This document shows positions 1-60,779 of a stretch of DNA of 60,779 nt, one piece after another (within the stretch, counting starts at the first letter, position 1; every line of letters begins with the position of its first letter). The stretch comes from Candidatus Zixiibacteriota bacterium. Its GTDB lineage: Bacteria > Zixibacteria > MSB-5A5 > GN15 > FEB-12. Location of the stretch: the NCBI GenBank assembly GCA_041742355.1, contig JBGSIV010000121.1:1-60779 (forward strand), in the 5' to 3' direction. The notes beneath the pieces are model-generated. The model was not told the DNA's origin. It saw only the letters and a list, made by a program, of their open reading frames with translations, and made no database searches. The position numbers and the translations under genes are program-made.

Positions 1-180
1 TACCAGAAGACAAGTGAGCGCAAGCGCGACTTCTACCATGGTGGCAGCGGCTGATCCCGGTGACGGTTGTTTTTCGCAGGTGACTCTCCACCAGTATCAG
101 CGGTGCCGTCGGCGCTGTCAAGCTTTGAAGTGGTGTCAGGTGTCCCCACCCGACACCAGTTCGAAAGCCCGCGTCACCCG

Positions 181-2265
181 CTACCGGCCTTTCCGCAAGT
201 TCTCCACAGCCTGCTGCAGCTTCTCCAACTGCCGCAGAATCTCGGCATTTTGCGCCTTGAGCTCCGTGTTTTCCGCGGCGAGTTGCTTCGTCGCCTCCAC
301 CAGAACCGCCGTCAGCCTGCCATAGTCCACCGCTCTGTAGTCTTCGTCACCCCAGGTCGTCACCAACTCCGGCAGCACCTTCTCGACATCCTGCGCAATC
401 ACCCCGATTTCCCGGTGCCCTGACGACCTTCCCAGCGCCGCGTAAGTCCCGTTCCAGTCGAATGAGACACCGCTTATCTGCGCGATCTTCGCCAACGCAT
501 CCTCGATCGGCTGCACATTCTCCTTCAGTCTTTCATCCGACGAGGTCGGGAAGCTCGTCGCATGGCATGACCCCGCCACATCCAGCTTGTAACCGGGAGT
601 CGATGTACCGACACCGACATTCAACGCCGGCATGATGCTGACATCACCAACATCGGTGGCTACAAAGCCGTCGGTGCCGTCATGATACAACTGGATGCAG
701 TTGCCCCATCCTGAGGTATTGCTCCCGTATACGGCCAGGCGGGCGTCATACTTCCGGCTCCCCGTGAATCCTGAGTAGAATCCAAAGACCTGGTCCTCGG
801 TATCATCCCCCTCGAACGTCCCGAGCTGGTTGTTGCTGAAGAAGATTCCGCACCGCCCCGGATCGTTATGAGTATTCGTATGCAGGACTAACCCTCCCGG
901 GTGCGTCGAGGATCGATTAATCCTTACAATCCCGCCGAAAACCCCGGACGAATCCCCGCTGCCGACGACCCCCCATCCATGGGACGCCAGAGCTCCCGAA
1001 CAGAGGCTCGGACCCATATCGCCGGTATCCGCACGTACGGAGAGTCCATAGTCCCTGGTCGCAGCGAACAGGTGTATACCGGCTGAATCGTTATCTATCA
1101 CCAACCCGTCGTCGCTCATCCCTATCGCACTGGCATATATCGCCCGGCTCTCCTCGCCCAGCGTGGCATAGTTCCCCGCGCTGTAGTGCTCACCTCTCAT
1201 CCCATAAGTCGAGCCTTTCCCGAAGACGCCCCTTCGACCCGTCCCGTACACCCCCAACCCGAACGCGCTGGAGGCGTGTATCGCCGTGCTGTCGGCGCTG
1301 CTGGCGCGGATACCCACTCCGTAGTAACCCTCTCCGTAGATCCCGACCTCGTTCGCCTCCTGCCCGACGCCAACTGCACCGGCGGCCTCCGCCCCCAAAG
1401 CCCCGAAGCAACTCGACGACGTATCCTTCCCATAAACCCCGTAATCAGTGCTGCCAAGATAGCCGTAATTATGCGATGTGGGATGCTCACCCAGCACACC
1501 CCAATTCCCCGACCCAAGAACGCCCGCCTTGGAGGAGCTCTGACCGTAAACACCATAACCAGAAGCCGACGTACCTTGGACGCCGTAACCGGAACTGGAC
1601 GTGCCGTAAATGCCTGCCGCATTGGGATTCGACGCATCCCCCCATATCCCATGCCCGGTCCCGTCGGTCGATCCGTACAGCGCGGGGGTAGGATTGGAAG
1701 CGTTGTCGATGTGGAAATATCCCGCGCCGTTTGTGGCCTCGGTCATAGTCACATCGAGCTTGTTGTTCGCCCCGTTCGTGCCAATGGCCACCTTGTCACT
1801 CAGGGTTGTGAGGTGAACAGCAGGCCCTCCGTCCGTCCATCCTCCGCCTCCCCCCGAGACGCTAAGCGCAACTTGCGCCGTATCCGCCCGCAGCGACTGC
1901 CGCGCGTACGGCACTGATACCAGCTTCACTCGCGGCGTCAACTCCGGATCCGCCCCCACTCGGATACCCAGGTACCGCGTCGTGTCCCCCGCAAACAGTG
2001 TGTTCGGAAGCTGGACCGAATCTCCGAGCGCGTAGTTCAGGAGCCCGTTGTTGATCGTCACCGTCCGAAAATCGTTATCCCAGAGGACCGTCCCTCCACT
2101 CGGCGCATTGTAGATCACGAATCGCACGAGGTAATTACCGTTGGGAATCGCCGTCCCGGCGGGAGTTGTTACCCGACCCTGGTAATTAATGACATTGGGG
2201 GCTCCGGCCAGCGCAAGACCGGCCGCGACGATTACCACCATTCCCAGAAACAGCACCGTCTTCAT
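181..2265 (-). CDS. Secreted tail-fibre-like surface protein with C-terminal Peptidase_S74 / endosialidase-type intramolecular chaperone domain
   Basis: ORF 181..2283 starts at TTG in the track. The in-frame ATG at 2265 gives MKTVLFLGMVVIVAAGLALAG (signal peptide) and is preceded by GGAAAGGG. The middle is Gly/Ser/Tyr-rich short repeats (GIYGTSSSGYGVQGTSASGYGVYGQSS). The C-terminus SSDERLKENVQPIEDALAKI..GVSFDWNG..IGVIAQDVEKVLPELV..DYGRLTAVLVEATKQL plus coiled coil matches the S74 chaperone signature from memory. Confidence 0.75.
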   Translation of the reverse strand: MKTVLFLGMVVIVAAGLALAGAPNVINYQGRVTTPAGTAIPNGNYLVRFVIYNAPSGGTVLWDNDFRTVTINNGLLNYALGDSVQLPNTLFAGDTTRYLGIRVGADPELTPRVKLVSVPYARQSLRADTAQVALSVSGGGGGWTDGGPAVHLTTLSDKVAIGTNGANNKLDVTMTEATNGAGYFHIDNASNPTPALYGSTDGTGHGIWGDASNPNAAGIYGTSSSGYGVQGTSASGYGVYGQSSSKAGVLGSGNWGVLGEHPTSHNYGYLGSTDYGVYGKDTSSSCFGALGAEAAGAVGVGQEANEVGIYGEGYYGVGIRASSADSTAIHASSAFGLGVYGTGRRGVFGKGSTYGMRGEHYSAGNYATLGEESRAIYASAIGMSDDGLVIDNDSAGIHLFAATRDYGLSVRADTGDMGPSLCSGALASHGWGVVGSGDSSGVFGGIVRINRSSTHPGGLVLHTNTHNDPGRCGIFFSNNQLGTFEGDDTEDQVFGFYSGFTGSRKYDARLAVYGSNTSGWGNCIQLYHDGTDGFVATDVGDVSIMPALNVGVGTSTPGYKLDVAGSCHATSFPTSSDERLKENVQPIEDALAKIAQISGVSFDWNGTYAALGRSSGHREIGVIAQDVEKVLPELVTTWGDEDYRAVDYGRLTAVLVEATKQLAAENTELKAQNAEILRQLEKLQQAVENLRKGR

Positions 2266-2543
2266 AGCCGCTGCCCTTTCCAACGAATATGTGTCAAAGA
2301 ATGATTTTGTTCGCCCTGCTAAGAACTGAGAAATCGAACCGGCACACGTCTCCGGAAGTGTGCGCCTAAGGTCAGCAGTAGTCTGTTATCAATGGTAATA
2401 TACGGATTCCGGCGGTTGTGCCAAGCAAAAATCGGACCCCCCGGCCCATCATCCCCATAGGTGCACGAGATCATCTGCCGGGCGCCTCCACTTGATGTCA
2501 TCCACCAGTCGGCTGCCAGTGAGCGCAGTCGAAGAGTGCCCCG

Positions 2544-3476
2544 CTAATCCGCCGTCGGCGCTGTGACCCTTCCCCGCCGCCCGATTGTCCCGAGGTAGAT
2601 CGCCGCCAGTGTCACCGCCGCCCCCAGCGCCTGGAGAGGTGTCAGGCGCTCGGTGAAGAACATCCACCCCCACGCTGTTGCGAGCACCGGCTGCAGCAGC
2701 AGCGCCAGCCCGCTCTTGTGGGCATCCACTTTCGGCAGCGACGACGAGATCGCCCACCAGCCGATCGCCTGCGGGATCAGGCCCAGCGCGAACAACACGG
2801 CCCAGCTGTAGAGATCGGGCGGCCAGAACTCGTTGCGCTCGGTCAGCACGGACGCCACGCCGAGGATAACGGCGCAGAACAGCGAGGTCCACGCCATCAG
2901 GGTGATGAAGCTCGGCGGCGTGCCTTCCCGCTGGCCGGATATCTTTATCACCACGATGTAGTGCGCATAGAAGACCCCGGTCAGGAGCCCCAGGAACACC
3001 CCCTGCAGGTATGGCCCGGTGAAGACGATGTCGCTCCCCACCCCGATCAAGAGAGTGACGCCGACGATCCCGCTGACGGCCGCCACGAAATAGGCCGCGC
3101 TGAGCCGCTCCTTGAATATGAAGAAGCTCAGGATCGCCGTGCCGAACACCTGTGTGCTGGCGAGGATCGTGGCCATCCCCGCTCCCGAAAGGATGATCGA
3201 CCGGTGCCAGGCGAACAGGTCGCAGAAGAACAGGAATCCGGCGAGGATACTCCACCGTTTGATCGCCCACGGCAGCCGCACACTGTGCCCGGCGAGGATC
3301 GCCCACAGGAAGAGGATACCAGTCCCGAGGATCATCCGCCAGAAGGCGATCGACCCCGGTCCCATTTCCCCCACCCCGAGCATCTTTACAAAGATCGCCG
3401 CAAAACTGATACACACCGCCCCGAACGCCAGGGTGGCAAAGGACCGCATCCGGTTGTGACCGCTCGCCTGTTGCAT
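2544..3476 (-). CDS. EamA/DMT-family permease
   Basis: 310-aa polytopic membrane protein with two similar hydrophobic halves typical of EamA-domain transporters. Clean ORF with coding-like composition. Confidence 0.7.
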   Translation of the reverse strand: MQQASGHNRMRSFATLAFGAVCISFAAIFVKMLGVGEMGPGSIAFWRMILGTGILFLWAILAGHSVRLPWAIKRWSILAGFLFFCDLFAWHRSIILSGAGMATILASTQVFGTAILSFFIFKERLSAAYFVAAVSGIVGVTLLIGVGSDIVFTGPYLQGVFLGLLTGVFYAHYIVVIKISGQREGTPPSFITLMAWTSLFCAVILGVASVLTERNEFWPPDLYSWAVLFALGLIPQAIGWWAISSSLPKVDAHKSGLALLLQPVLATAWGWMFFTERLTPLQALGAAVTLAAIYLGTIGRRGRVTAPTAD

Positions 3477-3580
3477 AGGCGCAATGATAGCCGAAAACCG
3501 GTCTGCGGGAAACTGTTTTCCACGGGGACCGTACTAGCAGTATCTTGCATGAAACACCCCCAGACTCGGAGGAATGTCCC

Positions 3581-4498
3581 ATGAGAACCGCTCTGCTGTC
3601 CCTCCTGATCTTGCTGGCTGCCGGCGGCGCCATCGCCCAGCAGGTAGCGGATTCGGCGTTCGCCCCGCCTATCGCCAATCCGGCATTCCCGGTTGGCGAG
3701 GGGCCGGTGGTCATGATCGACGCCGCCCATCATAACTTCCACACCGCCGACGGCCGCTACTACACGTTTGCCCGGCTCCTCATGCGCGACGGTTACCGGG
3801 TGATCTCCTCGGAGGCCTCGTTCACGGCCGAGACGCTCGGCAAGGGGCAGATCCTCGTCGTGTCGAATGCGCTGAACGAGCGCAACACCGAAGACTGGTC
3901 CCTCCCCACACCGTCGGCCTTCACCCCGGAGGAAGTCGCCGCCGTGCGAGAGTGGGTACACAGCGGCGGCTCGCTGCTGCTTATCGCCGATCACATGCCG
4001 TTCCCCGGCGCCGCAGGCGATCTCGCGGCCGCCCTCGGGTTTCAGATCAACAACGGGTTCGCCTTAGACACGGCCTCCGATGACGGCGGAACGTACGTCT
4101 TCCGCCGGGCCGACAATACGCTTGCCGATCATCCCATTACCAACGGCCGCACGCCGGCCGAACGGATCGACTCGGTCGTCTCTTTCACCGGTGAGGCCTT
4201 TCAGGCCGATTCAGCCGTGGCGCTCATGACATTCGGTGCGGGCGTCTCATCGCTCATGCCGGACGTCGCCTGGGAGTTCTCCGACAGCACGAAGCAGGTC
4301 GATGTCTCCGGGTGGTTCCAGGGGGCGGTCAGTACGGTCGGGAAAGGCCGCGTGGCCGTTTTCGGCGAGGCGGCGATGTTCTCCGCGCAACTGGCCGGTC
4401 CCAATCGCGTTGCCGTGGGTATGAACCACACCCGTGCACCGCAAAACCCGCAGTTTCTGCTGAACACCGTGCACTGGTTGTCGGGCGTGTTGGAGTAG
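3581..4498 (+). CDS. Secreted hypothetical protein (possibly ThuA/DUF4350-like GATase1 fold)
   Basis: ATG at 3581 is preceded by GGAGG 8 nt upstream. N-terminus MRTALLSLLILLAAGGAIAQQ is a signal peptide. GGSLLLIADHMPFPG resembles ThuA/DUF4350-type proteins, but only weakly. Confidence 0.6.
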   Translation: MRTALLSLLILLAAGGAIAQQVADSAFAPPIANPAFPVGEGPVVMIDAAHHNFHTADGRYYTFARLLMRDGYRVISSEASFTAETLGKGQILVVSNALNERNTEDWSLPTPSAFTPEEVAAVREWVHSGGSLLLIADHMPFPGAAGDLAAALGFQINNGFALDTASDDGGTYVFRRADNTLADHPITNGRTPAERIDSVVSFTGEAFQADSAVALMTFGAGVSSLMPDVAWEFSDSTKQVDVSGWFQGAVSTVGKGRVAVFGEAAMFSAQLAGPNRVAVGMNHTRAPQNPQFLLNTVHWLSGVLE

Positions 4499-4576
4499 TG
4501 TACACCCGCAGGGTCACACGCTCTCCCTCGCTGCGCTCGGGGTCGCGCAGGACCCTTCGGAACGGGGGGAAGTTCC

Positions 4577-5575
4577 GTCATGCTTCGACTCCGCTCAGCA
4601 TGACGGCGCATAGATCCCCAGGTCTTCCTTTACCCGTCACCCTGAGCGGAGTCGAAGGGTGACGAGAGAATGGGTTCGTCTGCACACTTTCTGTTTCTCA
4701 TTTTCTCTTTGTCTTTGTCAGGCTCCAAGGAGCCTGACCTACTTCCAAGGATGGGTTCGTTTGCACGGTTTCGGCAGATGTGGACATCTGCCGTTCACCA
4801 ACTGGGCGTGTTTGCGATCGCTCGGGGGTAACGCAAGGCCACCCCCTACGCGGGTGCGGAGCCACATTCCACGCGGACGCAAGGGGTATCGCCGTTCGCG
4901 GACGCATCGACGAATTGGGTTCGTTTACGCATGTTTCCCTGTGCGTTCATGGCTCTCTGCAGTCATTCTGTACTTGCCTCCCAGTCGGGTTTCTCGGGGT
5001 CTTCGACCCCTCGGAACCCGACCTACTCCCCAAGAACTCAGACCTATGCCTCAGGAACACCGATCTACCATTGGGTTCGTTTGCGCAAATTCCCTGTTCC
5101 TGGTTCCCCCGTTGTCAGGCTCCACGGAGCCTGACCGACAAGAAGAGCATTCGTATCGGGCTGCCCACAGCAGAGCTGTGGGTCACCTGTTCATTCTGTC
5201 AGGCCGCAAGCGGCCTGACCTACGTCTTTCTTCCCACGCATTGGGTTCGTTTGGTAATCCCGGCATACGGTAGACCTGAGCGTGACTGGGGCCCGGCCTC
5301 CGCCGGGCTGACAGGAAAGAAGTCGGGGGAACTCGTAGTGGACTCTGGCCGCACATTTGCCCTGCCTCTCCCATTGCCGACACACGGCCTCGCCTGTTGT
5401 CGATACTTCCTCTCCTGTTGCCAATGCGTTGCCTCTCCTTCTGCCGATACGTTGCCTCTCCTGCTGCAGGCGCAACGGCCTCTCCCCTTGTTTCCTTCAC
5501 GCCGCCTCTGAGCCTCCGTACACTCTGTTCTATACTTACCGGGACGTTGGGGCAATCTCCATCAGATCGTCAGTG
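4577..5575. repeat. Non-coding mosaic element, copy L (REP-like hairpins + 13-mer units + tandem array)
   Basis: Palindromes: GTCATGCTTCGACTCCGCTCAGCATGAC (4577-4604), GTCACCCTGAGCGGAGTCGAAGGGTGAC (4636-4663), GTCAGGCTCCAAGGAGCCTGACCTAC (4717-4742), GGCAGATGTGGACATCTGCC (4773-4792), GTCGGGTTTCTCGG..CGGAACCCGACCTAC (4984-5026), GTCAGGCCGCAAGCGGCCTGACCTAC (5198-5223). Five (A)TTGGGTTCGTTT-like units start near 4670, 4751, 4914, 5070 and 5240. The element is a reverse-complement homologue of 59685-60352. Confidence 0.85.
5352..5485. repeat. Head-to-tail array of six 21-24-bp units (iteron-like)
   Basis: Units at 5352-5372, 5373-5394, 5395-5415, 5416-5438, 5439-5461 and 5462-5485. Examples: TGTTGCCAATGCGTTGCCTCTCC and TTCTGCCGATACGTTGCCTCTCC. 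Plus-strand consensus is roughly TGnTGCCGAnACGnTGCCTCTCC. Confidence 0.85.
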
Positions 5576-5722
5576 AAACTGCACAGAAACGATGGAGGAT
5601 TACCGGGTGCGGAGTGATGCCCGCAAGAGGATACGTACTATGAGGATAGCGGTGGCGAGAGGGACCGAAAAGGGCGCGGTTTTGAGGATTTTGCAGCCTC
5701 GGAAATTGGGGCAAAGGTAGCC

Positions 5723-5786
5723 GCGACGATCGAGCAAGGCGACAATCGAGCACGGTGACGATCGAGAAAGGTGGAGGCGACGGAAG
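5723..5786. repeat. Short tandem repeat, about 3.5 x 16 bp
   Basis: GCGACGATCGAGCAAG / GCGACAATCGAGCACG / GTGACGATCGAGAAAG / GTGGAGGCGACGGAAG, directly downstream of the rodA stop. Confidence 0.7.
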
Positions 5787-5795
5787 GGAGGTTCG

Positions 5796-7013
5796 CTAGT
5801 ACTCCTGCCAGTGGTAGTCCGCTTTCACAATCAGCGCCACCAAAGTCCACGACAACACAAGCGATGTTCCACCGTAGCTCAGGAACGGGAGCGGCACGCC
5901 GGTCACCGGCATCAAGCCCAGGGTCATCCCGATATTGACGAGGAACTGGAAGAAGAAGATCGCAATCGCCCCGAAGGACACGTAGGAGAGGAACCGCGAG
6001 CGCGACCGCGCCGCTGTTTTGATCCCCCGGTAGAACATGTAGGCGAACAGGCCGATCGCCAGGAGCGCGCCCCACAGGCCGAACTCCTCCCCGAGTACGC
6101 TGAAGATGAAGTCGGTATGCCGTTCCGGCAGGAAGTCGAGCTTTGTTTGCGATCCACCCAGGAATCCCTTTCCCCACAATCCGCCCGATCCGATGGCTAT
6201 TTTCGATTGGATGATCTGATACCCCGCGCCGCGCGGATCCTGTGACGGGTCGATAAAGGAGATGATCCGCAGTTTCTGGTAGTCCTCAAGCTTGTTCCAG
6301 ATGAAGGGGGTGATACTTCCGAAGGCCAGGTTGGCCACCACCGTCACCACCCCGAAGGCCAGGCCCGGTCGGGCCAGGATCAGCGCTCCCAGGAGCACGG
6401 CGATGTAAATCGACCAGGCGAGCCAGTGGCTGGCCGCGACGAGAGAAATGATCGGCGAGGCGATGAGCGCGAGGTACATGAGCGGCAGCCCCGACCAGAA
6501 CCAGAGCGCCGCCAGCACCACCGGGAACGACAGCGAGGTGCCCAGGTCGGGCTGTTTAAGCACGAGCATCATCGGGACTACGGTCAACATCAGGGACATG
6601 GCGAGGCGGCGTTTCGAAGACGGGGCCAAGCGCGTGTAGGCGAAGAACCGCGCGAGCACGAATATGAGCGCGATCTTGCCGAGGTCGGCCGGGGAGAAGT
6701 TGATCGGGCCGAACGAAAACCACCGGGTCGCCCCCATCCGCGAGGCGCCGAACAGGAGCACCGCCACCAGCAGCACGACCGCGAAGATGTACATCACGTA
6801 CGCCCCGGCGTCGAAGAGCCGGAACGGCAGGTGCAGCACGACGGTCGCCACCACCAGCGCCACCACCAGCCACAGGAGCTGGCGCAGGTAGTAGTCCCGC
6901 GCGTATTCGGAGGTGTCGTGGTGCTGTGCGGCCAGGATCAGGATCACGCCGATGAGCGACAGCGCCAGGACCGCGCCGATGAATTTCCAGTCGAGCAGCC
7001 GGTAGTCGAGCAT
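5796..7013 (-). CDS. rodA: SEDS-family peptidoglycan glycosyltransferase RodA
   Basis: FtsW/RodA/SpoVE hallmarks: polytopic, GSGGLWGKGFLGGSQTKLDFLPERHTDFIFSVLGEEFG, PLPFLSYGGTS. Immediately downstream of PBP2, with a 1-nt overlap. Confidence 0.9.
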   Translation of the reverse strand: MLDYRLLDWKFIGAVLALSLIGVILILAAQHHDTSEYARDYYLRQLLWLVVALVVATVVLHLPFRLFDAGAYVMYIFAVVLLVAVLLFGASRMGATRWFSFGPINFSPADLGKIALIFVLARFFAYTRLAPSSKRRLAMSLMLTVVPMMLVLKQPDLGTSLSFPVVLAALWFWSGLPLMYLALIASPIISLVAASHWLAWSIYIAVLLGALILARPGLAFGVVTVVANLAFGSITPFIWNKLEDYQKLRIISFIDPSQDPRGAGYQIIQSKIAIGSGGLWGKGFLGGSQTKLDFLPERHTDFIFSVLGEEFGLWGALLAIGLFAYMFYRGIKTAARSRSRFLSYVSFGAIAIFFFQFLVNIGMTLGLMPVTGVPLPFLSYGGTSLVLSWTLVALIVKADYHWQEY

Positions 7014-8950
7014 CAGTCGGTCTCCCCCGCCGTGACGGTGGCAGCCGATACCACCGGCGCCGGTTTCTTCTCGGGCGTGCCGGTTGTCCCGGCCTCTTTG
7101 ACGCTGTCGGCAACCACCGGAGTCCGTCCGGCCAAGCTATCCGCTCTGGCCTGCTGCTCGGCGTAGAATGCTTCCGGGTCCAGCTTCTTTTTCATGTAGA
7201 CGTCGATAATCTTCCCCACGGCCGGCGCAGCCACGGTTGAACCGTGACCGGCATTTTCCACGATTGCCACCACGACGATTTCCGGTGTCCACAGCGGCGC
7301 GACGCCGCAGAATAATGAGTGGTCGTTTCCGTGCGGGTTCTGCGCTGTTCCGGTCTTGCCGCCAATCTTGTAGTTCGGCCGGCGGAGGCTCCGGGCAGTC
7401 CCGCCGCCCCCCTGGACCACGAGTTCGACCCCTTCTTTCAGGGTAAACATGGTCGCGTCGCTGAACGGCAGCGCAAAGGCCACCTTGGGCCTGACCACGG
7501 ATTCGTCGCCGTTGGGCGACGTAATTTTCTTCACCATGTGGAGCTGGTGCACAATCCCGTTATTGGCCATGCCGCAGTACAACTGCGCCAGCTGCAGCGG
7601 TGTCGCCAACACTTCCCCCTGCCCGATCGAGTTGTTCAGCACGAGTGCGCGCGTCCAGCCCCGTTTCCCATACCGCTTGTCGTAGTAGGCCTCGGTGGGA
7701 ATCAGTCCCGCGAGTTCCCCCGGGAGGTCGATCCCGGTGGGACGGCTGAAACCGCATTTTACGTAGTAGTCGCTCAGCGCGTCGACGCCCATCTTGAGCC
7801 CGATCTGGTACATGTACACGTCGCACGAGCGCTCGAGCGCGTGGGCCGCAGTAACCGAGCCATGCCCCCCCTTCTCCCAGCACTTGAAGAACCGGTTGCC
7901 GAACTGGTAGCCGCCGATGCAGGATTTCAGCAGGGTCGACGGCGTGACGTCGCCCCGTTCGAGCGCCGCGCCGACGGTCACGACTTTCGCCGTCGAACCG
8001 GGCGGGTACAACCCGGCCAGCGGGCGGTTCAGCAGCGGGTGCAGGGTGTCGGCCGTGATAGCCGCCCACAACGACTCGGGGATCATTCCCGAGAACACGT
8101 TGGCGTCGAAACTCGGGTACGACGCCATCGCCAGCACTTCCCCGTTGCGCGGATCCACGGCGACAATCGCGCCGCAGTGGAGCGAATCGAGCACCTCGCC
8201 GCATGCCCGCTGCAGATCGAGATCGATTGTGAGGGTCAGGTCGGTCCCGGGGATCGCGTTCTTGCGCGCTTTTCCGGTATACTCTCCGAGGTGCTGGCCG
8301 GTGGCCGATACTTCTATGTATTTCGTTCCCTCGAATCCCCGCAGCAGGGCGTCGTACTGCTTCTCGATGCCCTTCTTGCCGATCAACCGGCCCATGCGGT
8401 ATTCGCCGCCGCCGCTCTTCTCCAGTTCCTCGCGCGACACTTCCCCGACATAGCCGGTGAAGGCTTCCGCGCCGATTCCAACCGGGTACTGCCGGACCTG
8501 GTCGACCTGCCAGCTCACGCCCGGGAAGCGCTGGGCCTGTTCCTCGATGACAGCGATCGACTCAAAGGCCACATCGCGCGCCACCGCCGACGGCTGAAAC
8601 CGGCTGATCATGTTTTTCCTGATTGTCTTGCGGATCTGCAGTGTATCCTGGCCGAGCAGCTGGGCGAGGTTGGCCAGTGTCACGCCCGGCACTTCCTCGG
8701 CCGGGACGATCGAGACGGTGTAGGACGGACGGTTGTCGATAATGCGCCGTCCCTCGCGGTCGAACACCACGCCGCGCCGGGGAATGATTGGATCCACGCG
8801 GAGGCGGTTGCTCTCGGAGCGTTCGGCCAGTTCTTTGTATTGGAAGACCTGGAGATTGAGAAGGCCGACCACCAGAAAAATAACAGCCGCCGCGACAATC
8901 GCCAGGCCGAGTTTTTCTCGTGCTTCAACCGACAGGTGTGAACGCGTCAT
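7013..8950 (-). CDS. mrdA: Penicillin-binding protein 2 (elongasome transpeptidase)
   Basis: N-terminal TM anchor. Transpeptidase motifs STAK (SxxK), SCD (SxN/D-type) and KTGT. Lies between mreD and rodA. Low-complexity C-terminal tail. Confidence 0.9.
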   Translation of the reverse strand: MTRSHLSVEAREKLGLAIVAAAVIFLVVGLLNLQVFQYKELAERSESNRLRVDPIIPRRGVVFDREGRRIIDNRPSYTVSIVPAEEVPGVTLANLAQLLGQDTLQIRKTIRKNMISRFQPSAVARDVAFESIAVIEEQAQRFPGVSWQVDQVRQYPVGIGAEAFTGYVGEVSREELEKSGGGEYRMGRLIGKKGIEKQYDALLRGFEGTKYIEVSATGQHLGEYTGKARKNAIPGTDLTLTIDLDLQRACGEVLDSLHCGAIVAVDPRNGEVLAMASYPSFDANVFSGMIPESLWAAITADTLHPLLNRPLAGLYPPGSTAKVVTVGAALERGDVTPSTLLKSCIGGYQFGNRFFKCWEKGGHGSVTAAHALERSCDVYMYQIGLKMGVDALSDYYVKCGFSRPTGIDLPGELAGLIPTEAYYDKRYGKRGWTRALVLNNSIGQGEVLATPLQLAQLYCGMANNGIVHQLHMVKKITSPNGDESVVRPKVAFALPFSDATMFTLKEGVELVVQGGGGTARSLRRPNYKIGGKTGTAQNPHGNDHSLFCGVAPLWTPEIVVVAIVENAGHGSTVAAPAVGKIIDVYMKKKLDPEAFYAEQQARADSLAGRTPVVADSVKEAGTTGTPEKKPAPVVSAATVTAGETD

Positions 8951-8957
8951 AGCTGTG

Positions 8958-9443
8958 TCAGAACATCGCTTTTATCTTTTGTATCGTCACCCGGCCCTCT
9001 TTGAACATGAAGAAAATCCACGCGATCACAACGGTGTAGAGAGTGCCGGGAAGGAGCAGACGATACAGGTGGTAGCCGAAACCGTCAAGCCCTTCAATCA
9101 TCGCTGTCACAACGTTATACACCAGGGTTCCGACGAAGACAATGAGCATTTTGGAGGTGAGGGACTCGACATTCAGGCGCTCCCGGATATGAAAGGCCAG
9201 CCCCGCCACCATCGCCGTCACGAGCCCGTACCACCCTGTCAGGTCGGGGCGCGACGCCGCCACCACCAAGCCGACCAGGAATCCGAACCACACCGCCGCC
9301 CTTTCCGACTTATACAGGGCCACTCCCAGCACCAGGAGAATCGGGACGTTGATCGTCACCCCGTAGATGGAGGTGAGATCCCGGAACACCACTTCGTGGA
9401 AGGCGACCAGGAGCAGGTAGATGGCGTAGGGTATCAGGTTCAT
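8958..9443 (-). CDS. mreD: Rod shape-determining protein MreD
   Basis: 161-aa polytopic membrane protein. Its start overlaps the mreC stop by 4 nt. The call rests mainly on position between mreC and mrdA. Confidence 0.65.
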   Translation of the reverse strand: MNLIPYAIYLLLVAFHEVVFRDLTSIYGVTINVPILLVLGVALYKSERAAVWFGFLVGLVVAASRPDLTGWYGLVTAMVAGLAFHIRERLNVESLTSKMLIVFVGTLVYNVVTAMIEGLDGFGYHLYRLLLPGTLYTVVIAWIFFMFKEGRVTIQKIKAMF

Positions 9444-10234
9444 CGGAACTCCTCCACCCGGAGGAGGAACAATTCCTCGATGCGGTGGAAGTTCACGGCC
9501 GGGTCCACGAGAATCTGTGAGAAGGCCGCGCTTTCGCCACGTTTGACCTCGCTCACCACGCCGAGGGGAAGTCCCGGCGGGTAGACTCCGCCGAGTCCCG
9601 AGGATACAATCGTATCCCCAATAACGATATCGCCGTACACGGGAAAGTTGTCGAGGATCATTCCCCGTCCCACCACATACCGGAGGATTCCCATCTCACG
9701 GCTGCGGCCCACCCGCCCGGCGACCCGGTTGGCCGGATCGGTCAGCAGTTGCACAGTCGCAAACGCCGGTGTCGTGGAACTTACCCGCCCGATCAAGCCC
9801 CATTCGTTGACGACCGGCTGGTTGACAAACACCCCTTCGCCGGAACCCCGGTCGATGATGGCCGTGGTGGGGACCATGTATCCGGATACCGCAACCACTT
9901 CGGCGGCCAGGAGGCGATATCCGCTCGGCGGCTCGAATCCGAGCGCCGACCGGAGCCGTTCGTTCTCTTTCATCGCCTCGTCGAAAAAACTAAGCTGCAG
10001 GGAGGCTTCCATGAGCTCTTCCCGCAGCTTCTGATTGGCTTCCGCCTGGGAGCGCAGGAGTTCGACGGCGGTGCGGAGCTTGAAGAAGGGATAGTACAGC
10101 CCGTTGAGGACGATCGGCCCGACCAGTTGATCAACCGCGGCCGGCGCCACGATCAGCAGGGTCGACAGCACGATAATGACACCGTACTGCACGTTGCGCC
10201 CATGCCTGGCGACCAGCGTTGAAATCCATTTCAT
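9440..10234 (-). CDS. mreC: Rod shape-determining protein MreC
   Basis: N-terminal anchor, coiled-coil segment (LRSQAEANQKLREELMEASLQL), then a beta-rich C-terminal domain (GDTIVSSGLGGVYPPGLPLG) typical of MreC. Synteny supports the call. Confidence 0.8.
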   Translation of the reverse strand: MKWISTLVARHGRNVQYGVIIVLSTLLIVAPAAVDQLVGPIVLNGLYYPFFKLRTAVELLRSQAEANQKLREELMEASLQLSFFDEAMKENERLRSALGFEPPSGYRLLAAEVVAVSGYMVPTTAIIDRGSGEGVFVNQPVVNEWGLIGRVSSTTPAFATVQLLTDPANRVAGRVGRSREMGILRYVVGRGMILDNFPVYGDIVIGDTIVSSGLGGVYPPGLPLGVVSEVKRGESAAFSQILVDPAVNFHRIEELFLLRVEEFR

Positions 10235-10264
10235 ACCGGTTGTCGATCGGACCGAATGTGGCTA

Positions 10265-10723
10265 CTACTCTACGTTGTCCATGAGCGCGAGGACGTCGCC
10301 CGGCGACGATGCCTCGAGGAGCTTCTGACGGTTCTTCTCCGATTTCATCAGGAACGACAGCCGCGCCATCACGTTCAGGTGCGCGCCGATCGCATCCTCC
10401 GGTGCGGCGATCAGGAAGAACAGGTTGACCGGGCGGTGATCCATGGCGTCGAACGGTACGCCCTTGCCGCTGCGTCCGAAGGCGATCACGATTCCCTTGA
10501 CCGATTTTGTTTTCGCATGCGGAAACGCCACCCCGTACCCCACGCCGGTCGTCACCAGGTTTTCCCGCTCGCGAACGTCGGTCAGCAACTGGTCGCGGTC
10601 CTTGACCATGTTGGAAGTCGCCACGAGATCCACCAGTTCTTCGATCACGTCATCCTTCGCGTCCGACTTGAGGTTGAACTTGACCAGCGTCTCGTCACAG
10701 AACTTCGACAGTTTCATTGTCAT
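10265..10723 (-). CDS. ptsN: PTS EIIA(Ntr)-type regulatory protein
   Basis: PTS EIIA type-2 domain with the phosphorylatable-His context GVGYGVAFPHAKT. 152 aa. Confidence 0.8.
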   Translation of the reverse strand: MTMKLSKFCDETLVKFNLKSDAKDDVIEELVDLVATSNMVKDRDQLLTDVRERENLVTTGVGYGVAFPHAKTKSVKGIVIAFGRSGKGVPFDAMDHRPVNLFFLIAAPEDAIGAHLNVMARLSFLMKSEKNRQKLLEASSPGDVLALMDNVE

Positions 10724-10732
10724 AACCCTTGC

Positions 10733-10900
10733 CTACAGTTTCTGAGCCTCATCTACCAGGAGTACCGGTATGTTGTCGCGCACCGGGTACCATACTTTGC
10801 ACCGGTCGCATATCAGTCGGTCGTTGTTTTCATCCCAGCTCAGCGGACCTCGGCATTTCGGGCACGCCAGCTTTTCGAGCAGTTTCTCCGGGAACGCCAT
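10733..10900 (-). CDS. Trm112/YcaR-family small zinc-ribbon protein (55 aa, absent from the ORF track)
   Basis: My own translation: MAFPEKLLEKLACPKCRGPLSWDENNDRLICDRCKVWYPVRDNIPVLLVDEAQKL. TAAGGAG lies 7 nt upstream of the ATG and overlaps the accA stop. The CPxC...CxxC..YP..dgIP.LL pattern is the Trm112 signature. Confidence 0.7.
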   Translation of the reverse strand: MAFPEKLLEKLACPKCRGPLSWDENNDRLICDRCKVWYPVRDNIPVLLVDEAQKL

Positions 10901-10910
10901 CGCACACTCC

Positions 10911-11873
10911 TTACACTTGGTCGAACTCGCCCATGACGCGGTACTTGGCCAGGCGGCGGGCCAGCAGTTCGTCCGTCGGCAGCGCCTGCAGCTCGGCCAG
11001 GGCGCTCAGGATCGCCGCCTTGACAATTCCGGCCGCGCAGGCCGGGTCGCTGTGCGCCCCGCCGTTCGGTTCCGGAATAATCCTGTCCACTATTTTCAGC
11101 GAGATCAGATCGTTCGCCACCGGCTTCAAGGCCTCGGCGGCATCGGGGGCATTCGCCGCATCGCGCCACAGAATCGCGGCGCATCCTTCCGGCGAGATCA
11201 CCGAGTACCACGAGTACTGGAGCATCATCACGGTATCCCCGATGCCGACGCCCAGCGCGCCGCCCGAGGCTCCTTCGCCGATGATCACGCAGACGATCGG
11301 GACCCGTATGCCGAACATTTCGCGGATATTGTACGCGATGGCCTCGGCCTGCCCCCGCTCTTCCGCGCCGATCCCGGGAAACGCGCCCGGGGTGTCGATC
11401 AGGATCACGATCGGCACTCCGAATTTTTCGGCCAGGCGGAACAGGCGCAGCGCTTTGCGATACCCTTCCGGATGGGCCATCCCGAAATTCCGGCGCACCT
11501 TCTCTTTTGTGTCCCGCCCCTTCTGCTGCCCGACCATCATCACCGGCTGATTGTCGAGGTAGGCGAATCCGCCCACCATCGCCGGATCATCGGCATACCG
11601 CCGATCGCCGTGCAGCTCGACAAACCCGGTCGTCATGTGGCCGATGTAGTCCAGGGTGTACGGCCGTTTCGGATGGCGCGACAGCTGCACCATCTGCCAC
11701 CGGGTCAGGTTGGAGTAGACTTCCTCCCGCAACCGCTCGAGCTTGCGCTCCAGCGACGCGATTTCGCCCGAGAGTTCGATATTCTCGCCGATGCTGAAGT
11801 CTTTCATGCCGGAGATTTTTTTCTCCAGCTCCTTGATCGGCCGTTCGAATTCCAGTACCGGTCCATCCGACAT
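10911..11873 (-). CDS. accA: Acetyl-CoA carboxylase carboxyltransferase alpha subunit
   Basis: 320 aa with typical AccA sequence throughout (LDFERPI.ELE.KI, TPGAFPGIGAEERGQAEAIA). Confidence 0.9.
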   Translation of the reverse strand: MSDGPVLEFERPIKELEKKISGMKDFSIGENIELSGEIASLERKLERLREEVYSNLTRWQMVQLSRHPKRPYTLDYIGHMTTGFVELHGDRRYADDPAMVGGFAYLDNQPVMMVGQQKGRDTKEKVRRNFGMAHPEGYRKALRLFRLAEKFGVPIVILIDTPGAFPGIGAEERGQAEAIAYNIREMFGIRVPIVCVIIGEGASGGALGVGIGDTVMMLQYSWYSVISPEGCAAILWRDAANAPDAAEALKPVANDLISLKIVDRIIPEPNGGAHSDPACAAGIVKAAILSALAELQALPTDELLARRLAKYRVMGEFDQV

Positions 11874-12025
11874 AGTTCGTATCCCGTTGCTCAGGTATCA
11901 CTTCCCGAAGCCGTCCGACAGCCGGAAACCGGCCCGATCGGACTCAATCGTATAAGATAAAACTTCAACCCCACAAAACAACAGCAAAATGGAATGGCTC
12001 TGACCCCGACAGCCCGCGCACGGAA

Positions 12026-12892
12026 CTAGTGCCGCCGATTCACCGGCTGCGACACCGGCAGAATGGTCACCAGAAGCAGGTTGAATGCCAGCGCAAACGG
12101 CAGAACCGCATAGGAGAGGATGTTCGGATAGTGCTTCACGAAGTACCGCCACACGTTCACGTGGTGGTAGAGGTTGCGCCGGAACTTGCCCGCCCGGCTT
12201 CCCTGTCCCCAGAGGTGAACCGCCCCGGCCTCCGGCACAAAGTAGGTGTTGTAGCCGAGGAGTCCGAGCCGCAGACAGAGATCGACATCTTCCATGAACA
12301 TGAAGAAGCGGCGGTCGAATCCGCCGATCTTGTTGAAAAGTCCCCGATCGATCATCATCATCGTTCCCGCCGCCGCCGGCACCGGCGTGACCGTGTCATA
12401 ATCCGGCAGCGTGTACTGGCCGTTGGTGCGCATCAACCGCGAGAAGATCGATCCCCGCGAGAAGAGCATGTTGCCGAACTGGGGGAGGTGACGGCAGGTT
12501 GCCTGGAATGATCCGTCGGGAAAGCGCATCCGCCCGACCGCCGTGCCCACCCGGTTATTCTGGCGGCACACCGCGAGGAGCTTTTCGATGGCGAGGGTGT
12601 CGATCTGCAGGTCGGGGTTCAGAAACAGCAGGTAGTCGCCGGTCGCCTGCTCGGCGGCGAGGTTGCAGGCCCGCCCGAACCCGAGATTGGCGCCGCTTTG
12701 GATTATTTTGGCCTCGGGGAAGTAGCGTCGCACCACCTCGGACGATTCGTCGCTCGAACGGTTGTCGACCGCGACTATCTCGAGCCGGGTTCCGTTGGCG
12801 CCCGCCCGGAGACTCCGCAGGCAGTCCTCCAGCGGCGGCATGGAGTTATGCGTGACTATGACAACCGAGACGGTTTCTTTGCTCTGCGACAT
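12026..12892 (-). CDS. Family 2 glycosyltransferase
   Basis: N-terminal GT-A motif VSVVIVTHNSMPPLEDCL..VDNRSSDES and a DxD-like FMEDVDL. Confidence 0.8.
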   Translation of the reverse strand: MSQSKETVSVVIVTHNSMPPLEDCLRSLRAGANGTRLEIVAVDNRSSDESSEVVRRYFPEAKIIQSGANLGFGRACNLAAEQATGDYLLFLNPDLQIDTLAIEKLLAVCRQNNRVGTAVGRMRFPDGSFQATCRHLPQFGNMLFSRGSIFSRLMRTNGQYTLPDYDTVTPVPAAAGTMMMIDRGLFNKIGGFDRRFFMFMEDVDLCLRLGLLGYNTYFVPEAGAVHLWGQGSRAGKFRRNLYHHVNVWRYFVKHYPNILSYAVLPFALAFNLLLVTILPVSQPVNRRH

Positions 12893-12902
12893 GACCCTGT
12901 TT

Positions 12903-13631
12903 CTATCCTAGCTGACCGAACAACGACTTCAACCGCAGCCACCATACCATCCAGATGGCCTCGCGGATAATCCGCCGGGACATCTTCGACTGGCCGGCCG
13001 TACGGTCGTAAAAGATAATCGGTATTTCTTTGATCTTAAAGCCTTTTTTCCACACGCGCATCGAAACTTCGATCTGGAACGAGTAGCCGTTCGACCCGAT
13101 TGCGTCCAAGTCGAGCGACTCCAGCACTTTCCGGCGGAAGCACTTGAACCCCCCGGTTGCGTCGCGCAGGGGCAGCCCGGTGACTATCCGAGTGTAGACG
13201 TTCGCCGAATACGACAGGAGCAGGCGGGACATCGGCCAGTTGATCACGTTGACGCCGGTGATGTAGCGTGAGCCGATCACCAGGTCGTTCTGCTGAATCT
13301 CGCGCAGGAAGTCCTTGATGTATTCCGGGCCGTGCGAGAAATCCGCATCCATCTCGAAAATGAAGTCGTATCCTTCGGCCAGGGCCCACTTGAATCCCGC
13401 GAGGTACGCCCGCCCCAGGCCTTCCTTTTTCTCCCGGTGCAGCACGTGGACTTTGCTCTCCTGCGCCGCGAGTTTGTCGACGATTTCGCCCGTGCCGTCG
13501 GGCGAGTTGTCGTCGACCACCAGCACGTTGATCCGCGGGTCGAGCGGGAGCACCGCGTGAACGATCTTCTCGATGTTTTCCCGCTCGTTGTAGGTCGGAA
13601 AGATGATGAGCGCGCGTTGTGAATGGGCCAT
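12903..13631 (-). CDS. Polyprenol-phosphate mannose/glucose synthase (Dpm1-like GT2)
   Basis: ALIIFPTYNERENI..VLVVDDNSPDGTGEIV..EMDADFSH is the Dpm1/Ppm1-type signature. 242 aa, no TM tail. Confidence 0.8.
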   Translation of the reverse strand: MAHSQRALIIFPTYNERENIEKIVHAVLPLDPRINVLVVDDNSPDGTGEIVDKLAAQESKVHVLHREKKEGLGRAYLAGFKWALAEGYDFIFEMDADFSHGPEYIKDFLREIQQNDLVIGSRYITGVNVINWPMSRLLLSYSANVYTRIVTGLPLRDATGGFKCFRRKVLESLDLDAIGSNGYSFQIEVSMRVWKKGFKIKEIPIIFYDRTAGQSKMSRRIIREAIWMVWWLRLKSLFGQLG

Positions 13632-13644
13632 TCCGGGACACCTC

Positions 13645-16179
13645 TTACTGCTGTCGCCGCCGATAGTTCTGTACGACGTAGAAGCCGACTACCAGGCCGA
13701 GGAAAAGTGTCGTCAGCCAGGTCACCAGCTTGCCCGTCTGATACCGTTCCGATTCATACACGAAGAGCGCCGCCTTTGTCCCGGCCGGAATCGCCACCGC
13801 CCGGAAGCTGCCGTACGCCCGAAGCACCTCCGCCGGCTGTCCGTCGAGGTACACCTGCCACGCTTCGTACCAGTTGTCGGTGAGCACCAGGAGCTTGTTC
13901 TGCGCCACCCGCAGTCCCACGATCACCGTGTCGGGGTTGTGCTCGACAATCCAGGCCGAGTCGGCCGACAACGAGTCGCGTGGGATGTCCAGCGGCGGAT
14001 CCTTCTCGAGGTACGCGAGCCGACGGAGATCATCGTCGCCGTTGAGCACTTTCGGCGTGATCTGGTTCCGATCCGGGATCACCTGGTAGCGGTCGACGAG
14101 GAAGACGCGCGGGAAGGCGTTCTCGTTGCGCAGGACGTTGAACTGCCCGAACGACGCCGCCGGATTGACCGGGGCGGGGCCGAAGTACCCTTCGGGCATG
14201 CGGGCGCTCCCCGGGAAGAGAATGTATTCCGCACCGACGAGATTGAGGAACCTCGGGTTCGGCTTATCGGTCACATTCGGCGCGCCGGGGCCGCCGAGCA
14301 GGTCATCGTACCACCGCAACTGGTTGCCGTGGTACCCGGTGACCACTTCGACTTGATGGTAGGGGAGCAGATTCGCCGGGAGTACGCCGAAATCCACGAC
14401 CCGATAGGGGGCCGGCTGTTGCGCGAAGAACTGGGTCACCGCGTTCTCCCCCCACATCTGCTGCTGATCATAGGTCGCCACGAACCGCCCGTTGAACCGG
14501 ATGCCATCCACCACCGGCACGAGCACCAGTCCCGCGAGGACCATGGCCCCTGCGCGACGGCTCCGATACAGCCAGAGGCACACCGCCGCCAGAGTCACGA
14601 AGACGAAGGCCATCCACAATCCGGACTGGACCGTGGGGAGATTCCGGTAGGCCAGGTCAAGCTTGGTTATTCCCTGCTGCACCTGGCGGGTCGCGGCCTC
14701 GCTGTAGAAGATCGAGGTCCACAGGCTGAGCATTCCCCGCCCGGCCGCACTGAACAGGAGCGCCAGCGCGAACAGGAACGCCGGGAATCCCCAGAGGAGC
14801 CACTCGAACCGTTTCCCCGGGGCTTCCGCTTCCTTCTTCTCGTACGCGTCGCGAAGCCGCTGCAGCCCCATTCCCGCCAGCAGCGCCGCCGAGAACGAGA
14901 ACAGGAACATGATCATCGCGGGCGCGCGCAACGACTTCACCTTGGGTATCAGGTGGTAGAATATCTGGAACACCGGCGTCGTATCCGCCAGCGCATAGAG
15001 CAGCGCAAATATGGCCAGCCCCGCGAAGAAGTACGCCTCCCGGCGCTTCGCGAAGAACGCGCCCAGGAGCGCGAGGAAGAACGTCACCGCCCCGACCGCC
15101 TCGGAGTTGTCCTTGAACATGTTCTTGCCCCAGTAGAACGACTGGGTTCCCTCGCTGTTGGACCCGGGGAATTCGGGCACAATCAGCCCCATCGCTTCTT
15201 CCGTGTGCATCGACCACGAGATCGCCCACTCCCAGCCCCGTTTCGTATCCGCCCGGGGCGAGAACTCATTCGTGTACACGTACCCGGGGTAGAACTGGAT
15301 GGCCGAGAGCAGCAGCCCGATCACCACACCGTAGACGGCGAGTACGGCCGGACGGATCAGCGGCGCGACCGAGTGCGTCTCGCGATACAGGAGAACGAGG
15401 CGGAAGAGGGTGTACAGCGCCAGGGCCCAGAGGGTGAAGTACGACATCTGCGGGTGCGGCGACAGGACGATCAGGCCGATCACCAATCCCATGAGCGAGA
15501 AATCCAGGAATGAGCGCCGCTCGAAGCCGCGGTCAAGGAACAGCATCGCCAGCGGGAAGAGCGTGGTGACGAATATTTTGCCGTCGTGTCCCGGCGCCAC
15601 GAACGACACCAGGTAGGGGGCGAACATGTAGCATACGCCGGCGAGAAGGGCCGCGATTTTCGACAGCTTGAACTGCCGCGCCGCGAGGTACATGAAAACA
15701 CCGGCGAGGAATATGTGCAGGAAGAGGATCCAGCCGAGCATGCGGAAAATGTCGCCGAAGAATTTCAGGAACGAGAGCGGGTAGAATATGTCGCCGTGGA
15801 ACGCTTCGATGTACGGCAATCCGCCGAAAATGTACGGGTTCCAGCGCGGGACGGTCCCGTACTCGCCGACAAAGTCCACGAGCATCGAGCGGAAGAATAT
15901 ACCGGCCTGAATCGTGTCCGATCCGTACAGCATCAGGTCGGAGAAGATGAATTTCCGGAACAGCACGACCAGCGCGACAAAGATGACGGCGAACGCCACC
16001 GGCGCGAACCACGGCGAATGCTCGAAGTCAAACGACGATGTCGTCCGTGAAGGCGTACTTTTCGGACCCGGTTTGCTTTTGACCGCCACTCTCGATCTCC
16101 CGATCACATGGTGTTGTCGGCTCAGACAGACGGAACCCGGCTGGCGGTCGGAGTGTCCCCCCAACCGGCTTGGCCGCAT
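13645..16179 (-). CDS. YfhO-family polytopic membrane protein (putative GT-C-type glycosyltransferase)
   Basis: Many TM helices plus a large C-terminal extracytoplasmic domain. The N-terminal region GSDTIQAGIFFRS..PRWNPYIFGGLPYIEAFHGDIFYPLSFL is YfhO-like. Start is uncertain: an in-frame GTG at 16089 has GGGAGA 6 nt upstream. Confidence 0.7.
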   Translation of the reverse strand: MRPSRLGGHSDRQPGSVCLSRQHHVIGRSRVAVKSKPGPKSTPSRTTSSFDFEHSPWFAPVAFAVIFVALVVLFRKFIFSDLMLYGSDTIQAGIFFRSMLVDFVGEYGTVPRWNPYIFGGLPYIEAFHGDIFYPLSFLKFFGDIFRMLGWILFLHIFLAGVFMYLAARQFKLSKIAALLAGVCYMFAPYLVSFVAPGHDGKIFVTTLFPLAMLFLDRGFERRSFLDFSLMGLVIGLIVLSPHPQMSYFTLWALALYTLFRLVLLYRETHSVAPLIRPAVLAVYGVVIGLLLSAIQFYPGYVYTNEFSPRADTKRGWEWAISWSMHTEEAMGLIVPEFPGSNSEGTQSFYWGKNMFKDNSEAVGAVTFFLALLGAFFAKRREAYFFAGLAIFALLYALADTTPVFQIFYHLIPKVKSLRAPAMIMFLFSFSAALLAGMGLQRLRDAYEKKEAEAPGKRFEWLLWGFPAFLFALALLFSAAGRGMLSLWTSIFYSEAATRQVQQGITKLDLAYRNLPTVQSGLWMAFVFVTLAAVCLWLYRSRRAGAMVLAGLVLVPVVDGIRFNGRFVATYDQQQMWGENAVTQFFAQQPAPYRVVDFGVLPANLLPYHQVEVVTGYHGNQLRWYDDLLGGPGAPNVTDKPNPRFLNLVGAEYILFPGSARMPEGYFGPAPVNPAASFGQFNVLRNENAFPRVFLVDRYQVIPDRNQITPKVLNGDDDLRRLAYLEKDPPLDIPRDSLSADSAWIVEHNPDTVIVGLRVAQNKLLVLTDNWYEAWQVYLDGQPAEVLRAYGSFRAVAIPAGTKAALFVYESERYQTGKLVTWLTTLFLGLVVGFYVVQNYRRRQQ

Positions 16180-16391
16180 CGGTTTTCAGCCGATACCATA
16201 ACCACAAACATACCCCAAAGCAACCTTTTTATCCGTCCCCGGCGCGGCCCGTAACTTGATTTATACAAGCGACATGCCGCCGCCCGCCCGAACCCATTCG
16301 AGGGCTTTCGACCGGGCCGGGGAAACATGGCCTGAATATCTCCACGAAATCCCCTTGCCGCGCTGGCGGTCCGTGGGTATTTTGGCTAGCT

Positions 16392-16976
16392 ATGAACAAG
16401 AACCGCCTCGAGGCGTTCAGCGACGGCGTCCTCGCCATTATCATCACGATCATGGTGCTGGAATTGGAAATCCCCCATCAGGCCGACCTCGCGGCTCTTG
16501 CCCCGCTCGTTCCCAAGCTGATCAGCTACGCCCTCAGTTTCGTCTTTCTGGGCATCTACTGGAACAACCACCACCACCTGCTGCAGGCTGTTCGCCATGT
16601 CAACGGCCGGGTGCTGTGGGCCAATCTCCACCTGCTCTTCTGGCTCTCGCTGATCCCTTTTGCCACCGGCTGGATGGGCGAGAACTCCTTTGCCGCGCGG
16701 CCGGTCGCCCTCTACGGTATCGTCCTTTTTCTCGCGGCCGTGGCCTACTATATCCTCACCCATGCCCTCATTTCGCTCCACGGCCAGGACTCTCCCCTTG
16801 CCACGGCCATTGGAACCGATAGAAAGGGCTGGGTGTCGATCTCGGCGTACCTGGCGGCGATTCCCCTCGCGTTTATCAACTCCTGGGTCTCCTACGCGCT
16901 GTATGTCCTGGTAGCCGCCATGTGGCTGATTCCCGATCGGCGGATCGAACGCACGTTGAGCGGCCGATCCGAATAG
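16392..16976 (+). CDS. TMEM175/DUF1211-family potassium channel homologue
   Basis: N-terminus MNKNRLEAFSDGVLAIIITIMVLEL is the family signature (RLEAFSDGV). About 6 TM helices. One of the few plus-strand genes. Confidence 0.8.
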   Translation: MNKNRLEAFSDGVLAIIITIMVLELEIPHQADLAALAPLVPKLISYALSFVFLGIYWNNHHHLLQAVRHVNGRVLWANLHLLFWLSLIPFATGWMGENSFAARPVALYGIVLFLAAVAYYILTHALISLHGQDSPLATAIGTDRKGWVSISAYLAAIPLAFINSWVSYALYVLVAAMWLIPDRRIERTLSGRSE

Positions 16977-17020
16977 CGCGGACAGCGGCCAGCCCTGTGT
17001 GCCTGATAGAATGCCTGTGA

Positions 17021-17980
17021 TTACTTCCGGTCGGTCGACCGGATTTGACTTTCGACCCGGCGGCGGAGCGCATCGAGTTCTTCCTTGATTGCCGCCTGCC
17101 CCTCGGTGATGAACCCCATGGCGAAAAGCCCTACCCCGAGTCCGGCCAGCAGTAGCACCAGGTACAGGAGAGGCAGCTGCGTTTCCCCCCGCCAGTACTT
17201 CAGGTACACCGCCCACAACCCGACGAGGAATCCGAGAAAGAAGAACCCGAGGCCGGTAAAGCCGAAGAACAGCAGAGGTTTACGCAGGAAGGTCAGCTGG
17301 AATTTCACCGCCAGCATATCCAGTACCCCGACCGGAACCCGCCAGAGGGACTGGTACTTCGATTCTCCCCACGACCGCGGGTACAGCTTGACCTTGACTT
17401 CCTCGACCTGGTATCCCTCGTTGGCCGCCAGGACCACGAGGTAGCGGTGCCAGTCCTTGCGCATGAAGATCTGATCGACGACTTCGCGTCGGAAGGCCTT
17501 GCAGGCGTTGAGGTCGTGAACCTTGAGGCTGAATATTTTCCGCGAGACCCAGTTGTAGATCGAGGACACAAACTGCTTCTGGTACTTCCCGTGTTTCCAC
17601 CCCGCCACCAGGTCCGCTCCTTCCGCGATCGGTGCGACCAGGGCGGGGATATCCTCGGGGAGGAACTGCAGGTCGGCCGGGTAGAAGACATAGACCTCAC
17701 CGCGGGCGTGGGCGAAACCGGTTTGCAGGGCCGCCGTTACGCCGCGCCGGTGCTGGTGCCGGGCGATCCGCACGAAGTCGTATTTGGCCGCCGCTTCTTT
17801 GATCTTTGCCAGGGTATCGTCGGTCGAGCCGTCGTCGACATACACCAGTTCGCCCTCGAACGGCGCCGATCGGAGCATTTCGGCAAACAGCCGGCAGAAC
17901 TCTCCGACATTCCCGGCCTCGTTGCAGGCGGGCACGATCGTGGAGACGAAAAAGGGGTACTTGGTGGATCCCGGTGTCAC
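17021..17980 (-). CDS. GT2 polyprenyl-phosphate sugar transferase (ArnC/GtrB-like, two C-terminal TM helices)
   Basis: GT-A N-terminus (FVSTIVPACNEAGNV..VYVDDGSTDDT) followed by two hydrophobic helices at the C-terminus, which is the ArnC/GtrB architecture. Confidence 0.75.
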   Translation of the reverse strand: MTPGSTKYPFFVSTIVPACNEAGNVGEFCRLFAEMLRSAPFEGELVYVDDGSTDDTLAKIKEAAAKYDFVRIARHQHRRGVTAALQTGFAHARGEVYVFYPADLQFLPEDIPALVAPIAEGADLVAGWKHGKYQKQFVSSIYNWVSRKIFSLKVHDLNACKAFRREVVDQIFMRKDWHRYLVVLAANEGYQVEEVKVKLYPRSWGESKYQSLWRVPVGVLDMLAVKFQLTFLRKPLLFFGFTGLGFFFLGFLVGLWAVYLKYWRGETQLPLLYLVLLLAGLGVGLFAMGFITEGQAAIKEELDALRRRVESQIRSTDRK

Positions 17981-17992
17981 TGAACCTCTTCC

Positions 17993-20083
17993 TTACTGCT
18001 TACTTACCTTTTCGGCTATCAGGGGAGCGTACTTCAGCGCTTGCTGGAAGTACGACTCGCTGCTGCTGCGATACTCAGGGTTCCCTGTTTTCTCAAAGGC
18101 CCGGCGATAGGCGTTGCACAGACTCAGGTTAAGATGGTAATTTGTGGGCGCGAATTCAATGGCATTTTTGTATTCGGCGATGGCAGACTGGAAGTCGCCC
18201 GCCCGATCGGCCTGTTCGGCCACGAAACGGTGCGCCGACATGTTGTCCGGCCGCTGCTGCAGAAAACGCTGAAGAGAGCTCCGCCACCGGTCCTCGTCGC
18301 CCCTCAAGAACGCCCTGATCCCCTCCTCGAACAGCGTCGGCGAATACCGCCCGGCGTGGTCGTTCCCGGCGATATCGTGCACGAGATAGACGCGCACCGG
18401 CCTCAGACCGATATGGTAGGAGGTCAGGAGCGATGCCCGGCCGGCGATTTCCGGATACTCAGCCGCAATCTCCTGTTCATTGGCCAAATCGACAGACAGG
18501 TGTGTCACCGGGTTCCGCTTGAAGTACTCAGGATCCAACCGCTCCGATCCAAACATCCGAATGGCGCTTTGCAGCTCATTGTCCACCGTGAGGGCCGCCG
18601 CAAAGGGTCCTGAGACGAGGGCTCCCGGACCGACAATGCTGCTGAGGTCCCGATTGCTGTCGCGGAGGCTGAATGTCGGAGCGCTCAGGAATTCACCGTA
18701 AAACGGCCAGGCGGTAGCAATCGTGAGGACAACAACCGCGATTGCCGCCGGTCGCCGAATTCGGGCGAGCGCCATCAGCGGCTGTGGCGACCGCCTCAAT
18801 CCCGCAACCACCGCCAGGCCGACGAGCATGCTGAGGCCGGCGGCCAAACCAGCCAGGCCCCATGAATGCTCCCGGTCGGTGAGGAGGAGGAGAAGCAGCC
18901 TGAAGAAGATGGGAGCGGCCACGACGGCGGCAGCAAGTCCGGCCAAAATCGCGGCCCTGGCCGTGGTTGGCGCCCGACGGCGCTGAGCGAGCGGCTCTTT
19001 CCACCACAGGGCCAGTTCATGTGCGGCGGCGAAGTTGAGCAGGTACACAATCGCCAGTTTGTATCGGGCGGGCTGATACTCCCAGATCATCAGGGCGCCG
19101 TAGAAAGCGATTATGCCCATCGCAATCCACAGCCGGGCACCGGTTCGGGCAGCTTCCTCACTGCCGGCAGTTCCCCGGGCCAAGTCCCATATCAGCCGCA
19201 CGATGAATGCCGCAGCCGCGGCCGCAGGAAGAAGGCCGTACTGAAGACTGATTGAATTGCCCCCAAACCCCAGGTAGGCTGCCACGAAGGCCGGAATGGA
19301 ACTCAATCCCATGGCATCGCCGTACAGAGAAAACACGTCACGAAAGTAACCGCCGACAACGGCCCGCGCGGGGAAATAGACGGCGGCCAACCACACCGCC
19401 CCCAGTATCGCCGCTCCTGCAACGAAGACGACTGCCGGTCGTCGGTTCTTCCCGGGTGCACCGGGAGCACTTCCTGCGGGCAGAAGAATCAGGGCGAACG
19501 GCGCGAGGAAGATCAGCCCATGGAGTTTTCCGAAGAGAATTCCAACGGCAAAGACCATACCGGCGACCGCCCAACCCCGGGGGGCAGGGTAATACAGAAG
19601 AATGGCCATTGATGAAAACGCCGCCAGCACCATTGCATGCTCCAGGAAAGGCAGTCGGCTCATGAACAACTGATCATAGTTGAGCACCATGAGGAGAAGG
19701 AAGAAGACCCCTGTCACCACCCCTCCGACTTTTCGCAGCACCAGGTACGCCGCCAGAAGAGTCATGATCGAGAACAGCAAGGCGACTGCGGCGTGCTGCC
19801 GCAACCCTGTCCCAAACACCGCAAAGACAAGTCGTGCGACTCCGCTCACCGCCGTGTACTCAAAAGCCTTTTCGTCAGCGCCGACGGTTTCATGCCCCAG
19901 AGCACCGGCTCGAGCTGAGGCCGTATACATCGGCGGGTCCGTATAAATGCCTATCGAGTCTGAGAGTCGTGGCGGCGGATCGGCATCGATCCGGTACGCC
20001 CGCACGAACATCATAACGAACAGCAGGGCCGCGAGAAGGGCGATCTCTGTGAACATTGATCGCCGCAGCGTGGGTCTAGTCAT
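17993..20083 (-). CDS. Polytopic ArnT/PMT_2-like (GT-C fold) membrane protein with C-terminal soluble domain and TPR repeats, paralogue 1
   Basis: 696 aa with at least 10 predicted TM helices. First-loop motif DPPPRLSDSIGIYTDPPMY. The C-terminal ~230 aa are soluble and end in TPR-like helices (AIAEYKNAIEFAPTNYHLNL). Clearly homologous to the next gene. Confidence 0.6.
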   Translation of the reverse strand: MTRPTLRRSMFTEIALLAALLFVMMFVRAYRIDADPPPRLSDSIGIYTDPPMYTASARAGALGHETVGADEKAFEYTAVSGVARLVFAVFGTGLRQHAAVALLFSIMTLLAAYLVLRKVGGVVTGVFFLLLMVLNYDQLFMSRLPFLEHAMVLAAFSSMAILLYYPAPRGWAVAGMVFAVGILFGKLHGLIFLAPFALILLPAGSAPGAPGKNRRPAVVFVAGAAILGAVWLAAVYFPARAVVGGYFRDVFSLYGDAMGLSSIPAFVAAYLGFGGNSISLQYGLLPAAAAAAFIVRLIWDLARGTAGSEEAARTGARLWIAMGIIAFYGALMIWEYQPARYKLAIVYLLNFAAAHELALWWKEPLAQRRRAPTTARAAILAGLAAAVVAAPIFFRLLLLLLTDREHSWGLAGLAAGLSMLVGLAVVAGLRRSPQPLMALARIRRPAAIAVVVLTIATAWPFYGEFLSAPTFSLRDSNRDLSSIVGPGALVSGPFAAALTVDNELQSAIRMFGSERLDPEYFKRNPVTHLSVDLANEQEIAAEYPEIAGRASLLTSYHIGLRPVRVYLVHDIAGNDHAGRYSPTLFEEGIRAFLRGDEDRWRSSLQRFLQQRPDNMSAHRFVAEQADRAGDFQSAIAEYKNAIEFAPTNYHLNLSLCNAYRRAFEKTGNPEYRSSSESYFQQALKYAPLIAEKVSKQ

Positions 20084-22247
20084 GTGACTCCTGCCCTCCC
20101 TCCCCCGGCGGCTTCAAGCCCGTCTTCAGGTCGCGATGCGCCAGCTTCAGTTTTGCCACGGTCGGCGCAAGGTGAATCGCCCGCTCGTAGTACTCCAATC
20201 CCAGCCGCCGCAGACGCTCCTCCCCTGTCCGTACGTACTCGTCCTTGTAGAGCTCCGCGATCCGGGCATTCAGGTCGAAATTGGTCGGTGAAAACGCCAG
20301 CGCCCCCTTGATGCTCTGCTCGGCCAGGTCGAACTGGCCGTCGGCAGCGGCAATCTCTCCCACCACCAGGTACCCCATCAGGTTCTGCGGGTACTTCTCG
20401 AGGAACTCGGCCGCCAGCGCGTGCCCTTCCCCGATGCTCCCGGCGTGGTACCGATCTACCGCCTGCTCCAGGTGTGTCGGTCGGTAGCTGTCGGCCCGCG
20501 CATTCCCTGTATGCCCCGCCACACGGAACAGCCGCACCTTGTCCAACCCGACTGTATAGGTCAGTACGTGCACGGCGCTGTCCATCACGTGCGGGTAGTC
20601 GGCGCGCGCCTGCTTCTCGTTTGATTCGTCGAGCAACAGATGGGTTATCGGCAGCCGCGAAAACAGGAGCGTATCGGCCTCCGCCACGCCGAACATGTGG
20701 ATTATTACCGCATGAGTGTTTTCCATCGCCAGAAGCGGCCCGTAAGGGCCCGACACCACCGATCCCGGCCCGATTGTCATCGCCAGGTCCCGCCCGTTAT
20801 CCCGGGCGGTGAACATCGGTCGCTGCGTCCAGTCGTAGTAGTCGGCCACGCCCGTGAACGCCACGCCGACGACGACCAGGAACACGCTCCACTGCGCCAT
20901 CAGCCGGAGCCTTGGCCCCTGCCCTATCGGTGGGCTGTGATGCCACCATCCCGCCAGCACGGCCACTCCTGTCGCGCTGAGCAGCACCCACAGCCACTGG
21001 TGTTCGACAGAGAAGTTCCATCCGAACTGCTTCGCCAGCGAACTCCAGATCTGGTCCACCGCGGGCGCCGCCACCAGTATCGCCAGCGGGTAGAATGCAT
21101 ACGGGGTCTTCTTCGGTCCCTCCCGCGGCTCCGCACCGCGCCATCCGTGCCACAGGTACGAGAGCGCGACCGCCGCCGCTGCGTGAAACGCGTACACGAG
21201 CACCAGCTGGTAGCGCAGGGGGCGGTAGTTCCAGATCATGAGCGAGCCGTACCACGCCACGATCATCGCCGCCAGGAATATGTGTTCGGGGTTGAACGGC
21301 CCGAATCCGGCCCGCCACGATTTTCCCCGCGTAACGCGCAGAAGGATCGCGAGCAGGAACCCGGCGCCGAGCAACGCGCTGACCCGCATCCGGGGGAAGA
21401 GGTGAGTCGAATCGCCGAAGGTCACGAGTTGTTTGAAAAATCCGCCGATCGACTGCAGTCCTTCCGGCGCGCCGTACAGATCAATCGCCTGCTCGCCGTA
21501 GTACCCCGCCACAAGTGTCTGCGCCGGGGCGTAGATGAAGAAGTACCACCCGGCGAGCACCGTCGCGATCCCCCCGGCAAACAGCCCGCCGCGCCACAAC
21601 CAGGCTCTCCTGTCCGAATCGAACAGCAGATGGCAACCGAACCAGCAGGCGAACGGGAAGAGAAAGACTATGCCCAGCGCCTTGCCGAAAAATATCCCGA
21701 GTCCGAGCGACAGGCCCGCAGGGAACATCGCCCAGGTTCGTTTTGCGTGGGTGACGATCGCCAGCGCCAGGAACGCCCAGAAGTACAGGGCGTGCTCCAG
21801 GAACGACAGCCGCCCGAAGAAAATCAGATTGTAATCGAGAGCCGCCAGGAAGAGAAACAGGAGTCCCGCCACCGGTCCGGCCATTCGGCGCACAAACAGC
21901 CAGAACAGCAGCAGCCCGGCTATGGAGAGGATGATGCCCGGCAGGTGCGATTGCCACAACCCTGTCCCGAGCACCGAAAACACGCCGACCGCCAGCGCCG
22001 TCATGCTCGACTTAAGAAAAACCGTTCGGCGGGCGTCGTCGAACGGGTCGAAATCATCGATTTGAATGTAGTTGCGGGCGAAAATGGTGTACTGCGGCGG
22101 ATCGGTCTCGACATCCGACGAAATCGACAACCCGGTCGGCGGATCCGCCCCCAGCTGGTACGTGCGCAGCAGGACCACCAGCGACAGCACCACCAAGGCT
22201 GTCACCACCTCGAGAACCGGACTCAGCGACCTGTACTCACGCCCCAT
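20076..22247 (-). CDS. Polytopic ArnT/PMT_2-like (GT-C fold) membrane protein with C-terminal TPR repeats, paralogue 2
   Basis: 723 aa. Shared blocks with paralogue 1: ADPPTGLS..ETDPPQY, GTGLWQ, DYNLIFFGRLSFLEHA (versus NYDQLFMSRLPFLEHA), FGK..G..FL.PFA, RDNGRDLA..GPGSVVSGPY, FSPTNFDLN. 8-nt overlap with paralogue 1. Confidence 0.6.
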   Translation of the reverse strand: MGREYRSLSPVLEVVTALVVLSLVVLLRTYQLGADPPTGLSISSDVETDPPQYTIFARNYIQIDDFDPFDDARRTVFLKSSMTALAVGVFSVLGTGLWQSHLPGIILSIAGLLLFWLFVRRMAGPVAGLLFLFLAALDYNLIFFGRLSFLEHALYFWAFLALAIVTHAKRTWAMFPAGLSLGLGIFFGKALGIVFLFPFACWFGCHLLFDSDRRAWLWRGGLFAGGIATVLAGWYFFIYAPAQTLVAGYYGEQAIDLYGAPEGLQSIGGFFKQLVTFGDSTHLFPRMRVSALLGAGFLLAILLRVTRGKSWRAGFGPFNPEHIFLAAMIVAWYGSLMIWNYRPLRYQLVLVYAFHAAAAVALSYLWHGWRGAEPREGPKKTPYAFYPLAILVAAPAVDQIWSSLAKQFGWNFSVEHQWLWVLLSATGVAVLAGWWHHSPPIGQGPRLRLMAQWSVFLVVVGVAFTGVADYYDWTQRPMFTARDNGRDLAMTIGPGSVVSGPYGPLLAMENTHAVIIHMFGVAEADTLLFSRLPITHLLLDESNEKQARADYPHVMDSAVHVLTYTVGLDKVRLFRVAGHTGNARADSYRPTHLEQAVDRYHAGSIGEGHALAAEFLEKYPQNLMGYLVVGEIAAADGQFDLAEQSIKGALAFSPTNFDLNARIAELYKDEYVRTGEERLRRLGLEYYERAIHLAPTVAKLKLAHRDLKTGLKPPGEGGQESHD

Positions 22248-23343
22248 GGAAGAATGCTTTGATCTTGTCGGCGACGTACTCCGCCTGCTCGCGCGTCATC
22301 TCCGGGAATATCGGCAGCGACAGAATTTCGCCGGCCAGCTTTTCGGTCACCGGGAACTCCCCTTTCCGATACCCCAGAAAATCGAATCCCTGCTGCAGGT
22401 GCACCGGCACCGGATAGTGAATCAAGGTCGGCACTCCCTGCTTACCCAGGTACGCCTGCAGCGCGTCCCGCCGATCGGTCTCTATAACATACAGATGATA
22501 TACTTCCGCGATATCGGGATCTTTTGACGGCGTGGTGACCGGCACATCTTTCAGCAGTTCGTCATACCAGGCGGCTACCCGGCGGCGCGCCTCGTTCCAC
22601 TGGTCGAGGTATTTCAGCTTCACGCCGAGCACCGCGCCCTGAATCCCCTCCATCCGCGCGTTGTAGCCGAGCATGTCGTGGTAGTACTTTTTCTCGCTGC
22701 CGTGGTCGCGGAGCATCCGCACGCGCTTGTCCAGCGCTTCGTCGCTCGTCGTGACCGCGCCCCCCTCGCCGTACGCCCCGAGGTTTTTGCCGGGATAGAA
22801 TGAAAATGCCGCCATCTTCCCGATCGATCCGATCCGCTTCCCCTTGTAGATCGCCCCATGCGCCTGGGCCGCATCCTCGAGCACAACCGCGTTGTGCCGC
22901 TCGGCCACCCGGAGGATCGGATCCATGTCGGCCGGCCGGCCGTACAGGTGCACGGGCAGAATGACCCGCGTACGGGTCGTCATCGCCATCTGCACCAGCT
23001 GCGGATCCATATTCCGCGTTCGGGGGTCGACATCCACCAGCACCGGTTTCGCCCCGGAGTGGGCCACCGCCGCCACGGTCGCGACGAACGTATTCGCCGC
23101 CGTGATCACTTCATCCCCGGGCCCGATCGGCAACGCCCGCAGGGCCATTTCCAGCGCACTCGTGCCGCTGTTCACCCCGGCACAGTAGCGGGTCGAGGAG
23201 TAACGTGCGAATGCTTCTTCGAATTCCTTTACGGCCGGTCCCAGGATGTAGGCCGAATTGTCCAGCACGCGCTGGATGGCTTCTCCGATTTCATCTTTGA
23301 TCGATTGGTACTGCGCCTGAAGGTCAAGGTAGGGTATTTTCAT
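22237..23343 (-). CDS. DegT/DnrJ/EryC1/StrS-family PLP-dependent sugar aminotransferase (ArnB-like)
   Basis: 368 aa with a typical family profile (KIPYLDLQAQYQSIKDEI, GDEVITAANTFVATV, SFYPGKNLGAYGEGGAV). 11-nt overlap with the downstream gene. Confidence 0.85.
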   Translation of the reverse strand: MKIPYLDLQAQYQSIKDEIGEAIQRVLDNSAYILGPAVKEFEEAFARYSSTRYCAGVNSGTSALEMALRALPIGPGDEVITAANTFVATVAAVAHSGAKPVLVDVDPRTRNMDPQLVQMAMTTRTRVILPVHLYGRPADMDPILRVAERHNAVVLEDAAQAHGAIYKGKRIGSIGKMAAFSFYPGKNLGAYGEGGAVTTSDEALDKRVRMLRDHGSEKKYYHDMLGYNARMEGIQGAVLGVKLKYLDQWNEARRRVAAWYDELLKDVPVTTPSKDPDIAEVYHLYVIETDRRDALQAYLGKQGVPTLIHYPVPVHLQQGFDFLGYRKGEFPVTEKLAGEILSLPIFPEMTREQAEYVADKIKAFFHGA

Positions 23344-23490
23344 TGCTGTTTCCTTCTGTCAGACAGGCAAGCTATCCTGTTGCCCGACAAAAGTCAAGGC
23401 AGTTTCCACGGCGGCGGAACGGGCATGCGTCTCCAGCAATCAGCCGTTTTTCGCCGCGTCTCGGTCCTCCAACCCAGGTGTTTCCTGCCT

Positions 23491-23530
23491 CACACAAAAA
23501 CGCGATGTCAGGCCAATGGCCTGACATCGC
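23491..23530 (-). terminator. Rho-independent terminator downstream of 23591..23902
   Basis: Perfect 13-bp stem GCGATGTCAGGCC/GGCCTGACATCGC (23502-23530), followed on the minus strand by GTTTTTGTGTG. Confidence 0.7.
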
Positions 23531-23590
23531 ATCCTGTCCCCCGCCACTTGCCGGACATCCCTGCGCGATGTCCCTGCGTTCACCCGGGTT

Positions 23591-23902
23591 TTACCGCTGA
23601 CCACCCTGGCGCTGAATCATCTGCATGATCCGGCTCGGATCCTTCGTGAACTCCGCACCCTGATTCTGCAGGCGCTGCATGTCGTCACGCAGCGAATTCA
23701 CGCTCTGCGCGTTCAAGCCGCTCTCGCGGGTGCCGTTCCGATCGAGCCACTGTATGACGTCGTTCCAACTGTGGAACTCGCCCCGGCCGAGGACGGTCCG
23801 GATTTCGGTTTCGCTGTAGTTCTTGCCCGTCATGCCCGATGCCATCTCGCCCATGTTCGGGTTCTGATCGCCTTGCCCTCTGTTCTTCTTGTCCTGAGCC
23901 AT
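23591..23902 (-). CDS. Small charged hypothetical protein, paralogue A (103 aa)
   Basis: GGAGG 8 nt upstream of the ATG. Basic/disordered N-terminus MAQDKKNRGQGDQ. The C-terminal ~70 aa align with 24734..25165 (RGEFHSWNDVIQWLD..LNA..F.KDP versus RGDFNSWREVITWLD..LNA..FSKDP). Confidence 0.65.
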   Translation of the reverse strand: MAQDKKNRGQGDQNPNMGEMASGMTGKNYSETEIRTVLGRGEFHSWNDVIQWLDRNGTRESGLNAQSVNSLRDDMQRLQNQGAEFTKDPSRIMQMIQRQGGQR

Positions 23903-24160
23903 CCTTACACCTCCGACTTATGTGTTCGGTTTTGCCACTGTCGGGTATACCGACATCACCCTGAAACAGAAAAGATCCCCCTCCGGTTTGCTTAGTTGTC
24001 GCGTATTGAACTCGTATTCTCCCCTACGCAGCCCCGCGAATTCTCGCCGCCTCCGGCTCGAACGGTGTTCCCGCGATTGACTGCCGCCGCTCGGTGCATT
24101 CGAGCGTATTGTCTATTGAAGGCGACGCGGCGGTGAACCGGTCGAAGCGGAGGGTATCGA

Positions 24161-24700
24161 GTGTTTTTTCAAACATGGACCGATCTCTGGCGAATTATCG
24201 TGGTCGGGCTGCTTTCATACGCCGGTCTCATTCTCTTTCTCCGCCTCTCCGGCAAACGCACGCTGAGCAAAATGAACGCGTTCGACCTCGTAGTTACCGT
24301 CGCCCTGGGCTCGACGCTGGCCACCATTCTCCTGAGCAAGGAAGTCAGCCTCGCCGAGGGCCTGGTCGCCTTCGCCGTACTCATCTTCGCGCAGCACGGC
24401 GTCGCCTGGCTGCAAGTCCGCGTCCCGGGGTTCCAGAAAGTGGTCAAGTCCGAACCCCGCCTCCTGTACTTTCGCGGACGGTGGCTCGACCAGGCGATGC
24501 GCGATGAACGCGTCGCCCGTGTCGAACTTCTCCAGGCGGTGCGCTCCACCGGCAACGCCTCGCTTCAATCGGTCGAGGCGGTCGTGCTCGAAACCGACGG
24601 TACCTTCGCGGTCGTCACCTCCATGCAGGGGGGCGACTCCGCGCTGGAGAATCTCTCGCTGCCGGATGAGTCCGGCCGCAACGATAGCACCCCCGGTTAA
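24161..24700 (+). CDS. DUF421 (YetF-like) membrane protein
   Basis: LRLSGKRTLSKMNAFDLVVTVALGSTLA plus the C-terminal soluble half (LLQAVRSTG..SVEAVVLETDGTFAVV) match the YetF/DUF421 pattern. GTG start. Confidence 0.8.
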   Translation: MFFQTWTDLWRIIVVGLLSYAGLILFLRLSGKRTLSKMNAFDLVVTVALGSTLATILLSKEVSLAEGLVAFAVLIFAQHGVAWLQVRVPGFQKVVKSEPRLLYFRGRWLDQAMRDERVARVELLQAVRSTGNASLQSVEAVVLETDGTFAVVTSMQGGDSALENLSLPDESGRNDSTPG

Positions 24701-24733
24701 TGTCGGCGCCGGGGTGGGTGGTCGGCCTCCCGG

Positions 24734-25165
24734 CTATCTCTTGTGCTGCTGAATGATCCGCAGCAGCTGGCCCGGGTCTTTCGAAAACGGCGCCCCCTCC
24801 TGCTCGAGTCGCTTAAAGTCGGTCATCGCCGCTTTCGCCTCCCGTGCATTCAGTTCGTTGTCCTGATCGGCGTTGAAATCGAGCCAGGTGATGACCTCCC
24901 GCCACGAATTGAAATCCCCGCGGGTCAGGATTTTGGTGACCACCCCTTCGTCGTACTGCAGGGTGGTTTTCGGCGGGACATTCTCGCGACGGTTCCGCCC
25001 CTCGTCGCCGCGCTTGTCCTCCCCGCGCTCGTCGCTCTTAGCCTCGTTGCGCAGTTCATCCTGCGTGCGCCCGAGGCTCTGCTCGTCGTGTTGGCTCGGG
25101 TTCGGAGTTTCCCCCTGATCCTGACCCGGCTTATGTCCCCGGTTTTTGTTCTTGTCCTTAGCCAT
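24734..25165 (-). CDS. Small charged hypothetical protein, paralogue B (143 aa)
   Basis: The track ORF runs to 25342, but the ATG at 25165 has GGAGGA 8 nt upstream and gives MAKDKNKNRGHKPGQ, parallel to the paralogue A start. Long Asp/Glu/Arg/Lys-rich linker, then the shared C-terminal domain. Confidence 0.65.
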   Translation of the reverse strand: MAKDKNKNRGHKPGQDQGETPNPSQHDEQSLGRTQDELRNEAKSDERGEDKRGDEGRNRRENVPPKTTLQYDEGVVTKILTRGDFNSWREVITWLDFNADQDNELNAREAKAAMTDFKRLEQEGAPFSKDPGQLLRIIQQHKR

Positions 25166-25342
25166 AAGATATTCCTCCATTCGCCGCGGTGCTCGCGCGG
25201 CGTTCGTGTGACAGTAGTCCATACGGACGAGAATTCGCGATTGAGGGAAAAATTCGACTATCGAATCAACTGGGGCGGCCCAAAGAAAAGCGGCCGGGTT
25301 GCCCCGGCCGCCGCAAGTGTCACGACTATACGAAGATAACAC

Positions 25343-26653
25343 CTACCGTTCGTACACCGTCCGTCCCCCCAGGATTGTCCGGGCCACCTGGCCGGTCAAC
25401 TTCCAACCGATGTACGGCGAGTTTTTCGACTTCGACCGGAATTTGTCGACTTTGACCGTCCACTTTTTCTCCGGATCGATAATCGCGATATCCGCATCGC
25501 TCCCGACCGCCAACGATCCGCCCGGCAGATTGAGTATCCGCGCCGGGTTGATCGTCATTTTCCGGATCACATCCGCCCACGACATGATCCCCTTCTCGAT
25601 CAGGAACGTGTTGATCAATGCAATCGAAGTTTCCAGCCCGATCATTCCGGGCGGCGCGAGGTCGAACTCGCAGTCCTTTTCTTCCTCCGAGTGGGGCGCG
25701 TGATCCGAGGCAATACAGTCGATCGTCCCGTCCACCAGCCCCTCGATCAGGGCCTGGCGGTCATCCTCGGTGCGCAGGGGCGGATTCACCCGAAGATTCG
25801 TATCGAACGCTTTGCCGATTTCGGAGTCGGTCAGCACAAGGTGGTGCGGCGCCGCTTCCGCGGTGACCTTCACCCCTTCTCTCTTGGCCAGGCGGATCGC
25901 TTCGACCGCCCGCTTGGTAGTGATGTGCTGGAAGTGCACCCGGCCGCCAGTCGATCGCGCCAGCGCGATATCCCGCAACACCGCGATCTCCTCCGATTCC
26001 GCGGGCGCCCCTTTCATCCCGAGCTTCGTCGACTCGAACGACTCGTTCATCACGGCTCCCTCGGTCAACTGCTGGTCCTCGGCGTGCTGCATCACCGGGA
26101 TGCCAAACATCCGGCTGTACTGCAGCGCCCGGCGCATAATCTCGGCGTTCTGCAGGTAGGTGCCGTCATCCGACACGGCCACCGCGCCCATCTTGACGAG
26201 GTCGCCGATTTCGGAGAGCTCTGCTCCTTTGCGTCCTTTGGTGATCGCCCCCACCACGTACACGCGGGCGTCGGCATGGGCCGCGCGATCCTGCACGAAC
26301 TTGACCGTCTCCTGGTTGTCGATCGCCGGCGAGGTATTGGGCATGCAGCAGATGGTTGTGAACCCTCCCGCCGCGGCCGCCCGGCAGCCTGTCTCGACCG
26401 TCTCTTCGTCTTCACGGCCGGGCTCGCGCAGGTGCACGTGCACGTCGATCAGGCCCGGCGTCACGATCATCCCGGTTGCATCGATTATCTGCTCCGGGTC
26501 GAGTCCCTTCATCTCTTTCGCCGCCGCCGTTTCGGTTTCGATTCGGGCAATCTTGCCGTCCTTGATGAACACGCTCGCGTCTTTCCCGAATCCCAGCGCC
26601 GGATCGATCACCCGGCCGCCCTGTATCACCAGATCGTACTTCTTGCTGGCCAT
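25343..26653 (-). CDS. pyrC: Dihydroorotase
   Basis: 436 aa. Metal-binding DVHVHLREPG and typical amidohydrolase profile. Start overlaps the pyrB stop (TAATG). Confidence 0.9.
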   Translation of the reverse strand: MASKKYDLVIQGGRVIDPALGFGKDASVFIKDGKIARIETETAAAKEMKGLDPEQIIDATGMIVTPGLIDVHVHLREPGREDEETVETGCRAAAAGGFTTICCMPNTSPAIDNQETVKFVQDRAAHADARVYVVGAITKGRKGAELSEIGDLVKMGAVAVSDDGTYLQNAEIMRRALQYSRMFGIPVMQHAEDQQLTEGAVMNESFESTKLGMKGAPAESEEIAVLRDIALARSTGGRVHFQHITTKRAVEAIRLAKREGVKVTAEAAPHHLVLTDSEIGKAFDTNLRVNPPLRTEDDRQALIEGLVDGTIDCIASDHAPHSEEEKDCEFDLAPPGMIGLETSIALINTFLIEKGIMSWADVIRKMTINPARILNLPGGSLAVGSDADIAIIDPEKKWTVKVDKFRSKSKNSPYIGWKLTGQVARTILGGRTVYER

Positions 26654-27594
26654 TATTCGATCACCTCCCCTTCTTCCTTGCCGCGCAGCAGGTACAGCAC
26701 GGCCATGCGCACCGCCTGGCCGTTGGTTACCTGTTCGAGAATCACCGACCGGTCGCCGTCGGCGACATCGCTCGTGATTTCCACCCCGCGGTTGATCGGT
26801 CCAGGGTGCATGATGGTGTAGTTCTTGTTGAGCCGTTTGAGCCGCTCACGGTTGATTCCCCAGAGATTCGTGTACTCCCGCTGCGACGGGAACAAGCCCG
26901 CCTGCTGGCGTTCGAGCTGGATGCGCATTACGTTGACCACATCCGCGCCGTCGAGCGCCTCGTCCACGTCGGTGTACAGGTCGCACCCGAACTGCTCCAC
27001 CTCGCGGGGCAGGAGCGTGGCCGGGCCGCAGAGCGCCACCGAGGCCCCCATTGTCTTGAGGCCCCAGATATTCGACCGGATTACGCGCGAGTGCCGCACA
27101 TCCCCGACCAGCACCACCCGCAGGCCGTCGAGCTTCTTGTACTTCTTGCGGATCGTGTACATGTCCAGGAGCGCCTGGGTGGGGTGCTCGTGCGCGCCGT
27201 CGCCGGCGTTAATGATGTTTGAATCCATGCACTGGGTCAGGAAATACGGCGTGCCGGCGGAGCTGTGTCGGACGACCACCATATCGATCTTCATCGCCTC
27301 GATATTCTGGACCGTGTCACGCAGCGATTCCCCTTTGGCCACCGAGGTACCCGCCTTGGTGAACGCGATGGTGTCGGCCGAGAGGCGTTTTTCGGCCAGC
27401 TCGAACGAGATGCGCGTGCGGGTCGAGGCTTCGTAGAACAGGTTGAGTACGGTGATACCGCGCAGGGTCGGCACCTTCTTGATCGTCCGGTCCAACACTT
27501 CGCGGAAGGTGTCCGACGTATCCAGTATCAGCTCGATATCCTTGCGCGGCACTCCCTCCAGCCCGAGCAGGTGGTTTGAACTGAGTCGGCTCAT
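26653..27594 (-). CDS. pyrB: Aspartate carbamoyltransferase catalytic subunit
   Basis: 313 aa with STRTR, HPTQ and the HPGP..NRG motif set. ATGA overlap with pyrR. Confidence 0.95.
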   Translation of the reverse strand: MSRLSSNHLLGLEGVPRKDIELILDTSDTFREVLDRTIKKVPTLRGITVLNLFYEASTRTRISFELAEKRLSADTIAFTKAGTSVAKGESLRDTVQNIEAMKIDMVVVRHSSAGTPYFLTQCMDSNIINAGDGAHEHPTQALLDMYTIRKKYKKLDGLRVVLVGDVRHSRVIRSNIWGLKTMGASVALCGPATLLPREVEQFGCDLYTDVDEALDGADVVNVMRIQLERQQAGLFPSQREYTNLWGINRERLKRLNKNYTIMHPGPINRGVEITSDVADGDRSVILEQVTNGQAVRMAVLYLLRGKEEGEVIE

Positions 27595-28301
27595 CGCGTC
27601 TTCCCCTTCCCTTTGGTGGTTTTCTTCGCAGGGGCTTTCTTCTTCGCCGCCGGTTTCGTCTCAGCCTTGCCGGGCTTGGGGGTCGACATCCCGCGTCCGC
27701 CGGAGGTCCCGGCCGCCGCCGTCGTTCCGGCGGGGCGGCTCTTGTCTCCGACGCCGCGGATCACGTACACCCGATCGACTCCCTCTTTCTCTTTCACTTC
27801 GAGCACCACCTGATCCTCGCGCGCGGTCGGGATGTTCGCCCCGACATAGTCCGGGCGGAACGGCAGTTCGCGGTGTCCGCGATCCACCAGCACCGCCAGC
27901 TGGATCGTTTTCGGCCGCCCGAAGTCGATCACCTGGTCGATGGCCGCCCGGGTCGTGCGCCCGGTGAACAACACGTCGTCGATAAGCACGACATTCCGGT
28001 TGACCACGTCGAACAGGATCTCGGTCCGCTGGACGATCGGCTGGTCGAGCTTGGAGTGGACGTCGTCGCGGTACAGGCTGATATCCATCAAACCGACCGG
28101 CACTTTGACCCCTTCGAGCTCCTCGATCATTTTGGCGATACGCCGCGCGAGGTAGGCACCGCGCCGCAGCACGCCGATAATGACCAGTGATTCGGCGCCC
28201 GCGTTGCGCTCGACAATCTCGTGCGCGATTCGCTGGAGCGCCCGATCGATCTTTTTCTCATCGAGGATGAGATCAGTCGTTCCCGGCAATGAAACCTCCA
28301 T
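27591..28301 (-). CDS. pyrR: PyrR (pyr operon regulator / uracil phosphoribosyltransferase) with Lys/Ala/Pro-rich C-terminal tail
   Basis: From the ATG at 28301: MEVSLPGTTDLILDEKKIDRALQRIAHEIVERN... with the PRTase motif VVLIDDVLFTGRT. About 50 extra C-terminal residues (KPGKAETKPAAKKKAPAKKTTKGKGKTR). The track ORF extends to 28406 into a REP hairpin. Confidence 0.85.
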   Translation of the reverse strand: MEVSLPGTTDLILDEKKIDRALQRIAHEIVERNAGAESLVIIGVLRRGAYLARRIAKMIEELEGVKVPVGLMDISLYRDDVHSKLDQPIVQRTEILFDVVNRNVVLIDDVLFTGRTTRAAIDQVIDFGRPKTIQLAVLVDRGHRELPFRPDYVGANIPTAREDQVVLEVKEKEGVDRVYVIRGVGDKSRPAGTTAAAGTSGGRGMSTPKPGKAETKPAAKKKAPAKKTTKGKGKTR

Positions 28302-28357
28302 GTAGCTTGGGAATATGTTGAATCTTTGCTGAAGTTCGAGAGTGTGGCACAGAGTAG

Positions 28358-29069
28358 CCCACAGCTTGCTGTGGGATCGGTGAGAATGTCGCTTGTGGCC
28401 CACCATTTATGGTGGGAGTGGGTCGGGTTCCGAGGAGCGTAAGCTCCGAGAAACCCGACTGGTGACAGTAACGAGCCGTCGTGTAGAAGTCCCCGGGTTC
28501 CTGCCGTTGGTTCACATCAGGAACTCGATCCCTGTCACTCGATATCACCGTCGAGTCGGGTTTCTCGCCGCTGCGCGGCTCGGAACCCGACCTACGAGGA
28601 GAGATTGCTTCGCTGCGCTCGCAATGACGGTATCCGAGCTTTTGGTTTGGATCAATGTCAGGACCATAAAGGTCCTGACCTACAGAAGACAGGAGGTTGG
28701 GCCGATTATAGCCTGACAGGTGAGAATTGGGCGTGAATACGTCAGGCTCCAAGGAGCCTGACCTACAAACCCCTTCTTCCGGTGTTTCATTGTCGGGTTA
28801 CTCGCCGCTGCACGGCTCGGAACCCGACCTACGAGGAGAGATTGCTTCGCTGCGCTCGCAATGACAGCTGCTATGCGTTGGTGTTGAGGCAATGTCAGGA
28901 CCATAAAGGTCCTGACCTACAGAAGACAGGAGGTTGGACCGACTGTGACCTGACAGGTGAAGATTAAGCGTGAATACGTCAGGCTCCAAGGAGCCTGACC
29001 TACGAGTTCCTTCTTCCGGCGTTTCATTGTCGGGTTTCTCGCCGCTGCGCGGCTCGGAACCCGACCTAC
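28358..29069. repeat. Dense cluster of REP-like hairpins (BIME-like)
   Basis: CCCACAGCTTGCTGTGGG (28358-28375) and GCCCACCATTTATGGTGGG. Three copies of GTCGGGTT.CTCGCCGCTGC.CGGCTCGGAACCCGACCTAC. Two copies each of GAGATTGCTTCGCTGCGCTCGCAATGAC, GTCAGGACCATAAAGGTCCTGACCTAC and GTCAGGCTCCAAGGAGCCTGACCTAC. Confidence 0.9.
28555..29069. repeat. Tandem duplication, 237-bp period, about 2.2 copies, each unit holding four different hairpins
   Basis: Unit starts (GTCGGGTT) at 28555, 28792 and 29029, which gives a 237-bp spacing twice. Units are near-identical where aligned by eye. Confidence 0.85.
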
Positions 29070-29308
29070 AACTCGAAAGCCGACATTGCGGAATGGGAAT
29101 GGATCTGAGATTGCCCTGATATTGACTTGCCGCTGGATGGTATGACCGGCACAGCCTGCCTGTGCCGCATGCGATGACACTGCTGTTCACGTCCATTCCT
29201 TTAGTGACCTCACCGGATCACCTTAAAAGGTTCGGCCTGGTGGCCTGCAATTCCGGTGCATTATATGCACTGCCGACGGCCCGTCAAGCTCCGGGGTGAA
29301 AAAAGACG

Positions 29309-29337
29309 AAAAAAAAGCCGCACCGTATGGTGCGGCT
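29309..29337 (-). terminator. Rho-independent terminator downstream of the tautomerase gene
   Basis: On the minus strand, AGCCGCACC-ATAC-GGTGCGGCT is followed by an 8-nt U run (plus-strand A run 29309-29316). Confidence 0.8.
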
Positions 29338-29367
29338 TCGGATCCCTCGTGAACTGCCTGCGGTCGG

Positions 29368-29601
29368 CTACCTCGTGGCGGGTTCCAACCCTGCCGCTTT
29401 GGCCAGCACCTTCTCCGCGGTCAGGATGTTCCCTCCCTTCCCGACATGGCCGCTCTCGACCTCGTGAATCATCACCATCACGAGATCCCGGAACCCCTCC
29501 CCCTTGGCGTCGACAAAAGCTTCGGTGATATTGGCGATCAGTTTGCGCTTCTCGGCGTCCGTGAAGACACCCTTGATCATGTTGCAGTGGACCATCGGCA
29601 T
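29368..29601 (-). CDS. 4-oxalocrotonate tautomerase-family protein (77 aa)
   Basis: The ATG at 29601 has AAGGAG 7 nt upstream and yields MPMVHCNMIKGVFTDAEKRKLIANITEAF, with the family's catalytic Pro after Met and the beta-alpha-beta pattern. The track start at 29631 is less likely. Confidence 0.75.
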   Translation of the reverse strand: MPMVHCNMIKGVFTDAEKRKLIANITEAFVDAKGEGFRDLVMVMIHEVESGHVGKGGNILTAEKVLAKAAGLEPATR

Positions 29602-29768
29602 GGCCGACTCCTTTCCGTTGCGGGTTCTCATCGCCCGGATCGTGCCGGGCTGTTTCGGTTCGTCACCCCTAAGAACGGCCTTTTCCCGTCCGTGTCCGCT
29701 TCGACTTCCGTACTACCCGCTACGAAATTCGTACTTGTTTCTGGACCGGATTACTCTATCTTTCCCCC

Positions 29769-30452
29769 ATGCAGGAATACGGTCAGTTCTGCCCGGTCGC
29801 CAAGTGCGCCGAGATCCTCGGCGAGCGCTGGATGTTGCTCGTGATCCGCGAGCTGGTGATGGGGAGCACCCGCTTCTCCCAGCTCCGGCGCGGCCTCGGC
29901 CGCATCTCCCCCTCGGTCCTCTCCGACCGCCTCAAAGCGCTGGAGGAGTACGATATCATTTACCGCGTGCAATCCGGCGCCGGCTGGGAGTACCACCTCA
30001 CCGAATCGGGCAAAGCCCTCAAACCGATTATCGAAGCCGCCGGCCTCTGGGGCTACCGCTGGATCCGCGAGTCTTTTGCCGCCGAAGATCTCGATGTCGA
30101 CCTGCTCATGCTCGATATCAGCCGCCGCCTGAGAGCCGATCAGATTCGCGGCGGCCAGGCCGTGATCGAATTCGAATTCACCGACCTGTCCGGGCGCTAC
30201 CGTCAATGGTGGATTCTGGTCGAAGGAAAGAGTGTCGAGCTGTGCTATAGCCATCCCGGCCGCACGGTGGATCTGCTGTTGCGCTGTGAATTGGTGGTGA
30301 TGACGAAAATCTGGATGGGGCACATGACGATTGCCGCCGCCCTCCGCAACGGCCTATTGCATGTCGACGGATCCCGCCGCTTGACCGCCAACCTCCCCGC
30401 CTGGTTGTCCCAGTCCTATATTACTGAGCTGGCGTCCGCCGCCAAGCCGTGA
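29769..30452 (+). CDS. HxlR-family winged-helix transcriptional regulator with ~120-aa C-terminal extension
   Basis: CPVAKCAEILGERWMLLVIRELVMGSTRFSQLRRGLGRISPSVLSDRLKALEE is the HxlR signature. Divergent from the tautomerase gene. Confidence 0.8.
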   Translation: MQEYGQFCPVAKCAEILGERWMLLVIRELVMGSTRFSQLRRGLGRISPSVLSDRLKALEEYDIIYRVQSGAGWEYHLTESGKALKPIIEAAGLWGYRWIRESFAAEDLDVDLLMLDISRRLRADQIRGGQAVIEFEFTDLSGRYRQWWILVEGKSVELCYSHPGRTVDLLLRCELVVMTKIWMGHMTIAAALRNGLLHVDGSRRLTANLPAWLSQSYITELASAAKP

Positions 30453-30523
30453 GTGCGCGGATGGGTTTGTGGGATAGGAACCCCTCGACTCCTGCCATTG
30501 CCGCACACTGACATATGGATACC

Positions 30524-30628
30524 GTCATTGCGAGCGCAGCGAAGCAATCTCCCCTCGTGCAGGTCGGGCTCAACTGTAGCCTGACTTGTCGATTTGCTCC
30601 CCGTCAGGCCGCAAGCGGCCTGACCTAC
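30524..30628. repeat. REP-like hairpin cluster
   Basis: GTCATTGCGAGCGCAGCGAAGCAATCTC, GGTCGGGCTCAACTGTAGCCTGAC, GTCAGGCCGCAAGCGGCCTGACCTAC (30603-30628). Confidence 0.85.
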
Positions 30629-30667
30629 TCCTGAATAATCTCAGGCATAGGTGCCGGGCCCGCTTTG

Positions 30668-31534
30668 TCAGCCTCTCCGCCGCGCCGTCACCATCTGATG
30701 AGTCTCGGGCGGCACCGGCCAATCGGGGTGAAACATCACTTCTGTGAACCCTGCCTCCGTGAGAAGCGTGCGATATTCATCGTCGGTCCAGGCGCGCGTG
30801 GTGCTCCGATACGTGTCGACCTTTCCGCTCTCCGCATCCAGCACATGAAACATCTGCTGGGCCGTCCGCTCGCTCTCGTACCAGTGGCTCTCGACGAGGC
30901 ATATATGGGGTCGATTCGAAAAAAGCCCGGTCAGCCCTGAACCTGATCGATACCAGTAGTTCGGCGTCTCTCCCATCGCCCGCACGGCCTCGTATGTATG
31001 GACCTCCAGCGCAACCCGCCCTTTCGGTTTGAGGGCACGGTGAATCGCGCCGAGGATGAGGCGGCAGTCCCTGGGGGAGAACACATTGAGCTCGCCGTAC
31101 AGCATCATCACCACGTCAAAGCCAGTTCCGTAGTCGACCTGGCGCACGTCGCCGAGTTGCACCGAGGCTCTCTCCCCCAGCCGCTCCCTCGCATGCTCTA
31201 CAGATGCCGGAGAAAAGTCGATTCCCTCGCAACGGTGGCCGAGTCCGGCCAGCTTCTCGATGTACAGACCGGGCCCGCAGCCCAGATCAAGCAGTCGGCC
31301 CGGCAGGTTCTCCGCTACTCTCAGGTGCAGCCAATCGATCTGGCGAGAGATCATATCGTCGCGACGACTCGCGAGATCATGACTCTGCGACAGGTGCTCG
31401 GCCAGCATTCGACGGCTGAACTCCGGATCGTCCCACGGAATCTTGTACCGGCCGTCCCAGAGGGTTTTCGGATTGGCGATGTCATTGATGATCGACATGA
31501 ACGATCCGTGGCTTTCCATCAGAGTACTCCTCAC
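30668..31534 (-). CDS. Class I SAM-dependent methyltransferase
   Basis: Motif I LLDLGCGPGLY and acidic motif II GIDFS. 288 aa, exact start uncertain. Confidence 0.75.
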   Translation of the reverse strand: MRSTLMESHGSFMSIINDIANPKTLWDGRYKIPWDDPEFSRRMLAEHLSQSHDLASRRDDMISRQIDWLHLRVAENLPGRLLDLGCGPGLYIEKLAGLGHRCEGIDFSPASVEHARERLGERASVQLGDVRQVDYGTGFDVVMMLYGELNVFSPRDCRLILGAIHRALKPKGRVALEVHTYEAVRAMGETPNYWYRSGSGLTGLFSNRPHICLVESHWYESERTAQQMFHVLDAESGKVDTYRSTTRAWTDDEYRTLLTEAGFTEVMFHPDWPVPPETHQMVTARRRG

Positions 31535-31571
31535 TGCGAACCGACATCAGCCTCTATTGATGTAGGTCGGG

Positions 31572-31845
31572 TTCTGAGGGAGCGAAGCTTCCGAGAAACC
31601 CGACTTGTTAACGGTGCATCTTCTGACTTGTCGGGTTTATCCGCGTCGCGCCTGCGGCGCTCGCTTTGGAACCCGACCTACCCCTGCGTTGTGACACTTG
31701 AGCGTCACCCTTCGACTCCGCTCAGGGTGACGATCCCCCGATCGCTTCCCCTACCACGGCACCGGTCCCGCAGGTCAAACACGGGTTTGCGTGTTTGACG
31801 TTTTGGCGTTCCATCGTCAAGCACCGAAGCCGGTGCTTGACCTAC
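31572..31845. repeat. REP-like hairpin cluster
   Basis: GTAGGTCGGGTTCTGAGGGAGCGAAGCTTCCGAGAAACCCGAC, GTCGGGTTTATCCGCG..TTTGGAACCCGACCTAC, GTCACCCTTCGACTCCGCTCAGGGTGAC, GTCAAACACGGGTTTGCGTGTTTGAC, GTCAAGCACCGAAGCCGGTGCTTGACCTAC. Confidence 0.85.
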
Positions 31846-31855
31846 CCCTTCTCCT

Positions 31856-33325
31856 CTATCCCGACACAAGCCGCTTTGCCCCTTCCCAGCCGAAAAACGC
31901 CGATGCGCCTCCCACCCGACAGCTCCCGTCCCCATCGAGCACCAGCACCCGATCCGACAACGCCCGGATCACCTCCCCGTCGTGGCTGATCACCACCACG
32001 CCCGCGCCGCTCTCCCGCAGCTCTTTCGCCAGCCGAATGAACCGCCCCACCCCTTCCGGATCGAGGGCGCAGGTCGGCTCGTCGAACACCACCATATCCG
32101 GCCGCATCGACAACACCGCCGCAAACGCCAATCGCCGCTTCTCCCCGCCCGACAGACGGAACGGATCCCGAGTGGTGAACTCGGTCGGATCCAATCCGAC
32201 TAGCCGAAGCATCTGCTGCGTCTGCGTAATTGTCAGCGCCCGCCCGATATTGCGCGGACCGAATTCGATCTCCTGTGCGCAGGTCGGCAGAAAGAACTGG
32301 CGTTCCGGCTGCTGGAATATCGCCGTCACCCGCCCGAGAATATCTTCCAGATTCGCCGGCCCCCCCTCGGGTCCGAGATACAGCACCCTTCCCCGTGTCG
32401 GTTTGAGCAGGCGGCACAAGAGCAGGCCCAGCGTGCTCTTGCCCGATCCCGATGGCCCGACAACGCCGATCACCTCCCCGGCTTTCACGGATAGATCGAG
32501 TTCCGGCAACGTAAACCCGCTGCCCGGATACCCGACTGTCGCGCCGTCGAGTTCAATCTGGTGGATCTTCCGTTCGGTCGTTTTCAGGACATCCGCCTCG
32601 GCGGCCACCTCCCGCGCCTCTTGGTCGATATCATACCGCAGCCCGGTCTGTCTGCAGAACGCCTCGTCCGCAAAAATCTTCTCCGGCCGGCTGTCGGCCG
32701 CGATCTTTCCTTCGTGAAACACAATCAGCCGCGAGTACTCTTTCGCGACCTGCGGATACTGCGTGATATGGATTTGTATCATCGAGCGGTTGTTGTCCCG
32801 CAGCGCCGCCAGTTCCTCCCGCAGGGCGATCTTTCCCGCCTGGTCCAAGTACGAATCCGGCTCATCGAGCACCAGTACCTCCGGCTCGGCGATCATCACC
32901 GACGCCAGCGCCACCCGCTGCTTCTCACCTCCCGATAGTTCCGCCGTCAGACGCCGGCGCAGGTGGGTGATCCCGAACCTCTCCAGCGTGTCGGTGATCC
33001 GCTCTTCCATCTCGTCCAGCGGGGTCGCCAGGTTCTCCAGCGCGAACGCGATCTCTTTCTCGACCGTCACCGCGACCATCTGGTTGTCCGGATTTTGAAA
33101 CAGGATCCCGACGGGCGTGTCCCGCCCCTGCCTGTCGGTGACTTTGACCCACCCTTTGGTCGGCTCGTGCAGGTTCGCCGCCAGCCGTGCGAAGGTCGAT
33201 TTCCCCGACCCGTTGGCTCCCATCACCGCCACCGCCTCACCGGCGTTGACCGTAATGCTCACCTCGCGCAATGCGTCCGGAGCTTCCTCCGTATACCGGT
33301 ATGTGACGTCTTCGAATCTCAGCAT
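31856..33325 (-). CDS. ABC-type ATPase with two fused nucleotide-binding cassettes (CbiO/EcfA-like)
   Basis: Two Walker A sites (GANGSGKST; GPSGSGKST), two signatures (LSGGEKQRVALA; LSGGEKRRLAFA) and two Walker B sites (VLVLDEP; MVVFDEP). No membrane partner is adjacent. Confidence 0.8.
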   Translation of the reverse strand: MLRFEDVTYRYTEEAPDALREVSITVNAGEAVAVMGANGSGKSTFARLAANLHEPTKGWVKVTDRQGRDTPVGILFQNPDNQMVAVTVEKEIAFALENLATPLDEMEERITDTLERFGITHLRRRLTAELSGGEKQRVALASVMIAEPEVLVLDEPDSYLDQAGKIALREELAALRDNNRSMIQIHITQYPQVAKEYSRLIVFHEGKIAADSRPEKIFADEAFCRQTGLRYDIDQEAREVAAEADVLKTTERKIHQIELDGATVGYPGSGFTLPELDLSVKAGEVIGVVGPSGSGKSTLGLLLCRLLKPTRGRVLYLGPEGGPANLEDILGRVTAIFQQPERQFFLPTCAQEIEFGPRNIGRALTITQTQQMLRLVGLDPTEFTTRDPFRLSGGEKRRLAFAAVLSMRPDMVVFDEPTCALDPEGVGRFIRLAKELRESGAGVVVISHDGEVIRALSDRVLVLDGDGSCRVGGASAFFGWEGAKRLVSG

Positions 33326-33378
33326 AAAAAAGCCGATGCCCCAAAAAAGGGCATCGGCCCAAAATCACAAGTACAATG

Positions 33379-34857
33379 TTACTTCAGCGCGCAGACATCG
33401 AGGTTCCGCGCCGCCGAGGATTCATCGAGCCGACGCACCGGCGTGTCATGGGGCGCCGAGGTCACGATCTCCGGATTCTCCTCCACCTCGCGGGCGATCT
33501 GATGCATGATCGCGGCGAACCGGTCCAGCGTCTCCTTGCTCTCCGTCTCGGTCGGCTCGATCATGAGCGCTTCCGGCACGATGAGCGGGAAGTAGTTGGT
33601 CGGCGAGTGGATGCCGAAATCGAGCATCCGCTTGGACATATCCGAGGTGCGGACGCCTTTCTTCTTCTGGCGATTCCCCGAGGCCACGAATTCGTGCATG
33701 CAGTGTACGTCGTACGGCACCTCGAACACGTCCTTGATCAGCGCCTTGACATAGTTGGCGTTGATCACGGCGTTTTCGCTCGCCTCGCGCAAGCCCCGGC
33801 CGCCAAGCGTCTTGATATAGGCATAGGCGCGGACCTGGTTGGCGAAGTTGCCGTAGAACGAATGCACGCGGCCGACCGAATCCGGACGGTTGTAGTTCAT
33901 GAACAGCTTCCCGTCGTCGGCCTTCTCCAGCACCGGGAACGGCAGGAACTTGTCCAGCTCGGCCGTCACGCCCACTGCACCCGCACCCGGCCCGCCGCCG
34001 CCGTGCGGCGTCGAGAAGGTCTTGTGCAGGTTGAAGTGCATGATGTCGAAGCCGACATCCCCGGGGCGGAAGATTCCCATGTTGGCGTTAAGGTTCGCGC
34101 CGTCCATGTAGACGAGGCCGCCCTTGGCGTGCACGATATCGGCGATCTCCTTGATGTGCGTCTCGAAAATGCCGAGCGTGTTCGGGTTCGTCATCATGAT
34201 CCCGGCCACATCGTCGTCCATCACCGCGGCCACCGCCTCGGGTGGAATCACACCCTTCTCGTTCGCTTTCACCTGAATCGTCGAGTAGCCGACAATGGCC
34301 ACCGAAGCCGGGTTGGTGCCGTGCGCCGAGTCCGGGATAATGATCTTCGAGCGCTTCTTCCCCTTCTTCAGGTGGTATGCCCGCATGACCAGGAGCCCCA
34401 CGAACTCGCCGTGAGCGCCGGCCACCGGCTGCAGCGAAATCGACGGAAATCCGGAGACTTCCGACAGGTAGTTCTTCAGGTCCCACATGATCCGCAGGAT
34501 CCCGGGAGCCGAGCTGCACGGCGCGAGCGGGTGATGCTCTCGGAAATCGGGCATCGACGCGGCCACGTCGTTCAGCTTCGGATTGTACTTCATGGTGCAC
34601 GACCCCAGCGGGTAGAAATCCTTGTCGATGTGATGGTTCTTCACCGACAACCCGACAAAGTGGCGCATCGCTTCGCCCTCGGTCACCTCCGGCAGGGCCG
34701 CAGCTTCACTGCGGCGGAACTGCTGCGGCAGCGCCGACAGAATCTCGGTTTCACTCCGTCTGGTCGCAGGCAAAGTATACCCGCGCCGTCCGGCCACCGA
34801 CTTATCGTAAATCAACAATCGCTCGTCCATAGCATCCATCCGCACCGCCGGCGACAC
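33379..34857 (-). CDS. gcvPB: Glycine dehydrogenase (decarboxylating) subunit 2
   Basis: 492 aa with typical P-protein beta subunit sequence, including the PLP-lysine context NLHKTFSTPHGGGGPG. Confidence 0.95.
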   Translation of the reverse strand: MSPAVRMDAMDERLLIYDKSVAGRRGYTLPATRRSETEILSALPQQFRRSEAAALPEVTEGEAMRHFVGLSVKNHHIDKDFYPLGSCTMKYNPKLNDVAASMPDFREHHPLAPCSSAPGILRIMWDLKNYLSEVSGFPSISLQPVAGAHGEFVGLLVMRAYHLKKGKKRSKIIIPDSAHGTNPASVAIVGYSTIQVKANEKGVIPPEAVAAVMDDDVAGIMMTNPNTLGIFETHIKEIADIVHAKGGLVYMDGANLNANMGIFRPGDVGFDIMHFNLHKTFSTPHGGGGPGAGAVGVTAELDKFLPFPVLEKADDGKLFMNYNRPDSVGRVHSFYGNFANQVRAYAYIKTLGGRGLREASENAVINANYVKALIKDVFEVPYDVHCMHEFVASGNRQKKKGVRTSDMSKRMLDFGIHSPTNYFPLIVPEALMIEPTETESKETLDRFAAIMHQIAREVEENPEIVTSAPHDTPVRRLDESSAARNLDVCALK

Positions 34858-34867
34858 CGGCGACGCG

Positions 34868-35719
34868 TTATTTCGAGTCTTCTGTACTTTTGCCTGTCAA
34901 TTTTGCTATCTGTGTTCGGGCGTATTCGGCGTCCTCGGATTCCGGGTAGCTCTTGATGAACTGCTCGTACGCCGAAACCGCCGCGGTTGTATCCCCGGCC
35001 CGCTGGTGAATGACCGCCGTGTAGATGTCGGCCATCTCGGCGAGCGGGGTTCCAGCGAACTTCGCCTTCGCGGTCGCCATCGCCTCCAGCGCCCTCGGAT
35101 ACTCTTTCGCCCGCATGTACATGTCGCCGAGCGCGATGTGCGTCTCGCCGGCCAGCGAATCGTCCGCCGGGCCCATTTCGAGCACCTTTGCGTACCAGGT
35201 CTCGGCCTGGGCCGATTCACCTTTGTACTTGAACTTCTCGGCGATCGCAAACGCCGAATCCCGGTGCGGCGCGGCTTCGAACTTCGCGACCCGGTCTTCG
35301 AGCGTCCCGATCCCCTTCGAGAAATCGCGGAACGTCTGAATGTACCGGTCGGTCGAATCGAACCCGACCAGCCGATCGACTTCCGTGCCGTCCTTGCGCA
35401 CCAGCACCGAGGTCGGGAAACCCATCACTTTGTACCGCTGCCGCGTCAGGGTATCCTGTTCGGCATGGACCTTCACCAGCACCATCTCATCGGTGAAAAA
35501 TGCAATCGCTTTCGGATCAGTGAACACGACCGTGTCCAGCATCTTGCAGTACTTTCACCAATCGGTGTAGAAATCCAGAACAAAGTACTCCCGCTCGCCC
35601 GCCGCGGCCGCCGCCGAGTCCAAGCTCGAGAAGAACGGCGCCGACTGCGCGGCTTCGTCCGCCGCCAGAATCGGCAGCGCCAGGAGCACCAGCGCGATCG
35701 TCATAACCAGTTTTTTCAT
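34868..35719 (-). CDS. Exported thioredoxin-fold + TPR protein with an in-frame UGA (predicted selenocysteine, U55) in the redox motif W-U-K-Y-C
   Basis: My own translation from the ATG at 35719 (GAGAGG upstream): MKKLVMTIALVLLALPILAADEAAQSAPFFSSLDSAAAAAGEREYFVLDFYTDW-TGA-KYCKMLDTVVF... This runs in frame into track ORF 34868..35542. The TGA at 35555-35557 sits where Trx-fold proteins carry the first Cys of WCxxC. A hairpin with a GGUC loop lies 17 nt downstream. Confidence 0.7.
35522..35537 (-). promoter_or_regulatory. Candidate bacterial SECIS apical hairpin
   Basis: mRNA GGACAC-GGUC-GUGUUC: 6-bp stem (7 with the flanking U-A) and GGUC tetraloop, starting 18 nt after the UGA. As I recall it, the E. 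coli fdhF SECIS apical loop is also GGUC. Confidence 0.5.
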
Positions 35720-35756
35720 TTGCCTCTCGCTCTCGCCAAAGGTGTCTGTTCGTTTG

Positions 35757-36137
35757 TCACGGTTCCGGCTGGATCAGATCCTCGCCGAGCACCGCTTCGA
35801 GAATTATAAGCGCGTCCTCGCGGAACTCCCGCGGAACCATGATCACGTTTCCTACCGATCCGCTGTGGAACAGGCTGCCCGCATGGGTGGCGCCGCGCTG
35901 CGGTCCGCTCATGCCGGCTGAGAGAATCACCGACGGAATGTTGTTCGAATCCAATGACCCCTTGGCCATCTCCGACTTCATCTGCGACGCCACCTGGCCC
36001 ATCACGACCCAGCTGCGGTCGGGGCTCATCGCCGCCGCCCCGCGTTCGGGCATGGAATCGACCAGCGTGACATTGCAATCGGGGCAGACCATGACGCCCG
36101 TTTCAAATTCGTACCGGCACTGCGGACAGTAGGCCAC
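35757..36137 (-). CDS. Zinc-ribbon + DUF2007-like small protein, paralogue 2
   Basis: C4 ribbon CPQCRYEFETGVMVCPDC followed by a DUF2007-like alpha/beta module (..IPSVIL..VMVPREFREDALIILEAVLG). The GTG at 36137 (VAYCPQC) aligns with the MAYCPEC start of the upstream paralogue. An alternative ATG lies at 36158. Confidence 0.6.
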   Translation of the reverse strand: MAYCPQCRYEFETGVMVCPDCNVTLVDSMPERGAAAMSPDRSWVVMGQVASQMKSEMAKGSLDSNNIPSVILSAGMSGPQRGATHAGSLFHSGSVGNVIMVPREFREDALIILEAVLGEDLIQPEP

Positions 36138-36139
36138 TG

Positions 36140-36484
36140 CTATTCCTTTCGCTGCCACCGCTCGCCGAGCGTGGCCTCCAGAACTTCCATCGCTTCATCC
36201 TGATAGGTCGCCGGGACTGAGATTTCGAACGACGACGGTTTGGATTCGTAGATCGGATTCAGCGGCAACCCCACGTTGCCGAAAAACCCCGACTTGGAAA
36301 TCACCACCGCCGGTATGTTCAGCGACTTGAGCGTTTCACGCGCCAAATCGGCGAACGGCTTGCCGTCCACCATCCCCAGCACGACCCAGTCAGTCCGTTC
36401 GTCACTCATAACCGGATGTCCGCACACGTAGCACCGCTGCGGATCGCCTTTCAGTTCAATATTACATTCGGGACAGTACGCCAC
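36140..36484 (-). CDS. Zinc-ribbon + DUF2007-like small protein, paralogue 1
   Basis: MAYCPECNIELKGDPQRCYVCGHPV (C4 ribbon), then WVVLGMV..LARETLKSLNIPAVVIS..ISVPATYQDEAMEVLEATLG. Its start overlaps the gcvPA 3' end by 23 nt. Confidence 0.6.
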   Translation of the reverse strand: MAYCPECNIELKGDPQRCYVCGHPVMSDERTDWVVLGMVDGKPFADLARETLKSLNIPAVVISKSGFFGNVGLPLNPIYESKPSSFEISVPATYQDEAMEVLEATLGERWQRKE

Positions 36485-37817
36485 TCGTGGACAACTCCTT
36501 GAGCCCCGACACCAGCCGCGCGACTTCCTCGTCGGTGCGCTTCTCGGTCAGCGCCACGATCAGGCAGTCATCGAGGCCACGGTACCAGCGCCCGGCCGCC
36601 ACTCCCGGCAGAATGCTCCGCTCGACCATCGCCAGGATGATCTGCTGCGCCGGTTTGGGCGTCCGGATCGCGAACTCGCGCACGAACGGCCTGTTCCAGT
36701 ACAGCTCGAATCCGTCGAGCGCACCGATTGCTTTCGCGGCCTGCTGCGCTTTTTCCATCGACAGCAGCGCCACCTGCCGCAGCCCGGTCTTTCCGAGCAG
36801 CGTCATGTACACCGCCGCCGTAGTCGCACACAGCGCCTGGTTCGTGCAGATGTTCGAGGTCGCCTTCTCGCGGCGGATATGCTGTTCGCGCGTCTGCAGC
36901 ACCAGCACGAACCCCGGCTTGCCGTCCACATCCGTGGTCCGGCCGGCGATTCGTCCCGGCATGCTGCGCACGAGATCCTTTTTCACCGCGAAAAACCCGA
37001 GGAGCGGGCCGCCGAACGACACCGACATTCCCAGGGGCTGGCCCTCACCGATCGCGATATCGGCCCCGACCTCGCCCGGCGTCTTGAGTACCGCCTGCGC
37101 GATCGGGTCTACCGCCATGACCAGCTTGCCGCCGACCTTGTGGACCATCGCCGCCACCGGCTCCGTCTCCTCGAGTAACCCGAAGAAATTCGGCTGCGAC
37201 ACGATCACACCGGCCGTGTTCTCGTCGAGCAGATCCTCCAGACGGTTCAGGTCCGTCACCCCGTCGGCCATGGGCGCAGTCACGATCTCGATATCGAGAC
37301 CCGACAGGTACGTCCGCACCACGTCGCGGTAGGAGGGATTGAGCGTTTCGGCCAGAACGATCCGGTTGCGGTTCGTCACCTTCAGCGCCAGCATGGCGGC
37401 CTCGGCCGCCGCCGTCGCGCCGTCGTACATCGACGCGTTGGCGACATCCATCCCGGTCAGCCGGCAGATGTGCGTCTGAAATTCGTAAATCGCCTGAAGC
37501 GTTCCCTGCGCCACTTCCGCCTGGTAGGGGGTGTAGGCCGTCATGAACTCCGGCCGGCTGATGATCGTATTCACCGCCGACGGGATCCAGTGGTCGTACA
37601 CGCCGCCTCCGGCGAAACCCACCAGCCCTTCGCGGTTTTCCCGCGAAAGCTCCTGGATCTCGCGCAGCAGCTCCATCTCGGACAGCGACGGTATATTCAG
37701 CTCCCGCTTGAGCCGCAGATGGGCCGGAATACCGTCCAGCAAATCCTCGAACTTGTCAACCCCGATGCGCTTGAGCATCGCCCGACGATCGTCGTCGGTG
37801 TTCGGTACGTATGACAT
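36462..37817 (-). CDS. gcvPA: Glycine dehydrogenase (decarboxylating) subunit 1
   Basis: 451 aa with typical P-protein alpha subunit sequence (MSYVPNTDDDRRAMLKRIGV.., YTPYQAEVAQGTLQ). Confidence 0.95.
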   Translation of the reverse strand: MSYVPNTDDDRRAMLKRIGVDKFEDLLDGIPAHLRLKRELNIPSLSEMELLREIQELSRENREGLVGFAGGGVYDHWIPSAVNTIISRPEFMTAYTPYQAEVAQGTLQAIYEFQTHICRLTGMDVANASMYDGATAAAEAAMLALKVTNRNRIVLAETLNPSYRDVVRTYLSGLDIEIVTAPMADGVTDLNRLEDLLDENTAGVIVSQPNFFGLLEETEPVAAMVHKVGGKLVMAVDPIAQAVLKTPGEVGADIAIGEGQPLGMSVSFGGPLLGFFAVKKDLVRSMPGRIAGRTTDVDGKPGFVLVLQTREQHIRREKATSNICTNQALCATTAAVYMTLLGKTGLRQVALLSMEKAQQAAKAIGALDGFELYWNRPFVREFAIRTPKPAQQIILAMVERSILPGVAAGRWYRGLDDCLIVALTEKRTDEEVARLVSGLKELSTSGVLSRM

Positions 37818-38053
37818 ACTCTGACTGCTTCCGATTCTTCCTGTGTTTACCTCCCCCAGGTGATTGAGCGGCCCGAGGGTCTTCTCCCCCGACGTCGCCA
37901 GGAACTCGCCGCCGGGAGGATCTCTATCGTAACACCACTACCCGGCGCAAGTGCCTCCGCCGGGTCGCATTCTTTCGGTACCGATGTCATGCGGCCGACT
38001 CATGGGCCGGCCGCTCACTGCTCCGTTCGGGAACGGCAGAACCACAATCCGCC

Positions 38054-38449
38054 TTACGCTTCTTCCAGCAGGCGCTTGTAGTTCCCCTGGTCCAATAGCG
38101 CAGCCACTTGCGCCGCATCCGACACCTCAACCTTGATCATCCAGCCGTCGCCGTACGGATCCCGGTTGATGATCATCGGATCATCTTCCAGCGCGCCGTT
38201 GATCTCGACAACCTTGCCCGATACCGGCGCATACAGCTCCGAGACGGCCTTGACCGCTTCGATCGTGCCGAACGCCTGCATCTGCGCGACATGGTCGCCC
38301 ACCTTCGGGAGCTCGACAAAAACGATGTCCCCGAGTTCCCCTTGGGCGTATTCCGTTATCCCGATCGTGGCCGTCTTACCGTCCAGCCGAATCCATTCAT
38401 GCTCCTTGGTGTAGCGCAGTTCTGCGGGAATGTTCACGGGATCCTCCAC
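38054..38449 (-). CDS. gcvH: Glycine cleavage system H protein
   Basis: 131 aa. YTKEHEWIR and the lipoyl-lysine context IEAVKAVSELYAPVSG. Confidence 0.95.
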   Translation of the reverse strand: MEDPVNIPAELRYTKEHEWIRLDGKTATIGITEYAQGELGDIVFVELPKVGDHVAQMQAFGTIEAVKAVSELYAPVSGKVVEINGALEDDPMIINRDPYGDGWMIKVEVSDAAQVAALLDQGNYKRLLEEA

Positions 38450-38472
38450 TATACACGTACTAGGTTAAATCG

Positions 38473-39990
38473 TTACTCGGCCTTCTTATCTGACACCGAG
38501 GCCACCGCCCCGGCGATTTCTTCTGCGCTGGCCGGAGTCCCCTCGCCCCCCCGCAACAGGGTCAGGCTCTTGGGCGACTCCCCCTCCGCTAAAGGGAGGG
38601 CCCCCGGCTCCTTCGCGGGTCGAAGCCGCGATTCTATGAAGTTGATGTCGTACTTGCCGGCCACAAAATCCGGATGCTGGAAAATTTCGCGCTGGAAGCC
38701 CACGGTCGTCGGAATCCCCTCGACGATGAACTCATCGAGCGCCCGGCGCATCCGGATCACGGCCTGCTCCCGGGTCCGCGCCCGCACGATCAGTTTCGCG
38801 ATCATCGAATCGTAAAACGGCGGAATCACATACCCCGTATACACCGCCCGATCCACCCGTATCCCCAGGCCACCGGGAATATGCAGGCCCGTGATCGTCC
38901 CCGGTCCCGGGCGGAAATCCTTGTCGGGATCCTCCGCGTTGATCCGGCACTCGATCACCGCCCACTTCGGCTTGATGTCTTCCTGCTTGTATTCGAGCTT
39001 CTCGCCCAGCGCCACCCGCAGCTGGTCCTGCAGCAGGTCGACCTCGTAGGCTTCCTCCGTCACCGGGTGTTCCACCTGGATGCGGGTGTTCATTTCCATG
39101 AAGTAGTAGTTGTGGTTGTCGTCCACGAGGAATTCCATCGTCCCCGCCCCGCGGTATCCCACCTCGGCCGCGCCTTTGACCGCCGCATCTCCCATGCGCT
39201 TGCGCAGCTCGGGCGTCATCAGCGGCGACGGCGTCTCTTCGATCAGCTTCTGGTGGCGGCGCTGGATCGAACAGTCCCGCTCCCCGAAATGGATGTAATG
39301 GCCGTGAGTGTCCCCCATCAGCTGGATTTCAACATGGTGCGGGTTAATGACGAGTTTTTCGAGGTACAGATCCGGGTTGTTGAACGCATTGCCCGCTTCG
39401 GCCGACGCGATGTGAAAGCCGCGCTCCAGCTCGGCAATGTCCCGGCACGCCCGCATGCCTTTGCCTCCGCCGCCGGCCACCGCTTTGAGAATCACCGGAT
39501 AGCCGATTTCCTCGGCGATCGCGGCCGCGTCCCGAAACGTCGGCACGATCCCGTCCGACCCCGGAATGCACGGCACCCCGGCCCGCTTCATCAGATCCTT
39601 GGCCCGGACCTTGTCCCCCAACTGGCGAATCTGCTCCGGCGTCGGCCCGATGAAGGTAAGTCCGCAGGACTCGCAGATCTCGGCAAAATCGGCGTTCTCG
39701 GCCAGGAAACCGTAGCCGGGGTGAATCGCTCCCGCGTTGGTCACCTCGGCCGCCGCAATGATGTGCTTGAAATTCAGATACGACTGCCGCGCCGGCGCCG
39801 GACCGATACAGACGTCCTCGTCGGCAAAACGGACATGCAGGGCATCGCGGTCCGCCTCGCTGTAGACAGCCACCGTTTTGAGCCCCAACTCACGGCACGC
39901 GCGAATTATGCGCAGGGCGATTTCGCCCCGATTGGCAATGAGTACCTTTTCGAACAAGTCGTGTCCTTTCGTCTCGGATGTTTGGGCCAC
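38473..39990 (-). CDS. accC: Acetyl-CoA carboxylase biotin carboxylase subunit (with ~55-aa C-terminal extension)
   Basis: ATP-grasp biotin carboxylase throughout ([40 protein letters not shown]). Only 23 nt upstream of gcvH. Confidence 0.95.
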
Positions 39991-40100
39991 TCACCGCTTG
40001 CAGTCTGTCGTTTCACCGGCAGTTGCTTCTGCCGGCCGATCCGGAGGCAGTGCGTTCCCTTCATCTGGGCGACATTACGAACCCTCTGTACGAATCCTCT

Positions 40101-40213
40101 GTGGCCCACCATTCATGGTGGGACTTGCTTGATCGAGTGCCACACAGCTTACTGTGGAGTCCCCGAGCCAAATATCTTCGGTGCCCCACCGCTTGCGGTG
40201 GGGTCCCCGAGCC
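40101..40213. repeat. Three related hairpins (CCCACnnnnnnGTGGG family)
   Basis: GTGGCCCACCATTCATGGTGGGAC (40101-40124), GTGCCACACAGCTTACTGTGGAGTCCCCGAGCC (40137-40169), GTGCCCCACCGCTTGCGGTGGGGTCCCCGAGCC (40181-40213). Confidence 0.85.
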
Positions 40214-40470
40214 ACGGATCCGCCGATCCGGCGGCTTTCAACCGGATGCATCCGGCCCGAAAACCGCCTTCTCAGGTAGCAAATATATGGTAAATCCCCC
40301 CGCCCCACAACCCAAATCCCGGCTTCCCCAAACGCTGTGAACCCTCTTTGTCACAGCAACTTCACACAATTCACCGGGCGTGAGCAACGATCCGTGAGCG
40401 GTGGAATCGCCCGATCCCGGCAAATGGGCGGCTTCAGGTCCGATCTCATTGGCCGAACGCAACGACCAAT

Positions 40471-42207
40471 CTACATCCGCGAACTCGTCAACTGGACGTC
40501 CGCCCGCGCCCACGCCGCCTGAAACTGCCCCCGCACTTCCTCCGCTTCGGCTGTCTTTCCCTGTGCCTCCAGTGCCTGCGTCAGTCCGAAAAGCGACCAC
40601 CCATTATTCGGATACTCCTGCAGATCCTCCCGGTACACCTGCTCCGCCTCCGCTGCCTGCCCGGCCTCAAGGAGCATCGCGCCGAGCGTCTCGCGGCTCG
40701 GGCTGAACCAGGCCGGCGGCTCGTGGTACCCGAATCCGTCCTCGATCGCCACCGCCTCGCGCATCCCGGTGATCACCGCCTCGTAGTCCCCGTTCGCGGC
40801 CGCAATCTCGGCCGTCAGCGTCTTCGCCGCAACCTGCAGCACGCCCAACGCGGTGGCCGGCGTGAACACGTCCATCTTGTCCGCCATCTCTTTTGTGGCC
40901 AGTTCCGTCAGCCGTGCCAGTTGGACCTCGGCGCTGTCCGGCTTTCCCGTCCGAAGGTACGCCATTCCCCGCGCGTAGTGCCAGATCGCCGTGGGGTAGA
41001 GCATGGCCGCTCCCGGCTCCGGCTTCGGCTCCTCGAGTATCTCCGGCCAACGGCCGAACCGCACCATGGCGTAGTACGGCAACGTCCATCCATGTGTCAG
41101 CGAGCCGTACCCCTGCTGCTCCAGCGGCTCTTTCAGGATCAACTCCCGCGCCTTCCGCGCCGCGCGAACCGTCGCTTCCCCGCGCCCCTCCATCGAGGTC
41201 GAGAACGTCAGGTAAATCGCGTTGTGCGGCATGTACGAGATCCGGTACATCCCCCGCGCCTCGTACTGGGCGTGGTAGGCGCTGTCCACCGCCACCGCCT
41301 TCTCGTTGGCCAGCGACGCATCCGCGTACCGCCCGATCTGCAGGTAGATGTGCGACGGCATGTGTTGCAAGTGCCCGATCCCCGGCACGAGATCCCGCAT
41401 GCGATCCGCCGCCGCCTCGCCGCGTTTCGGATGCCGCATCTCGACCGTGTGGATATAGAAGTGATTTGTCGCCGGATGATTCGGCTGACGTTCCATCGAC
41501 TGTTCGAGGGTCGTGACAATCTCCTCCCCGATTCCGTTCGGCGTGCCGTCGTCCTCCCAGTAGTGGTAGCGAGACAGGAGCATCAGCGACTCGGCGAAGA
41601 GCGCCTGGGCATCGGGATCGTCCGGATACTGCTGGGCCACTTCGCGCATGGCGTCGGAGTACAGGCGGTCGAGTTCCCCCCGGTTCGCCGTGCGGTTCTC
41701 CATGTATCGAAAGGCCAGGGCGCGGATGAAGGCCTGCTCGCGCGCCGAGGCCTTCGAGGCGAGCGACTGCGCTTTTTCGACAGCCGCTTTCGCCGGCTGG
41801 AGGTTTGAGGCCGCCATGGGCGCATTCAGGTGCGGCCCACGCGCCAGCGCCTCTCCCCAAAAGGCCATGGCGCAGTTGGGATCGAGCTTCTGCGCCTGCT
41901 GGAACGACCGGATCGCCTCGGCGTGGTTGAACCCGTAGTGGAGCATCAGCCCCTGGTTAAAATAGGTCTGCGCCTGTTCGTTCTTAGTAGAGATCTTGAA
42001 GCTGTGGTTTCCCATCCCTTCCAGGAGCGGCGCCATGTTTTCCTGTGTCTGGGCCGGGACAGCGATTTTGGGCTGCTGCGCGTCCCGCCATGACTGCTGC
42101 GCCTTCACTCCGGGAGTGATCCCGGTGACTACTGCCGTGGTAACTGCTGCAAAGAGAAAGAACCCCGCCAATGCAACCGTGAGTGCTGATCGTTCGCTCT
42201 GCGTCAT
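40471..42207 (-). CDS. Exported tetratricopeptide-repeat protein
   Basis: 578 aa with an N-terminal hydrophobic anchor/signal (LTVALAGFFLFAAVTTAVV). Multiple TPR-like helix pairs (e.g. AIRSFQQAQKLDPNCAMAFWGEA; AEQVYREDLQEYPNNGWSLFGL). Confidence 0.7.
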   Translation of the reverse strand: MTQSERSALTVALAGFFLFAAVTTAVVTGITPGVKAQQSWRDAQQPKIAVPAQTQENMAPLLEGMGNHSFKISTKNEQAQTYFNQGLMLHYGFNHAEAIRSFQQAQKLDPNCAMAFWGEALARGPHLNAPMAASNLQPAKAAVEKAQSLASKASAREQAFIRALAFRYMENRTANRGELDRLYSDAMREVAQQYPDDPDAQALFAESLMLLSRYHYWEDDGTPNGIGEEIVTTLEQSMERQPNHPATNHFYIHTVEMRHPKRGEAAADRMRDLVPGIGHLQHMPSHIYLQIGRYADASLANEKAVAVDSAYHAQYEARGMYRISYMPHNAIYLTFSTSMEGRGEATVRAARKARELILKEPLEQQGYGSLTHGWTLPYYAMVRFGRWPEILEEPKPEPGAAMLYPTAIWHYARGMAYLRTGKPDSAEVQLARLTELATKEMADKMDVFTPATALGVLQVAAKTLTAEIAAANGDYEAVITGMREAVAIEDGFGYHEPPAWFSPSRETLGAMLLEAGQAAEAEQVYREDLQEYPNNGWSLFGLTQALEAQGKTAEAEEVRGQFQAAWARADVQLTSSRM

Positions 42208-42440
42208 CGCCGCCTTTCTGGTTTCTCGTGCGACTGCCGGGTACGTTTCTTCTCATACGTACAACTCCCCGGCGCCGATCCGGTTCCTATGGTCGTAAGT
42301 TGCCCTGATTGGACGCCACAAAAAAACGTGCGGTTCGTTTCGCGGGAACAGCCCAATTGGGATGAGAGACGTGAAACAAGATCAAGCAGGCGAGTAACCC
42401 GCAGCTCTGCTGCGGGCTGGTAGATTCAAATGTTCTTCTT

Positions 42441-42520
42441 GTAGGTCATGACCCTCGCGGTCCTGACATTGACCTAGACTGACGCCCGGATACTGTCATC
42501 CCGGGCTTGACCCGGGATCC
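42441..42520. repeat. REP-like hairpins
   Basis: GTAGGTCATGACCCTCGCGGTCCTGAC (42441-42467) and GTCATCCCGGGCTTGACCCGGGATCC (42495-42520). Confidence 0.8.
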
Positions 42521-42535
42521 AGTCTTCTCCCCTCC

Positions 42536-42973
42536 TCATCCCGGCCCATCAAACCGTACATGCCTCCCCGGCATCGCCTGCAAATCAAACTTCGCCGAAT
42601 CCGTTCGTCGCCACACCAACGTCCGGTCGGGCCACAGATCATAGCTCCCGTTGAGAATGACGATCCACACTCGCGTGCTGTCAATCCACTTTACGGCCGC
42701 CGAGTCCGCTCCCTCCGCCCGCACCAACTCGTAGTCATTCCACTTCCCCCCTGAAACCGTTACCACCAGATCGCCCACGGGCCCGATCGCTCCTCCCCCA
42801 GGTTCATCGATCACCGCAAACTCGTATTCCCGCTCGTTGATCGTGTACAGGGTTTGCGGCCTGCCGGTCATGTAGCAGACCACGCCGATAGTTGCGATGA
42901 GGAGCACCGGCAACGCGAGGATGGTTCCGATCGTAAACCAGATCCATCCTTTAGCCTTGCGGGATAGTGGCAT
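42536..42973 (-). CDS. Hypothetical membrane-anchored protein (145 aa)
   Basis: Single N-terminal TM helix (GWIWFTIGTILALPVLLIATIGVVCYM). No motif I recognise. Confidence 0.5.
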   Translation of the reverse strand: MPLSRKAKGWIWFTIGTILALPVLLIATIGVVCYMTGRPQTLYTINEREYEFAVIDEPGGGAIGPVGDLVVTVSGGKWNDYELVRAEGADSAAVKWIDSTRVWIVILNGSYDLWPDRTLVWRRTDSAKFDLQAMPGRHVRFDGPG

Positions 42974-42980
42974 AATCTCG

Positions 42981-43346
42981 TCACTCCATTAACAGGAACC
43001 GGTCCGTATACGAAGTGTCCGGACTCTGGACCTCAAGGATGTACAACCCTGCCTTCAGCACTGGAAAGGGCAGCACCACCACAGAGTCCGAGCCTTCCTT
43101 CTCCATCCAGTACGACGGCTGGTGAACCAGCTTGAGTGTCGCCTTCCGCTCCAGGATACTGTCAAACAGCGTGAATGTTGCCGATGAATCCTCGGTGAAG
43201 AGCGTCACTGTCGTCCGACCGCCCGCCTGGATGGGAATGGTGACACTGTAAATCCAGGGACCGGCCGCATTATCGGCTGCGGACCCCGAAAGCCCGTGCA
43301 ACGCCGCAACTGTGGCGGCCGCCGCGAGCAGTAAGACTGCTTTCAT
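42981..43346 (-). CDS. Hypothetical secreted protein (121 aa), possibly ending in a T9SS-type sorting domain
   Basis: Signal peptide MKAVLLLAAAATVAALHG. The beta-rich C-terminus ..LKAGLYILEVQSPDTSYTDRFLLME loosely resembles the end of T9SS CTDs. Confidence 0.5.
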   Translation of the reverse strand: MKAVLLLAAAATVAALHGLSGSAADNAAGPWIYSVTIPIQAGGRTTVTLFTEDSSATFTLFDSILERKATLKLVHQPSYWMEKEGSDSVVVLPFPVLKAGLYILEVQSPDTSYTDRFLLME

Positions 43347-43365
43347 CCTTACTCCCTTCCCAGCG

Positions 43366-43395
43366 GTAGGTCAAGCATGGCTCGGCGCGCTTGAC
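43366..43395. repeat. REP-like hairpin with GTAG head
   Basis: GTAGGTCAAGCATGGCTCGGCGCGCTTGAC. Confidence 0.75.
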
Positions 43396-43420
43396 GTGGC
43401 ATCTTGCTCAGGAGATAAAT

Positions 43421-44029
43421 CTACGGACTAAACTGCCTCAACACATCTTCGCTCAACAGATGCTCCCGGCCAATTCTCACTTCAGCCACCGTTAGCCGCG
43501 TGCTGTCGAGATAAACAATTGGCCGTCCGTCTCCTGTCAGCAGCCCGGGAAACGCGTAACCATCCCTTCCCAGGTAATTAAAACTGTCGGTCGCGGTTGT
43601 TAGAAGAGGCCAAAAACTCGAGACATCGTCACCTGCCCTCAGCGCAGCAATCCGATCCTCGATCCTCAGCAGGCTGTCTACGCCGAATCGCCTGATGCTC
43701 CCGAAGTCTACATCGACCCACTCACCCTCATTGCACTCAAACCCAATCAGTAACCGGGATTCCGTATCGATGCTTGCTGAGACAGATCCCGAGCCGTCAT
43801 TGCTGATGCCGTAGTACCAGACTTCCCAGTGTTCTCCCCAGGCCGGTGGATGGACTGACCTCGGCTGCCCGAGGATATCAAACACTTCAACTGCCGTCAT
43901 ACCAGTCTTGAGCGATTGGCAATTCTGAAGTTGTTTGCGAGACTGAGCTTGATAGTGACTAGACCAGGCGACATACGCCCCGACGACGACGGTGATAGTC
44001 ACGGCTGTAAGGAGTAGCGGCTTTCGCAT
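43421..44029 (-). CDS. Hypothetical membrane-anchored protein (202 aa) with BamE/SmpA_OmlA-like motif
   Basis: N-terminal TM helix (LLLTAVTITVVVGAYVAW). LKTGMTAVEVFDILGQP resembles the BamE-like lipoprotein motif. The rest is unrecognised. Confidence 0.5.
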   Translation of the reverse strand: MRKPLLLTAVTITVVVGAYVAWSSHYQAQSRKQLQNCQSLKTGMTAVEVFDILGQPRSVHPPAWGEHWEVWYYGISNDGSGSVSASIDTESRLLIGFECNEGEWVDVDFGSIRRFGVDSLLRIEDRIAALRAGDDVSSFWPLLTTATDSFNYLGRDGYAFPGLLTGDGRPIVYLDSTRLTVAEVRIGREHLLSEDVLRQFSP

Positions 44030-44044
44030 GGACTTCTCCCCTCA

Positions 44045-44084
44045 GAAAAAACGTGCGGCCTGATGTCACCACCCGGCCGCACGT
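44045..44084 (-). terminator. Rho-independent terminator downstream of pilT
   Basis: 10-bp stem ACGTGCGGCC/GGCCGCACGT (44051-44060 with 44075-44084), followed on the minus strand by a U run (TTTTTCTGAG). Confidence 0.75.
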
Positions 44085-44104
44085 CATCCACCAATGCTAA
44101 CAGA

Positions 44105-45262
44105 CTAGAACTTTCCGAACCCCGTCGGCATCTCGTCCTTCTTCTGGTGCCCCGACTGCTTATCGTCTTCGGAGCTATCCCACCGATCGGAGGTTCCCGT
44201 GATCCCCTTGACGCGAAGGTCGAAGTCATCCGGATTGGTCGCCTGTACAATCGCCTCGTCGAACGAAATCTTGCCGGCTTTGTACAGCTTCATAATCGAC
44301 TGGTCGAAGGTCTGCATCCCGTACTGCACGGTCCCCTGCTCCATCAGCTCCGGAATGCTCACGGTCTTGGTCTCGTCCATGATCGCTTCCTTGATCGCGC
44401 CCGTGTTGATCATGACCTCGACCGCCGGAATCCGTCCCGGCATATCGCCGCGCACCAGGAGGCGCTGGCACACGATCGATTTGAGCGTGCCGCCCAAAAG
44501 CAGACGGATCTGCTGGTGCTGGTGCGGAGGAAAGAACGAGATGATACGCGAGATAGTCTCCACCACATTGAGCGTGTGCAGCGTGGTGAGCACCAGGTGT
44601 CCCGTATCGGCCGCTGTCAGCGCGATTGACATCGTCTCGAGATCGCGCACCTCGCCGATCAGGATCACGTCGGGATCCTGACGAAACGCGTGGCGCAGCG
44701 CCGAGGCGAAGGTTTCGGTGTCGCCGCCGACCTCGCGCTGTGAGATAATCGATTTTTTGTCGCGGTAGATGTACTCGATAGGATCTTCGACCGTAAGGAT
44801 GTTGTCGTGGCGCGTCGCGTTGATCTCCTCGATCAGGGTCGCCAGCGAGGTCGACTTGCCCGAACCGGTCGTCCCGGTGATGATAATCAGGCCGCGGCGG
44901 GTCTTGGACAACTCGCGCACCGCCGGCGGCAGATGCAGTTCTTCAAACGACGGCACGGTCGTGTTGACCGCACGAATCGCGATTGCGGTCGTGCCCCGCT
45001 GGCGGAAGAGGTTGATACGGAACCGTCCGAGTTTCGCCACCGACAGCGCCAGATCCATCTCGTTCTTCCGGTAGAAGCGCTCGCGCTGCTTCTCGTTGAG
45101 GATCTGGTTCACCACCTGATCCATCAGGTCGATCGTCATCGGATCGCACTGGATCTGCTCGAGTTTGCCGTTCACCCGAAGGTGCGGGCGCACGCCGACC
45201 CGGATATGCAGATCGGATGCTTTGCGATTGAGCATCTCAACCAGCATCTGCTTGAGATTCAT
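44105..45262 (-). CDS. pilT: PilT-family type IV pilus retraction ATPase
   Basis: 385 aa. ASDLHIRVG, Walker A GTTGSGKST, Asp box/Walker B PDVILIGEVRD and His box TGHLVLTTLHT. Acidic C-terminal extension. Confidence 0.9.
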   Translation of the reverse strand: MNLKQMLVEMLNRKASDLHIRVGVRPHLRVNGKLEQIQCDPMTIDLMDQVVNQILNEKQRERFYRKNEMDLALSVAKLGRFRINLFRQRGTTAIAIRAVNTTVPSFEELHLPPAVRELSKTRRGLIIITGTTGSGKSTSLATLIEEINATRHDNILTVEDPIEYIYRDKKSIISQREVGGDTETFASALRHAFRQDPDVILIGEVRDLETMSIALTAADTGHLVLTTLHTLNVVETISRIISFFPPHQHQQIRLLLGGTLKSIVCQRLLVRGDMPGRIPAVEVMINTGAIKEAIMDETKTVSIPELMEQGTVQYGMQTFDQSIMKLYKAGKISFDEAIVQATNPDDFDLRVKGITGTSDRWDSSEDDKQSGHQKKDEMPTGFGKF

Positions 45263-45293
45263 GGAGAAACCCCTTCCGCTAGAGGCCTGTTTG

Positions 45294-45794
45294 TCAGTCA
45301 GGTTCGATCAAGAAGAGGACTTGCCCGAACTCCACGGGCTCCGCATTCTGCACCAGGACCTTTGCGATGCGACCGCCGACCTCGCTCTCGATCTCATTCA
45401 TCAGTTTCATCGCCTCCACGATACACACGACCTGCCCGACACGGATCTTCTGGTTCACCGTGACGTACGGATCGGCGTCCGGAGCCGGGGCCGCATAGAA
45501 CGTCCCGACCATTGGCGACTTCACTGGTACATATCGGCTTTCCTCGGCCGATACTTGAGCGGGCGATGTCCCGGCGGCCTCCGCTGCTGGCGCGGAAGCT
45601 ACAGGCGCGGAAGAGGTTACATGGGCGCGAGCGGGCGCGGCGGCAACCGCCACAATTTCCGCCCCCTGCCCGTTGGATGACGCGCTGGATCGATGGATAA
45701 TCTTCACCTTGCGGCCCCAGCTGTGGACCTCCAGCGACTCGATATCCGATTCCTCGACCAGGCGGATTAACTTGCGGATGTAATTTTCGTTCAT
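45294..45794 (-). CDS. accB: Biotin carboxyl carrier protein of acetyl-CoA carboxylase
   Basis: Biotinyl-lysine motif EAMKLMNEIE and an Ala/Pro linker. The start at 45794 (MNENYIRKLIRLVEES) is preferred because GAGGA lies 9 nt upstream. The track start at 45803 is also possible. Confidence 0.9.
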   Translation of the reverse strand: MNENYIRKLIRLVEESDIESLEVHSWGRKVKIIHRSSASSNGQGAEIVAVAAAPARAHVTSSAPVASAPAAEAAGTSPAQVSAEESRYVPVKSPMVGTFYAAPAPDADPYVTVNQKIRVGQVVCIVEAMKLMNEIESEVGGRIAKVLVQNAEPVEFGQVLFLIEPD

Positions 45795-46048
45795 GCTGAA
45801 CATTCCTCACCCGGGGTGAATGACGTCCCAGCGACTGCCGGTTTCCCTCCGGCCGCCGGGATCCATCCTGTGTACGACAGATGTCCTCATCTGCCGCATA
45901 GAGGCTCCTGTGCCACGGTCCCGCTCTTCGGTTCCGTGCGGTCTCTTCGTGGTGCCGGACAGTCCCGCCCGACACCTCCTCTACTCGGAAGAACTCAAAC
46001 ACGCTCCCCGGCTGCACTCTCGCGGCCGGGTCTAATACCTCACGCGTA

Positions 46049-46078
46049 AGTATACCATCCCCCGATTTACAGCTCCAA
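46049..46078 (-). promoter_or_regulatory. Candidate sigma70-type promoter with extended -10 for accB
   Basis: Minus strand: TTGGAG, 18 nt (ending in TGG), then TATACT, so the extended -10 reads TGGTATACT. It would give a ~240-nt leader. Prediction from sequence only. Confidence 0.3.
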
Positions 46079-46289
46079 CAAGTTTTTTGCCCCCCAATCG
46101 GCACATCCTGACGGATTTTGTCACCCCTCCTCCTGACCCTTTTCCAACAGCTCTTCGGTCCGCCGAACCGACCCGACAGCCGAAAGCCAGACACCCTCGG
46201 GCGCCTGGCTTTCACACTTCTCGTGACCGGTCGCGGAGCAAAGTAACGGAGTACCCCACAGCTTGCTGTGGGTTCCCTCAATCCGATGC

Positions 46290-47363
46290 TTACAGCTCCA
46301 GAAGCTCCTTCGGCGCCTTGTTCAGCACCTTCCCCCCGTTCTTCGTCACCCAAACGTCGTCTTCGATCCGCACGCCTCCCCAACCCGAGATGTAAATCCC
46401 CGGTTCGACCGTGACGACATTCCCCGGCTTGAGCACATCCGGCGAGAGCGGCGACAGCCGCGGCCCGACATGCACGTAGTATCCGATTCCGTGCCCGGTG
46501 CCGTGCCCGAATTCCTTCCCGTACCCGGCCTTGGTAATGATATTCCGGCAGGCCTCGTCGACCGCTTTCCCTTTGACTCCCGCCTTGACCTTCTTCACGC
46601 CGGCCATCTGCGCCTTGAGCACGATCTTGTAGATCTTCTTCTGGCGCTGGCTCGCTTTCCCCACCACGACCGTCCGGGTGATGTCCGACACGTAGCCCCC
46701 GACCGTCGCGCCAAAGTCAAACGTGACGAAATCCCCCTTCGCCAGCTTCTTGGTCGAGGCCACGCCGTGCGGCATCGCCGACCGGTAGCCGCTGGCCACG
46801 ATCGTCTCGAACGCCGGTTTCTCCGATCCGAGCATCATCATCTGGTATTCGAGTTCGGCCGCCAGCTCGCTTTCGCGGACTCCCGGCGCGACAAGGTTGA
46901 GGATCCGCTCGAACGCGGTGTCCGAGATCGCCACCGCCTTCTTGATCAGCCCGATTTCTTCGCTGTCTTTCACCCAGCCCAGTTCGGCGAGGAACTCGTC
47001 GGCCTTCGGCAGCAGCACATGTCCCCAGACCTCCTGGAGCTTGTTGTGCTGGGCCAGCGTGAGGTGGCCGGTGTCGATCCCGTAGCGGTGGTTCTTTTGC
47101 GCCAGTTTCGTGAAGTCCTTGAGGCTGTCGATCAGATCCCCTTTGGCGATATTGACCCGCGCCCCTTTGACCTGCTCTTTGGACTGGTCGACATAGCGGA
47201 AGTCGGTGAAGAAGTCCGCCTGGGTCGGTCCGATTACGAGCAGCCCCGCGCTGCCGGTGTAGCCGGTGAGATACCGCACGTAATCGCCGTGGTTGACAAT
47301 CATTCCGTCGAGGTTGCTCTCGCGGAGTTTCTTCCGCAGTTCGTTAATCCGTTTGACTGACAT
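46290..47363 (-). CDS. Xaa-Pro aminopeptidase (M24B family)
   Basis: From the ATG at 47363 (AAAGGAA upstream): MSVKRINELRKKLRES... with metal ligands in DFGATVGGYVSDITRT, HGTGHGIG and VEPGIY/IED. The track ORF's Arg-rich 43-aa leader is unlikely to be real. Confidence 0.85.
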   Translation of the reverse strand: MSVKRINELRKKLRESNLDGMIVNHGDYVRYLTGYTGSAGLLVIGPTQADFFTDFRYVDQSKEQVKGARVNIAKGDLIDSLKDFTKLAQKNHRYGIDTGHLTLAQHNKLQEVWGHVLLPKADEFLAELGWVKDSEEIGLIKKAVAISDTAFERILNLVAPGVRESELAAELEYQMMMLGSEKPAFETIVASGYRSAMPHGVASTKKLAKGDFVTFDFGATVGGYVSDITRTVVVGKASQRQKKIYKIVLKAQMAGVKKVKAGVKGKAVDEACRNIITKAGYGKEFGHGTGHGIGYYVHVGPRLSPLSPDVLKPGNVVTVEPGIYISGWGGVRIEDDVWVTKNGGKVLNKAPKELLEL

Positions 47364-47697
47364 GGTATCCGTTCCTTTAAAGCGTGTCTCTGTTTGTCTC
47401 GATCTAATCACTCCAATACGCCTGTGTCGACCCAACCGGCTCCGGCAGGATCCGCATCCTGCACTGCCCCCGCGATGTCGGCGCGATCCCAACCCCGCGC
47501 TACACAGAACCTTCGGCCCGACGACACCAGACTATCCAAGGTACCCTCGCCGTACTGCAAAAGCAAGTGTCTCGGTGCTCACCGGCGAATGGACACAGGA
47601 TGTTCTTGACCAAATCATCCATTTTCCCTATCATACCAAATAGAAGCAGGGTAATCGCGTCCCCTTGGACAAACCGCCGACATAAGGGGCAGATCTG

Positions 47698-50115
47698 ATG
47701 AATCGCATTTCGCTTGCACTCATTCTCTGCCTGCTCGCAACAGGCAATGTCTCCGCTGACAACAGGGCCAGCGCCAAATCTGCCGTGCCGACAGTCGCCG
47801 ATGTCCTCACGCCCGAAGGCCAATTCGATCTCAACGTCATCCGAAATATCGGGTATGAAGGACCGGTCAATCTCGAAGGATTCCAATCCACCCTCGACCC
47901 CGCCATCGGTGCACCGATCTTGCGACCGGCGGCCGAACCCGTCGCCGCCGATCATCCCGACGATATATATTGGGACAACCGCATCTCCCCGTCTATCGGA
48001 GGCGCAAATGATGGTGTCTTCGCTGCGGCTGTTTATGACGGCACCCTCATCATTGCGGGATCATTTACAGTGGTGGGAAACGTGGCCGCCAGCGGTGTCG
48101 CCTCGTGGAACGGTTCGGCGTGGGCGCCGCTTGGGTCGGGGCTCGGGGGAATCGACCCCGTCGGATGGGCACTGACTGTATTTGATGGCAAGTTGATTAT
48201 CGGGGGCCATTTTTCAGTAGCCGGAGGAGAGCCCTGCGGCAATGTTGCGGCCTGGAACGGCTCCGGCTGGTCGACGCTGGGATCGGGAGTAGACGTCTAC
48301 GTAACGTCTCTGACCGTCTTCAACGGACAGCTCGTTGCAGGGGGGCGCTTTACTACCGCCGGCGGATTACCGGCTGCCAACGTCGCATCCTGGGATGGCG
48401 CCGCCTGGTCTCCCCTCGGACCGGAAGTGAATGGCGACGTCCGTGCTCTTGCCACACACAATGGGAATCTCATTGCCGGTGGTGCCTTCACCGGAAGAGA
48501 AGACTCCAGTAGGTTTTGCGTCGCCTCCTGGGATGGCGCCAACTGGACCGCTCTTGGGCTGGGCCGACAATCTCTGGACGGCGTCAGCGCCCTCACCGTC
48601 TATGACGGCGCGTTGATTGCAGGGGGGGAGTTCAATCTGATCGATAGCACTGACACAGCCTATGTTGCCTCCTGGGATGGTCACGCGTGGGTGGATTTGA
48701 CCGAGGGGCTGCATTTCGATGCTCTTGCCCTGACTGTCTACGAGGGCCGACTGATCGCTGGAGGAAGATTGAATGAAGCGGGCTACCCTAAGCTGGCCGC
48801 ATGGAACGGATCCGTTTGGTTGCCCTTGGAATCAGAACCCCAGTGCAGTTCGATCCGCACTCTGACGACATCTGACGGCCGGCTGATCGCAGGAGGAATG
48901 GGATGGCAAAACATTGCCTCCTGGGACGGTTTTGCCTGGATATCGCTTGGATTCGGTTTCGAAGCCGACGTGAAGGCCCTCACTGTATATGACGGCCACC
49001 TGATCTCGGGCGGCCCGTTTCTAACCGCTCCGGGCGGAGTCGCGGCGAATCACATCGCTGCCTGGGATGGTTCCTCCTGGGCGCCGCTCGGCACCGGAAC
49101 AAACGATCAGGTGCTGTGCCTCCTCGTTTATCGCGGCAGACTCATTGCCGGAGGCTCCTTCACCGTCGCCGGTGGGGTCGCGGCGAATCACATCGCTGCC
49201 TGGAATGGCAGTGCATGGGAACCTTTGGGCACGGGTACGGATAGTGTGGTCATGGCCTTGACCGTCTACGGCGGACTCCTGATTGCATCGGGCAATTTCG
49301 CCGTAGCCGGCGAAACATCTGCACGCAAGATCGCCGCATGGGACGGTTCCTCGTGGTCGTCGCTGGGTTCGGGCCTCGACCGTTATTCGGATGAACTGGT
49401 TGTGTATGACGGCAAGCTGATCGTCGCAGGCGAATTCCATTACGCCGGCGGCACCTCCGTCAACCACATTGCTTCCTGGGACGGATTCACATGGTCTCCG
49501 CTGGGGCTGGGACTCAACGTCGGACCCGATGCGATGACCGTCTATAGTGGCAAGCTGATCGTCGGCGGCAACTTCTGGAGCGCCGGCGGCATACCCGCGA
49601 GCTTCATTGCATCCTGGGACGGCACCTCCTGGTCCCCCCTACCCGCACGCCCGAATCGGCTCATCTACGCCCTGACCGTCCATCGGGGCAATCTTTTCGC
49701 AGGAGGTCTATTCACTCAGGCGGGTGGCTCGGCAGCCTACCACATCGCCTCCTGGAACGGCGCCTCCTGGTCCCCCCTGGGCTCCGGAATGGACAACGAC
49801 GTCCTCGCGCTCACTGCCTACAACGACACCCTCATTGCCGGCGGACGATTCACCACGGCCGGCGGCAAGGTCTCCGCCTACCTCGCCCGCTGGACCGGGC
49901 CCTGCTGTTCCGTGCCCGGCGATGTTACCAGCGATCACTGGATCAGGATCAACGACCTGACCCTTCTCGTCAAAGCCCTTTTTCACGCCGGTCCCGAACC
50001 GGAATGCACCGAACACGGCGATCTCGACGGTGATCGTTCGATGTCCCTGTCAGACCTCACCTATCTGGTTGCCTACCTCTTCCAAAACGGCACGGCTCCC
50101 ATGCCATGCCCCTGA
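47698..50115 (+). CDS. Secreted Kelch-like beta-propeller repeat protein (13-14 blades) with C-terminal dockerin-like duplicated Ca-binding segment
   Basis: Signal peptide MNRISLALILCLLATGNVSA. Thirteen copies of ..V.ALTVY.G.LIAGG.F..AGG..A..IA.W[DN]G..W..LG.G.. at ~46-48-aa spacing. C-terminus GDVTSDHWIRINDLTLLVKALF ... GDLDGDRSMSLSDLTYLVAYLF. Confidence 0.7.
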   Translation: MNRISLALILCLLATGNVSADNRASAKSAVPTVADVLTPEGQFDLNVIRNIGYEGPVNLEGFQSTLDPAIGAPILRPAAEPVAADHPDDIYWDNRISPSIGGANDGVFAAAVYDGTLIIAGSFTVVGNVAASGVASWNGSAWAPLGSGLGGIDPVGWALTVFDGKLIIGGHFSVAGGEPCGNVAAWNGSGWSTLGSGVDVYVTSLTVFNGQLVAGGRFTTAGGLPAANVASWDGAAWSPLGPEVNGDVRALATHNGNLIAGGAFTGREDSSRFCVASWDGANWTALGLGRQSLDGVSALTVYDGALIAGGEFNLIDSTDTAYVASWDGHAWVDLTEGLHFDALALTVYEGRLIAGGRLNEAGYPKLAAWNGSVWLPLESEPQCSSIRTLTTSDGRLIAGGMGWQNIASWDGFAWISLGFGFEADVKALTVYDGHLISGGPFLTAPGGVAANHIAAWDGSSWAPLGTGTNDQVLCLLVYRGRLIAGGSFTVAGGVAANHIAAWNGSAWEPLGTGTDSVVMALTVYGGLLIASGNFAVAGETSARKIAAWDGSSWSSLGSGLDRYSDELVVYDGKLIVAGEFHYAGGTSVNHIASWDGFTWSPLGLGLNVGPDAMTVYSGKLIVGGNFWSAGGIPASFIASWDGTSWSPLPARPNRLIYALTVHRGNLFAGGLFTQAGGSAAYHIASWNGASWSPLGSGMDNDVLALTAYNDTLIAGGRFTTAGGKVSAYLARWTGPCCSVPGDVTSDHWIRINDLTLLVKALFHAGPEPECTEHGDLDGDRSMSLSDLTYLVAYLFQNGTAPMPCP

Positions 50116-50442
50116 TCTGACGACAGGTACGCACCAGAGAGCACGGCCTGCCGACCCACTCTGTGACTGACCCTTCTTGCCCCTGCCGGCCTCGGCAAAG
50201 TTCATGCTCTCGCAGGTTGCTGACCGGCTCTCGTACGCACCGATCTCGAGTCCCACATTATTGACTTTCGCGTTGGCGCCGATATCAATGGATTCACTGA
50301 TATGCCGACGGATTGACGGACGAGAGTCTCAATCCGACCTCCGTCTGCCTGGTCGATCTCATCGCCGCCGTATCGCTGAAATTGAGGTTGAGTTGATTGG
50401 TAAAGGGGGTAGATGGGAAATGGACGATGCGTTTTATCATCT

Positions 50443-50530
50443 GTCGGGTTTCTCCGCTTCGCGCCTGCGGCGCGCTTCGGAACCCGACCTACGACATCTT
50501 GTCAAGCACCGAGACCGGTGCTTGACCTAC
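50443..50530. repeat. REP-like hairpins with CTAC tails
   Basis: GTCGGGTTTCTCCGCTTCGCGCCTGCGGCGCGCTTCGGAACCCGACCTAC and GTCAAGCACCGAGACCGGTGCTTGACCTAC. Confidence 0.85.
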
Positions 50531-50630
50531 CGGCCTCTCTGTCCTCCTGGGCTTGTGCTTGTTCACGGGCACGGTCGGACTGCGCGTCGCCTCTCCAGAT
50601 TGAAGACCCAGTGTGCTTCTCTAGGCACAT

Positions 50631-51926
50631 TCAACGAGCTGTATCTTGGCTTCCCGGATCTTGGGCCTGCTGCAAGAGCACAGCAATATCTTTGAAGCCC
50701 TTCTCCATAGCAACCTCCATAGCCGTTCGGTTGTCTGTCGAGCGAATGCCGGCATCTGCCCCTTTAGCCAAGAGCAGTTCAACTACCTCGAGGTGGCCGT
50801 GGTACACTGCTGTCAAGAGGGGAGTGAGACCATAAGCGCCCGGCGTGCGAGCAGCATTGACATCGGCTCCAACTTCCAGCAACAACCGGGCGATCTCCAC
50901 ATGACCCTCTTCGCATGCTGGATGCAGCGGTGTGCCACCATCCGTCGTGGCAGCATTAACATCGGCGCCCGCGGACAGCAACAACTTGACAATGGTCGTC
51001 TGGCCTTCCAACGAGGCAGCCCACAGGGGAGTGAAACCGATCGTCCCACACCGGGCGTCGGCATCAGCCCCGGCTGTTAGCAGCGTCTTGACTACTTCGA
51101 CATGCCCGTCTGCAGCCGCTACTGACAGCGGGGTCCAACCCGATGATCCCGCTGCCTCAATATCCGCCTTCGCTCCTACCAGCAGTTGTGCAACTCCGGC
51201 ATGACCGCCTTTGGACGCAGCCCAGAGGGGGCTCTTGCCTACGTTATCTCCAGTGTCGACATCCGCATGTGCAGCCAAAAGCAATTTGACCGTTTCGGTG
51301 TGGCCAAATGACGACGCCGTCAGCAGTGGGCTTCTTCCAGAGCTATCTCTGGAGTTGACATCAGCACCTGCTGCCAAGAGCACAGAAACAATCTCGATGT
51401 GACCGAGGCTCGATGCTATCCAGAGCGGCGTGTTCCCCTCCTCAAAGGCCGCATCGACAGTGGCACCTGCGGCAATTAGCTCCCTGACTATATCTATATT
51501 CCCTTTCTTCGATGCTCTATAAAGTGCTGTCTGCCCACCGAGGGCTACAGCGTTGACATTCGCGCCCGCTGTGAGCAATAGCTTGACTACCTCCAAATGG
51601 CCTTCTGAGGATGCAGTCCAGAGGGGTGTGAGGCTATCCGAAATGCGTGCCGCGTTTACGTTCGCACCGCCATCTATGAGTAACTTTACGATATCCTTGT
51701 CGCCATCCTGCGAAACCATTAGCAGAAGCGTGACACCGTCCCCATAGGTGGCATTCACATCGAACCCTGCCTTCGCCAACCTCTTTTTGATATCACCCGG
51801 ACTAACTCCATCAGGGCTTTTCAGAATGACCCTAACCTCAACTTCCGCGTCATCCTGTGCTCTCACAGTCCCGGCAATACTGGCGAGCAACGTTAGAGCA
51901 ACTATAAGACTGATGCACTTCATCAT
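50631..51926 (-). CDS. Secreted ankyrin-repeat protein (~12 repeats)
   Basis: Signal peptide MMKCISLIVALTLLASIAGTVRA. Repeated 33-aa units of the form G.TPL..A...GH.E.VKLLL.AGADVNA. Confidence 0.85.
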   Translation of the reverse strand: MMKCISLIVALTLLASIAGTVRAQDDAEVEVRVILKSPDGVSPGDIKKRLAKAGFDVNATYGDGVTLLLMVSQDGDKDIVKLLIDGGANVNAARISDSLTPLWTASSEGHLEVVKLLLTAGANVNAVALGGQTALYRASKKGNIDIVRELIAAGATVDAAFEEGNTPLWIASSLGHIEIVSVLLAAGADVNSRDSSGRSPLLTASSFGHTETVKLLLAAHADVDTGDNVGKSPLWAASKGGHAGVAQLLVGAKADIEAAGSSGWTPLSVAAADGHVEVVKTLLTAGADADARCGTIGFTPLWAASLEGQTTIVKLLLSAGADVNAATTDGGTPLHPACEEGHVEIARLLLEVGADVNAARTPGAYGLTPLLTAVYHGHLEVVELLLAKGADAGIRSTDNRTAMEVAMEKGFKDIAVLLQQAQDPGSQDTAR

Positions 51927-52031
51927 GTCACCTCACCTCTCATTGCAGACAGCCACTGCTTGTCTAATCGCAGTCCCCTTAATGAAAGTCACGTGCCTCT
52001 CGTTCCTGTAACGAACCGACACCAAGTCCCC

Positions 52032-52781
52032 TCATGCTTTCCCCTCAGCCTTCTCCAGCTTTTCCTGCAACCGAGGCGACGGCCGCTTCGCGATCAACGC
52101 CCGATACACCTCCGCAGCCAGTCGATTGTGCCCCTGCGCGAGGTACAGATCCCCCATCGTCTCGGTATAGAACGGAATCGCCCGGAGTTTCCCCCGGTCC
52201 GCTGTCACCGATGCCGCTTCCGGCTCGCGGCGCAGCGTGATCGTCTTCGTCGCCGCTTTCGCCGCCGACGCTTTCATGACCATGATCCTGGAATTGTCCG
52301 CCACCGGTTCCTCCGTCTGCGTTGCTCCATCGGCCTGACCGCCGCCCGCGTCGACCGCTCCTTTGACCGGGCTGCACAATTCCCGGCACCAGGGATCGAT
52401 TTCGAGAACCCGCCCGTAGTGGGCCAACGCGGCGTAGTGATCCCCTTCGGCGTGTTTGATATCGCCGAGGTTCTTCAGCGCCACGAGATTCTCGGGATCG
52501 CGCGCCAGCACCTGGTAGAACTGCTCTGCGGCCGATTCGACCTGCCCCGCGCGGTAGAGTGCCTGCGCGTATATGACTCGCCCGGACACGACTGAGGGCT
52601 CCTCGGCCAATCCCAACCGACACACCTCGACTGCCCGGGAGTACTTTCCATCCGCGAGAAACCTGGCTGCAACTGCCGGCCAGTATCCCTTCGCCGCCAT
52701 CCGTTCGACCGTCGGCGGCTGTTTCGTTGCCTTGAGTTCAAACATCGAGGCAAAGGTAGGGGAAGAACGGGAAAAAGGCAA
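52032..52781 (-). CDS. TPR-repeat protein
   Basis: TPR-like helix pairs (AEQFYQVLARDPENLVALKNLGDIKHAEGDHYAALAHYGRVLEIDP; GDLYLAQGHNRLAAEVYRALIAK). Start uncertain. Confidence 0.6.
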   Translation of the reverse strand: MPFSRSSPTFASMFELKATKQPPTVERMAAKGYWPAVAARFLADGKYSRAVEVCRLGLAEEPSVVSGRVIYAQALYRAGQVESAAEQFYQVLARDPENLVALKNLGDIKHAEGDHYAALAHYGRVLEIDPWCRELCSPVKGAVDAGGGQADGATQTEEPVADNSRIMVMKASAAKAATKTITLRREPEAASVTADRGKLRAIPFYTETMGDLYLAQGHNRLAAEVYRALIAKRPSPRLQEKLEKAEGKA

Positions 52782-52936
52782 GGGGGGACGCGACTTCGGC
52801 CGGCAAGGTCATCCGGTTATCCGCCGGCTGTCGGGAAAGCAACAGCCCGGCCGGTTCTCGCTTGGATTCAACCCGATTCGCCGTATATTGCGTGCAGAGC
52901 CGACAGCACATCAGTATTACAGCATGCAGGGAATAC

Positions 52937-53353
52937 ATGTCAGGACGCAAAAAGAAGTTCCCGTGCGGTCACTCCGGTCGCGGCCAATACTGCCACCGGT
53001 GCCGCGAAGAAGAACTTGAGCGGCAGGTCGAGACCGAGAACCGCCTCCGTCGCGGGCAGGCGAAGTTGGAATGGGAAACGAAGCTTGCCGATTCGCCGGT
53101 CAGCCTCACCGACATCCCCCGGCACGTTGCGGAGAAGGCGCTGGAGGTCATCGCCGATCTCCGCAAACCGCCTGCACAGCGCCGCTTCACCGGGAGGCGG
53201 CTGACCACCATAGGACAACGGGACATCGTCCGTTTCGAAATCGGCTGGTCGTACCGGCTGATCTGCCGTGAGAACGGCGACGGCCTCCAATTCCTGGAGG
53301 TGATTTCGCACGAAACCTATAACACGCGCCTCGCCTCAGGCGGCTGGCGGTAG
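52937..53353 (+). CDS. Hypothetical protein: N-terminal Cys/His knuckle + coiled coil fused to a RelE/ParE-like toxin-fold C-terminus
   Basis: From the ATG at 52937: MSGRKKKFPCGHSGRGQYCHRCREEELERQ... The C-terminus IVRFEIGWSYRLICRENGDGLQFLEVISHETYN follows the RelE/ParE pattern (R.R.G.YR.iy....d.l.il.v.h...Y). Confidence 0.45.
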   Translation: MSGRKKKFPCGHSGRGQYCHRCREEELERQVETENRLRRGQAKLEWETKLADSPVSLTDIPRHVAEKALEVIADLRKPPAQRRFTGRRLTTIGQRDIVRFEIGWSYRLICRENGDGLQFLEVISHETYNTRLASGGWR

Positions 53354-53433
53354 ACGCGCTTTCGCTCCTCAGAGGCCGAGTGGTTCTCGCCGGCGCAGAC
53401 TGAAGACGAAAGAGGTAATAGCATCTCCCCCTC

Positions 53434-54699
53434 TCACGGATACACCACCGTCACCCCGCGATTGCGCAACGTCCACACCTGAATATCGATCGCTGTCTGC
53501 GACAGCGGATTCCCCTCCAGATACACGACATCACCGGAGTCAATCCCCGGATTGTTCACCAGCGGCATAATATCCGAGATCTGGTTATTGGTCAGTCGCA
53601 ACTCGCGGAGCCCGGTCATCCAGCCCAGCCCGGCTATGGTCGTGATCTGGTTCTGCATCAGGTTAAGCGACTCCACCATGTACAGCGACCGGAGAGAATC
53701 CGCGTTGGTGATATGATTGAACGCCAGTCCCACCCGCTGCGGACGTTTCAAGTGCGCCATGAAACTGATATCCGCGAGATCCATCTCGTCAAATCCGACT
53801 TCGCTGAGAAAATACAGCCCGTAAAGCGGGGAGAAGTCCGTCACATCCGTACGCCACAAAATCAACTGCTGCAGCGAATCGACCGCCGCCAGCGGACTGA
53901 TATCCGTCACCGGATTATCTCCCACCTGTACCTGATGGAGTCGCTTCATGCCCGCCAGCGGGCCAAGATCGCTGATCTGGTTCCCGTTCATGTACAAGTC
54001 CGCAAGTTGCTCCAAATCGGCCAGCGGCGCCAGGCTGACCACGTTGTTTCCCGGAAGATTCAGCATGTGCAGCGAGATGCAGCGATTCAACCCGCTCAGG
54101 TCCGCGATCCCCGCGTGTGGCGCGGACAACTCCGTGATCGTATCGACGTCCGAAGAGAGCAGGTCCCCGTTTGGCTTGCCCAGATGTTCCCGCACGATCC
54201 GTTCGAGAACCGTGTCCGCAAATTCCACCTTCTGCAGCGCCGCGCAATGCGCCGACACACAGTTCGACACGGCGCTCCAGTTGCCGTGGTCATCCTCGGC
54301 CTTGAGCGCGAAATAGTAGTGGCCGTCCGGCTCACAGCCACGCACCACCCAGACCTGGACCTGCCCCTCTCCCAGCGGATCCGGCACCTCGGCAATCTGC
54401 TGTGCGGCTGCGAAATTCTGCGCCGTGAGGCTGTCGGACGAAATGCGCAGGTCATAGGCCACTATCGGCCCGCCGGTGCTGTCGTCGCGACGATCCTGCG
54501 GCGTCTGCCATTGCAGCGTGACTGTCTCGGAGGTTGCTCCCAGAACCACCAGGTTAGTCACCGTCGTTGGCGGCGTGGTGTCGGTTTCCTCGTCATCAAC
54601 ATCGGTGGACTTGGAGCAGGCCGGCCCAAGAAGCGCAATCGCCACCGCCAGAGTGAGCCCGGCGACGGCACGAAGATCCCTGATGAGTTTGTTACCCAT
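53434..54699 (-). CDS. Exported FN3 + leucine-rich-repeat (internalin-like) protein
   Basis: Signal peptide with Cys (LAVAIALLGPAC). An FN3-like segment (PPTTVTNLVVLGATSETVTLQWQTP), then about 10 LRR units of ~22 aa (L..L.L..N.I.D...L..L). Confidence 0.8.
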   Translation of the reverse strand: MGNKLIRDLRAVAGLTLAVAIALLGPACSKSTDVDDEETDTTPPTTVTNLVVLGATSETVTLQWQTPQDRRDDSTGGPIVAYDLRISSDSLTAQNFAAAQQIAEVPDPLGEGQVQVWVVRGCEPDGHYYFALKAEDDHGNWSAVSNCVSAHCAALQKVEFADTVLERIVREHLGKPNGDLLSSDVDTITELSAPHAGIADLSGLNRCISLHMLNLPGNNVVSLAPLADLEQLADLYMNGNQISDLGPLAGMKRLHQVQVGDNPVTDISPLAAVDSLQQLILWRTDVTDFSPLYGLYFLSEVGFDEMDLADISFMAHLKRPQRVGLAFNHITNADSLRSLYMVESLNLMQNQITTIAGLGWMTGLRELRLTNNQISDIMPLVNNPGIDSGDVVYLEGNPLSQTAIDIQVWTLRNRGVTVVYP

Positions 54700-54870
54700 G
54701 TTTCCCTGCCGTATCAGAGGTTGTAGAGCCCCCTATCCATTTAACATAGCATAGCCCCAAACCGTTGTCAACTGCCCACTGCCGTCAACCGCCCGCCTCC
54801 ATGCTCGGCGGCACTCCGCCGAACTTACTCGGTGCTTTCAAACTCGGGCAGGGTTTGCTATACTACCGCA

Positions 54871-55386
54871 ATGGACTTTGTCTCCCACTCCCTCTGGGGC
54901 GGACTCGCGTTCGGGCGCGAAACGAAACGGGCCTTTCTCCTGGCTGCTGTTATCTCAATCACGCCCGACCTTCTCACCGAGGGCCTCTTCGGAGCGCTCT
55001 ATCTGCTCGGCATCGGCGGCATGCCCGGCTGGGAACACGGTCACCCCAACATAACCGACTACCCCGCCTTCGCCCAGACACTCTACAACGCCACCCACAG
55101 CTTTATCCCCTTTGCCGGCATCTTCGGACTGACCTGGCTCCTGTCGCGAAAGCCCGTTTGGATCCTCGCTGCCTGGGGATTACACATCGCCATCGATATC
55201 CCTACCCACTCCCTCGCGCTGTTCCCCACGCCGTTTCTCTGGCCGTTGTCGAGTTTCAAGGTCGACGGCATCGGATGGGACAACCCGGTCGTGATTGCGC
55301 TCAATGTCATCATGCTTCTGACCGCGGGCTGCCTCTGGTACTTCGGTCGTCGCAGCAATAAAGCTCGCGCCGCCGACTGCGAATAG
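54871..55386 (+). CDS. Membrane protein, possibly YdjM/DUF457-type metal-dependent hydrolase
   Basis: From the ATG at 54871: MDFVSHSLWGGLAF.. with 4-5 TM helices and conserved His residues (HSL, HGHP, HIAIDIPTH). Weak family call. Confidence 0.5.
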   Translation: MDFVSHSLWGGLAFGRETKRAFLLAAVISITPDLLTEGLFGALYLLGIGGMPGWEHGHPNITDYPAFAQTLYNATHSFIPFAGIFGLTWLLSRKPVWILAAWGLHIAIDIPTHSLALFPTPFLWPLSSFKVDGIGWDNPVVIALNVIMLLTAGCLWYFGRRSNKARAADCE

Positions 55387-55506
55387 AACTGCCTGCCAAA
55401 ACAAACGGGCAGGCCTTTTCAGCCTGCCCGCTCATCAACACTCTATCTCCGGCGCAATACTGCTGAGTCGCTGAGTACCCCACAGCTTGCTGCGGGATCC
55501 CCGACT

Positions 55507-56559
55507 CTACTTCACCAGCAGCATCTTCTTCGTCGCTTCGTAATCCCCCGCCCGGAATCTATAGAGGTAGACGCCGGTCGACACCGTCCGCCCCGTTTCG
55601 TCCATTCCATCCCACTCGACCTGGTACGTCCCGGCCGCTTTCACTTCATTCACCAGCGTTTGGACCCGCTGTCCGGCGACATTGAACACCTCGATCGTCA
55701 CGGTCGACCGCGAGGGCAGGCCGTACTCGATCGCTGTCGACGGATTGAACGGGTTGGGGAAGTTCTGATGCAGGTCGAACCCGAACGGGAGCGCCGCGCT
55801 TTCGTCGTCGCCAACCCCCATCGGTTCATCCCGCACACAGCGGACCGACCCGGCGTAATCCAGCGCATAGCCGCCCCGCCCGACCGAGGTCAGGTTGCAG
55901 GAGATGTCCCGCGCCCAAGCATACCCCGGAGTGGTTCTCTCCGTCGCCGTCCAGAAGAAAGCCGACATGCCGAATTCTGTGAAAAGCGGTCGGTTATCGA
56001 GGACTCCACCCGGTATCGCCGCAAAGCCGAATTCGTCCGTGGCGCCCTCATTGGGGCAGGCCCAGTGAATGGAGCCGACTTCTTTCAGTCTGGCGCCGAT
56101 CAGGTAACCCCCGCGATTTCCCATGCCGTCGACCACTTCGATCGGCATTCCCAGGAACACTTCCAGCACCTTCCAATCGTCGTCGGTCGACACATGCCAT
56201 CCCTCCGGCGCGATGCCCCGCGGATCGACCGTAGCGTGCCAGTTGTACATCAAGCCGTAAGTTGCCACATTGTTCGTATCCGCTTCAGGGGCGCAGCACT
56301 GGCCGACCGTGACTCCCGTCCAGTTGGCGCTGTCGGGCACGAAATACGGGATCGGGTCGCCGTTGTTGTAGTGACCGACTTTCAGGTTCTCCGCCATCCA
56401 GACCTGCGTGCCGATCACGACTGTCTGGTAGGTGTGGCCGTCGATATCGGTGACTGTGCCGGCGGGTGCGGACGCCGCGATCATCATAATGAGGGCAGCG
56501 GGTAGGGCGATAGTGAGGACAAGGTGCTTCATGGTGTCTCTCCGGGGTTGCGTGGACAT
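55507..56559 (-). CDS. FISUMP-domain protein with T9SS C-terminal sorting domain
   Basis: TDIDGHTYQTVVIGTQVWMAENLKV..YGLMYNWHA..IAPEGWHVSTDDDW..FGFAAIPGG..FWTATE..SVRCVRD is the Fibrobacter succinogenes major paralogous domain pattern. C-terminus NFPNPFNPSTAIEYGLP..VTIEVFNVAGQRV..GVYLYRFRAGDYEATKKMLLVK is a T9SS type A CTD. Confidence 0.8.
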   Translation of the reverse strand: MSTQPRRDTMKHLVLTIALPAALIMMIAASAPAGTVTDIDGHTYQTVVIGTQVWMAENLKVGHYNNGDPIPYFVPDSANWTGVTVGQCCAPEADTNNVATYGLMYNWHATVDPRGIAPEGWHVSTDDDWKVLEVFLGMPIEVVDGMGNRGGYLIGARLKEVGSIHWACPNEGATDEFGFAAIPGGVLDNRPLFTEFGMSAFFWTATERTTPGYAWARDISCNLTSVGRGGYALDYAGSVRCVRDEPMGVGDDESAALPFGFDLHQNFPNPFNPSTAIEYGLPSRSTVTIEVFNVAGQRVQTLVNEVKAAGTYQVEWDGMDETGRTVSTGVYLYRFRAGDYEATKKMLLVK

Positions 56560-56675
56560 TACCGTTGTATAATTGCGGAATAATGTACCGGGTCACCCGT
56601 GTTGAACAACAAGTATTTTGCGGGTATGCGACCCCCGACCCCGCATGCTGGACTCCAAGCCAATGCCTGGGCAGA

Positions 56676-56860
56676 GTCATTGCGAGGAGCGAAGCGACGA
56701 AGCAATCTCTCTTCTTGTAGGGCAGGATCCCCCAGGATCCTGCCATTGACCTGCACCTGACGCTTGGACACTGTCATCCCTGCGAAAGGGCATGTTGAAA
56801 AACCCCGAGCGCGGCTGTTGGCAGTCATTGCGAGGAGCGAAGCGACGAAGCAATCTCTCT
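56676..56860. repeat. Hairpin repeat cluster
   Basis: Two copies of GTCATTGCGAGGAGCGAAGCGACGAAGCAATCTCTC, plus GGCAGGATCCCCCAGGATCCTGCC and GTCATCCCTGCGAAAGGGCATG. Confidence 0.85.
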
Positions 56861-56914
56861 TCGTGCCAGTGTCTTGGCCAGAGGAGATGACCCTCCCCCC
56901 AAAAAGTGGACCGG

Positions 56915-57802
56915 TTATGAAGCGAGGGTCAACTGGTTTTCCTGTCGTTCATAGGTTCGTTCATAGGCGGCCGGAGACACGCCGTCCAGGCTGGTGTGCC
57001 GCCGCCAGTTGTTGTAAAAGGCCTCGATATACTCAAAGAGCTTGGCCCGCGCTTCCGCTTTCGTGGCAAACCGCTCGTGGTAGACCAGCTCCCGTTTCAA
57101 GCTGCCAAAGAATGACTCCATCGGCGCATTGTCCCAGCAGTCTCCCTTCCGGCTCATGCTCCCCACCATCTGCCAGTCCCCGAGCAGCTGCTGGTAGTCC
57201 CCGCAGGCGTACTGCCCCCCCCGATCGCTGTGGTGCACCAGCCCCGGCGGGGGCTGCCTTCGTCCCACCGCCTGCCTGAGGGCAGACTTCGCCAACTCAC
57301 CGTCGATCGTTTCGCTGGTCGCCCAGCCGACGATCTTGCGCGAGTACACATCCAATACTGCCGCCAGGTACAGCCACCCCTCAGTTGTCCACACGTAGGT
57401 GATGTCGCTCAGCCACACCTGATTCGGCTGCCGGGCGGTAAAGTCCCGGTTGACCACATTCGGCGCGACCGCATGCGTATGCTTTGAGTCCGTCGTCACT
57501 TTGAACTTCCTGACCGTCTTGGGCCGTAGCCCTTCCTGCCGCATCAAGCGGGCTATGCGCTTCTCGTTGCAGCGCTCCCCTGAAGCCTGCAAGGCCTGGG
57601 TCATCCGGGGTGACCCGTACGTCCGCCGACTCTGCTCGTGGAGCACCCGCAGCTGCACCACCAGCCGCTCGTTGGCGCGCTCCCGCTCACTCGGTGGCCG
57701 GTCCCGCCACGCGTAGTAGCCGCTGCGGGGCACGTCCAGGACCGCACACAGAGCCCGCACCGGAGATGCCGACGCCTGCTCCCGAATCACCTGGTATCTC
57801 AT
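56915..57802 (-). CDS. IS3-family transposase OrfB (DDE/rve integrase core)
   Basis: 295 aa. QPNQVWLSDITYV (first D), HSDRGGQY (second D), DNAPMESFFGSLKRE (E). In the -1 frame relative to orfA. Confidence 0.9.
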   Translation of the reverse strand: MRYQVIREQASASPVRALCAVLDVPRSGYYAWRDRPPSERERANERLVVQLRVLHEQSRRTYGSPRMTQALQASGERCNEKRIARLMRQEGLRPKTVRKFKVTTDSKHTHAVAPNVVNRDFTARQPNQVWLSDITYVWTTEGWLYLAAVLDVYSRKIVGWATSETIDGELAKSALRQAVGRRQPPPGLVHHSDRGGQYACGDYQQLLGDWQMVGSMSRKGDCWDNAPMESFFGSLKRELVYHERFATKAEARAKLFEYIEAFYNNWRRHTSLDGVSPAAYERTYERQENQLTLAS

Positions 57803-58095
57803 GACTCGCTCCGGCTGAAGTAGGCCAAGGCTTTTTTTAATATGTCCCGCTCCTGCGTCACCCGGGACAGCTCCCGCCGCAAGCGCTTAAGCTCCGCTTC
57901 TGCGGTCTCCCCCGAAGGCTGGGTGTCCAACGCCGGTGTCTGCTTCTGCCGCCACCGCCACAGGACCGACTCGTTGAGTCCCAGATCCCGGGCGACTCCC
58001 GCCACCGTCCGCCCCGGCTGGTACGTCAACCGCACCGCCTCCGCTTTGAACTCGGCGTCATACTTCCGCCGTGATTGCCGCTGTTCTTTGGCCAC
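57799..58095 (-). CDS. IS3-family transposase OrfA (HTH)
   Basis: MAKEQRQSRRKYDAEFKAEAVRL..GRTVAGVARDLGLNESVLWRWR plus a leucine-zipper-like tail. ATGA overlap with orfB. Confidence 0.9.
   Translation of the reverse strand: MAKEQRQSRRKYDAEFKAEAVRLTYQPGRTVAGVARDLGLNESVLWRWRQKQTPALDTQPSGETAEAELKRLRRELSRVTQERDILKKALAYFSRSES
57832..57838 (-). other. Programmed -1 ribosomal frameshift site (A AAA AAA) producing OrfAB
   Basis: orfA reads ..UUA AAA AAA GCC.. in frame 0. After a -1 slip the frame reads KKSLGLLQPERV-MRYQVIRE with no stop, joining the orfB frame. Confidence 0.75.
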
Positions 58096-58163
58096 TGCTA
58101 CACCTCCTGAAGACCAATATAACCTCGCTTCAAAAAGTGTCCACTCAATTGGGGGAGGCTCAA

Positions 58164-58191
58164 GAGATTGCTTCGCTGCGCTCGCAATGAC
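58164..58191. repeat. Hairpin repeat abutting the IS right end
   Basis: GAGATTGCTTCGCTGCGCTCGCAATGAC, the same unit as at 28600-28627 and 28838-28865. Confidence 0.85.
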
Positions 58192-58244
58192 TATTCAAGG
58201 ACCTTTTCAATAGGCCCGAAAGCAGGGATCCAGTCCCTCCCCTC

Positions 58245-58586
58245 TCACCCCCGCTCGAAATGCGGCAACTCATCCGGAATCGGAATCGATATCTCCACAT
58301 ACCCCCGAAACTCCCCGTTATCGAAAAGCGGAATCTGATGAATAATCTTCTTCTGACCGTTCTTGCGAATCGTGTAGTGGTTCGCCTGCTGTGTCCGGAA
58401 CATCTCCGCCAGCCGCGACCGCGACGGCTCCGGGTGGCACGCCAGCACATCGCTGCCGATCAGATCCGCCCCGCCGTCGGCGGCAAACGTCGCGATCGAT
58501 TTCGGATTCATGGCGGTGATTGTTCCCTGCGCGTCGGTGACCGTGATCGCGATCCCCACGTAGTCAGTCCAGTTGTCGTTCGGCAT
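58245..58586 (-). CDS. Stand-alone PAS-domain protein (PAS_10-like, CHP motif)
   Basis: 113 aa. ..GIAITVTDAQGTITAMNPKS..IGSDVLACHPEPSRSRL..IIHQIPLFDNGEFRGYVEISIPI resembles the DUF438-associated PAS fold with a conserved CHP. Assignment from memory. Confidence 0.55.
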   Translation of the reverse strand: MPNDNWTDYVGIAITVTDAQGTITAMNPKSIATFAADGGADLIGSDVLACHPEPSRSRLAEMFRTQQANHYTIRKNGQKKIIHQIPLFDNGEFRGYVEISIPIPDELPHFERG

Positions 58587-58914
58587 TGCCTTGCTCCTGT
58601 CTGAGCCTGTTTTTGCGGGGAATATACGCCGACGGACTGAAGAGGCGCAAAGGTAAATGAAAGTAGGGCGGGAGTCCCCAGGCTTCCGCCACTCGAGAAC
58701 TCCTGGTGCCCCAACGCTTGCGTTGGGGAAAGATTCAGCAATCGGGTTTATCCATCACTGTCGGTACGTCCGATCGCCAAACATACCGGAACTGCCTCCT
58801 GACCATCGTTTGTTGAAACGCCTGGGTTTCCAAACAAGGTATTGAGAGTCTATTCCCACCGCTCATAACAGGCTTCCCCGCTTCCGTTCCGCGTATTTCC
58901 CTTCTCGCGTAGAC

Positions 58915-59391
58915 CTATCCTTCGTACGAGTCAGCATCGAGAATCTGGTCAAGAGACAGAATAGTGAGACCCATCGCGAGATTCATGTATTTTACGATCG
59001 TCGAAACTTCCCAATATCCCGCAGAAACCAACACTATTTGTCCAACGAAGATCGCAGAAAAAGAAATGGCAATAACATTGCGGATCTGATCTTTTTCAAG
59101 GTCCGAGAAGCGCTTGATCGAGGCAACACCAATGACAAGTGGTATGAAGAACGCCACTGTAAGGCACATTTTCCAAACGTTGCTCCAACTCCAGAGATCC
59201 ACAAAATCCAAGGGGAATATGAGACTCCCCTTGGACATACAGTATTCGTTTATGGCAGTGTCTATTGCGACCACAGAGTCAACGCCTATCCAAACCAGGA
59301 AATCAAGAATAATGGAGGCAAAGAATACGATACTACAAATGCCTATCACTGCGGCCCAGATTCCCAATAGAATGGGTACAAGCTTCTTCAT
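58915..59391 (-). CDS. Hypothetical 4-TM membrane protein in an AT-rich patch
   Basis: The ATG at 59391 (MKKLVPILLGIWAAVIG) is preceded by GGAAGGGAG. Four hydrophobic helices and no recognisable motif. One 60-nt line inside it counts 23 G+C. Confidence 0.5.
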   Translation of the reverse strand: MKKLVPILLGIWAAVIGICSIVFFASIILDFLVWIGVDSVVAIDTAINEYCMSKGSLIFPLDFVDLWSWSNVWKMCLTVAFFIPLVIGVASIKRFSDLEKDQIRNVIAISFSAIFVGQIVLVSAGYWEVSTIVKYMNLAMGLTILSLDQILDADSYEG

Positions 59392-59745
59392 GTTACTCCC
59401 TTCCGACATGTTCCCTTAGCTTCTCTAACCAGTGAAGTAGGCTTGCGACATCCCGAGTATGGGCCTCAGGTATTTGGCGCGAATCATCGTCTATAACCCT
59501 CGTCGCCGCCTGCTTCCCTGATCATATATTTGTCCCCTTCTTAATTGAAATGCAAAGTAGTCCGGCAAATCAACCAGCATTTGTGTTGGTTAGAACCTAG
59601 TTCAGCCGCGTAGGTCAGAACCATCGCGGTTCTGATCCCCTCAAGGTCGCGCTTCGCGACCTATCCTCCCCTGCAAAATCGTCAGCAAACTGATGGAGAT
59701 TGCCCCATGGTCCACAGTAAGTATAAGACAGAGTGTACGGCAGCT

Positions 59746-59859
59746 TAGAGACAACGTGTCGGCAATTGGACCGGCAGCGTATCGGCCAAAGGAAAGGCAG
59801 CCTGTCGGCAAGAGGAAAGGCAACATGTTAGCATGAGGAGAGGCAGGGCAAATGTGCGG
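59746..59859. repeat. Head-to-tail array of 23-bp units (iteron-like), counterpart of 5352-5485
   Basis: GGACCGGCAGCGTATCGGCCAAA (59768-59790), GGAAAGGCAGCCTGTCGGCAAGA (59791-59813), GGAAAGGCAACATGTTAGCATGA (59814-59836), GGAGAGGCAGGGCAAATGTGCGG (59837-59859), plus one degenerate unit upstream. Confidence 0.85.
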
Positions 59860-60138
59860 CCAGAGTCACCTACGAGTCACCCCGACTTCTTTGCTGTCAC
59901 CCCGGCTCCCGTCCGTCACCCCGGCTTGTTTTCAGTCACCCCGGCGGAGAGCCTGCCCCGGACTCGATCCGGGGCCGGGGCCCAGTCACGCCCAGGACAT
60001 CGGTATGCTGAGATTAACCAAAACGAACCCAACCGTAGGTCGGTGTTCCGAGGGGCGTTAGCCCCGAGAAACCCGACATGGCGGACAACCCAAATTTGCG
60101 CAAACGAACCCAATTCAGCGACTGCATTCGCGGCAGAT

Positions 60139-60219
60139 GTGGACATCTGCCGCGCACAGAGAGAAGTGGACATCTGCCGCGAACGGAGAGACGTGGACAT
60201 CTGCCACGCACGGATACGT
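60139..60219. repeat. Tandem repeat, 3 x 27 bp
   Basis: GTGGACATCTGCCGCGCACAGAGAGAA / GTGGACATCTGCCGCGAACGGAGAGAC / GTGGACATCTGCCACGCACGGATACGT. The first unit completes the palindrome GGCAGATGTGGACATCTGCC, which is also present at 4773-4792. Confidence 0.9.
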
Positions 60220-60352
60220 GTGACGGATTTCTGCGCAAACGAAGCCAATTTGTCGATGCTGCCCACCCCCTTCCGCAGGGTCTTGCGCGACCCCAAGCAG
60301 AGCGAGGAGGAGCGTGTGACCCTGCGGCACCAAAACGAACCCAATTACCGGA

Positions 60353-60779
60353 TTACTTAAGTCCCAATTTCCCCAGGATCCCCGTCGTCGACCGACCCTT
60401 CGTCAGCCGCACCCGCTTCACCACCCCGCCGCACGCCTTCACGAACGCCCCGCCCACAATCTCAGCCACCCGGTAATCGGCCCCCTTCACCAGCACATCC
60501 GGCCGCACCTCCCGTATGAGCTTTTCGGGCGTGTCCTCCCCGAATACCACCACATAATCCACCGCCCGCAGCGCCAACAGCACCGCCGCCCGGTCCGCCT
60601 GACTCTGCACCGGCCGCGCCTTCCCCTTGATCCGGCGCACCGACGCATCCGAGTTTAGCCCGACCACCAGCACATCGCCGAAGCTCCGCGCCCTGGCCAG
60701 GTACTCGACGTGTCCCCTGTGAAGGATATCGAAGACCCCGTTGGTGAAGACCACCCGCTCCCCGCGCCGCCGATGTTCC
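60353..60779 (-). CDS. hldE: D-glycero-beta-D-manno-heptose 1-phosphate adenylyltransferase domain (RfaE/HldE domain II), 5' end probably outside the window
   Basis: [87 protein letters not shown] is the cytidylyltransferase HxGH signature. The reading frame stays open to the window edge. Confidence 0.8.

Follow-up and report, generated by a model that had tools for sequence, protein, structure and literature searches.

Two non-coding mosaics, L and R, lie 54 kb apart in inverted orientation in DNA of an uncultured Zixibacterium (the window, i.e., the whole 60,779-nucleotide stretch analyzed here). With moderate confidence, they are paralogous members of a mosaic repeat family that is multi-copy, non-coding, strictly polar, and specific to Zixibacteria. 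In this layout, the near-invariant head (module A) is a stem-loop with the 3′ arm ATGG(A/T)GATT, behind which stands the conserved box TA.(A/G)TATAG. The middle consists of species-specific tandem arrays with short units (B, the C core, and 20-nt units), and the tail alternates the A/C-rich 13-nt motif D, AAAC(G/A)AACCCA.., with GTAG- or CGTC-tagged REP hairpins, all in one direction. Work on mosaic repeats (REP/BIME, NIME, BOX, and Correia) has been confined almost entirely to cultured Proteobacteria, Neisseria, and pneumococci; the present family, distinct from these, comes from an uncultured candidate phylum.

Architecture of the two copies

Copy L extends over about 5600-4506 on the minus strand and copy R over about 59665-60352 on the plus strand. 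The initial annotation read them as reverse complements of each other, a relation borne out by eight collinear blastn blocks, the order of which is kept when the reverse complement of L is set against R. These are A (L 5565-5498 and R 59690-59758, 83% identity), B-C (L 5459-5302 and R 59747-59906, 77.5% over 160 nt), C′/D1 (L 5298-5241 and R 59973-60032, 83%), D2 (22/22 identical), REP1 (L 5026-4977 and R 60035-60084), D3, a palindrome block (L 4798-4772 and R 60131-60157), and the terminal hairpin (L 4567-4506 and R 60266-60327, 87%). An inverted-repeat search of the window gives the same arms. The perfect 30/30 match described earlier is exact but one nucleotide too short, the longest exact inverted match being the 31-nt GGAGAGGCAGGGCAAATGTGCGGCCAGAGTC (L 5371-5341 = R 59837-59867). 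Similarly, L had been placed at 4660-5575; the copy is real, but it continues past 4660 to about 4506. ORFs of 111-243 aa run across both L and R. None is conserved between them: the indels by which they differ are not multiples of three, and the reading frame over the shared core differs between L and R.

Four parts make up the head of L (module A, 5516-5600, minus strand): the upstream arm ATCCTCCATC (5600-5591), complementary to CTGATGGAGAT; the conserved box CTGATGGAGATTGCCCC (5565-5549); a spacer of 11 nt that is variable; and GTAAGTATAGAACAGAGTGTACGG (5539-5516). In R, module A occupies 59665-59745 on the plus strand, with its core at 59690-59740. Next in L is the B array (5372-5487), made of about five purine-rich 23-nt tandem units GGAGAGGCAACGTATCGGCAnnA (Tandem Repeats Finder: period 23, 4.7 copies), in which GGCA returns every 11-12 nt; the B array of R (59747-59836) has about four 23-nt units. 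The tandem units, originally given as five to six of 21-24 bp, are real, with a length of 23 nt (L 5363-5467, 4.7 copies; R 59759-59845, about 3.7 copies). The C core, 31 nt identical in L (5341-5371) and R (59837-59867), is itself the last B unit of L in variant form. The post-core block of L (5253-5340) consists of CCCCGACTTCTTTCCTGTCAGCCCGG, a short GC hairpin, and CCCAGTCACGCTCAGG..GTATGCCGGGATTACC, which runs into D1. That of R (59868-60020) consists of CCCCGACTTCTTT, a GC hairpin, and CCCAGTCACGCCCAGG..GTATGCTGAGATTAACC, and it harbors 3.6 copies of the 20-nt tandem unit GTCACCCCGGC.. (59875-59945). The motif GGGCCCCAGTCACGC had been assigned to both copies; R instead has GGGGCCCAGTCACGC.

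The tail of L (4506-5252, minus strand) carries D motifs at 5252-5240, 5082-5070, 4926-4914, 4762-4750, and 4681-4669. They are accompanied by GTAG-tagged REP hairpins (5223-5198, 5026-4984, and 4742-4717), a related hairpin (5141-5114), the palindrome GGCAGATGTCCACATCTGCC (4793-4774), CGTC-tagged hairpins (4664-4635 and 4606-4576), and a terminal hairpin (4567-4506). The tail of R (60021-60352, plus strand) carries D motifs at 60021-60033, 60102-60114, 60237-60249 (the variant AAACGAAGCCAAT), and 60333-60345, as well as the REP1 hairpin (60035-60077), three 27-nt units containing GGCAGATGTGGACATCTGCC (60135-60214), and a terminal hairpin (60266-60327). With looser variants counted, L has five D motifs and R four, matching the four to five units first reported. 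The palindrome ascribed to both copies lies in a matching block, but its center differs (GTCCAC in L and GTGGAC in R). In the window, the 13-nt motif D, AAACGAACCCAAT, is confined to L and R, as is GTAAGTATANNACAGAGTG at up to three mismatches (0 expected). At one mismatch or fewer, AACGAACCCAAT has seven matches, all within L or R, versus 0.22 expected by chance.

The R tail stops at the stop codon of a convergent cytidylyltransferase-like (RfaE-type) ORF (60353-60754, continuing upstream). ORF 3545-4498 is convergent to L in the same way, with 8 nt between its stop codon and the end of the L tail. Four of the five complete elements adjoin the stop codon of a convergent gene.

Dispersal and insertion history

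Logan contigs from a different run are exact matches to the unique flanks of L and R and end inside the modules, in agreement with the earlier statement that the pair is not an assembly artefact. No contig of the independent run spans L or R. This run, X1, is an independent hot-spring metagenome in which the window organism is present at about 7-9x. There, the summed depth is 174-524x for module A (174 versus 9.3 at the unique flank for L, and up to 524 versus 6.98 for R), about 330-356x for REP1, about 298x for the terminal hairpin, and about 91x for the D2 unit, with unique flanks at 7-9x. Module A is found on 23 X1 contigs, of which at least five long ones (6.6-8.8x) differ in their upstream flank. 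Because the modules stand far above flank depth and lie on many contigs with different flanks, the element is multi-copy. Modules also occur in X2 and X4 contigs. Of the two origins first considered, a dispersed element is retained over a one-off duplication. The copy number is probably in the tens per genome, a figure that is an upper bound because the summed contig depth may include related organisms.

Among the copies, of which about seven can be read end to end, in full or in part, module A is near-invariant. Similarity of other X1 and X2 copies to the R head begins at 59667-59674 and ends at about 59745. Other X1 copies continue from A into B-like units (three distinct such sequences), X2 and X4 contigs run from the end of A through B units to the C core, and at one X1 joint A is linked straight to a D unit. 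Short-read assemblies of these genomes break at the elements, with contigs stopping inside module A, and MAGs therefore systematically lack them.

The same polarity, from head A through short tandem repeats to a D/GTAG-REP tail, recurs in Zixibacteria of 39-59% GC, and together with the other copies it upholds the initial view that the ordered architecture exceeds a random REP pile-up. In another organism (L001), A is 46/48 identical to that of L and is followed by different tandem units and then by D-REP1-D. The MAG JTS-AC108 (about 50% GC) contributes three elements. In all of them an A homologue precedes 3-5 D motifs, REP1, and other hairpins; a 110-nt hairpin module is also present in this MAG. 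In a 39%-GC MAG, REP1 is followed by D. Over 131.6 kb of Zixibacterial DNA, D has 22 matches versus 1.5 expected, all within elements. D is co-oriented with the REPs of its element and, in the six elements that have A on the contig, with A as well; the GTAG REPs inside elements are likewise co-oriented with the element in 9/9 cases (window L, window R, L001, L005, L007, and L008). D and the REP1 stem are identical letter for letter from 39% to 61% GC. B and C are not conserved beyond the window's lineage, with L001 and JTS-AC108 compared. That D and the REP1 stem are retained over a 22-point spread in genomic GC suggests that a conserved partner, which merits a search, recognizes them.

Four relatives (L002, L003, L033, and L034) do not have L in the orthologous rodA-EamA spacer region; judging from this absence, L is an insertion relative to them. 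EamA lies 54-100 nt after rodA in L003 and L033, and other genes follow rodA in L002 and L034; the window EamA is 64% identical to that of L003 and has the same orientation. The element showed neither terminal inverted repeats nor target-site duplications, and no clean empty site was identified. A search of the window gives one IS3 only, with no transposase, RAYT, or recombinase that can be linked to the family, and none of the about 45 window ORFs has a PF01797-type (RAYT, Y1 transposase) match. The L insertion also carried ORF 3545-4498.

Possible origins and functions

As a repeat element, the family would have spread as DNA, by duplicative insertion and gene conversion among copies, and single copies would have grown locally by slippage of short units and REP insertion. 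A conserved trans-acting factor may recognize the D motif and the REP1 stem. A cellular effect, if any, would fall on transcripts passing through the element, with the hairpins serving as 3′-end barriers and the unpaired A/C-rich D motifs between them as binding sites. The 54 kb between the copies would be ordinary core chromosome, bracketed by chance. A near-invariant A and a letter-perfect D/REP1 stem look more like functional selection than selfish spread alone, and this counts against the explanation just given.

The pair had also been proposed as a substrate for inversion of the intervening 54 kb. L and R are indeed inverted, with a 31-bp exact match and about 80% identity over about 160 bp. 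However, that they form a working inversion substrate, or the ends of a composite mobile segment, is highly improbable: perfect identity is limited to just 31 bp, the order and orientation of rodA and EamA at the L boundary equal those of the relatives, and the interior is core chromosome (GT2-GT2-accA-EIIA-mreCD-mrdA-rodA, pyrBC, gcvPH, and accBC) syntenic with them. GC skew is uniform over the window, which contains no invertase or site-specific recombinase. In a multi-copy element, chance alone should place some pair 54 kb apart, and with tens of copies this spacing is unremarkable. The bracketing appears incidental, with nothing to indicate that L and R act jointly, and the 54-kb bracket is very probably not a functional unit.

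A long structured RNA gene, another of the initial proposals, is not supported by Rfam, by the folding of the head, or by the lack of L at the orthologous site of relatives. A search of the whole window with Rfam 15, whose families include CsrB, RsmX/Y/Z, CrcZ, OLE, GOLLD, HEARO, ROOL, and 6S, gave 0 matches at the gathering score. At E ≤ 5, L had none and R only two chance miRNA matches, and nothing relevant was found in related loci. The heads fold with no excess stability over shuffled sequence (z of −0.47 for L and +0.73 for R), a candidate closing helix receives no support from the X2 variant, and the tails are rich in hairpins on both strands, with no advantage of the forward strand.

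It is also conceivable, albeit unlikely, that the copies are regulatory ncRNA genes in which A is a promoter, perhaps palindrome-regulated, and the RNA is an unstructured multivalent decoy. Like CsrB/RsmZ or CrcZ, it would then titrate an RNA-binding protein or ribosomes through its SD-like B units (GGAGAGG) and through D motifs that stay single-stranded between protective hairpins. All motifs of an element share one orientation, and the D cores are predicted to be unpaired on the element strand only (probability 0.40-0.95, with an element-wide mean of 0.37-0.49, versus 0.10-0.58 on the opposite strand). In the tails, A far exceeds T on the element strand irrespective of the replication strand, and the purine-rich head, which has no stable fold, would fit a binding platform. 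Between the A blocks, the spacer varies and has a 1-nt indel (TTGCCC-15/16-TATAGA/TATAAG), which is promoter-like, and R would need its own promoter because no co-directional gene lies upstream of it. However, a sigma-70 scan found no site in L or R, module A included. Such a promoter calls for −35 and −10 hexamers at a spacing of 16-18 nt, the latter having A at −11 and T at −7. As a canonical sigma-70 promoter, module A was rejected: TATAGA/TATAAG lack the T at −7, and their distance to the −35-like hexamer is 15-16 nt. The homologues of A in JTS-AC108 place TATA 9-11 nt, and the next hexamer 22 nt, from TTGAC, neither of which is promoter-like. Moreover, Rfam models, those of CsrB and Rsm included, give no match, B and C are not kept outside the window's lineage, and tens of copies are unusual for a regulatory RNA. 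No RNA-seq runs containing L, R, or a JTS-AC108 element sequence were matched.

By analogy with integron attC sites, NIME/dRS3, and REP/RAYT, the element might instead be a cassette-like array built by site-specific or single-strand recombination or transposition at D and/or the REP stems, or else, as a version of the protein-binding array suggested initially, it may offer a DNA-binding protein repeated sites, to which D and the phased GGCA of B would correspond. D punctuates heterogeneous segments (different REPs, palindromes, and the 110-nt hairpin module of JTS-AC108) in one orientation. Conservation of D and the REP1 stem over 39-61% GC implies sequence-specific recognition. The GGCA period of 11-12 bp in B is about one helical turn, L is a lineage-specific insertion, and an IS has inserted in one element. 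Nevertheless, such a DNA-level role is improbable: D is not palindromic, inspection revealed no attC-like R″/R′ boxes, the distance from D to the next hairpin ranges from 2 to about 50 nt, and the window has no integrase, RAYT, or recombinase gene. D is also not a clean cassette boundary because similarity between JTS-AC108 units extends about 45 nt beyond it.

In a bolder combination, tens of copies per Zixibacterial genome of a polar non-coding unit, with a head read by a regulator or recombinase and a modular D/hairpin tail, would constitute either multivalent decoy or scaffold RNAs of a new class or integron-like cassette arrays that lack ORFs and are put together at D by some enzyme. Little credence is given to this; were it true, the letter-perfect D and REP1 stem from 39% to 61% GC would mean a phylum-wide trans-acting partner.

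Comparison with known repeat and array systems

REPs are 20-50-bp imperfect palindromes, one end of which bears an unpaired tag, GTAG or CGTC; the GTAG and CGTC super-families lie mostly downstream of genes, and mosaic regions of the NIME kind are mentioned in the same account (PMC3733652). Here, only the hairpins, and not modules A, B, C, and D, conform to this definition, with at least 18 GTAGGTC(A/G)G...GAC and several CGTC-tagged hairpins in the window, L and R included. They are extragenic and high in copy number, clustering at 28.5-29.1, 30.6, 31.5-31.85, 43.4, and 50.4-50.5 kb in addition to L and R. The BIMEs of Enterobacteria, insofar as the cited accounts describe them, are similarly intergenic, multi-copy mosaics of GTAG REPs and short non-palindromic linker motifs, mostly after gene 3′ ends (PMC2817692, PMC3733652). 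D lies between hairpins in every element, as such a linker would, without sequence relation to E. coli linkers. However, BIME REPs alternate in orientation, whereas here 9/9 are co-oriented. BIMEs also have no head module or tandem-unit arrays and no sequence similarity to the element, and the Zixibacterial elements (0.5-1.1 kb) are several times longer.

Repeated short single-stranded motifs between hairpins on one strand, with SD-like GGAGAGG in the B units, recall CsrB/RsmZ (GGA motifs) and CrcZ (A-rich motifs). In contrast to these, the element has its motifs outside hairpin loops, no Rfam match, no demonstrated promoter or terminator, and tens of copies per genome rather than typically 1-3 genes. 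Integron cassette arrays and CALINs share the polar array after a "platform" and a hairpin-forming site in each segment, in one orientation. However, the segments of the element have no ORFs or attC R″/R′ boxes, the window has no integrase, and the hairpins are REPs that also stand alone elsewhere in the genome. A CRISPR array, with identical 23-50-nt repeats and unique spacers of similar length, was rejected as well: the D core has only 11-13 nt, and the intervals of about 70-160 nt are repeated hairpins found elsewhere.

In the NIMEs of Neisseria, repeat units are separated by the 20-bp dRS3, an inverted repeat that is a target of phage and IS integration. The likeness lies in long intergenic mosaics in which a short repeat punctuates heterogeneous units and CGTC-type REPs are interleaved. 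However, D is asymmetric and A/C-rich, not an inverted repeat, NIMEs are not known to have a fixed polarity or head module, and inspection of L and R revealed no dRS3-like ATTCCC-N8-GGGAAT, so that membership was rejected. Streptococcus pneumoniae has BOX elements (boxA-boxB(n)-boxC), non-coding units with a modular, ordered build and internal tandem modules of variable number, which occur in many copies near gene ends. The Zixibacterial element resembles them in each of these respects, but BOX elements are 100-300 nt long with one stable structure, are not known to have REP hairpins or a D-like punctuating motif, belong to an unrelated phylum, and have no sequence in common with it. The element thus represents an undescribed, phylum-specific family of polar mosaic repeats that is analogous to BIMEs, NIMEs, and BOX elements and a member of none.

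Module order and sequence of the two copies

Alignment of the reverse complement of L (minus strand, about 5600-4506) with R (plus strand, about 59665-60352) by blastn yields eight collinear blocks, whose arms are also returned by a repeat search. The two inverted copies with a common module order reported in the initial annotation are therefore borne out. The series opens with module A (L 5565-5498 versus R 59690-59758, 83% identity) and the tandem-unit and core block (L 5459-5302 versus R 59747-59906, 77.5% over 160 nt). These are followed by the lead-in to the first D motif, a D unit identical at 22/22 positions, a REP hairpin, the third D unit, the palindrome, and a 62-nt terminal hairpin (L 4567-4506 versus R 60266-60327, 87%). 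Copy L reaches further than first described, to about 4506. The longest exact match, earlier given as 30/30, spans 31 nt (L 5371-5341 = R 59837-59867), and the tandem units of 21-24 bp are recovered as 23-nt units by Tandem Repeats Finder. With at most one mismatch, AACGAACCCAAT occurs seven times in the window, each time inside L or R, versus 0.22 expected; when looser variants are allowed, L harbors five such units and R four. Within the window, the box GTAAGTATA..ACAGAGTG is found in L and R only.

ORFs run across both copies. The indels between L and R have lengths not divisible by three, and the core common to both copies lies in a different frame in each, so that neither copy has conserved coding content; a small-ORF reading is thus rejected, in agreement with the first impression that no ORF here is believable. 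Six-frame translations of the A-C regions, concatenated as a pseudo-protein query for spurious gene calls in other copies, gave no matches.

Across three lineages, the conserved columns of module A comprise a 3′ stem arm, ATGG(A/T)GATT, followed by G(A/C)C, approximately 10 GC-rich nucleotides, and TA.(A/G)TATAG..A.A.T.T. The arm has a complementary partner upstream in every copy, at a distance that differs from copy to copy. The B units are purine-rich (GGAGAGGCA..TCGGCA), with GGCA recurring every 11-12 nt, and the last of them, in variant form, is the C core. The D core reads AAAC(G/A)AACCCA and usually stands between GAAA..TG(C/T)G(C/T) and A/T-Y; the next hairpin begins 2 to approximately 50 nt downstream. 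The hairpins agree with the GTAG- and CGTC-tagged REP super-families already described (PMC3733652). D and the outer stem of REP1, the GTAG-tagged hairpin of the tail, are the same in every letter between 39% and 61% GC, whereas the sequence that separates them drifts. In the tails, A is much commoner than T on the element strand.

A multi-copy family in Zixibacteria

L and R both belong to a Zixibacteria element family that is multi-copy, polar, modular, and non-coding; its members are inserted at the ends of genes and carry co-oriented REP hairpins. The exact module A pattern, GGAGATTGCCCC-N8-13-GTAAGTATA, has no match in 185,579 GTDB species genomes and occurs in one contig of the JGI metagenomes. 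In the JGI contig L001, from another organism (59% GC), an A module identical to that of L at 46/48 positions is followed by three different tandem units of about 20 nt, an IS5-like insert, and D-REP1-D. GGTGGCCCA units follow module A in this contig, and the insert (about 116-1547) is an IS5/IS1182-like transposase gene bounded by the inverted ends AGGGCTTGTTGAA and TTCAACAGCCCCT. A pattern joining the 3′ arm of REP1 to D retrieves four loci from the 185,579 species genomes, all four in Zixibacteria. The MAG JTS-AC108 (approximately 50% GC) contains three elements of 0.5-0.9 kb, each beginning with a recognizable A homologue, after which 3-5 D motifs, REP1, and further hairpins follow one another in a sub-order that is conserved. 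A hairpin-rich module of about 110 nt, CCGCCAACCACC..GGTGGCCCACTCCCGCGCTTCGCGGGGTGGGGTCGGCA, also recurs in this MAG (L005 7225-7350 and 7595-7720; L007 6080-5960 and 4800-4705, minus strand; L008 455-575), always followed by ..GATTATG..TTTGAC..TAAAAATAACAAAACGAACCCA and without an Rfam match. A 39%-GC MAG has REP1 and then D at a contig end. In the contig end L006 1-180 of a public MAG, the Illumina adapter AGATCGGAAGAGCGTCGTGTAGGGAAAGAGTGT and poly-A junk, an assembly contaminant, begin directly after a D motif.

Other copies come from metagenome runs (Logan contigs). In X1, a hot-spring run, and X2, A is followed by B-like units of three different sequences, and at one X1 joint A is joined straight to a D unit. 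In X2 and X4, the end of A leads through one or two B units and the C core to GGCTGTCA(C/G)CCCGG units; one X2 contig aligns with R 59711-59979 without gaps, at 92% identity. The same polar order in L001, JTS-AC108, and the X1, X2, and X4 copies upholds the view that the architecture is more than a random REP pile-up. A loose D pattern gives 22 matches in 131.6 kb of Zixibacterial DNA versus 1.5 expected, all 22 of which lie inside elements, oriented as the REPs of the element and, in the six elements with A on the contig, as A. The GTAG REPs inside elements are co-oriented in 9/9 cases. Outside L and R, REP hairpins alone recur in the window, in both orientations, with clusters at 30.5-31.85, 42.4, 43.37, and 50.44-50.53 kb. 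A 237-bp tandem repeat (28555-29069; 2.2 copies, 89% identity) carries GTAG REP hairpins and a CGTC-type hairpin, GAGATTGCTTCGCTGCGCTCGCAATGAC, without A or D.

The independent metagenome X1, which contains the window's organism, is probably run SRR28170473, since a 2302-nt contig ending inside module A was retrieved from that run. Unique flanks in X1 are identical to the window and covered at 7-9x, versus summed depths of 174-524x for A, approximately 330-356x for REP1, approximately 298x for the terminal hairpin, and approximately 91x for the second D unit. A lies on 23 contigs, at least five of them long (6.6-8.8x) and with different upstream sequences, and within A no alternative letter reaches 10% of depth at any position. 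Contigs break at modules, which leaves the B-C stretch almost without coverage in X1. The modules are multi-copy, and the element is dispersed, as had been proposed; the figure of tens of copies per genome is estimated rather than counted, because related strains may add to the summed depth.

Among viral contigs, the A 16-mer has chance matches only, beyond which the A sequence does not continue, and the C core has none. A double-D pattern has two kinds of match, both uninformative: a phage's coding repeats, which are in frame, and one Mu-like contig. The phage repeats (L009 8470-8640; L010 4630-4780) are five in-frame tandem copies of AAGGGTTCGAAAAACGAACCC (peptide KGSKNEP), each an inverted repeat; the ORF that contains them lies just 3′ of a recombination-protein-like gene. 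They may be an origin iteron array, and their likeness to D is probably coincidental. The Mu-like contig (L011 8700-8800; MuB-type AAA_22 and Gam, 51% GC) has D-like AAAACGAACCCAATTC and AAAACGAACCCAAACAAACCCATTT, the first beginning about 8 nt past the stop of a 280-aa ORF that is not annotated, and its sequence hints that D may occur outside elements of the L/R type. A literature search on D returned unrelated primer matches only.

Genomic setting and the inversion hypothesis

The window (60.9% GC) is ordinary chromosome. GT2-GT2-accA-EIIA-mreC-mreD-mrdA-rodA follow the gene order of relatives, and pyrB/pyrC, glycine-cleavage genes, accB/accC, and a PilT-like ATPase are also present. The best named relatives of RodA, encoded just upstream of L, belong to candidate division Zixibacteria; the genus is seemingly missing from reference genomes, as the closest RodA, on a Logan contig, is just 81% identical. 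Other ORFs encode a terminal Peptidase_S74 (endosialidase chaperone) domain (181-2283, 700 aa), a ParE-like toxin domain with a zinc-binding DUF7682 domain (52862-53353), and a Fib_succ_major domain with a type IX secretion sorting tail (55507-56559).

L is located 3′ of rodA on the same strand, and 8 nt separate the end of its tail from the stop codon of a DUF4350-like ORF in convergent orientation. R is flanked on one side by a divergent ORF for a membrane protein and on the other by the stop codon of a cytidylyltransferase-like ORF, which is convergent. Directly past the stop of rodA, and upstream of L, come three 16-nt tandem units (ACCTTGCTCGATCGTC, minus strand; 5725-5773) that R lacks. 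The window's one IS3-family element (56915-58095; HTH_Tnp_1 orfA, rve orfB), 1.6 kb upstream of R, adjoins a CGTC-tagged hairpin (58164-58191).

The element is absent from all five rodA neighborhoods of relatives compared (DNA for four, a gene list for the fifth). Where RodA is 72-81% identical, a short spacer separates rodA from EamA in L003 (54 nt) and L033 (100 nt), and other genes come after rodA in L002 and L034; modules A to D are missing from all four. At 2544-3476, the window's EamA gene shares 64% identity with that of L003 and retains its orientation relative to rodA, which argues against an inversion across the L boundary. Since the relatives lack the modules and EamA orientation is kept, L together with ORF 3545-4498 is a lineage-specific insertion. 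The suggestion that the copies are a substrate for inversion of the intervening 54 kb is not supported: no invertase or site-specific recombinase is found among the window genes, the rodA-EamA arrangement is, judged from synteny, ancestral, and perfect L/R identity is limited to 31 bp. No contigs span L or R. GC skew is uniformly negative across the window, which places no origin or terminus between the copies and, as its sign is the same at oppositely oriented copies, rules out a replication-oriented (KOPS/Chi-like) motif.

Proposed action, rival readings, and known families

The family would have spread and been homogenized as DNA, its copies growing via short-unit slippage and REP insertion. 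A conserved factor would recognize D and the REP1 stem, and any effect would fall on transcripts crossing the element.

A more ambitious, possible reading is a decoy-RNA gene family transcribed from A, for which a primary 5′ end 5-10 nt past GTAAGTATAGAAC and coverage running from A to D are expected. Module A has a promoter-like look (TTGCCC-15/16-TATAGA/TATAAG, spacer variable). As a promoter it is unproven, because a sigma-70 scan finds no site at A of L or R, the hexamers lack T at -7, and the spacing in the JTS-AC108 homologues is incompatible with a promoter; canonical promoters occur elsewhere in the window (e.g., TTGACA-17-TATGTT). The long structured RNA gene raised by the initial annotation is not supported. 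Rfam scans of the window (gathering threshold) and of L, R, and five related loci (permissive) give no relevant match, the heads fold no better than shuffles (z -0.47 for L, +0.73 for R), and the tails are hairpin-rich on both strands, with no forward-strand advantage over the reverse. None of the RNA runs searched contains L, R, or a JTS-AC108 element. A type III antitoxin-like repeat RNA is ruled out because no toxin ORF follows the repeats. On the element strand, D cores are predicted to be mostly unpaired (0.40-0.95 versus an element mean of 0.37-0.49), whereas on the opposite strand they are mostly paired, in part a composition effect. A second ambitious, possible reading is an ORF-less cassette array built at D.

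The Zixibacteria family is of interest because it is strictly polar and because D is deeply conserved. Its nearest analogues are the E. coli BIMEs, the Neisseria NIMEs, and the pneumococcal BOX elements; it shares no sequence with them and departs from the defining features of each. NIMEs carry the dRS3 inverted repeat, a defining feature that the family lacks. BOX elements are one folded unit of 100-300 nt, whereas the Zixibacteria elements are not a single folded unit. In BIMEs, REP orientation alternates, whereas the REPs of the Zixibacteria elements are co-oriented.

Follow-up and report, generated by a model that had tools for sequence, protein, structure and literature searches.

Alternation of UGA with Cys codons at a catalytic CxxC is the classic signature of the exchange of selenocysteine (Sec) and cysteine. 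In the reviewed selenoproteins that combine a thioredoxin (Trx) fold with a UxxC motif, as in the family described here, Sec occupies the place of the N-terminal Cys of CxxC, an in-ORF stem-loop follows the UGA codon at a short distance, and homologues with Cys are known. The review of these proteins does not mention TPR, tetratricopeptide or Zixibacteria, and literature searches yielded nothing relevant on selenocysteine in Zixibacteria or on a Trx-TPR selenoprotein. The same domain order is found in CnoX, which is cytoplasmic and works with GroEL/DnaK; E. coli CnoX is not known to have a canonical CxxC. At the RNA level, the nearest described element is the SECIS of E. coli fdhF, in which the loop nucleotides G23 and U24 are SelB determinants (PMC8659212). 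The bSECIS criteria specify a loop of 3-9 nt, a stem of 4-16 bp, a G at the first two positions of the loop, a UGA-to-loop spacing of 16-37 nt, and a dG of -7.5 kcal/mol or lower (PMC13188914).

Here we compare these systems with a locus in a contig of 60,779 nt from Candidatus Zixiibacteriota (the entire stretch that was analysed, henceforth the window). The in-frame TGA of this locus is almost certainly the Sec codon of an exported Trx-fold/TPR redox protein that gene callers split in Zixibacteria-type genomes. The family is new. Its class, the bacterial selenoproteins, is well known, and the current understanding of Sec decoding is left unchanged by the finding.

An open frame across an in-frame TGA

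A single minus-strand frame of 283 codons runs from the ATG at 35719 to the TAA at 34868 and is interrupted by a sole in-frame TGA at 35555-35557, which corresponds to residue 55 of 283 in the numbering of the joined frame (Table 1). The translation around this codon reads ...EYFVLDFYTDW*KYCKMLDTVVF..., and the mechanical ORF list has two entries in place of the frame, one of 54 aa (35555..35719) and one of 224 aa (34868..35542). The first-pass annotation had described this frame and its splitting, both of which we recovered, and had proposed that UGA replaces the first Cys of a WCxxC motif in an exported Trx-fold/TPR selenoprotein, a proposal that the comparative evidence supports. Judging from sequence comparison, the TGA very likely specifies Sec, and it is quite likely that 34868-35719 is a Sec-encoding gene for an exported Trx-TPR oxidoreductase.

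Table 1. Coordinates of the features of the locus and its neighbours in the window
Feature	Coordinates	Strand	Basis and remarks
Putative complete selenoprotein CDS, 283 codons + TAA	34868..35719; ATG 35717-35719, TAA 34868-34870	-	Full-length Cys relatives homologous over the whole frame
UGA, putative Sec55, N-terminal nucleophilic position of the W-U-K-Y-C redox motif	35555..35557	-	TGA/TGY alignment of relatives
Predicted resolving Cys58 of the UxxC motif, TGC codon	35546..35548	-	Cys invariant in 36/36 Sec forms (TGC or TGT)
Predicted N-terminal signal peptide (MKKLVMTIALVLLALPILAA)	35660..35719	-	Cleavage site placed by eye, without SignalP
Putative bacterial SECIS core, 7-bp stem UGGACAC/GUGUUCA with GGUC tetraloop	35521..35538	-	Starts 16 nt past the UGA; overlaps codons L-D-T-V-V-F
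GGUC apical loop, presumed SelB contact	35528..35531	-	nt 27-30 (U of UGA = 1); invariant in 36/36 TGA forms
Trx-fold domain, DsbD-gamma-like, cis-Pro loop G-F-P-T (P102), ~residues 28-135	35315..35638	-	PF00085, PF13098, PF13899; NCBIfam; Foldseek
All-helical TPR domain, ~residues 140-275, after an invariant GIGTL linker	34895..35302	-	TPR Pfam matches; AF2 model; Foldseek
gcvPB, directly downstream, starts 11 nt past the stop	33379..34857	-	NCBIfam NF003346, 706 bits; same place in related loci
Two paralogous small zinc-ribbon/DUF2007-like genes, upstream	36140-36484 and ~35757-36158	-	Conserved in related loci; the second ends in TGA
gcvPA, upstream, same orientation	36462-37817	-	NCBIfam NF001696, 611 bits
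gcvH, upstream, same orientation	38054-38449	-	Pfam GCV_H, E 7e-46

The sample of relatives comprised 47 species-level genomes, mostly Zixibacteria, that were readable at the aligned codon. TGA was present at exactly this codon in 35 of them and TGC or TGT in the other 12, so that the codon alternated with Cys only and never with Trp or Gly; the 35 genomes and the window copy constitute the 36 TGA (Sec) forms discussed below. Among the carriers of the TGA form are two complete chromosomes, CP070674.1 (L032) and CP070824.1 (L035); all of the genomes are MAGs from uncultured organisms. The peptides flanking the codon were conserved across the 47 genomes (FYTDW-U/C-xWCK-LDTVVF), and comparison of orthologues revealed purifying selection on both halves of the gene. 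In every TGA form the frame upstream of the TGA was open for ~55-90 codons and encoded a signal peptide or a lipobox. A hydrophobic N-terminal stretch preceded the TGA/TGY codon in 47 of 48 orthologues, and a lipobox-Cys was recognized in ~16 (15 by script and L028 by eye).

Database homologues (n = 88) were divided into ~43 full-length and ~45 truncated entries. Full-length homologues, far from being two separate genes, spanned the codon and carried CxxC at the aligned position in 43 of 43 cases (WCxxC in 42, T before CxxC in one). The truncated entries began 3-12 residues, or more, past the motif, at start codons that were not conserved, and bore the names 'TPR repeat protein' or 'hypothetical protein'. 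Among orthologues the downstream starts varied in the same region (M-L-D, L-D, M-F, V-F or later), and some had no ATG after the TGA. Public databases are wrong for the whole family, about half of the entries being 'headless', without signal peptide and catalytic centre; a selenoprotein-aware model is needed for it, as NCBI uses elsewhere.

The domain analysis revealed a thioredoxin domain resembling DsbD-gamma that is joined to TPR helices. With Cys substituted for the stop, Pfam Thioredoxin (PF00085) matched a segment that spans the TGA, residues 42-127 (E 4.8e-11; 43 bits, cutoff 23.5), PF13098 scored 39.1 bits (cutoff 27), and several TPR families of Pfam matched residues ~160-275. P102 was invariant in the alignment of homologues, within a cis-Pro loop G-F/Y-P-T. 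An AF2 model was made of P0003, which is the closest of the full-length Cys homologues (49% identity) and shares the motif WCKYCKM; it had a pLDDT of 94, a beta-alpha-beta-alpha-beta-beta-alpha topology in the Trx part and eight helices after residue 142. In Foldseek, the N-terminal domain matched DsbD-gamma and thioredoxins, the TPR part matched BamD, and the architecture as a whole matched YbbN. The features of a thioredoxin-fold oxidoreductase were all present: a domain above the curated threshold, C/UxxC at the N-terminus of helix 1 and the cis-Pro loop. None of the NCBIfam selenoprotein models reached its cutoff; the best, TsoB, scored 48.6 bits against 805 and matched the DsbD-like domain only.

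In every relative examined, the gene lies within the operon for glycine cleavage, gcvH-gcvPA-...-gcvPB; the related loci were covered with 3-7 kb on either side. Its position between gcvPA and gcvPB is kept down to ~32% protein identity and may, in a less likely reading, stem from true co-regulation with glycine cleavage instead of inertia. This synteny is absent in more distant homologues, among which the genes for Cys proteins with a CPHC or CPPC motif immediately precede tgt-yajC-secD-secF, a setting linked to envelope export. Since the synteny is absent there and the protein is predicted to be exported, we do not base its proposed mechanism on glycine cleavage. The neighbouring zinc-ribbon genes gave a weak NCBIfam match to '(seleno)protein DG' and were considered as further Sec candidates, which we rejected because the aligned protein of their orthologues is free of in-frame TGA codons. 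The only stops found in these zinc-ribbon orthologues lie at gene boundaries.

Within the 60.8 kb of the window, the combination of a TGA, a GGUY-loop hairpin and long open frames on both sides was convincing at this single site. A second match to the TGA/GGUY-hairpin filter, at 17018 (+), had no redox motif and was chance-like, and neither the filter for TGA, hairpin and ORF nor a codon-bias filter yielded another convincing selenoprotein gene in the window. The remaining hits of these filters were antisense to real genes and had no redox motif. No selA, selB, selD or tRNA-Sec was found in the 60.8-kb window, in which the larger ORFs were examined and ten were scanned against Pfam, and no tRNA gene of any kind was detected there.

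The hairpin downstream of the UGA codon

The stem-loop GGACAC-GGUC-GUGUUC, which had been pointed out in the first reading of the sequence, is present at 35522-35537, 17 nt past the TGA, and an added U-A pair extends it to 7 bp at a distance of 16 nt. Its loop is 4 nt long and starts with GG, the stem has 7 bp, the distance from UGA to loop is 23 nt and the dG is -7.5 kcal/mol, values that all lie within the bSECIS limits, the last one exactly on the published threshold. The element is short and only marginally stable. Among orthologues the dG ranged from -6.4 to -12.4 kcal/mol, with several at -6.4 to -6.9. The hairpin belongs to the MFE fold of an 81-nt segment of the window, a fold that as a whole was unremarkable when compared to shuffled sequences (z = -1.2). 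The long-range lower stem UGGUGAAAG/UUUUUCACC of this MFE fold was discarded, as RNAalifold did not recover it as conserved in orthologues. Bacterial SECIS elements are poorly covered in Rfam, which gave no match at gathering thresholds over the whole window and none at E <= 10 on 35440-35620.

Comparative data across orthologues place the hairpin far beyond chance. The core GAYACGGUCGURUU was invariant in all 36 TGA forms, and the RNAalifold consensus of these 36 sequences contained the 7-bp hairpin as its only structure. The stem pair at columns 27/42 of alignment A2 was GC in 25 sequences, CG in eight and UA in one, and was never unpaired. None of 500 shuffles reached the observed covariation score, which collapsed in slid registers and was computed with orthologues treated without correction for kinship. 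Furthermore, third-position entropy at the T-V-V codons was 0, 0 and 0.19 bits, compared with 1.2-2.0 at further conserved four-fold codons within the gene. Stem-loop conservation downstream of the codon, which the first-pass annotation had named as a test of its proposal, is accompanied by both covariation and frozen synonymous sites. At the level of sequence comparison, the hairpin is conserved as RNA beyond the protein code and is under strong selection only in the UGA-containing orthologues.

The mean dG of the hairpin was -7.9 in Sec forms versus -3.1 in Cys forms. The exact core ACGGUCGUG was kept in four of the 12 Cys forms and the hairpin was essentially lost in seven (dG -2.3 or weaker), with one, L038, intermediate (-3.5). 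In a neighbour-joining tree without bootstrap, the Cys forms were polyphyletic and nested among Sec forms. Sec is ancestral in the Zixibacteria-type family, and Cys replaced it several times, perhaps seven or eight by the count on this unbootstrapped tree. Decay of the hairpin follows the replacement: recent Cys converts have an intact SECIS hairpin and old ones an eroded one, a clean natural series from Sec to Cys to hairpin decay that makes the family useful for studying the loss of Sec and the decay of an RNA signal that overlaps a reading frame.

Readings of the codon and of the protein

Taken as a genuine stop, the TGA would close an exported peptide of 54 residues (35719-35555) and leave a separate 'headless' Trx/TPR protein of 224 residues starting at the ATG at 35542, which is the outcome of mechanical ORF calling and the annotation carried by ~45 database entries. 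This is extremely unlikely: the downstream start is not conserved and may lack any ATG, the Trx-domain homology crosses the TGA uninterrupted, full-length relatives have Cys at its position, and we see no rationale for keeping a thioredoxin devoid of active site and signal in 35 genomes beside a conserved hairpin. The probability of a sequencing or assembly error, or of a recent pseudogenising mutation of a TGC/TGT codon, is negligible. One base change would suffice for it, the source is a metagenome assembly, and stray in-frame stops were seen in two neighbouring genes of other loci; however, 35 species-level genomes, assembled independently of one another, share this TGA at the same codon, both halves of the gene are under purifying selection and the RNA hairpin is conserved only in TGA forms. 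Read-through without Sec could proceed by genome-wide reassignment of the codon (to Trp or Gly) or by hairpin-stimulated near-cognate insertion of Trp or Cys, and downstream hairpins can indeed stimulate read-through in general. Yet TGA ends 11 of the 34 large ORFs of the window, including the gene immediately upstream, and terminates the selenoprotein gene itself in several Sec-form orthologues. It is therefore not reassigned, and stop-codon usage rules out a genome-wide change of code. The exclusive alternation with Cys at the catalytic CxxC, and a GGUC loop identical to that recognized by SelB in E. coli fdhF, likewise make non-Sec read-through very improbable. Selenocysteine as the reading of the codon implies a Sec-decoding trait in Zixibacteria-type bacteria.

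The protein could also be a true chaperedoxin of the CnoX/YbbN family, acting mainly as a holdase rather than as a redox catalyst. When the locus was first described as CnoX-like, the order of domains was correctly seen: CnoX/YbbN (PDB 3qou, 3qdn) has an N-terminal Trx domain followed by helical TPR and a total length similar to that of the present protein, and E. coli YbbN (3qou) and its Salmonella homologue were at the top of the Foldseek matches by E-value (1.6e-08). Family homology and location did not hold. Superposition on YbbN gave a TM of only 0.31, an rmsd of ~22 A (21.9) and 14% identity, and the domains are thus arranged differently; the Trx domain lies closer to DsbD-gamma; the 60 best PDB sequence hits do not include YbbN; and the NCBIfam matches include no model of CnoX type. 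Moreover, the present protein carries U/CxxC and is exported according to its predicted signal peptide, whereas CnoX resides in the cytoplasm with GroEL/DnaK. It can be argued that a Sec-for-Cys active site kept across the whole phylum makes redox chemistry central. Membership in the family is unlikely, and the likeness to CnoX/YbbN is an analogy of architecture.

In the mechanism that we propose, SelB with Sec-tRNA(Sec) would bind the hairpin as the ribosome nears and, competing with RF2, would bring selenocysteine to the UGA, in the manner of E. coli fdhF. The product would then be exported via its N-terminal signal peptide, or as a lipoprotein instead in about a third of orthologues, and its DsbD-gamma-like thioredoxin domain would pack against the TPR domain. 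The protein is probably an exported thiol-disulfide oxidoreductase, and its role would most likely be that of a catalyst of thiol-disulfide exchange for cell-envelope proteins. The Sec55 selenolate would attack a substrate disulfide or sulfenate, Cys58 would resolve the mixed selenenylsulfide, an electron carrier in the membrane, of DsbD/CcdA type, would recycle the Se-S form, and the TPR domain may hold an unfolded client or a partner. We infer function, redox direction and electron donor from fold and context; for the direction, a reductase/isomerase rather than an oxidase has even chances. That the family constitutes an extracytoplasmic, selenium-dependent 'chaperedoxin' is rather doubtful. 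It would be a membrane-tethered or periplasmic holdase-oxidoreductase, an independently arisen periplasmic counterpart of CnoX, in which the TPR domain would capture newly translocated or oxidatively damaged envelope proteins and the Sec-Cys centre would repair or isomerise the thiols of these clients.

Comparison with described systems

Like the E. coli fdhF SECIS, the present hairpin lies inside the coding sequence shortly past the UGA and has a GGUC apical tetraloop. The first-pass annotation had named this apex, and rightly so: an fdhF segment of 48 nt folds with a GGUC apical loop, and it matches fdhF at 100% among the records listed and at 95% or more in 5420 of the 5426 E. coli genomes. 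In the present family the stem begins 16 nt past the UGA, but 11 nt past it in fdhF, and the loop GU is displaced 5 nt further, to nt 28-29 from 23-24. The bulged U of the fdhF element is missing here and, in contrast to fdhF, no conserved lower stem encloses the UGA in the present family.

When compared to the reviewed Trx-fold selenoproteins, the protein has a TPR domain added at its C-terminus and either a signal peptide or a lipobox, its gene keeps a fixed place between gcvPA and gcvPB, and its exported Trx-TPR architecture is an addition to the list of UxxC selenoproteins. The gamma domain of DsbD (PDB 1uc7, 2fwe, 1vrs) was the best match to the Trx part at domain level, both in structure and in sequence, with a TM (target) of 0.70-0.73 and 27-29% identity in Foldseek and a match to positions 463-571 of the NCBIfam DsbD C-terminal profile PRK00293 (E 4.4e-13; 48.7 bits against a cutoff of 330). 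Both are periplasmic Trx folds with C/UxxC, the location of the present protein being predicted from its sequence. Unlike DsbD, however, the present protein stands alone with signal peptide, Trx and TPR only, without a transmembrane beta or alpha domain, and it differs from DsbD gamma in possessing the TPR domain, an aromatic second x (C-x-W/Y-C) and, as we read the codon, Sec at the first position of the motif.

The in-frame TGA and its alternatives

The Trx-TPR gene reads as a single minus-strand frame from ATG to TAA with one internal stop only, a TGA whose setting (EYFVLDFYTDW-TGA-KYCKMLDTVVF) places it, on translation, at the nucleophilic position of a thioredoxin-fold redox motif. The mechanical list of open reading frames splits the gene into 35555..35719 (54 aa) and 34868..35542 (224 aa). 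Re-translation and this list bore out the first-pass annotation in every detail of frame, TGA position and split, including the assignment to residue 55 of 283 aa. With Cys substituted for the stop, the Pfam Thioredoxin model matched residues 42-127, a stretch that spans the TGA (E 4.8e-11; 43 bits, cutoff 23.5). The Thioredoxin_2 and Thioredoxin_7 models agreed with this match, and several TPR families covered residues ~160-275.

Coordinates of the Trx-TPR gene, its recoding elements and the surrounding gene cluster
Feature	Position	Strand	Remark
accC	38473-39990	-	co-directional cluster
gcvH	38054-38449	-	co-directional cluster
gcvPA	36462-37817	-	co-directional cluster
small zinc-ribbon/DUF2007-like paralogues (two)	36140-36484, 35757-36158	-	between gcvPA and Trx-TPR gene
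Trx-TPR gene	34868-35719	-	single frame with one TGA
in-frame TGA	35555-35557	-	residue 55
hairpin GGACAC-GGUC-GUGUUC	35522-35537	-	part of minimum-energy fold
gcvPB	33379-34857	-	directly after Trx-TPR gene
ECF-type ABC ATPase	31856-33325	-	after gcvPB

A search of 5.8 billion proteins returned 88 homologues in two length classes. The longer class (about 43 proteins, 281-320 aa) has CxxC at the aligned position without exception, and only one member departs from WCxxC. The shorter class (about 45 proteins, 204-241 aa) always starts a few residues past the motif, at non-conserved sites (MLDTVVF, LDTVVF, MF.., VF.. or a later Met), a pattern that would be expected if gene callers halt at the TGA and restart at the first usable codon. 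We also compared related loci from species-representative genomes at the DNA level (53 loci, a few kb around each), nearly all labelled Zixibacteria, GN15, Calditrichota or 'uncultured Ignavibacteriales' MAGs. The codon was readable in 47 of them, being TGA in 35 and TGC or TGT in 12, with the flanking peptide conserved in all 47; the first-pass annotation had proposed this comparison. Every TGA form has, 5' of the TGA, a further 53-90 codons of open frame that encode an N-terminal hydrophobic signal sequence. A lipobox with its Cys occurs in ~16 of 48 orthologues, and the remainder resemble signal-peptidase-I substrates.

These codon states, together with the conserved flanks and open upstream frames, exclude sequencing error and a pseudogene. 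They also exclude two separate genes, the organization that the first-pass annotation had set against its own reading. A reassigned genetic code is likewise excluded, because TGA is an ordinary terminator in this genome: of the window's 34 large ORFs it ends 11, one of them the gene immediately upstream, and it terminates the Trx-TPR gene itself in several TGA-form orthologues. The codon, moreover, alternates with Cys only, at the catalytic position of a redox motif. Overall, the selenoprotein reading of the Trx-TPR gene is well supported.

Scans of the whole window for other TGA sites with a hairpin or two-sided coding potential gave no convincing candidate. One further TGA, at 17018-17020 (+), was the only other one to combine a GGUY-loop hairpin (UCCGGUC-GGUC-GACCGGA, 5 nt after the TGA) with frames open to either side; it lacks a redox motif and is apparently a chance match. 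Neither a tRNA-Sec nor an Rfam match was found in the window, and selA, selB and selD were absent from the ORFs annotated there.

A conserved SECIS-type hairpin

The stem-loop claimed downstream of the TGA is present and recurs in the orthologues: GAYACGGUCGURUU, overlapping codons D-T-V-V, is common to all 36 TGA forms (window included), and the GGUC loop is invariant. Pairs were counted on a specified 8-pair structure in which alignment columns 26-32 pair with 37-43 around GGUC. Pair 27/42 is G-C in 25 sequences, C-G in 8, U-A in 1 and never unpaired, and at pair 30/39 a double change has turned one C-G into U-A. The observed covariation score was not reached in any of 500 shuffles, and pairing fell from 89% to 25-50% when the 3' partner was shifted by 1-3 columns. 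The RNAalifold consensus of the 36 sequences (84-nt segments) contained this hairpin and no other structure. The Thr, Val and Val codons are ACG (35/35), GTC (35/35) and GTG (34/35), with third-position entropies of 0, 0 and 0.19 bits, against 1.2-2.0 bits at other conserved four-fold-degenerate codons of the same gene; the constraint acts on the RNA and not on the protein.

Mean hairpin free energy was -7.9 kcal/mol in Sec forms and -3.1 kcal/mol in Cys forms (Mann-Whitney p = 1e-5, with shared ancestry not corrected for). Four of the 12 Cys forms (L017, L018, L025 and L043) keep the exact ACGGUCGUG core as a 'fossil SECIS'. The hairpin is essentially lost in seven (-2.3 kcal/mol or weaker), six of which have amino-acid changes at DT-VV (DTLV, DTEV, DTNL, DTGT), and L038 is intermediate (DTVV kept, -3.5). 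In Cys forms the constraint is relaxed.

The hairpin falls within the published bacterial SECIS model (PMC13188914), with an apical loop of 4 nt (3-9 in the model), an upper stem of 7 bp (4-16), GG at the loop start (G in the two opening positions), a UGA-to-loop distance of 23 nt (16-37) and a free energy of -7.5 kcal/mol, exactly on the limit (<= -7.5). For the E. coli fdhF segment UGACACGGCCCAUCGGUUGCAGGUCUGCACC..., identity to fdhF is 100% in the listed records, and 5420 of 5426 E. coli genomes match it at >=95%. The segment's folded upper stem closes a GGUC loop, as the first-pass annotation had stated. G23 and U24 of that loop are SelB determinants (PMC8659212). The two elements share the GGUC apical loop; however, the loop here lies 5 nt further from the UGA, and the bulged U of fdhF is missing.

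Sec and Cys forms and their genomic neighborhood

In a neighbour-joining tree of 47 sequences (no bootstrap), Cys forms occupy about eight separate places nested among Sec forms. Sec is therefore ancestral in the Zixibacteria-type family and has been replaced by Cys repeatedly. L017 (Cys), the latest convert, is sister to L023 (Sec) with a nearly identical N-terminus, so its switch is very recent; in the older Cys clades (L004/5/7 and L012/21) the hairpin is gone. All relatives further out carry Cys, and a single origin of the Sec form from a Cys ancestor is probable.

Two features of the dataset should be noted. In L043 (1-441), what lies 5' of the Trx domain is no signal peptide; a Thr/Gly/Asn-rich repeat-like sequence runs from the contig start (..NVTLYAKW..YDDNGSTGG.. 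twice) and may represent a different N-terminal fusion or a misassembly. Many loci with the cluster (L001, L002, L005, L011, L013 and others) are labelled 'uncultured Ignavibacteriales bacterium' and L044 'Candidatus Acidoferrum sp.'; these labels look unreliable because synteny is shared and proteins are 40-50% identical.

The cluster accC-gcvH-gcvPA-ZnR-ZnR-TrxTPR-gcvPB-ECF ATPase (31856-39990, minus strand) keeps its order in related loci wherever the contig reaches far enough, with one or two zinc-ribbon genes, as well as in a 319-aa all-Cys subgroup and around a homologue of only ~32-35% identity. In more distant homologues the gcv link is broken. Two of these, in L056 (7001-7861, WCPHC) and L058 (7001-7885, WCPPC), lie directly upstream of tgt-yajC-secD-secF and near exbB-exbD, one locus being named Aminicenantes; a further one adjoins dnaE. 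We take the placement within the gcv cluster to be an operon arrangement inherited from long ago, whose functional meaning is uncertain. The L056/L058 surroundings are an envelope and protein-export context, and the tgt-yajC-secD-secF association fits a role in envelope-protein folding.

The zinc-ribbon paralogues (~115-130 aa) have an N-terminal CPxC...CxxC ribbon and a weak DUF2007-like C-terminal part. The ribbon matches the NCBIfam model 'zinc ribbon-containing (seleno)protein DG' weakly (27.5 and 19.9 bits; cutoff 130). In the window as in the orthologues these proteins are all-Cys, and the aligned protein contains no in-frame TGA. Single in-frame stops found by tblastn in otherwise intact gcvPA (L034, ~903-2255) and gcvPB (L048, ~703-2154) align with Val and Tyr, not Cys; the likeliest explanation is assembly errors or pseudogenes and not recoding. 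Elsewhere in the window, a run of repeat-protein genes (50631-51926, 53434-54699 and 55507-56559, minus strand) encodes a 431-aa ankyrin-repeat protein (Ank_2, E 1e-83), a 421-aa leucine-rich-repeat protein and a Fib_succ_major + FlgD-Ig protein. For a free-living bacterial MAG, such ankyrin and leucine-rich-repeat proteins are unusual.

Proposed function and relation to known proteins

In the mechanism we propose, SelB-dependent insertion would place Sec at the UGA, and the protein would be exported to the periplasm, the lipoprotein forms being membrane-anchored. Sec55 would attack and Cys58 resolve in thiol-disulfide exchange on envelope proteins, with the TPR domain binding a client or partner and a DsbD/CcdA-type carrier providing recycling. 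Since the Trx domain resembles DsbD-gamma and Sec mainly improves nucleophilic attack, a reductase or isomerase is preferred, only slightly, over an oxidase; against this, the CPHC motif that distant relatives carry beside secDF points to an oxidase.

Among bacterial selenoproteins, those with a thioredoxin fold and UxxC form the commonest class, and the present protein will not surprise a specialist. The selenoprotein review used for comparison has no TPR-domain entry and no mention of Zixibacteria, and our literature searches found no description of a Trx-TPR selenoprotein family. It is therefore classed as a new family within a known class; it helps to correct annotation and forms a good series for evolutionary study. 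NCBIfam has no dedicated model for it; the DsbD C-terminal domain (E 4e-13) and the DsbD-like domain of selenoprotein TsoB (E 3e-13) matched far below their model cutoffs.

An AlphaFold2 model was made for P0003, which is the closest of the full-length Cys homologues (49% identity) and shares the WCKYCKM motif. The model is confident (pLDDT 94.4, pTM 0.85) and comprises a signal helix, a thioredoxin fold at residues ~30-136 and eight helices of TPR type. Among the invariant residues are the cis-Pro in the G-F/Y-P-T loop, those of the GIGTL linker and, in the TPR part, the KYKY and DS-L motifs. In Foldseek searches, the Trx domain alone best matched DsbD-gamma (TM(target) 0.70-0.73, 27-29% identity), in agreement with the NCBIfam matches, and then thioredoxins, and the helical part matched BamD. 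The best PDB matches of the model by E-value (1.6e-08) were E. coli YbbN/CnoX and its Salmonella homologue, so the CnoX likeness put forward in the first-pass annotation stands for the Trx and TPR components but not for their arrangement (TM-score 0.31, rmsd ~22 A, 14% identity): the model has the same parts list as YbbN/CnoX, differently arranged.
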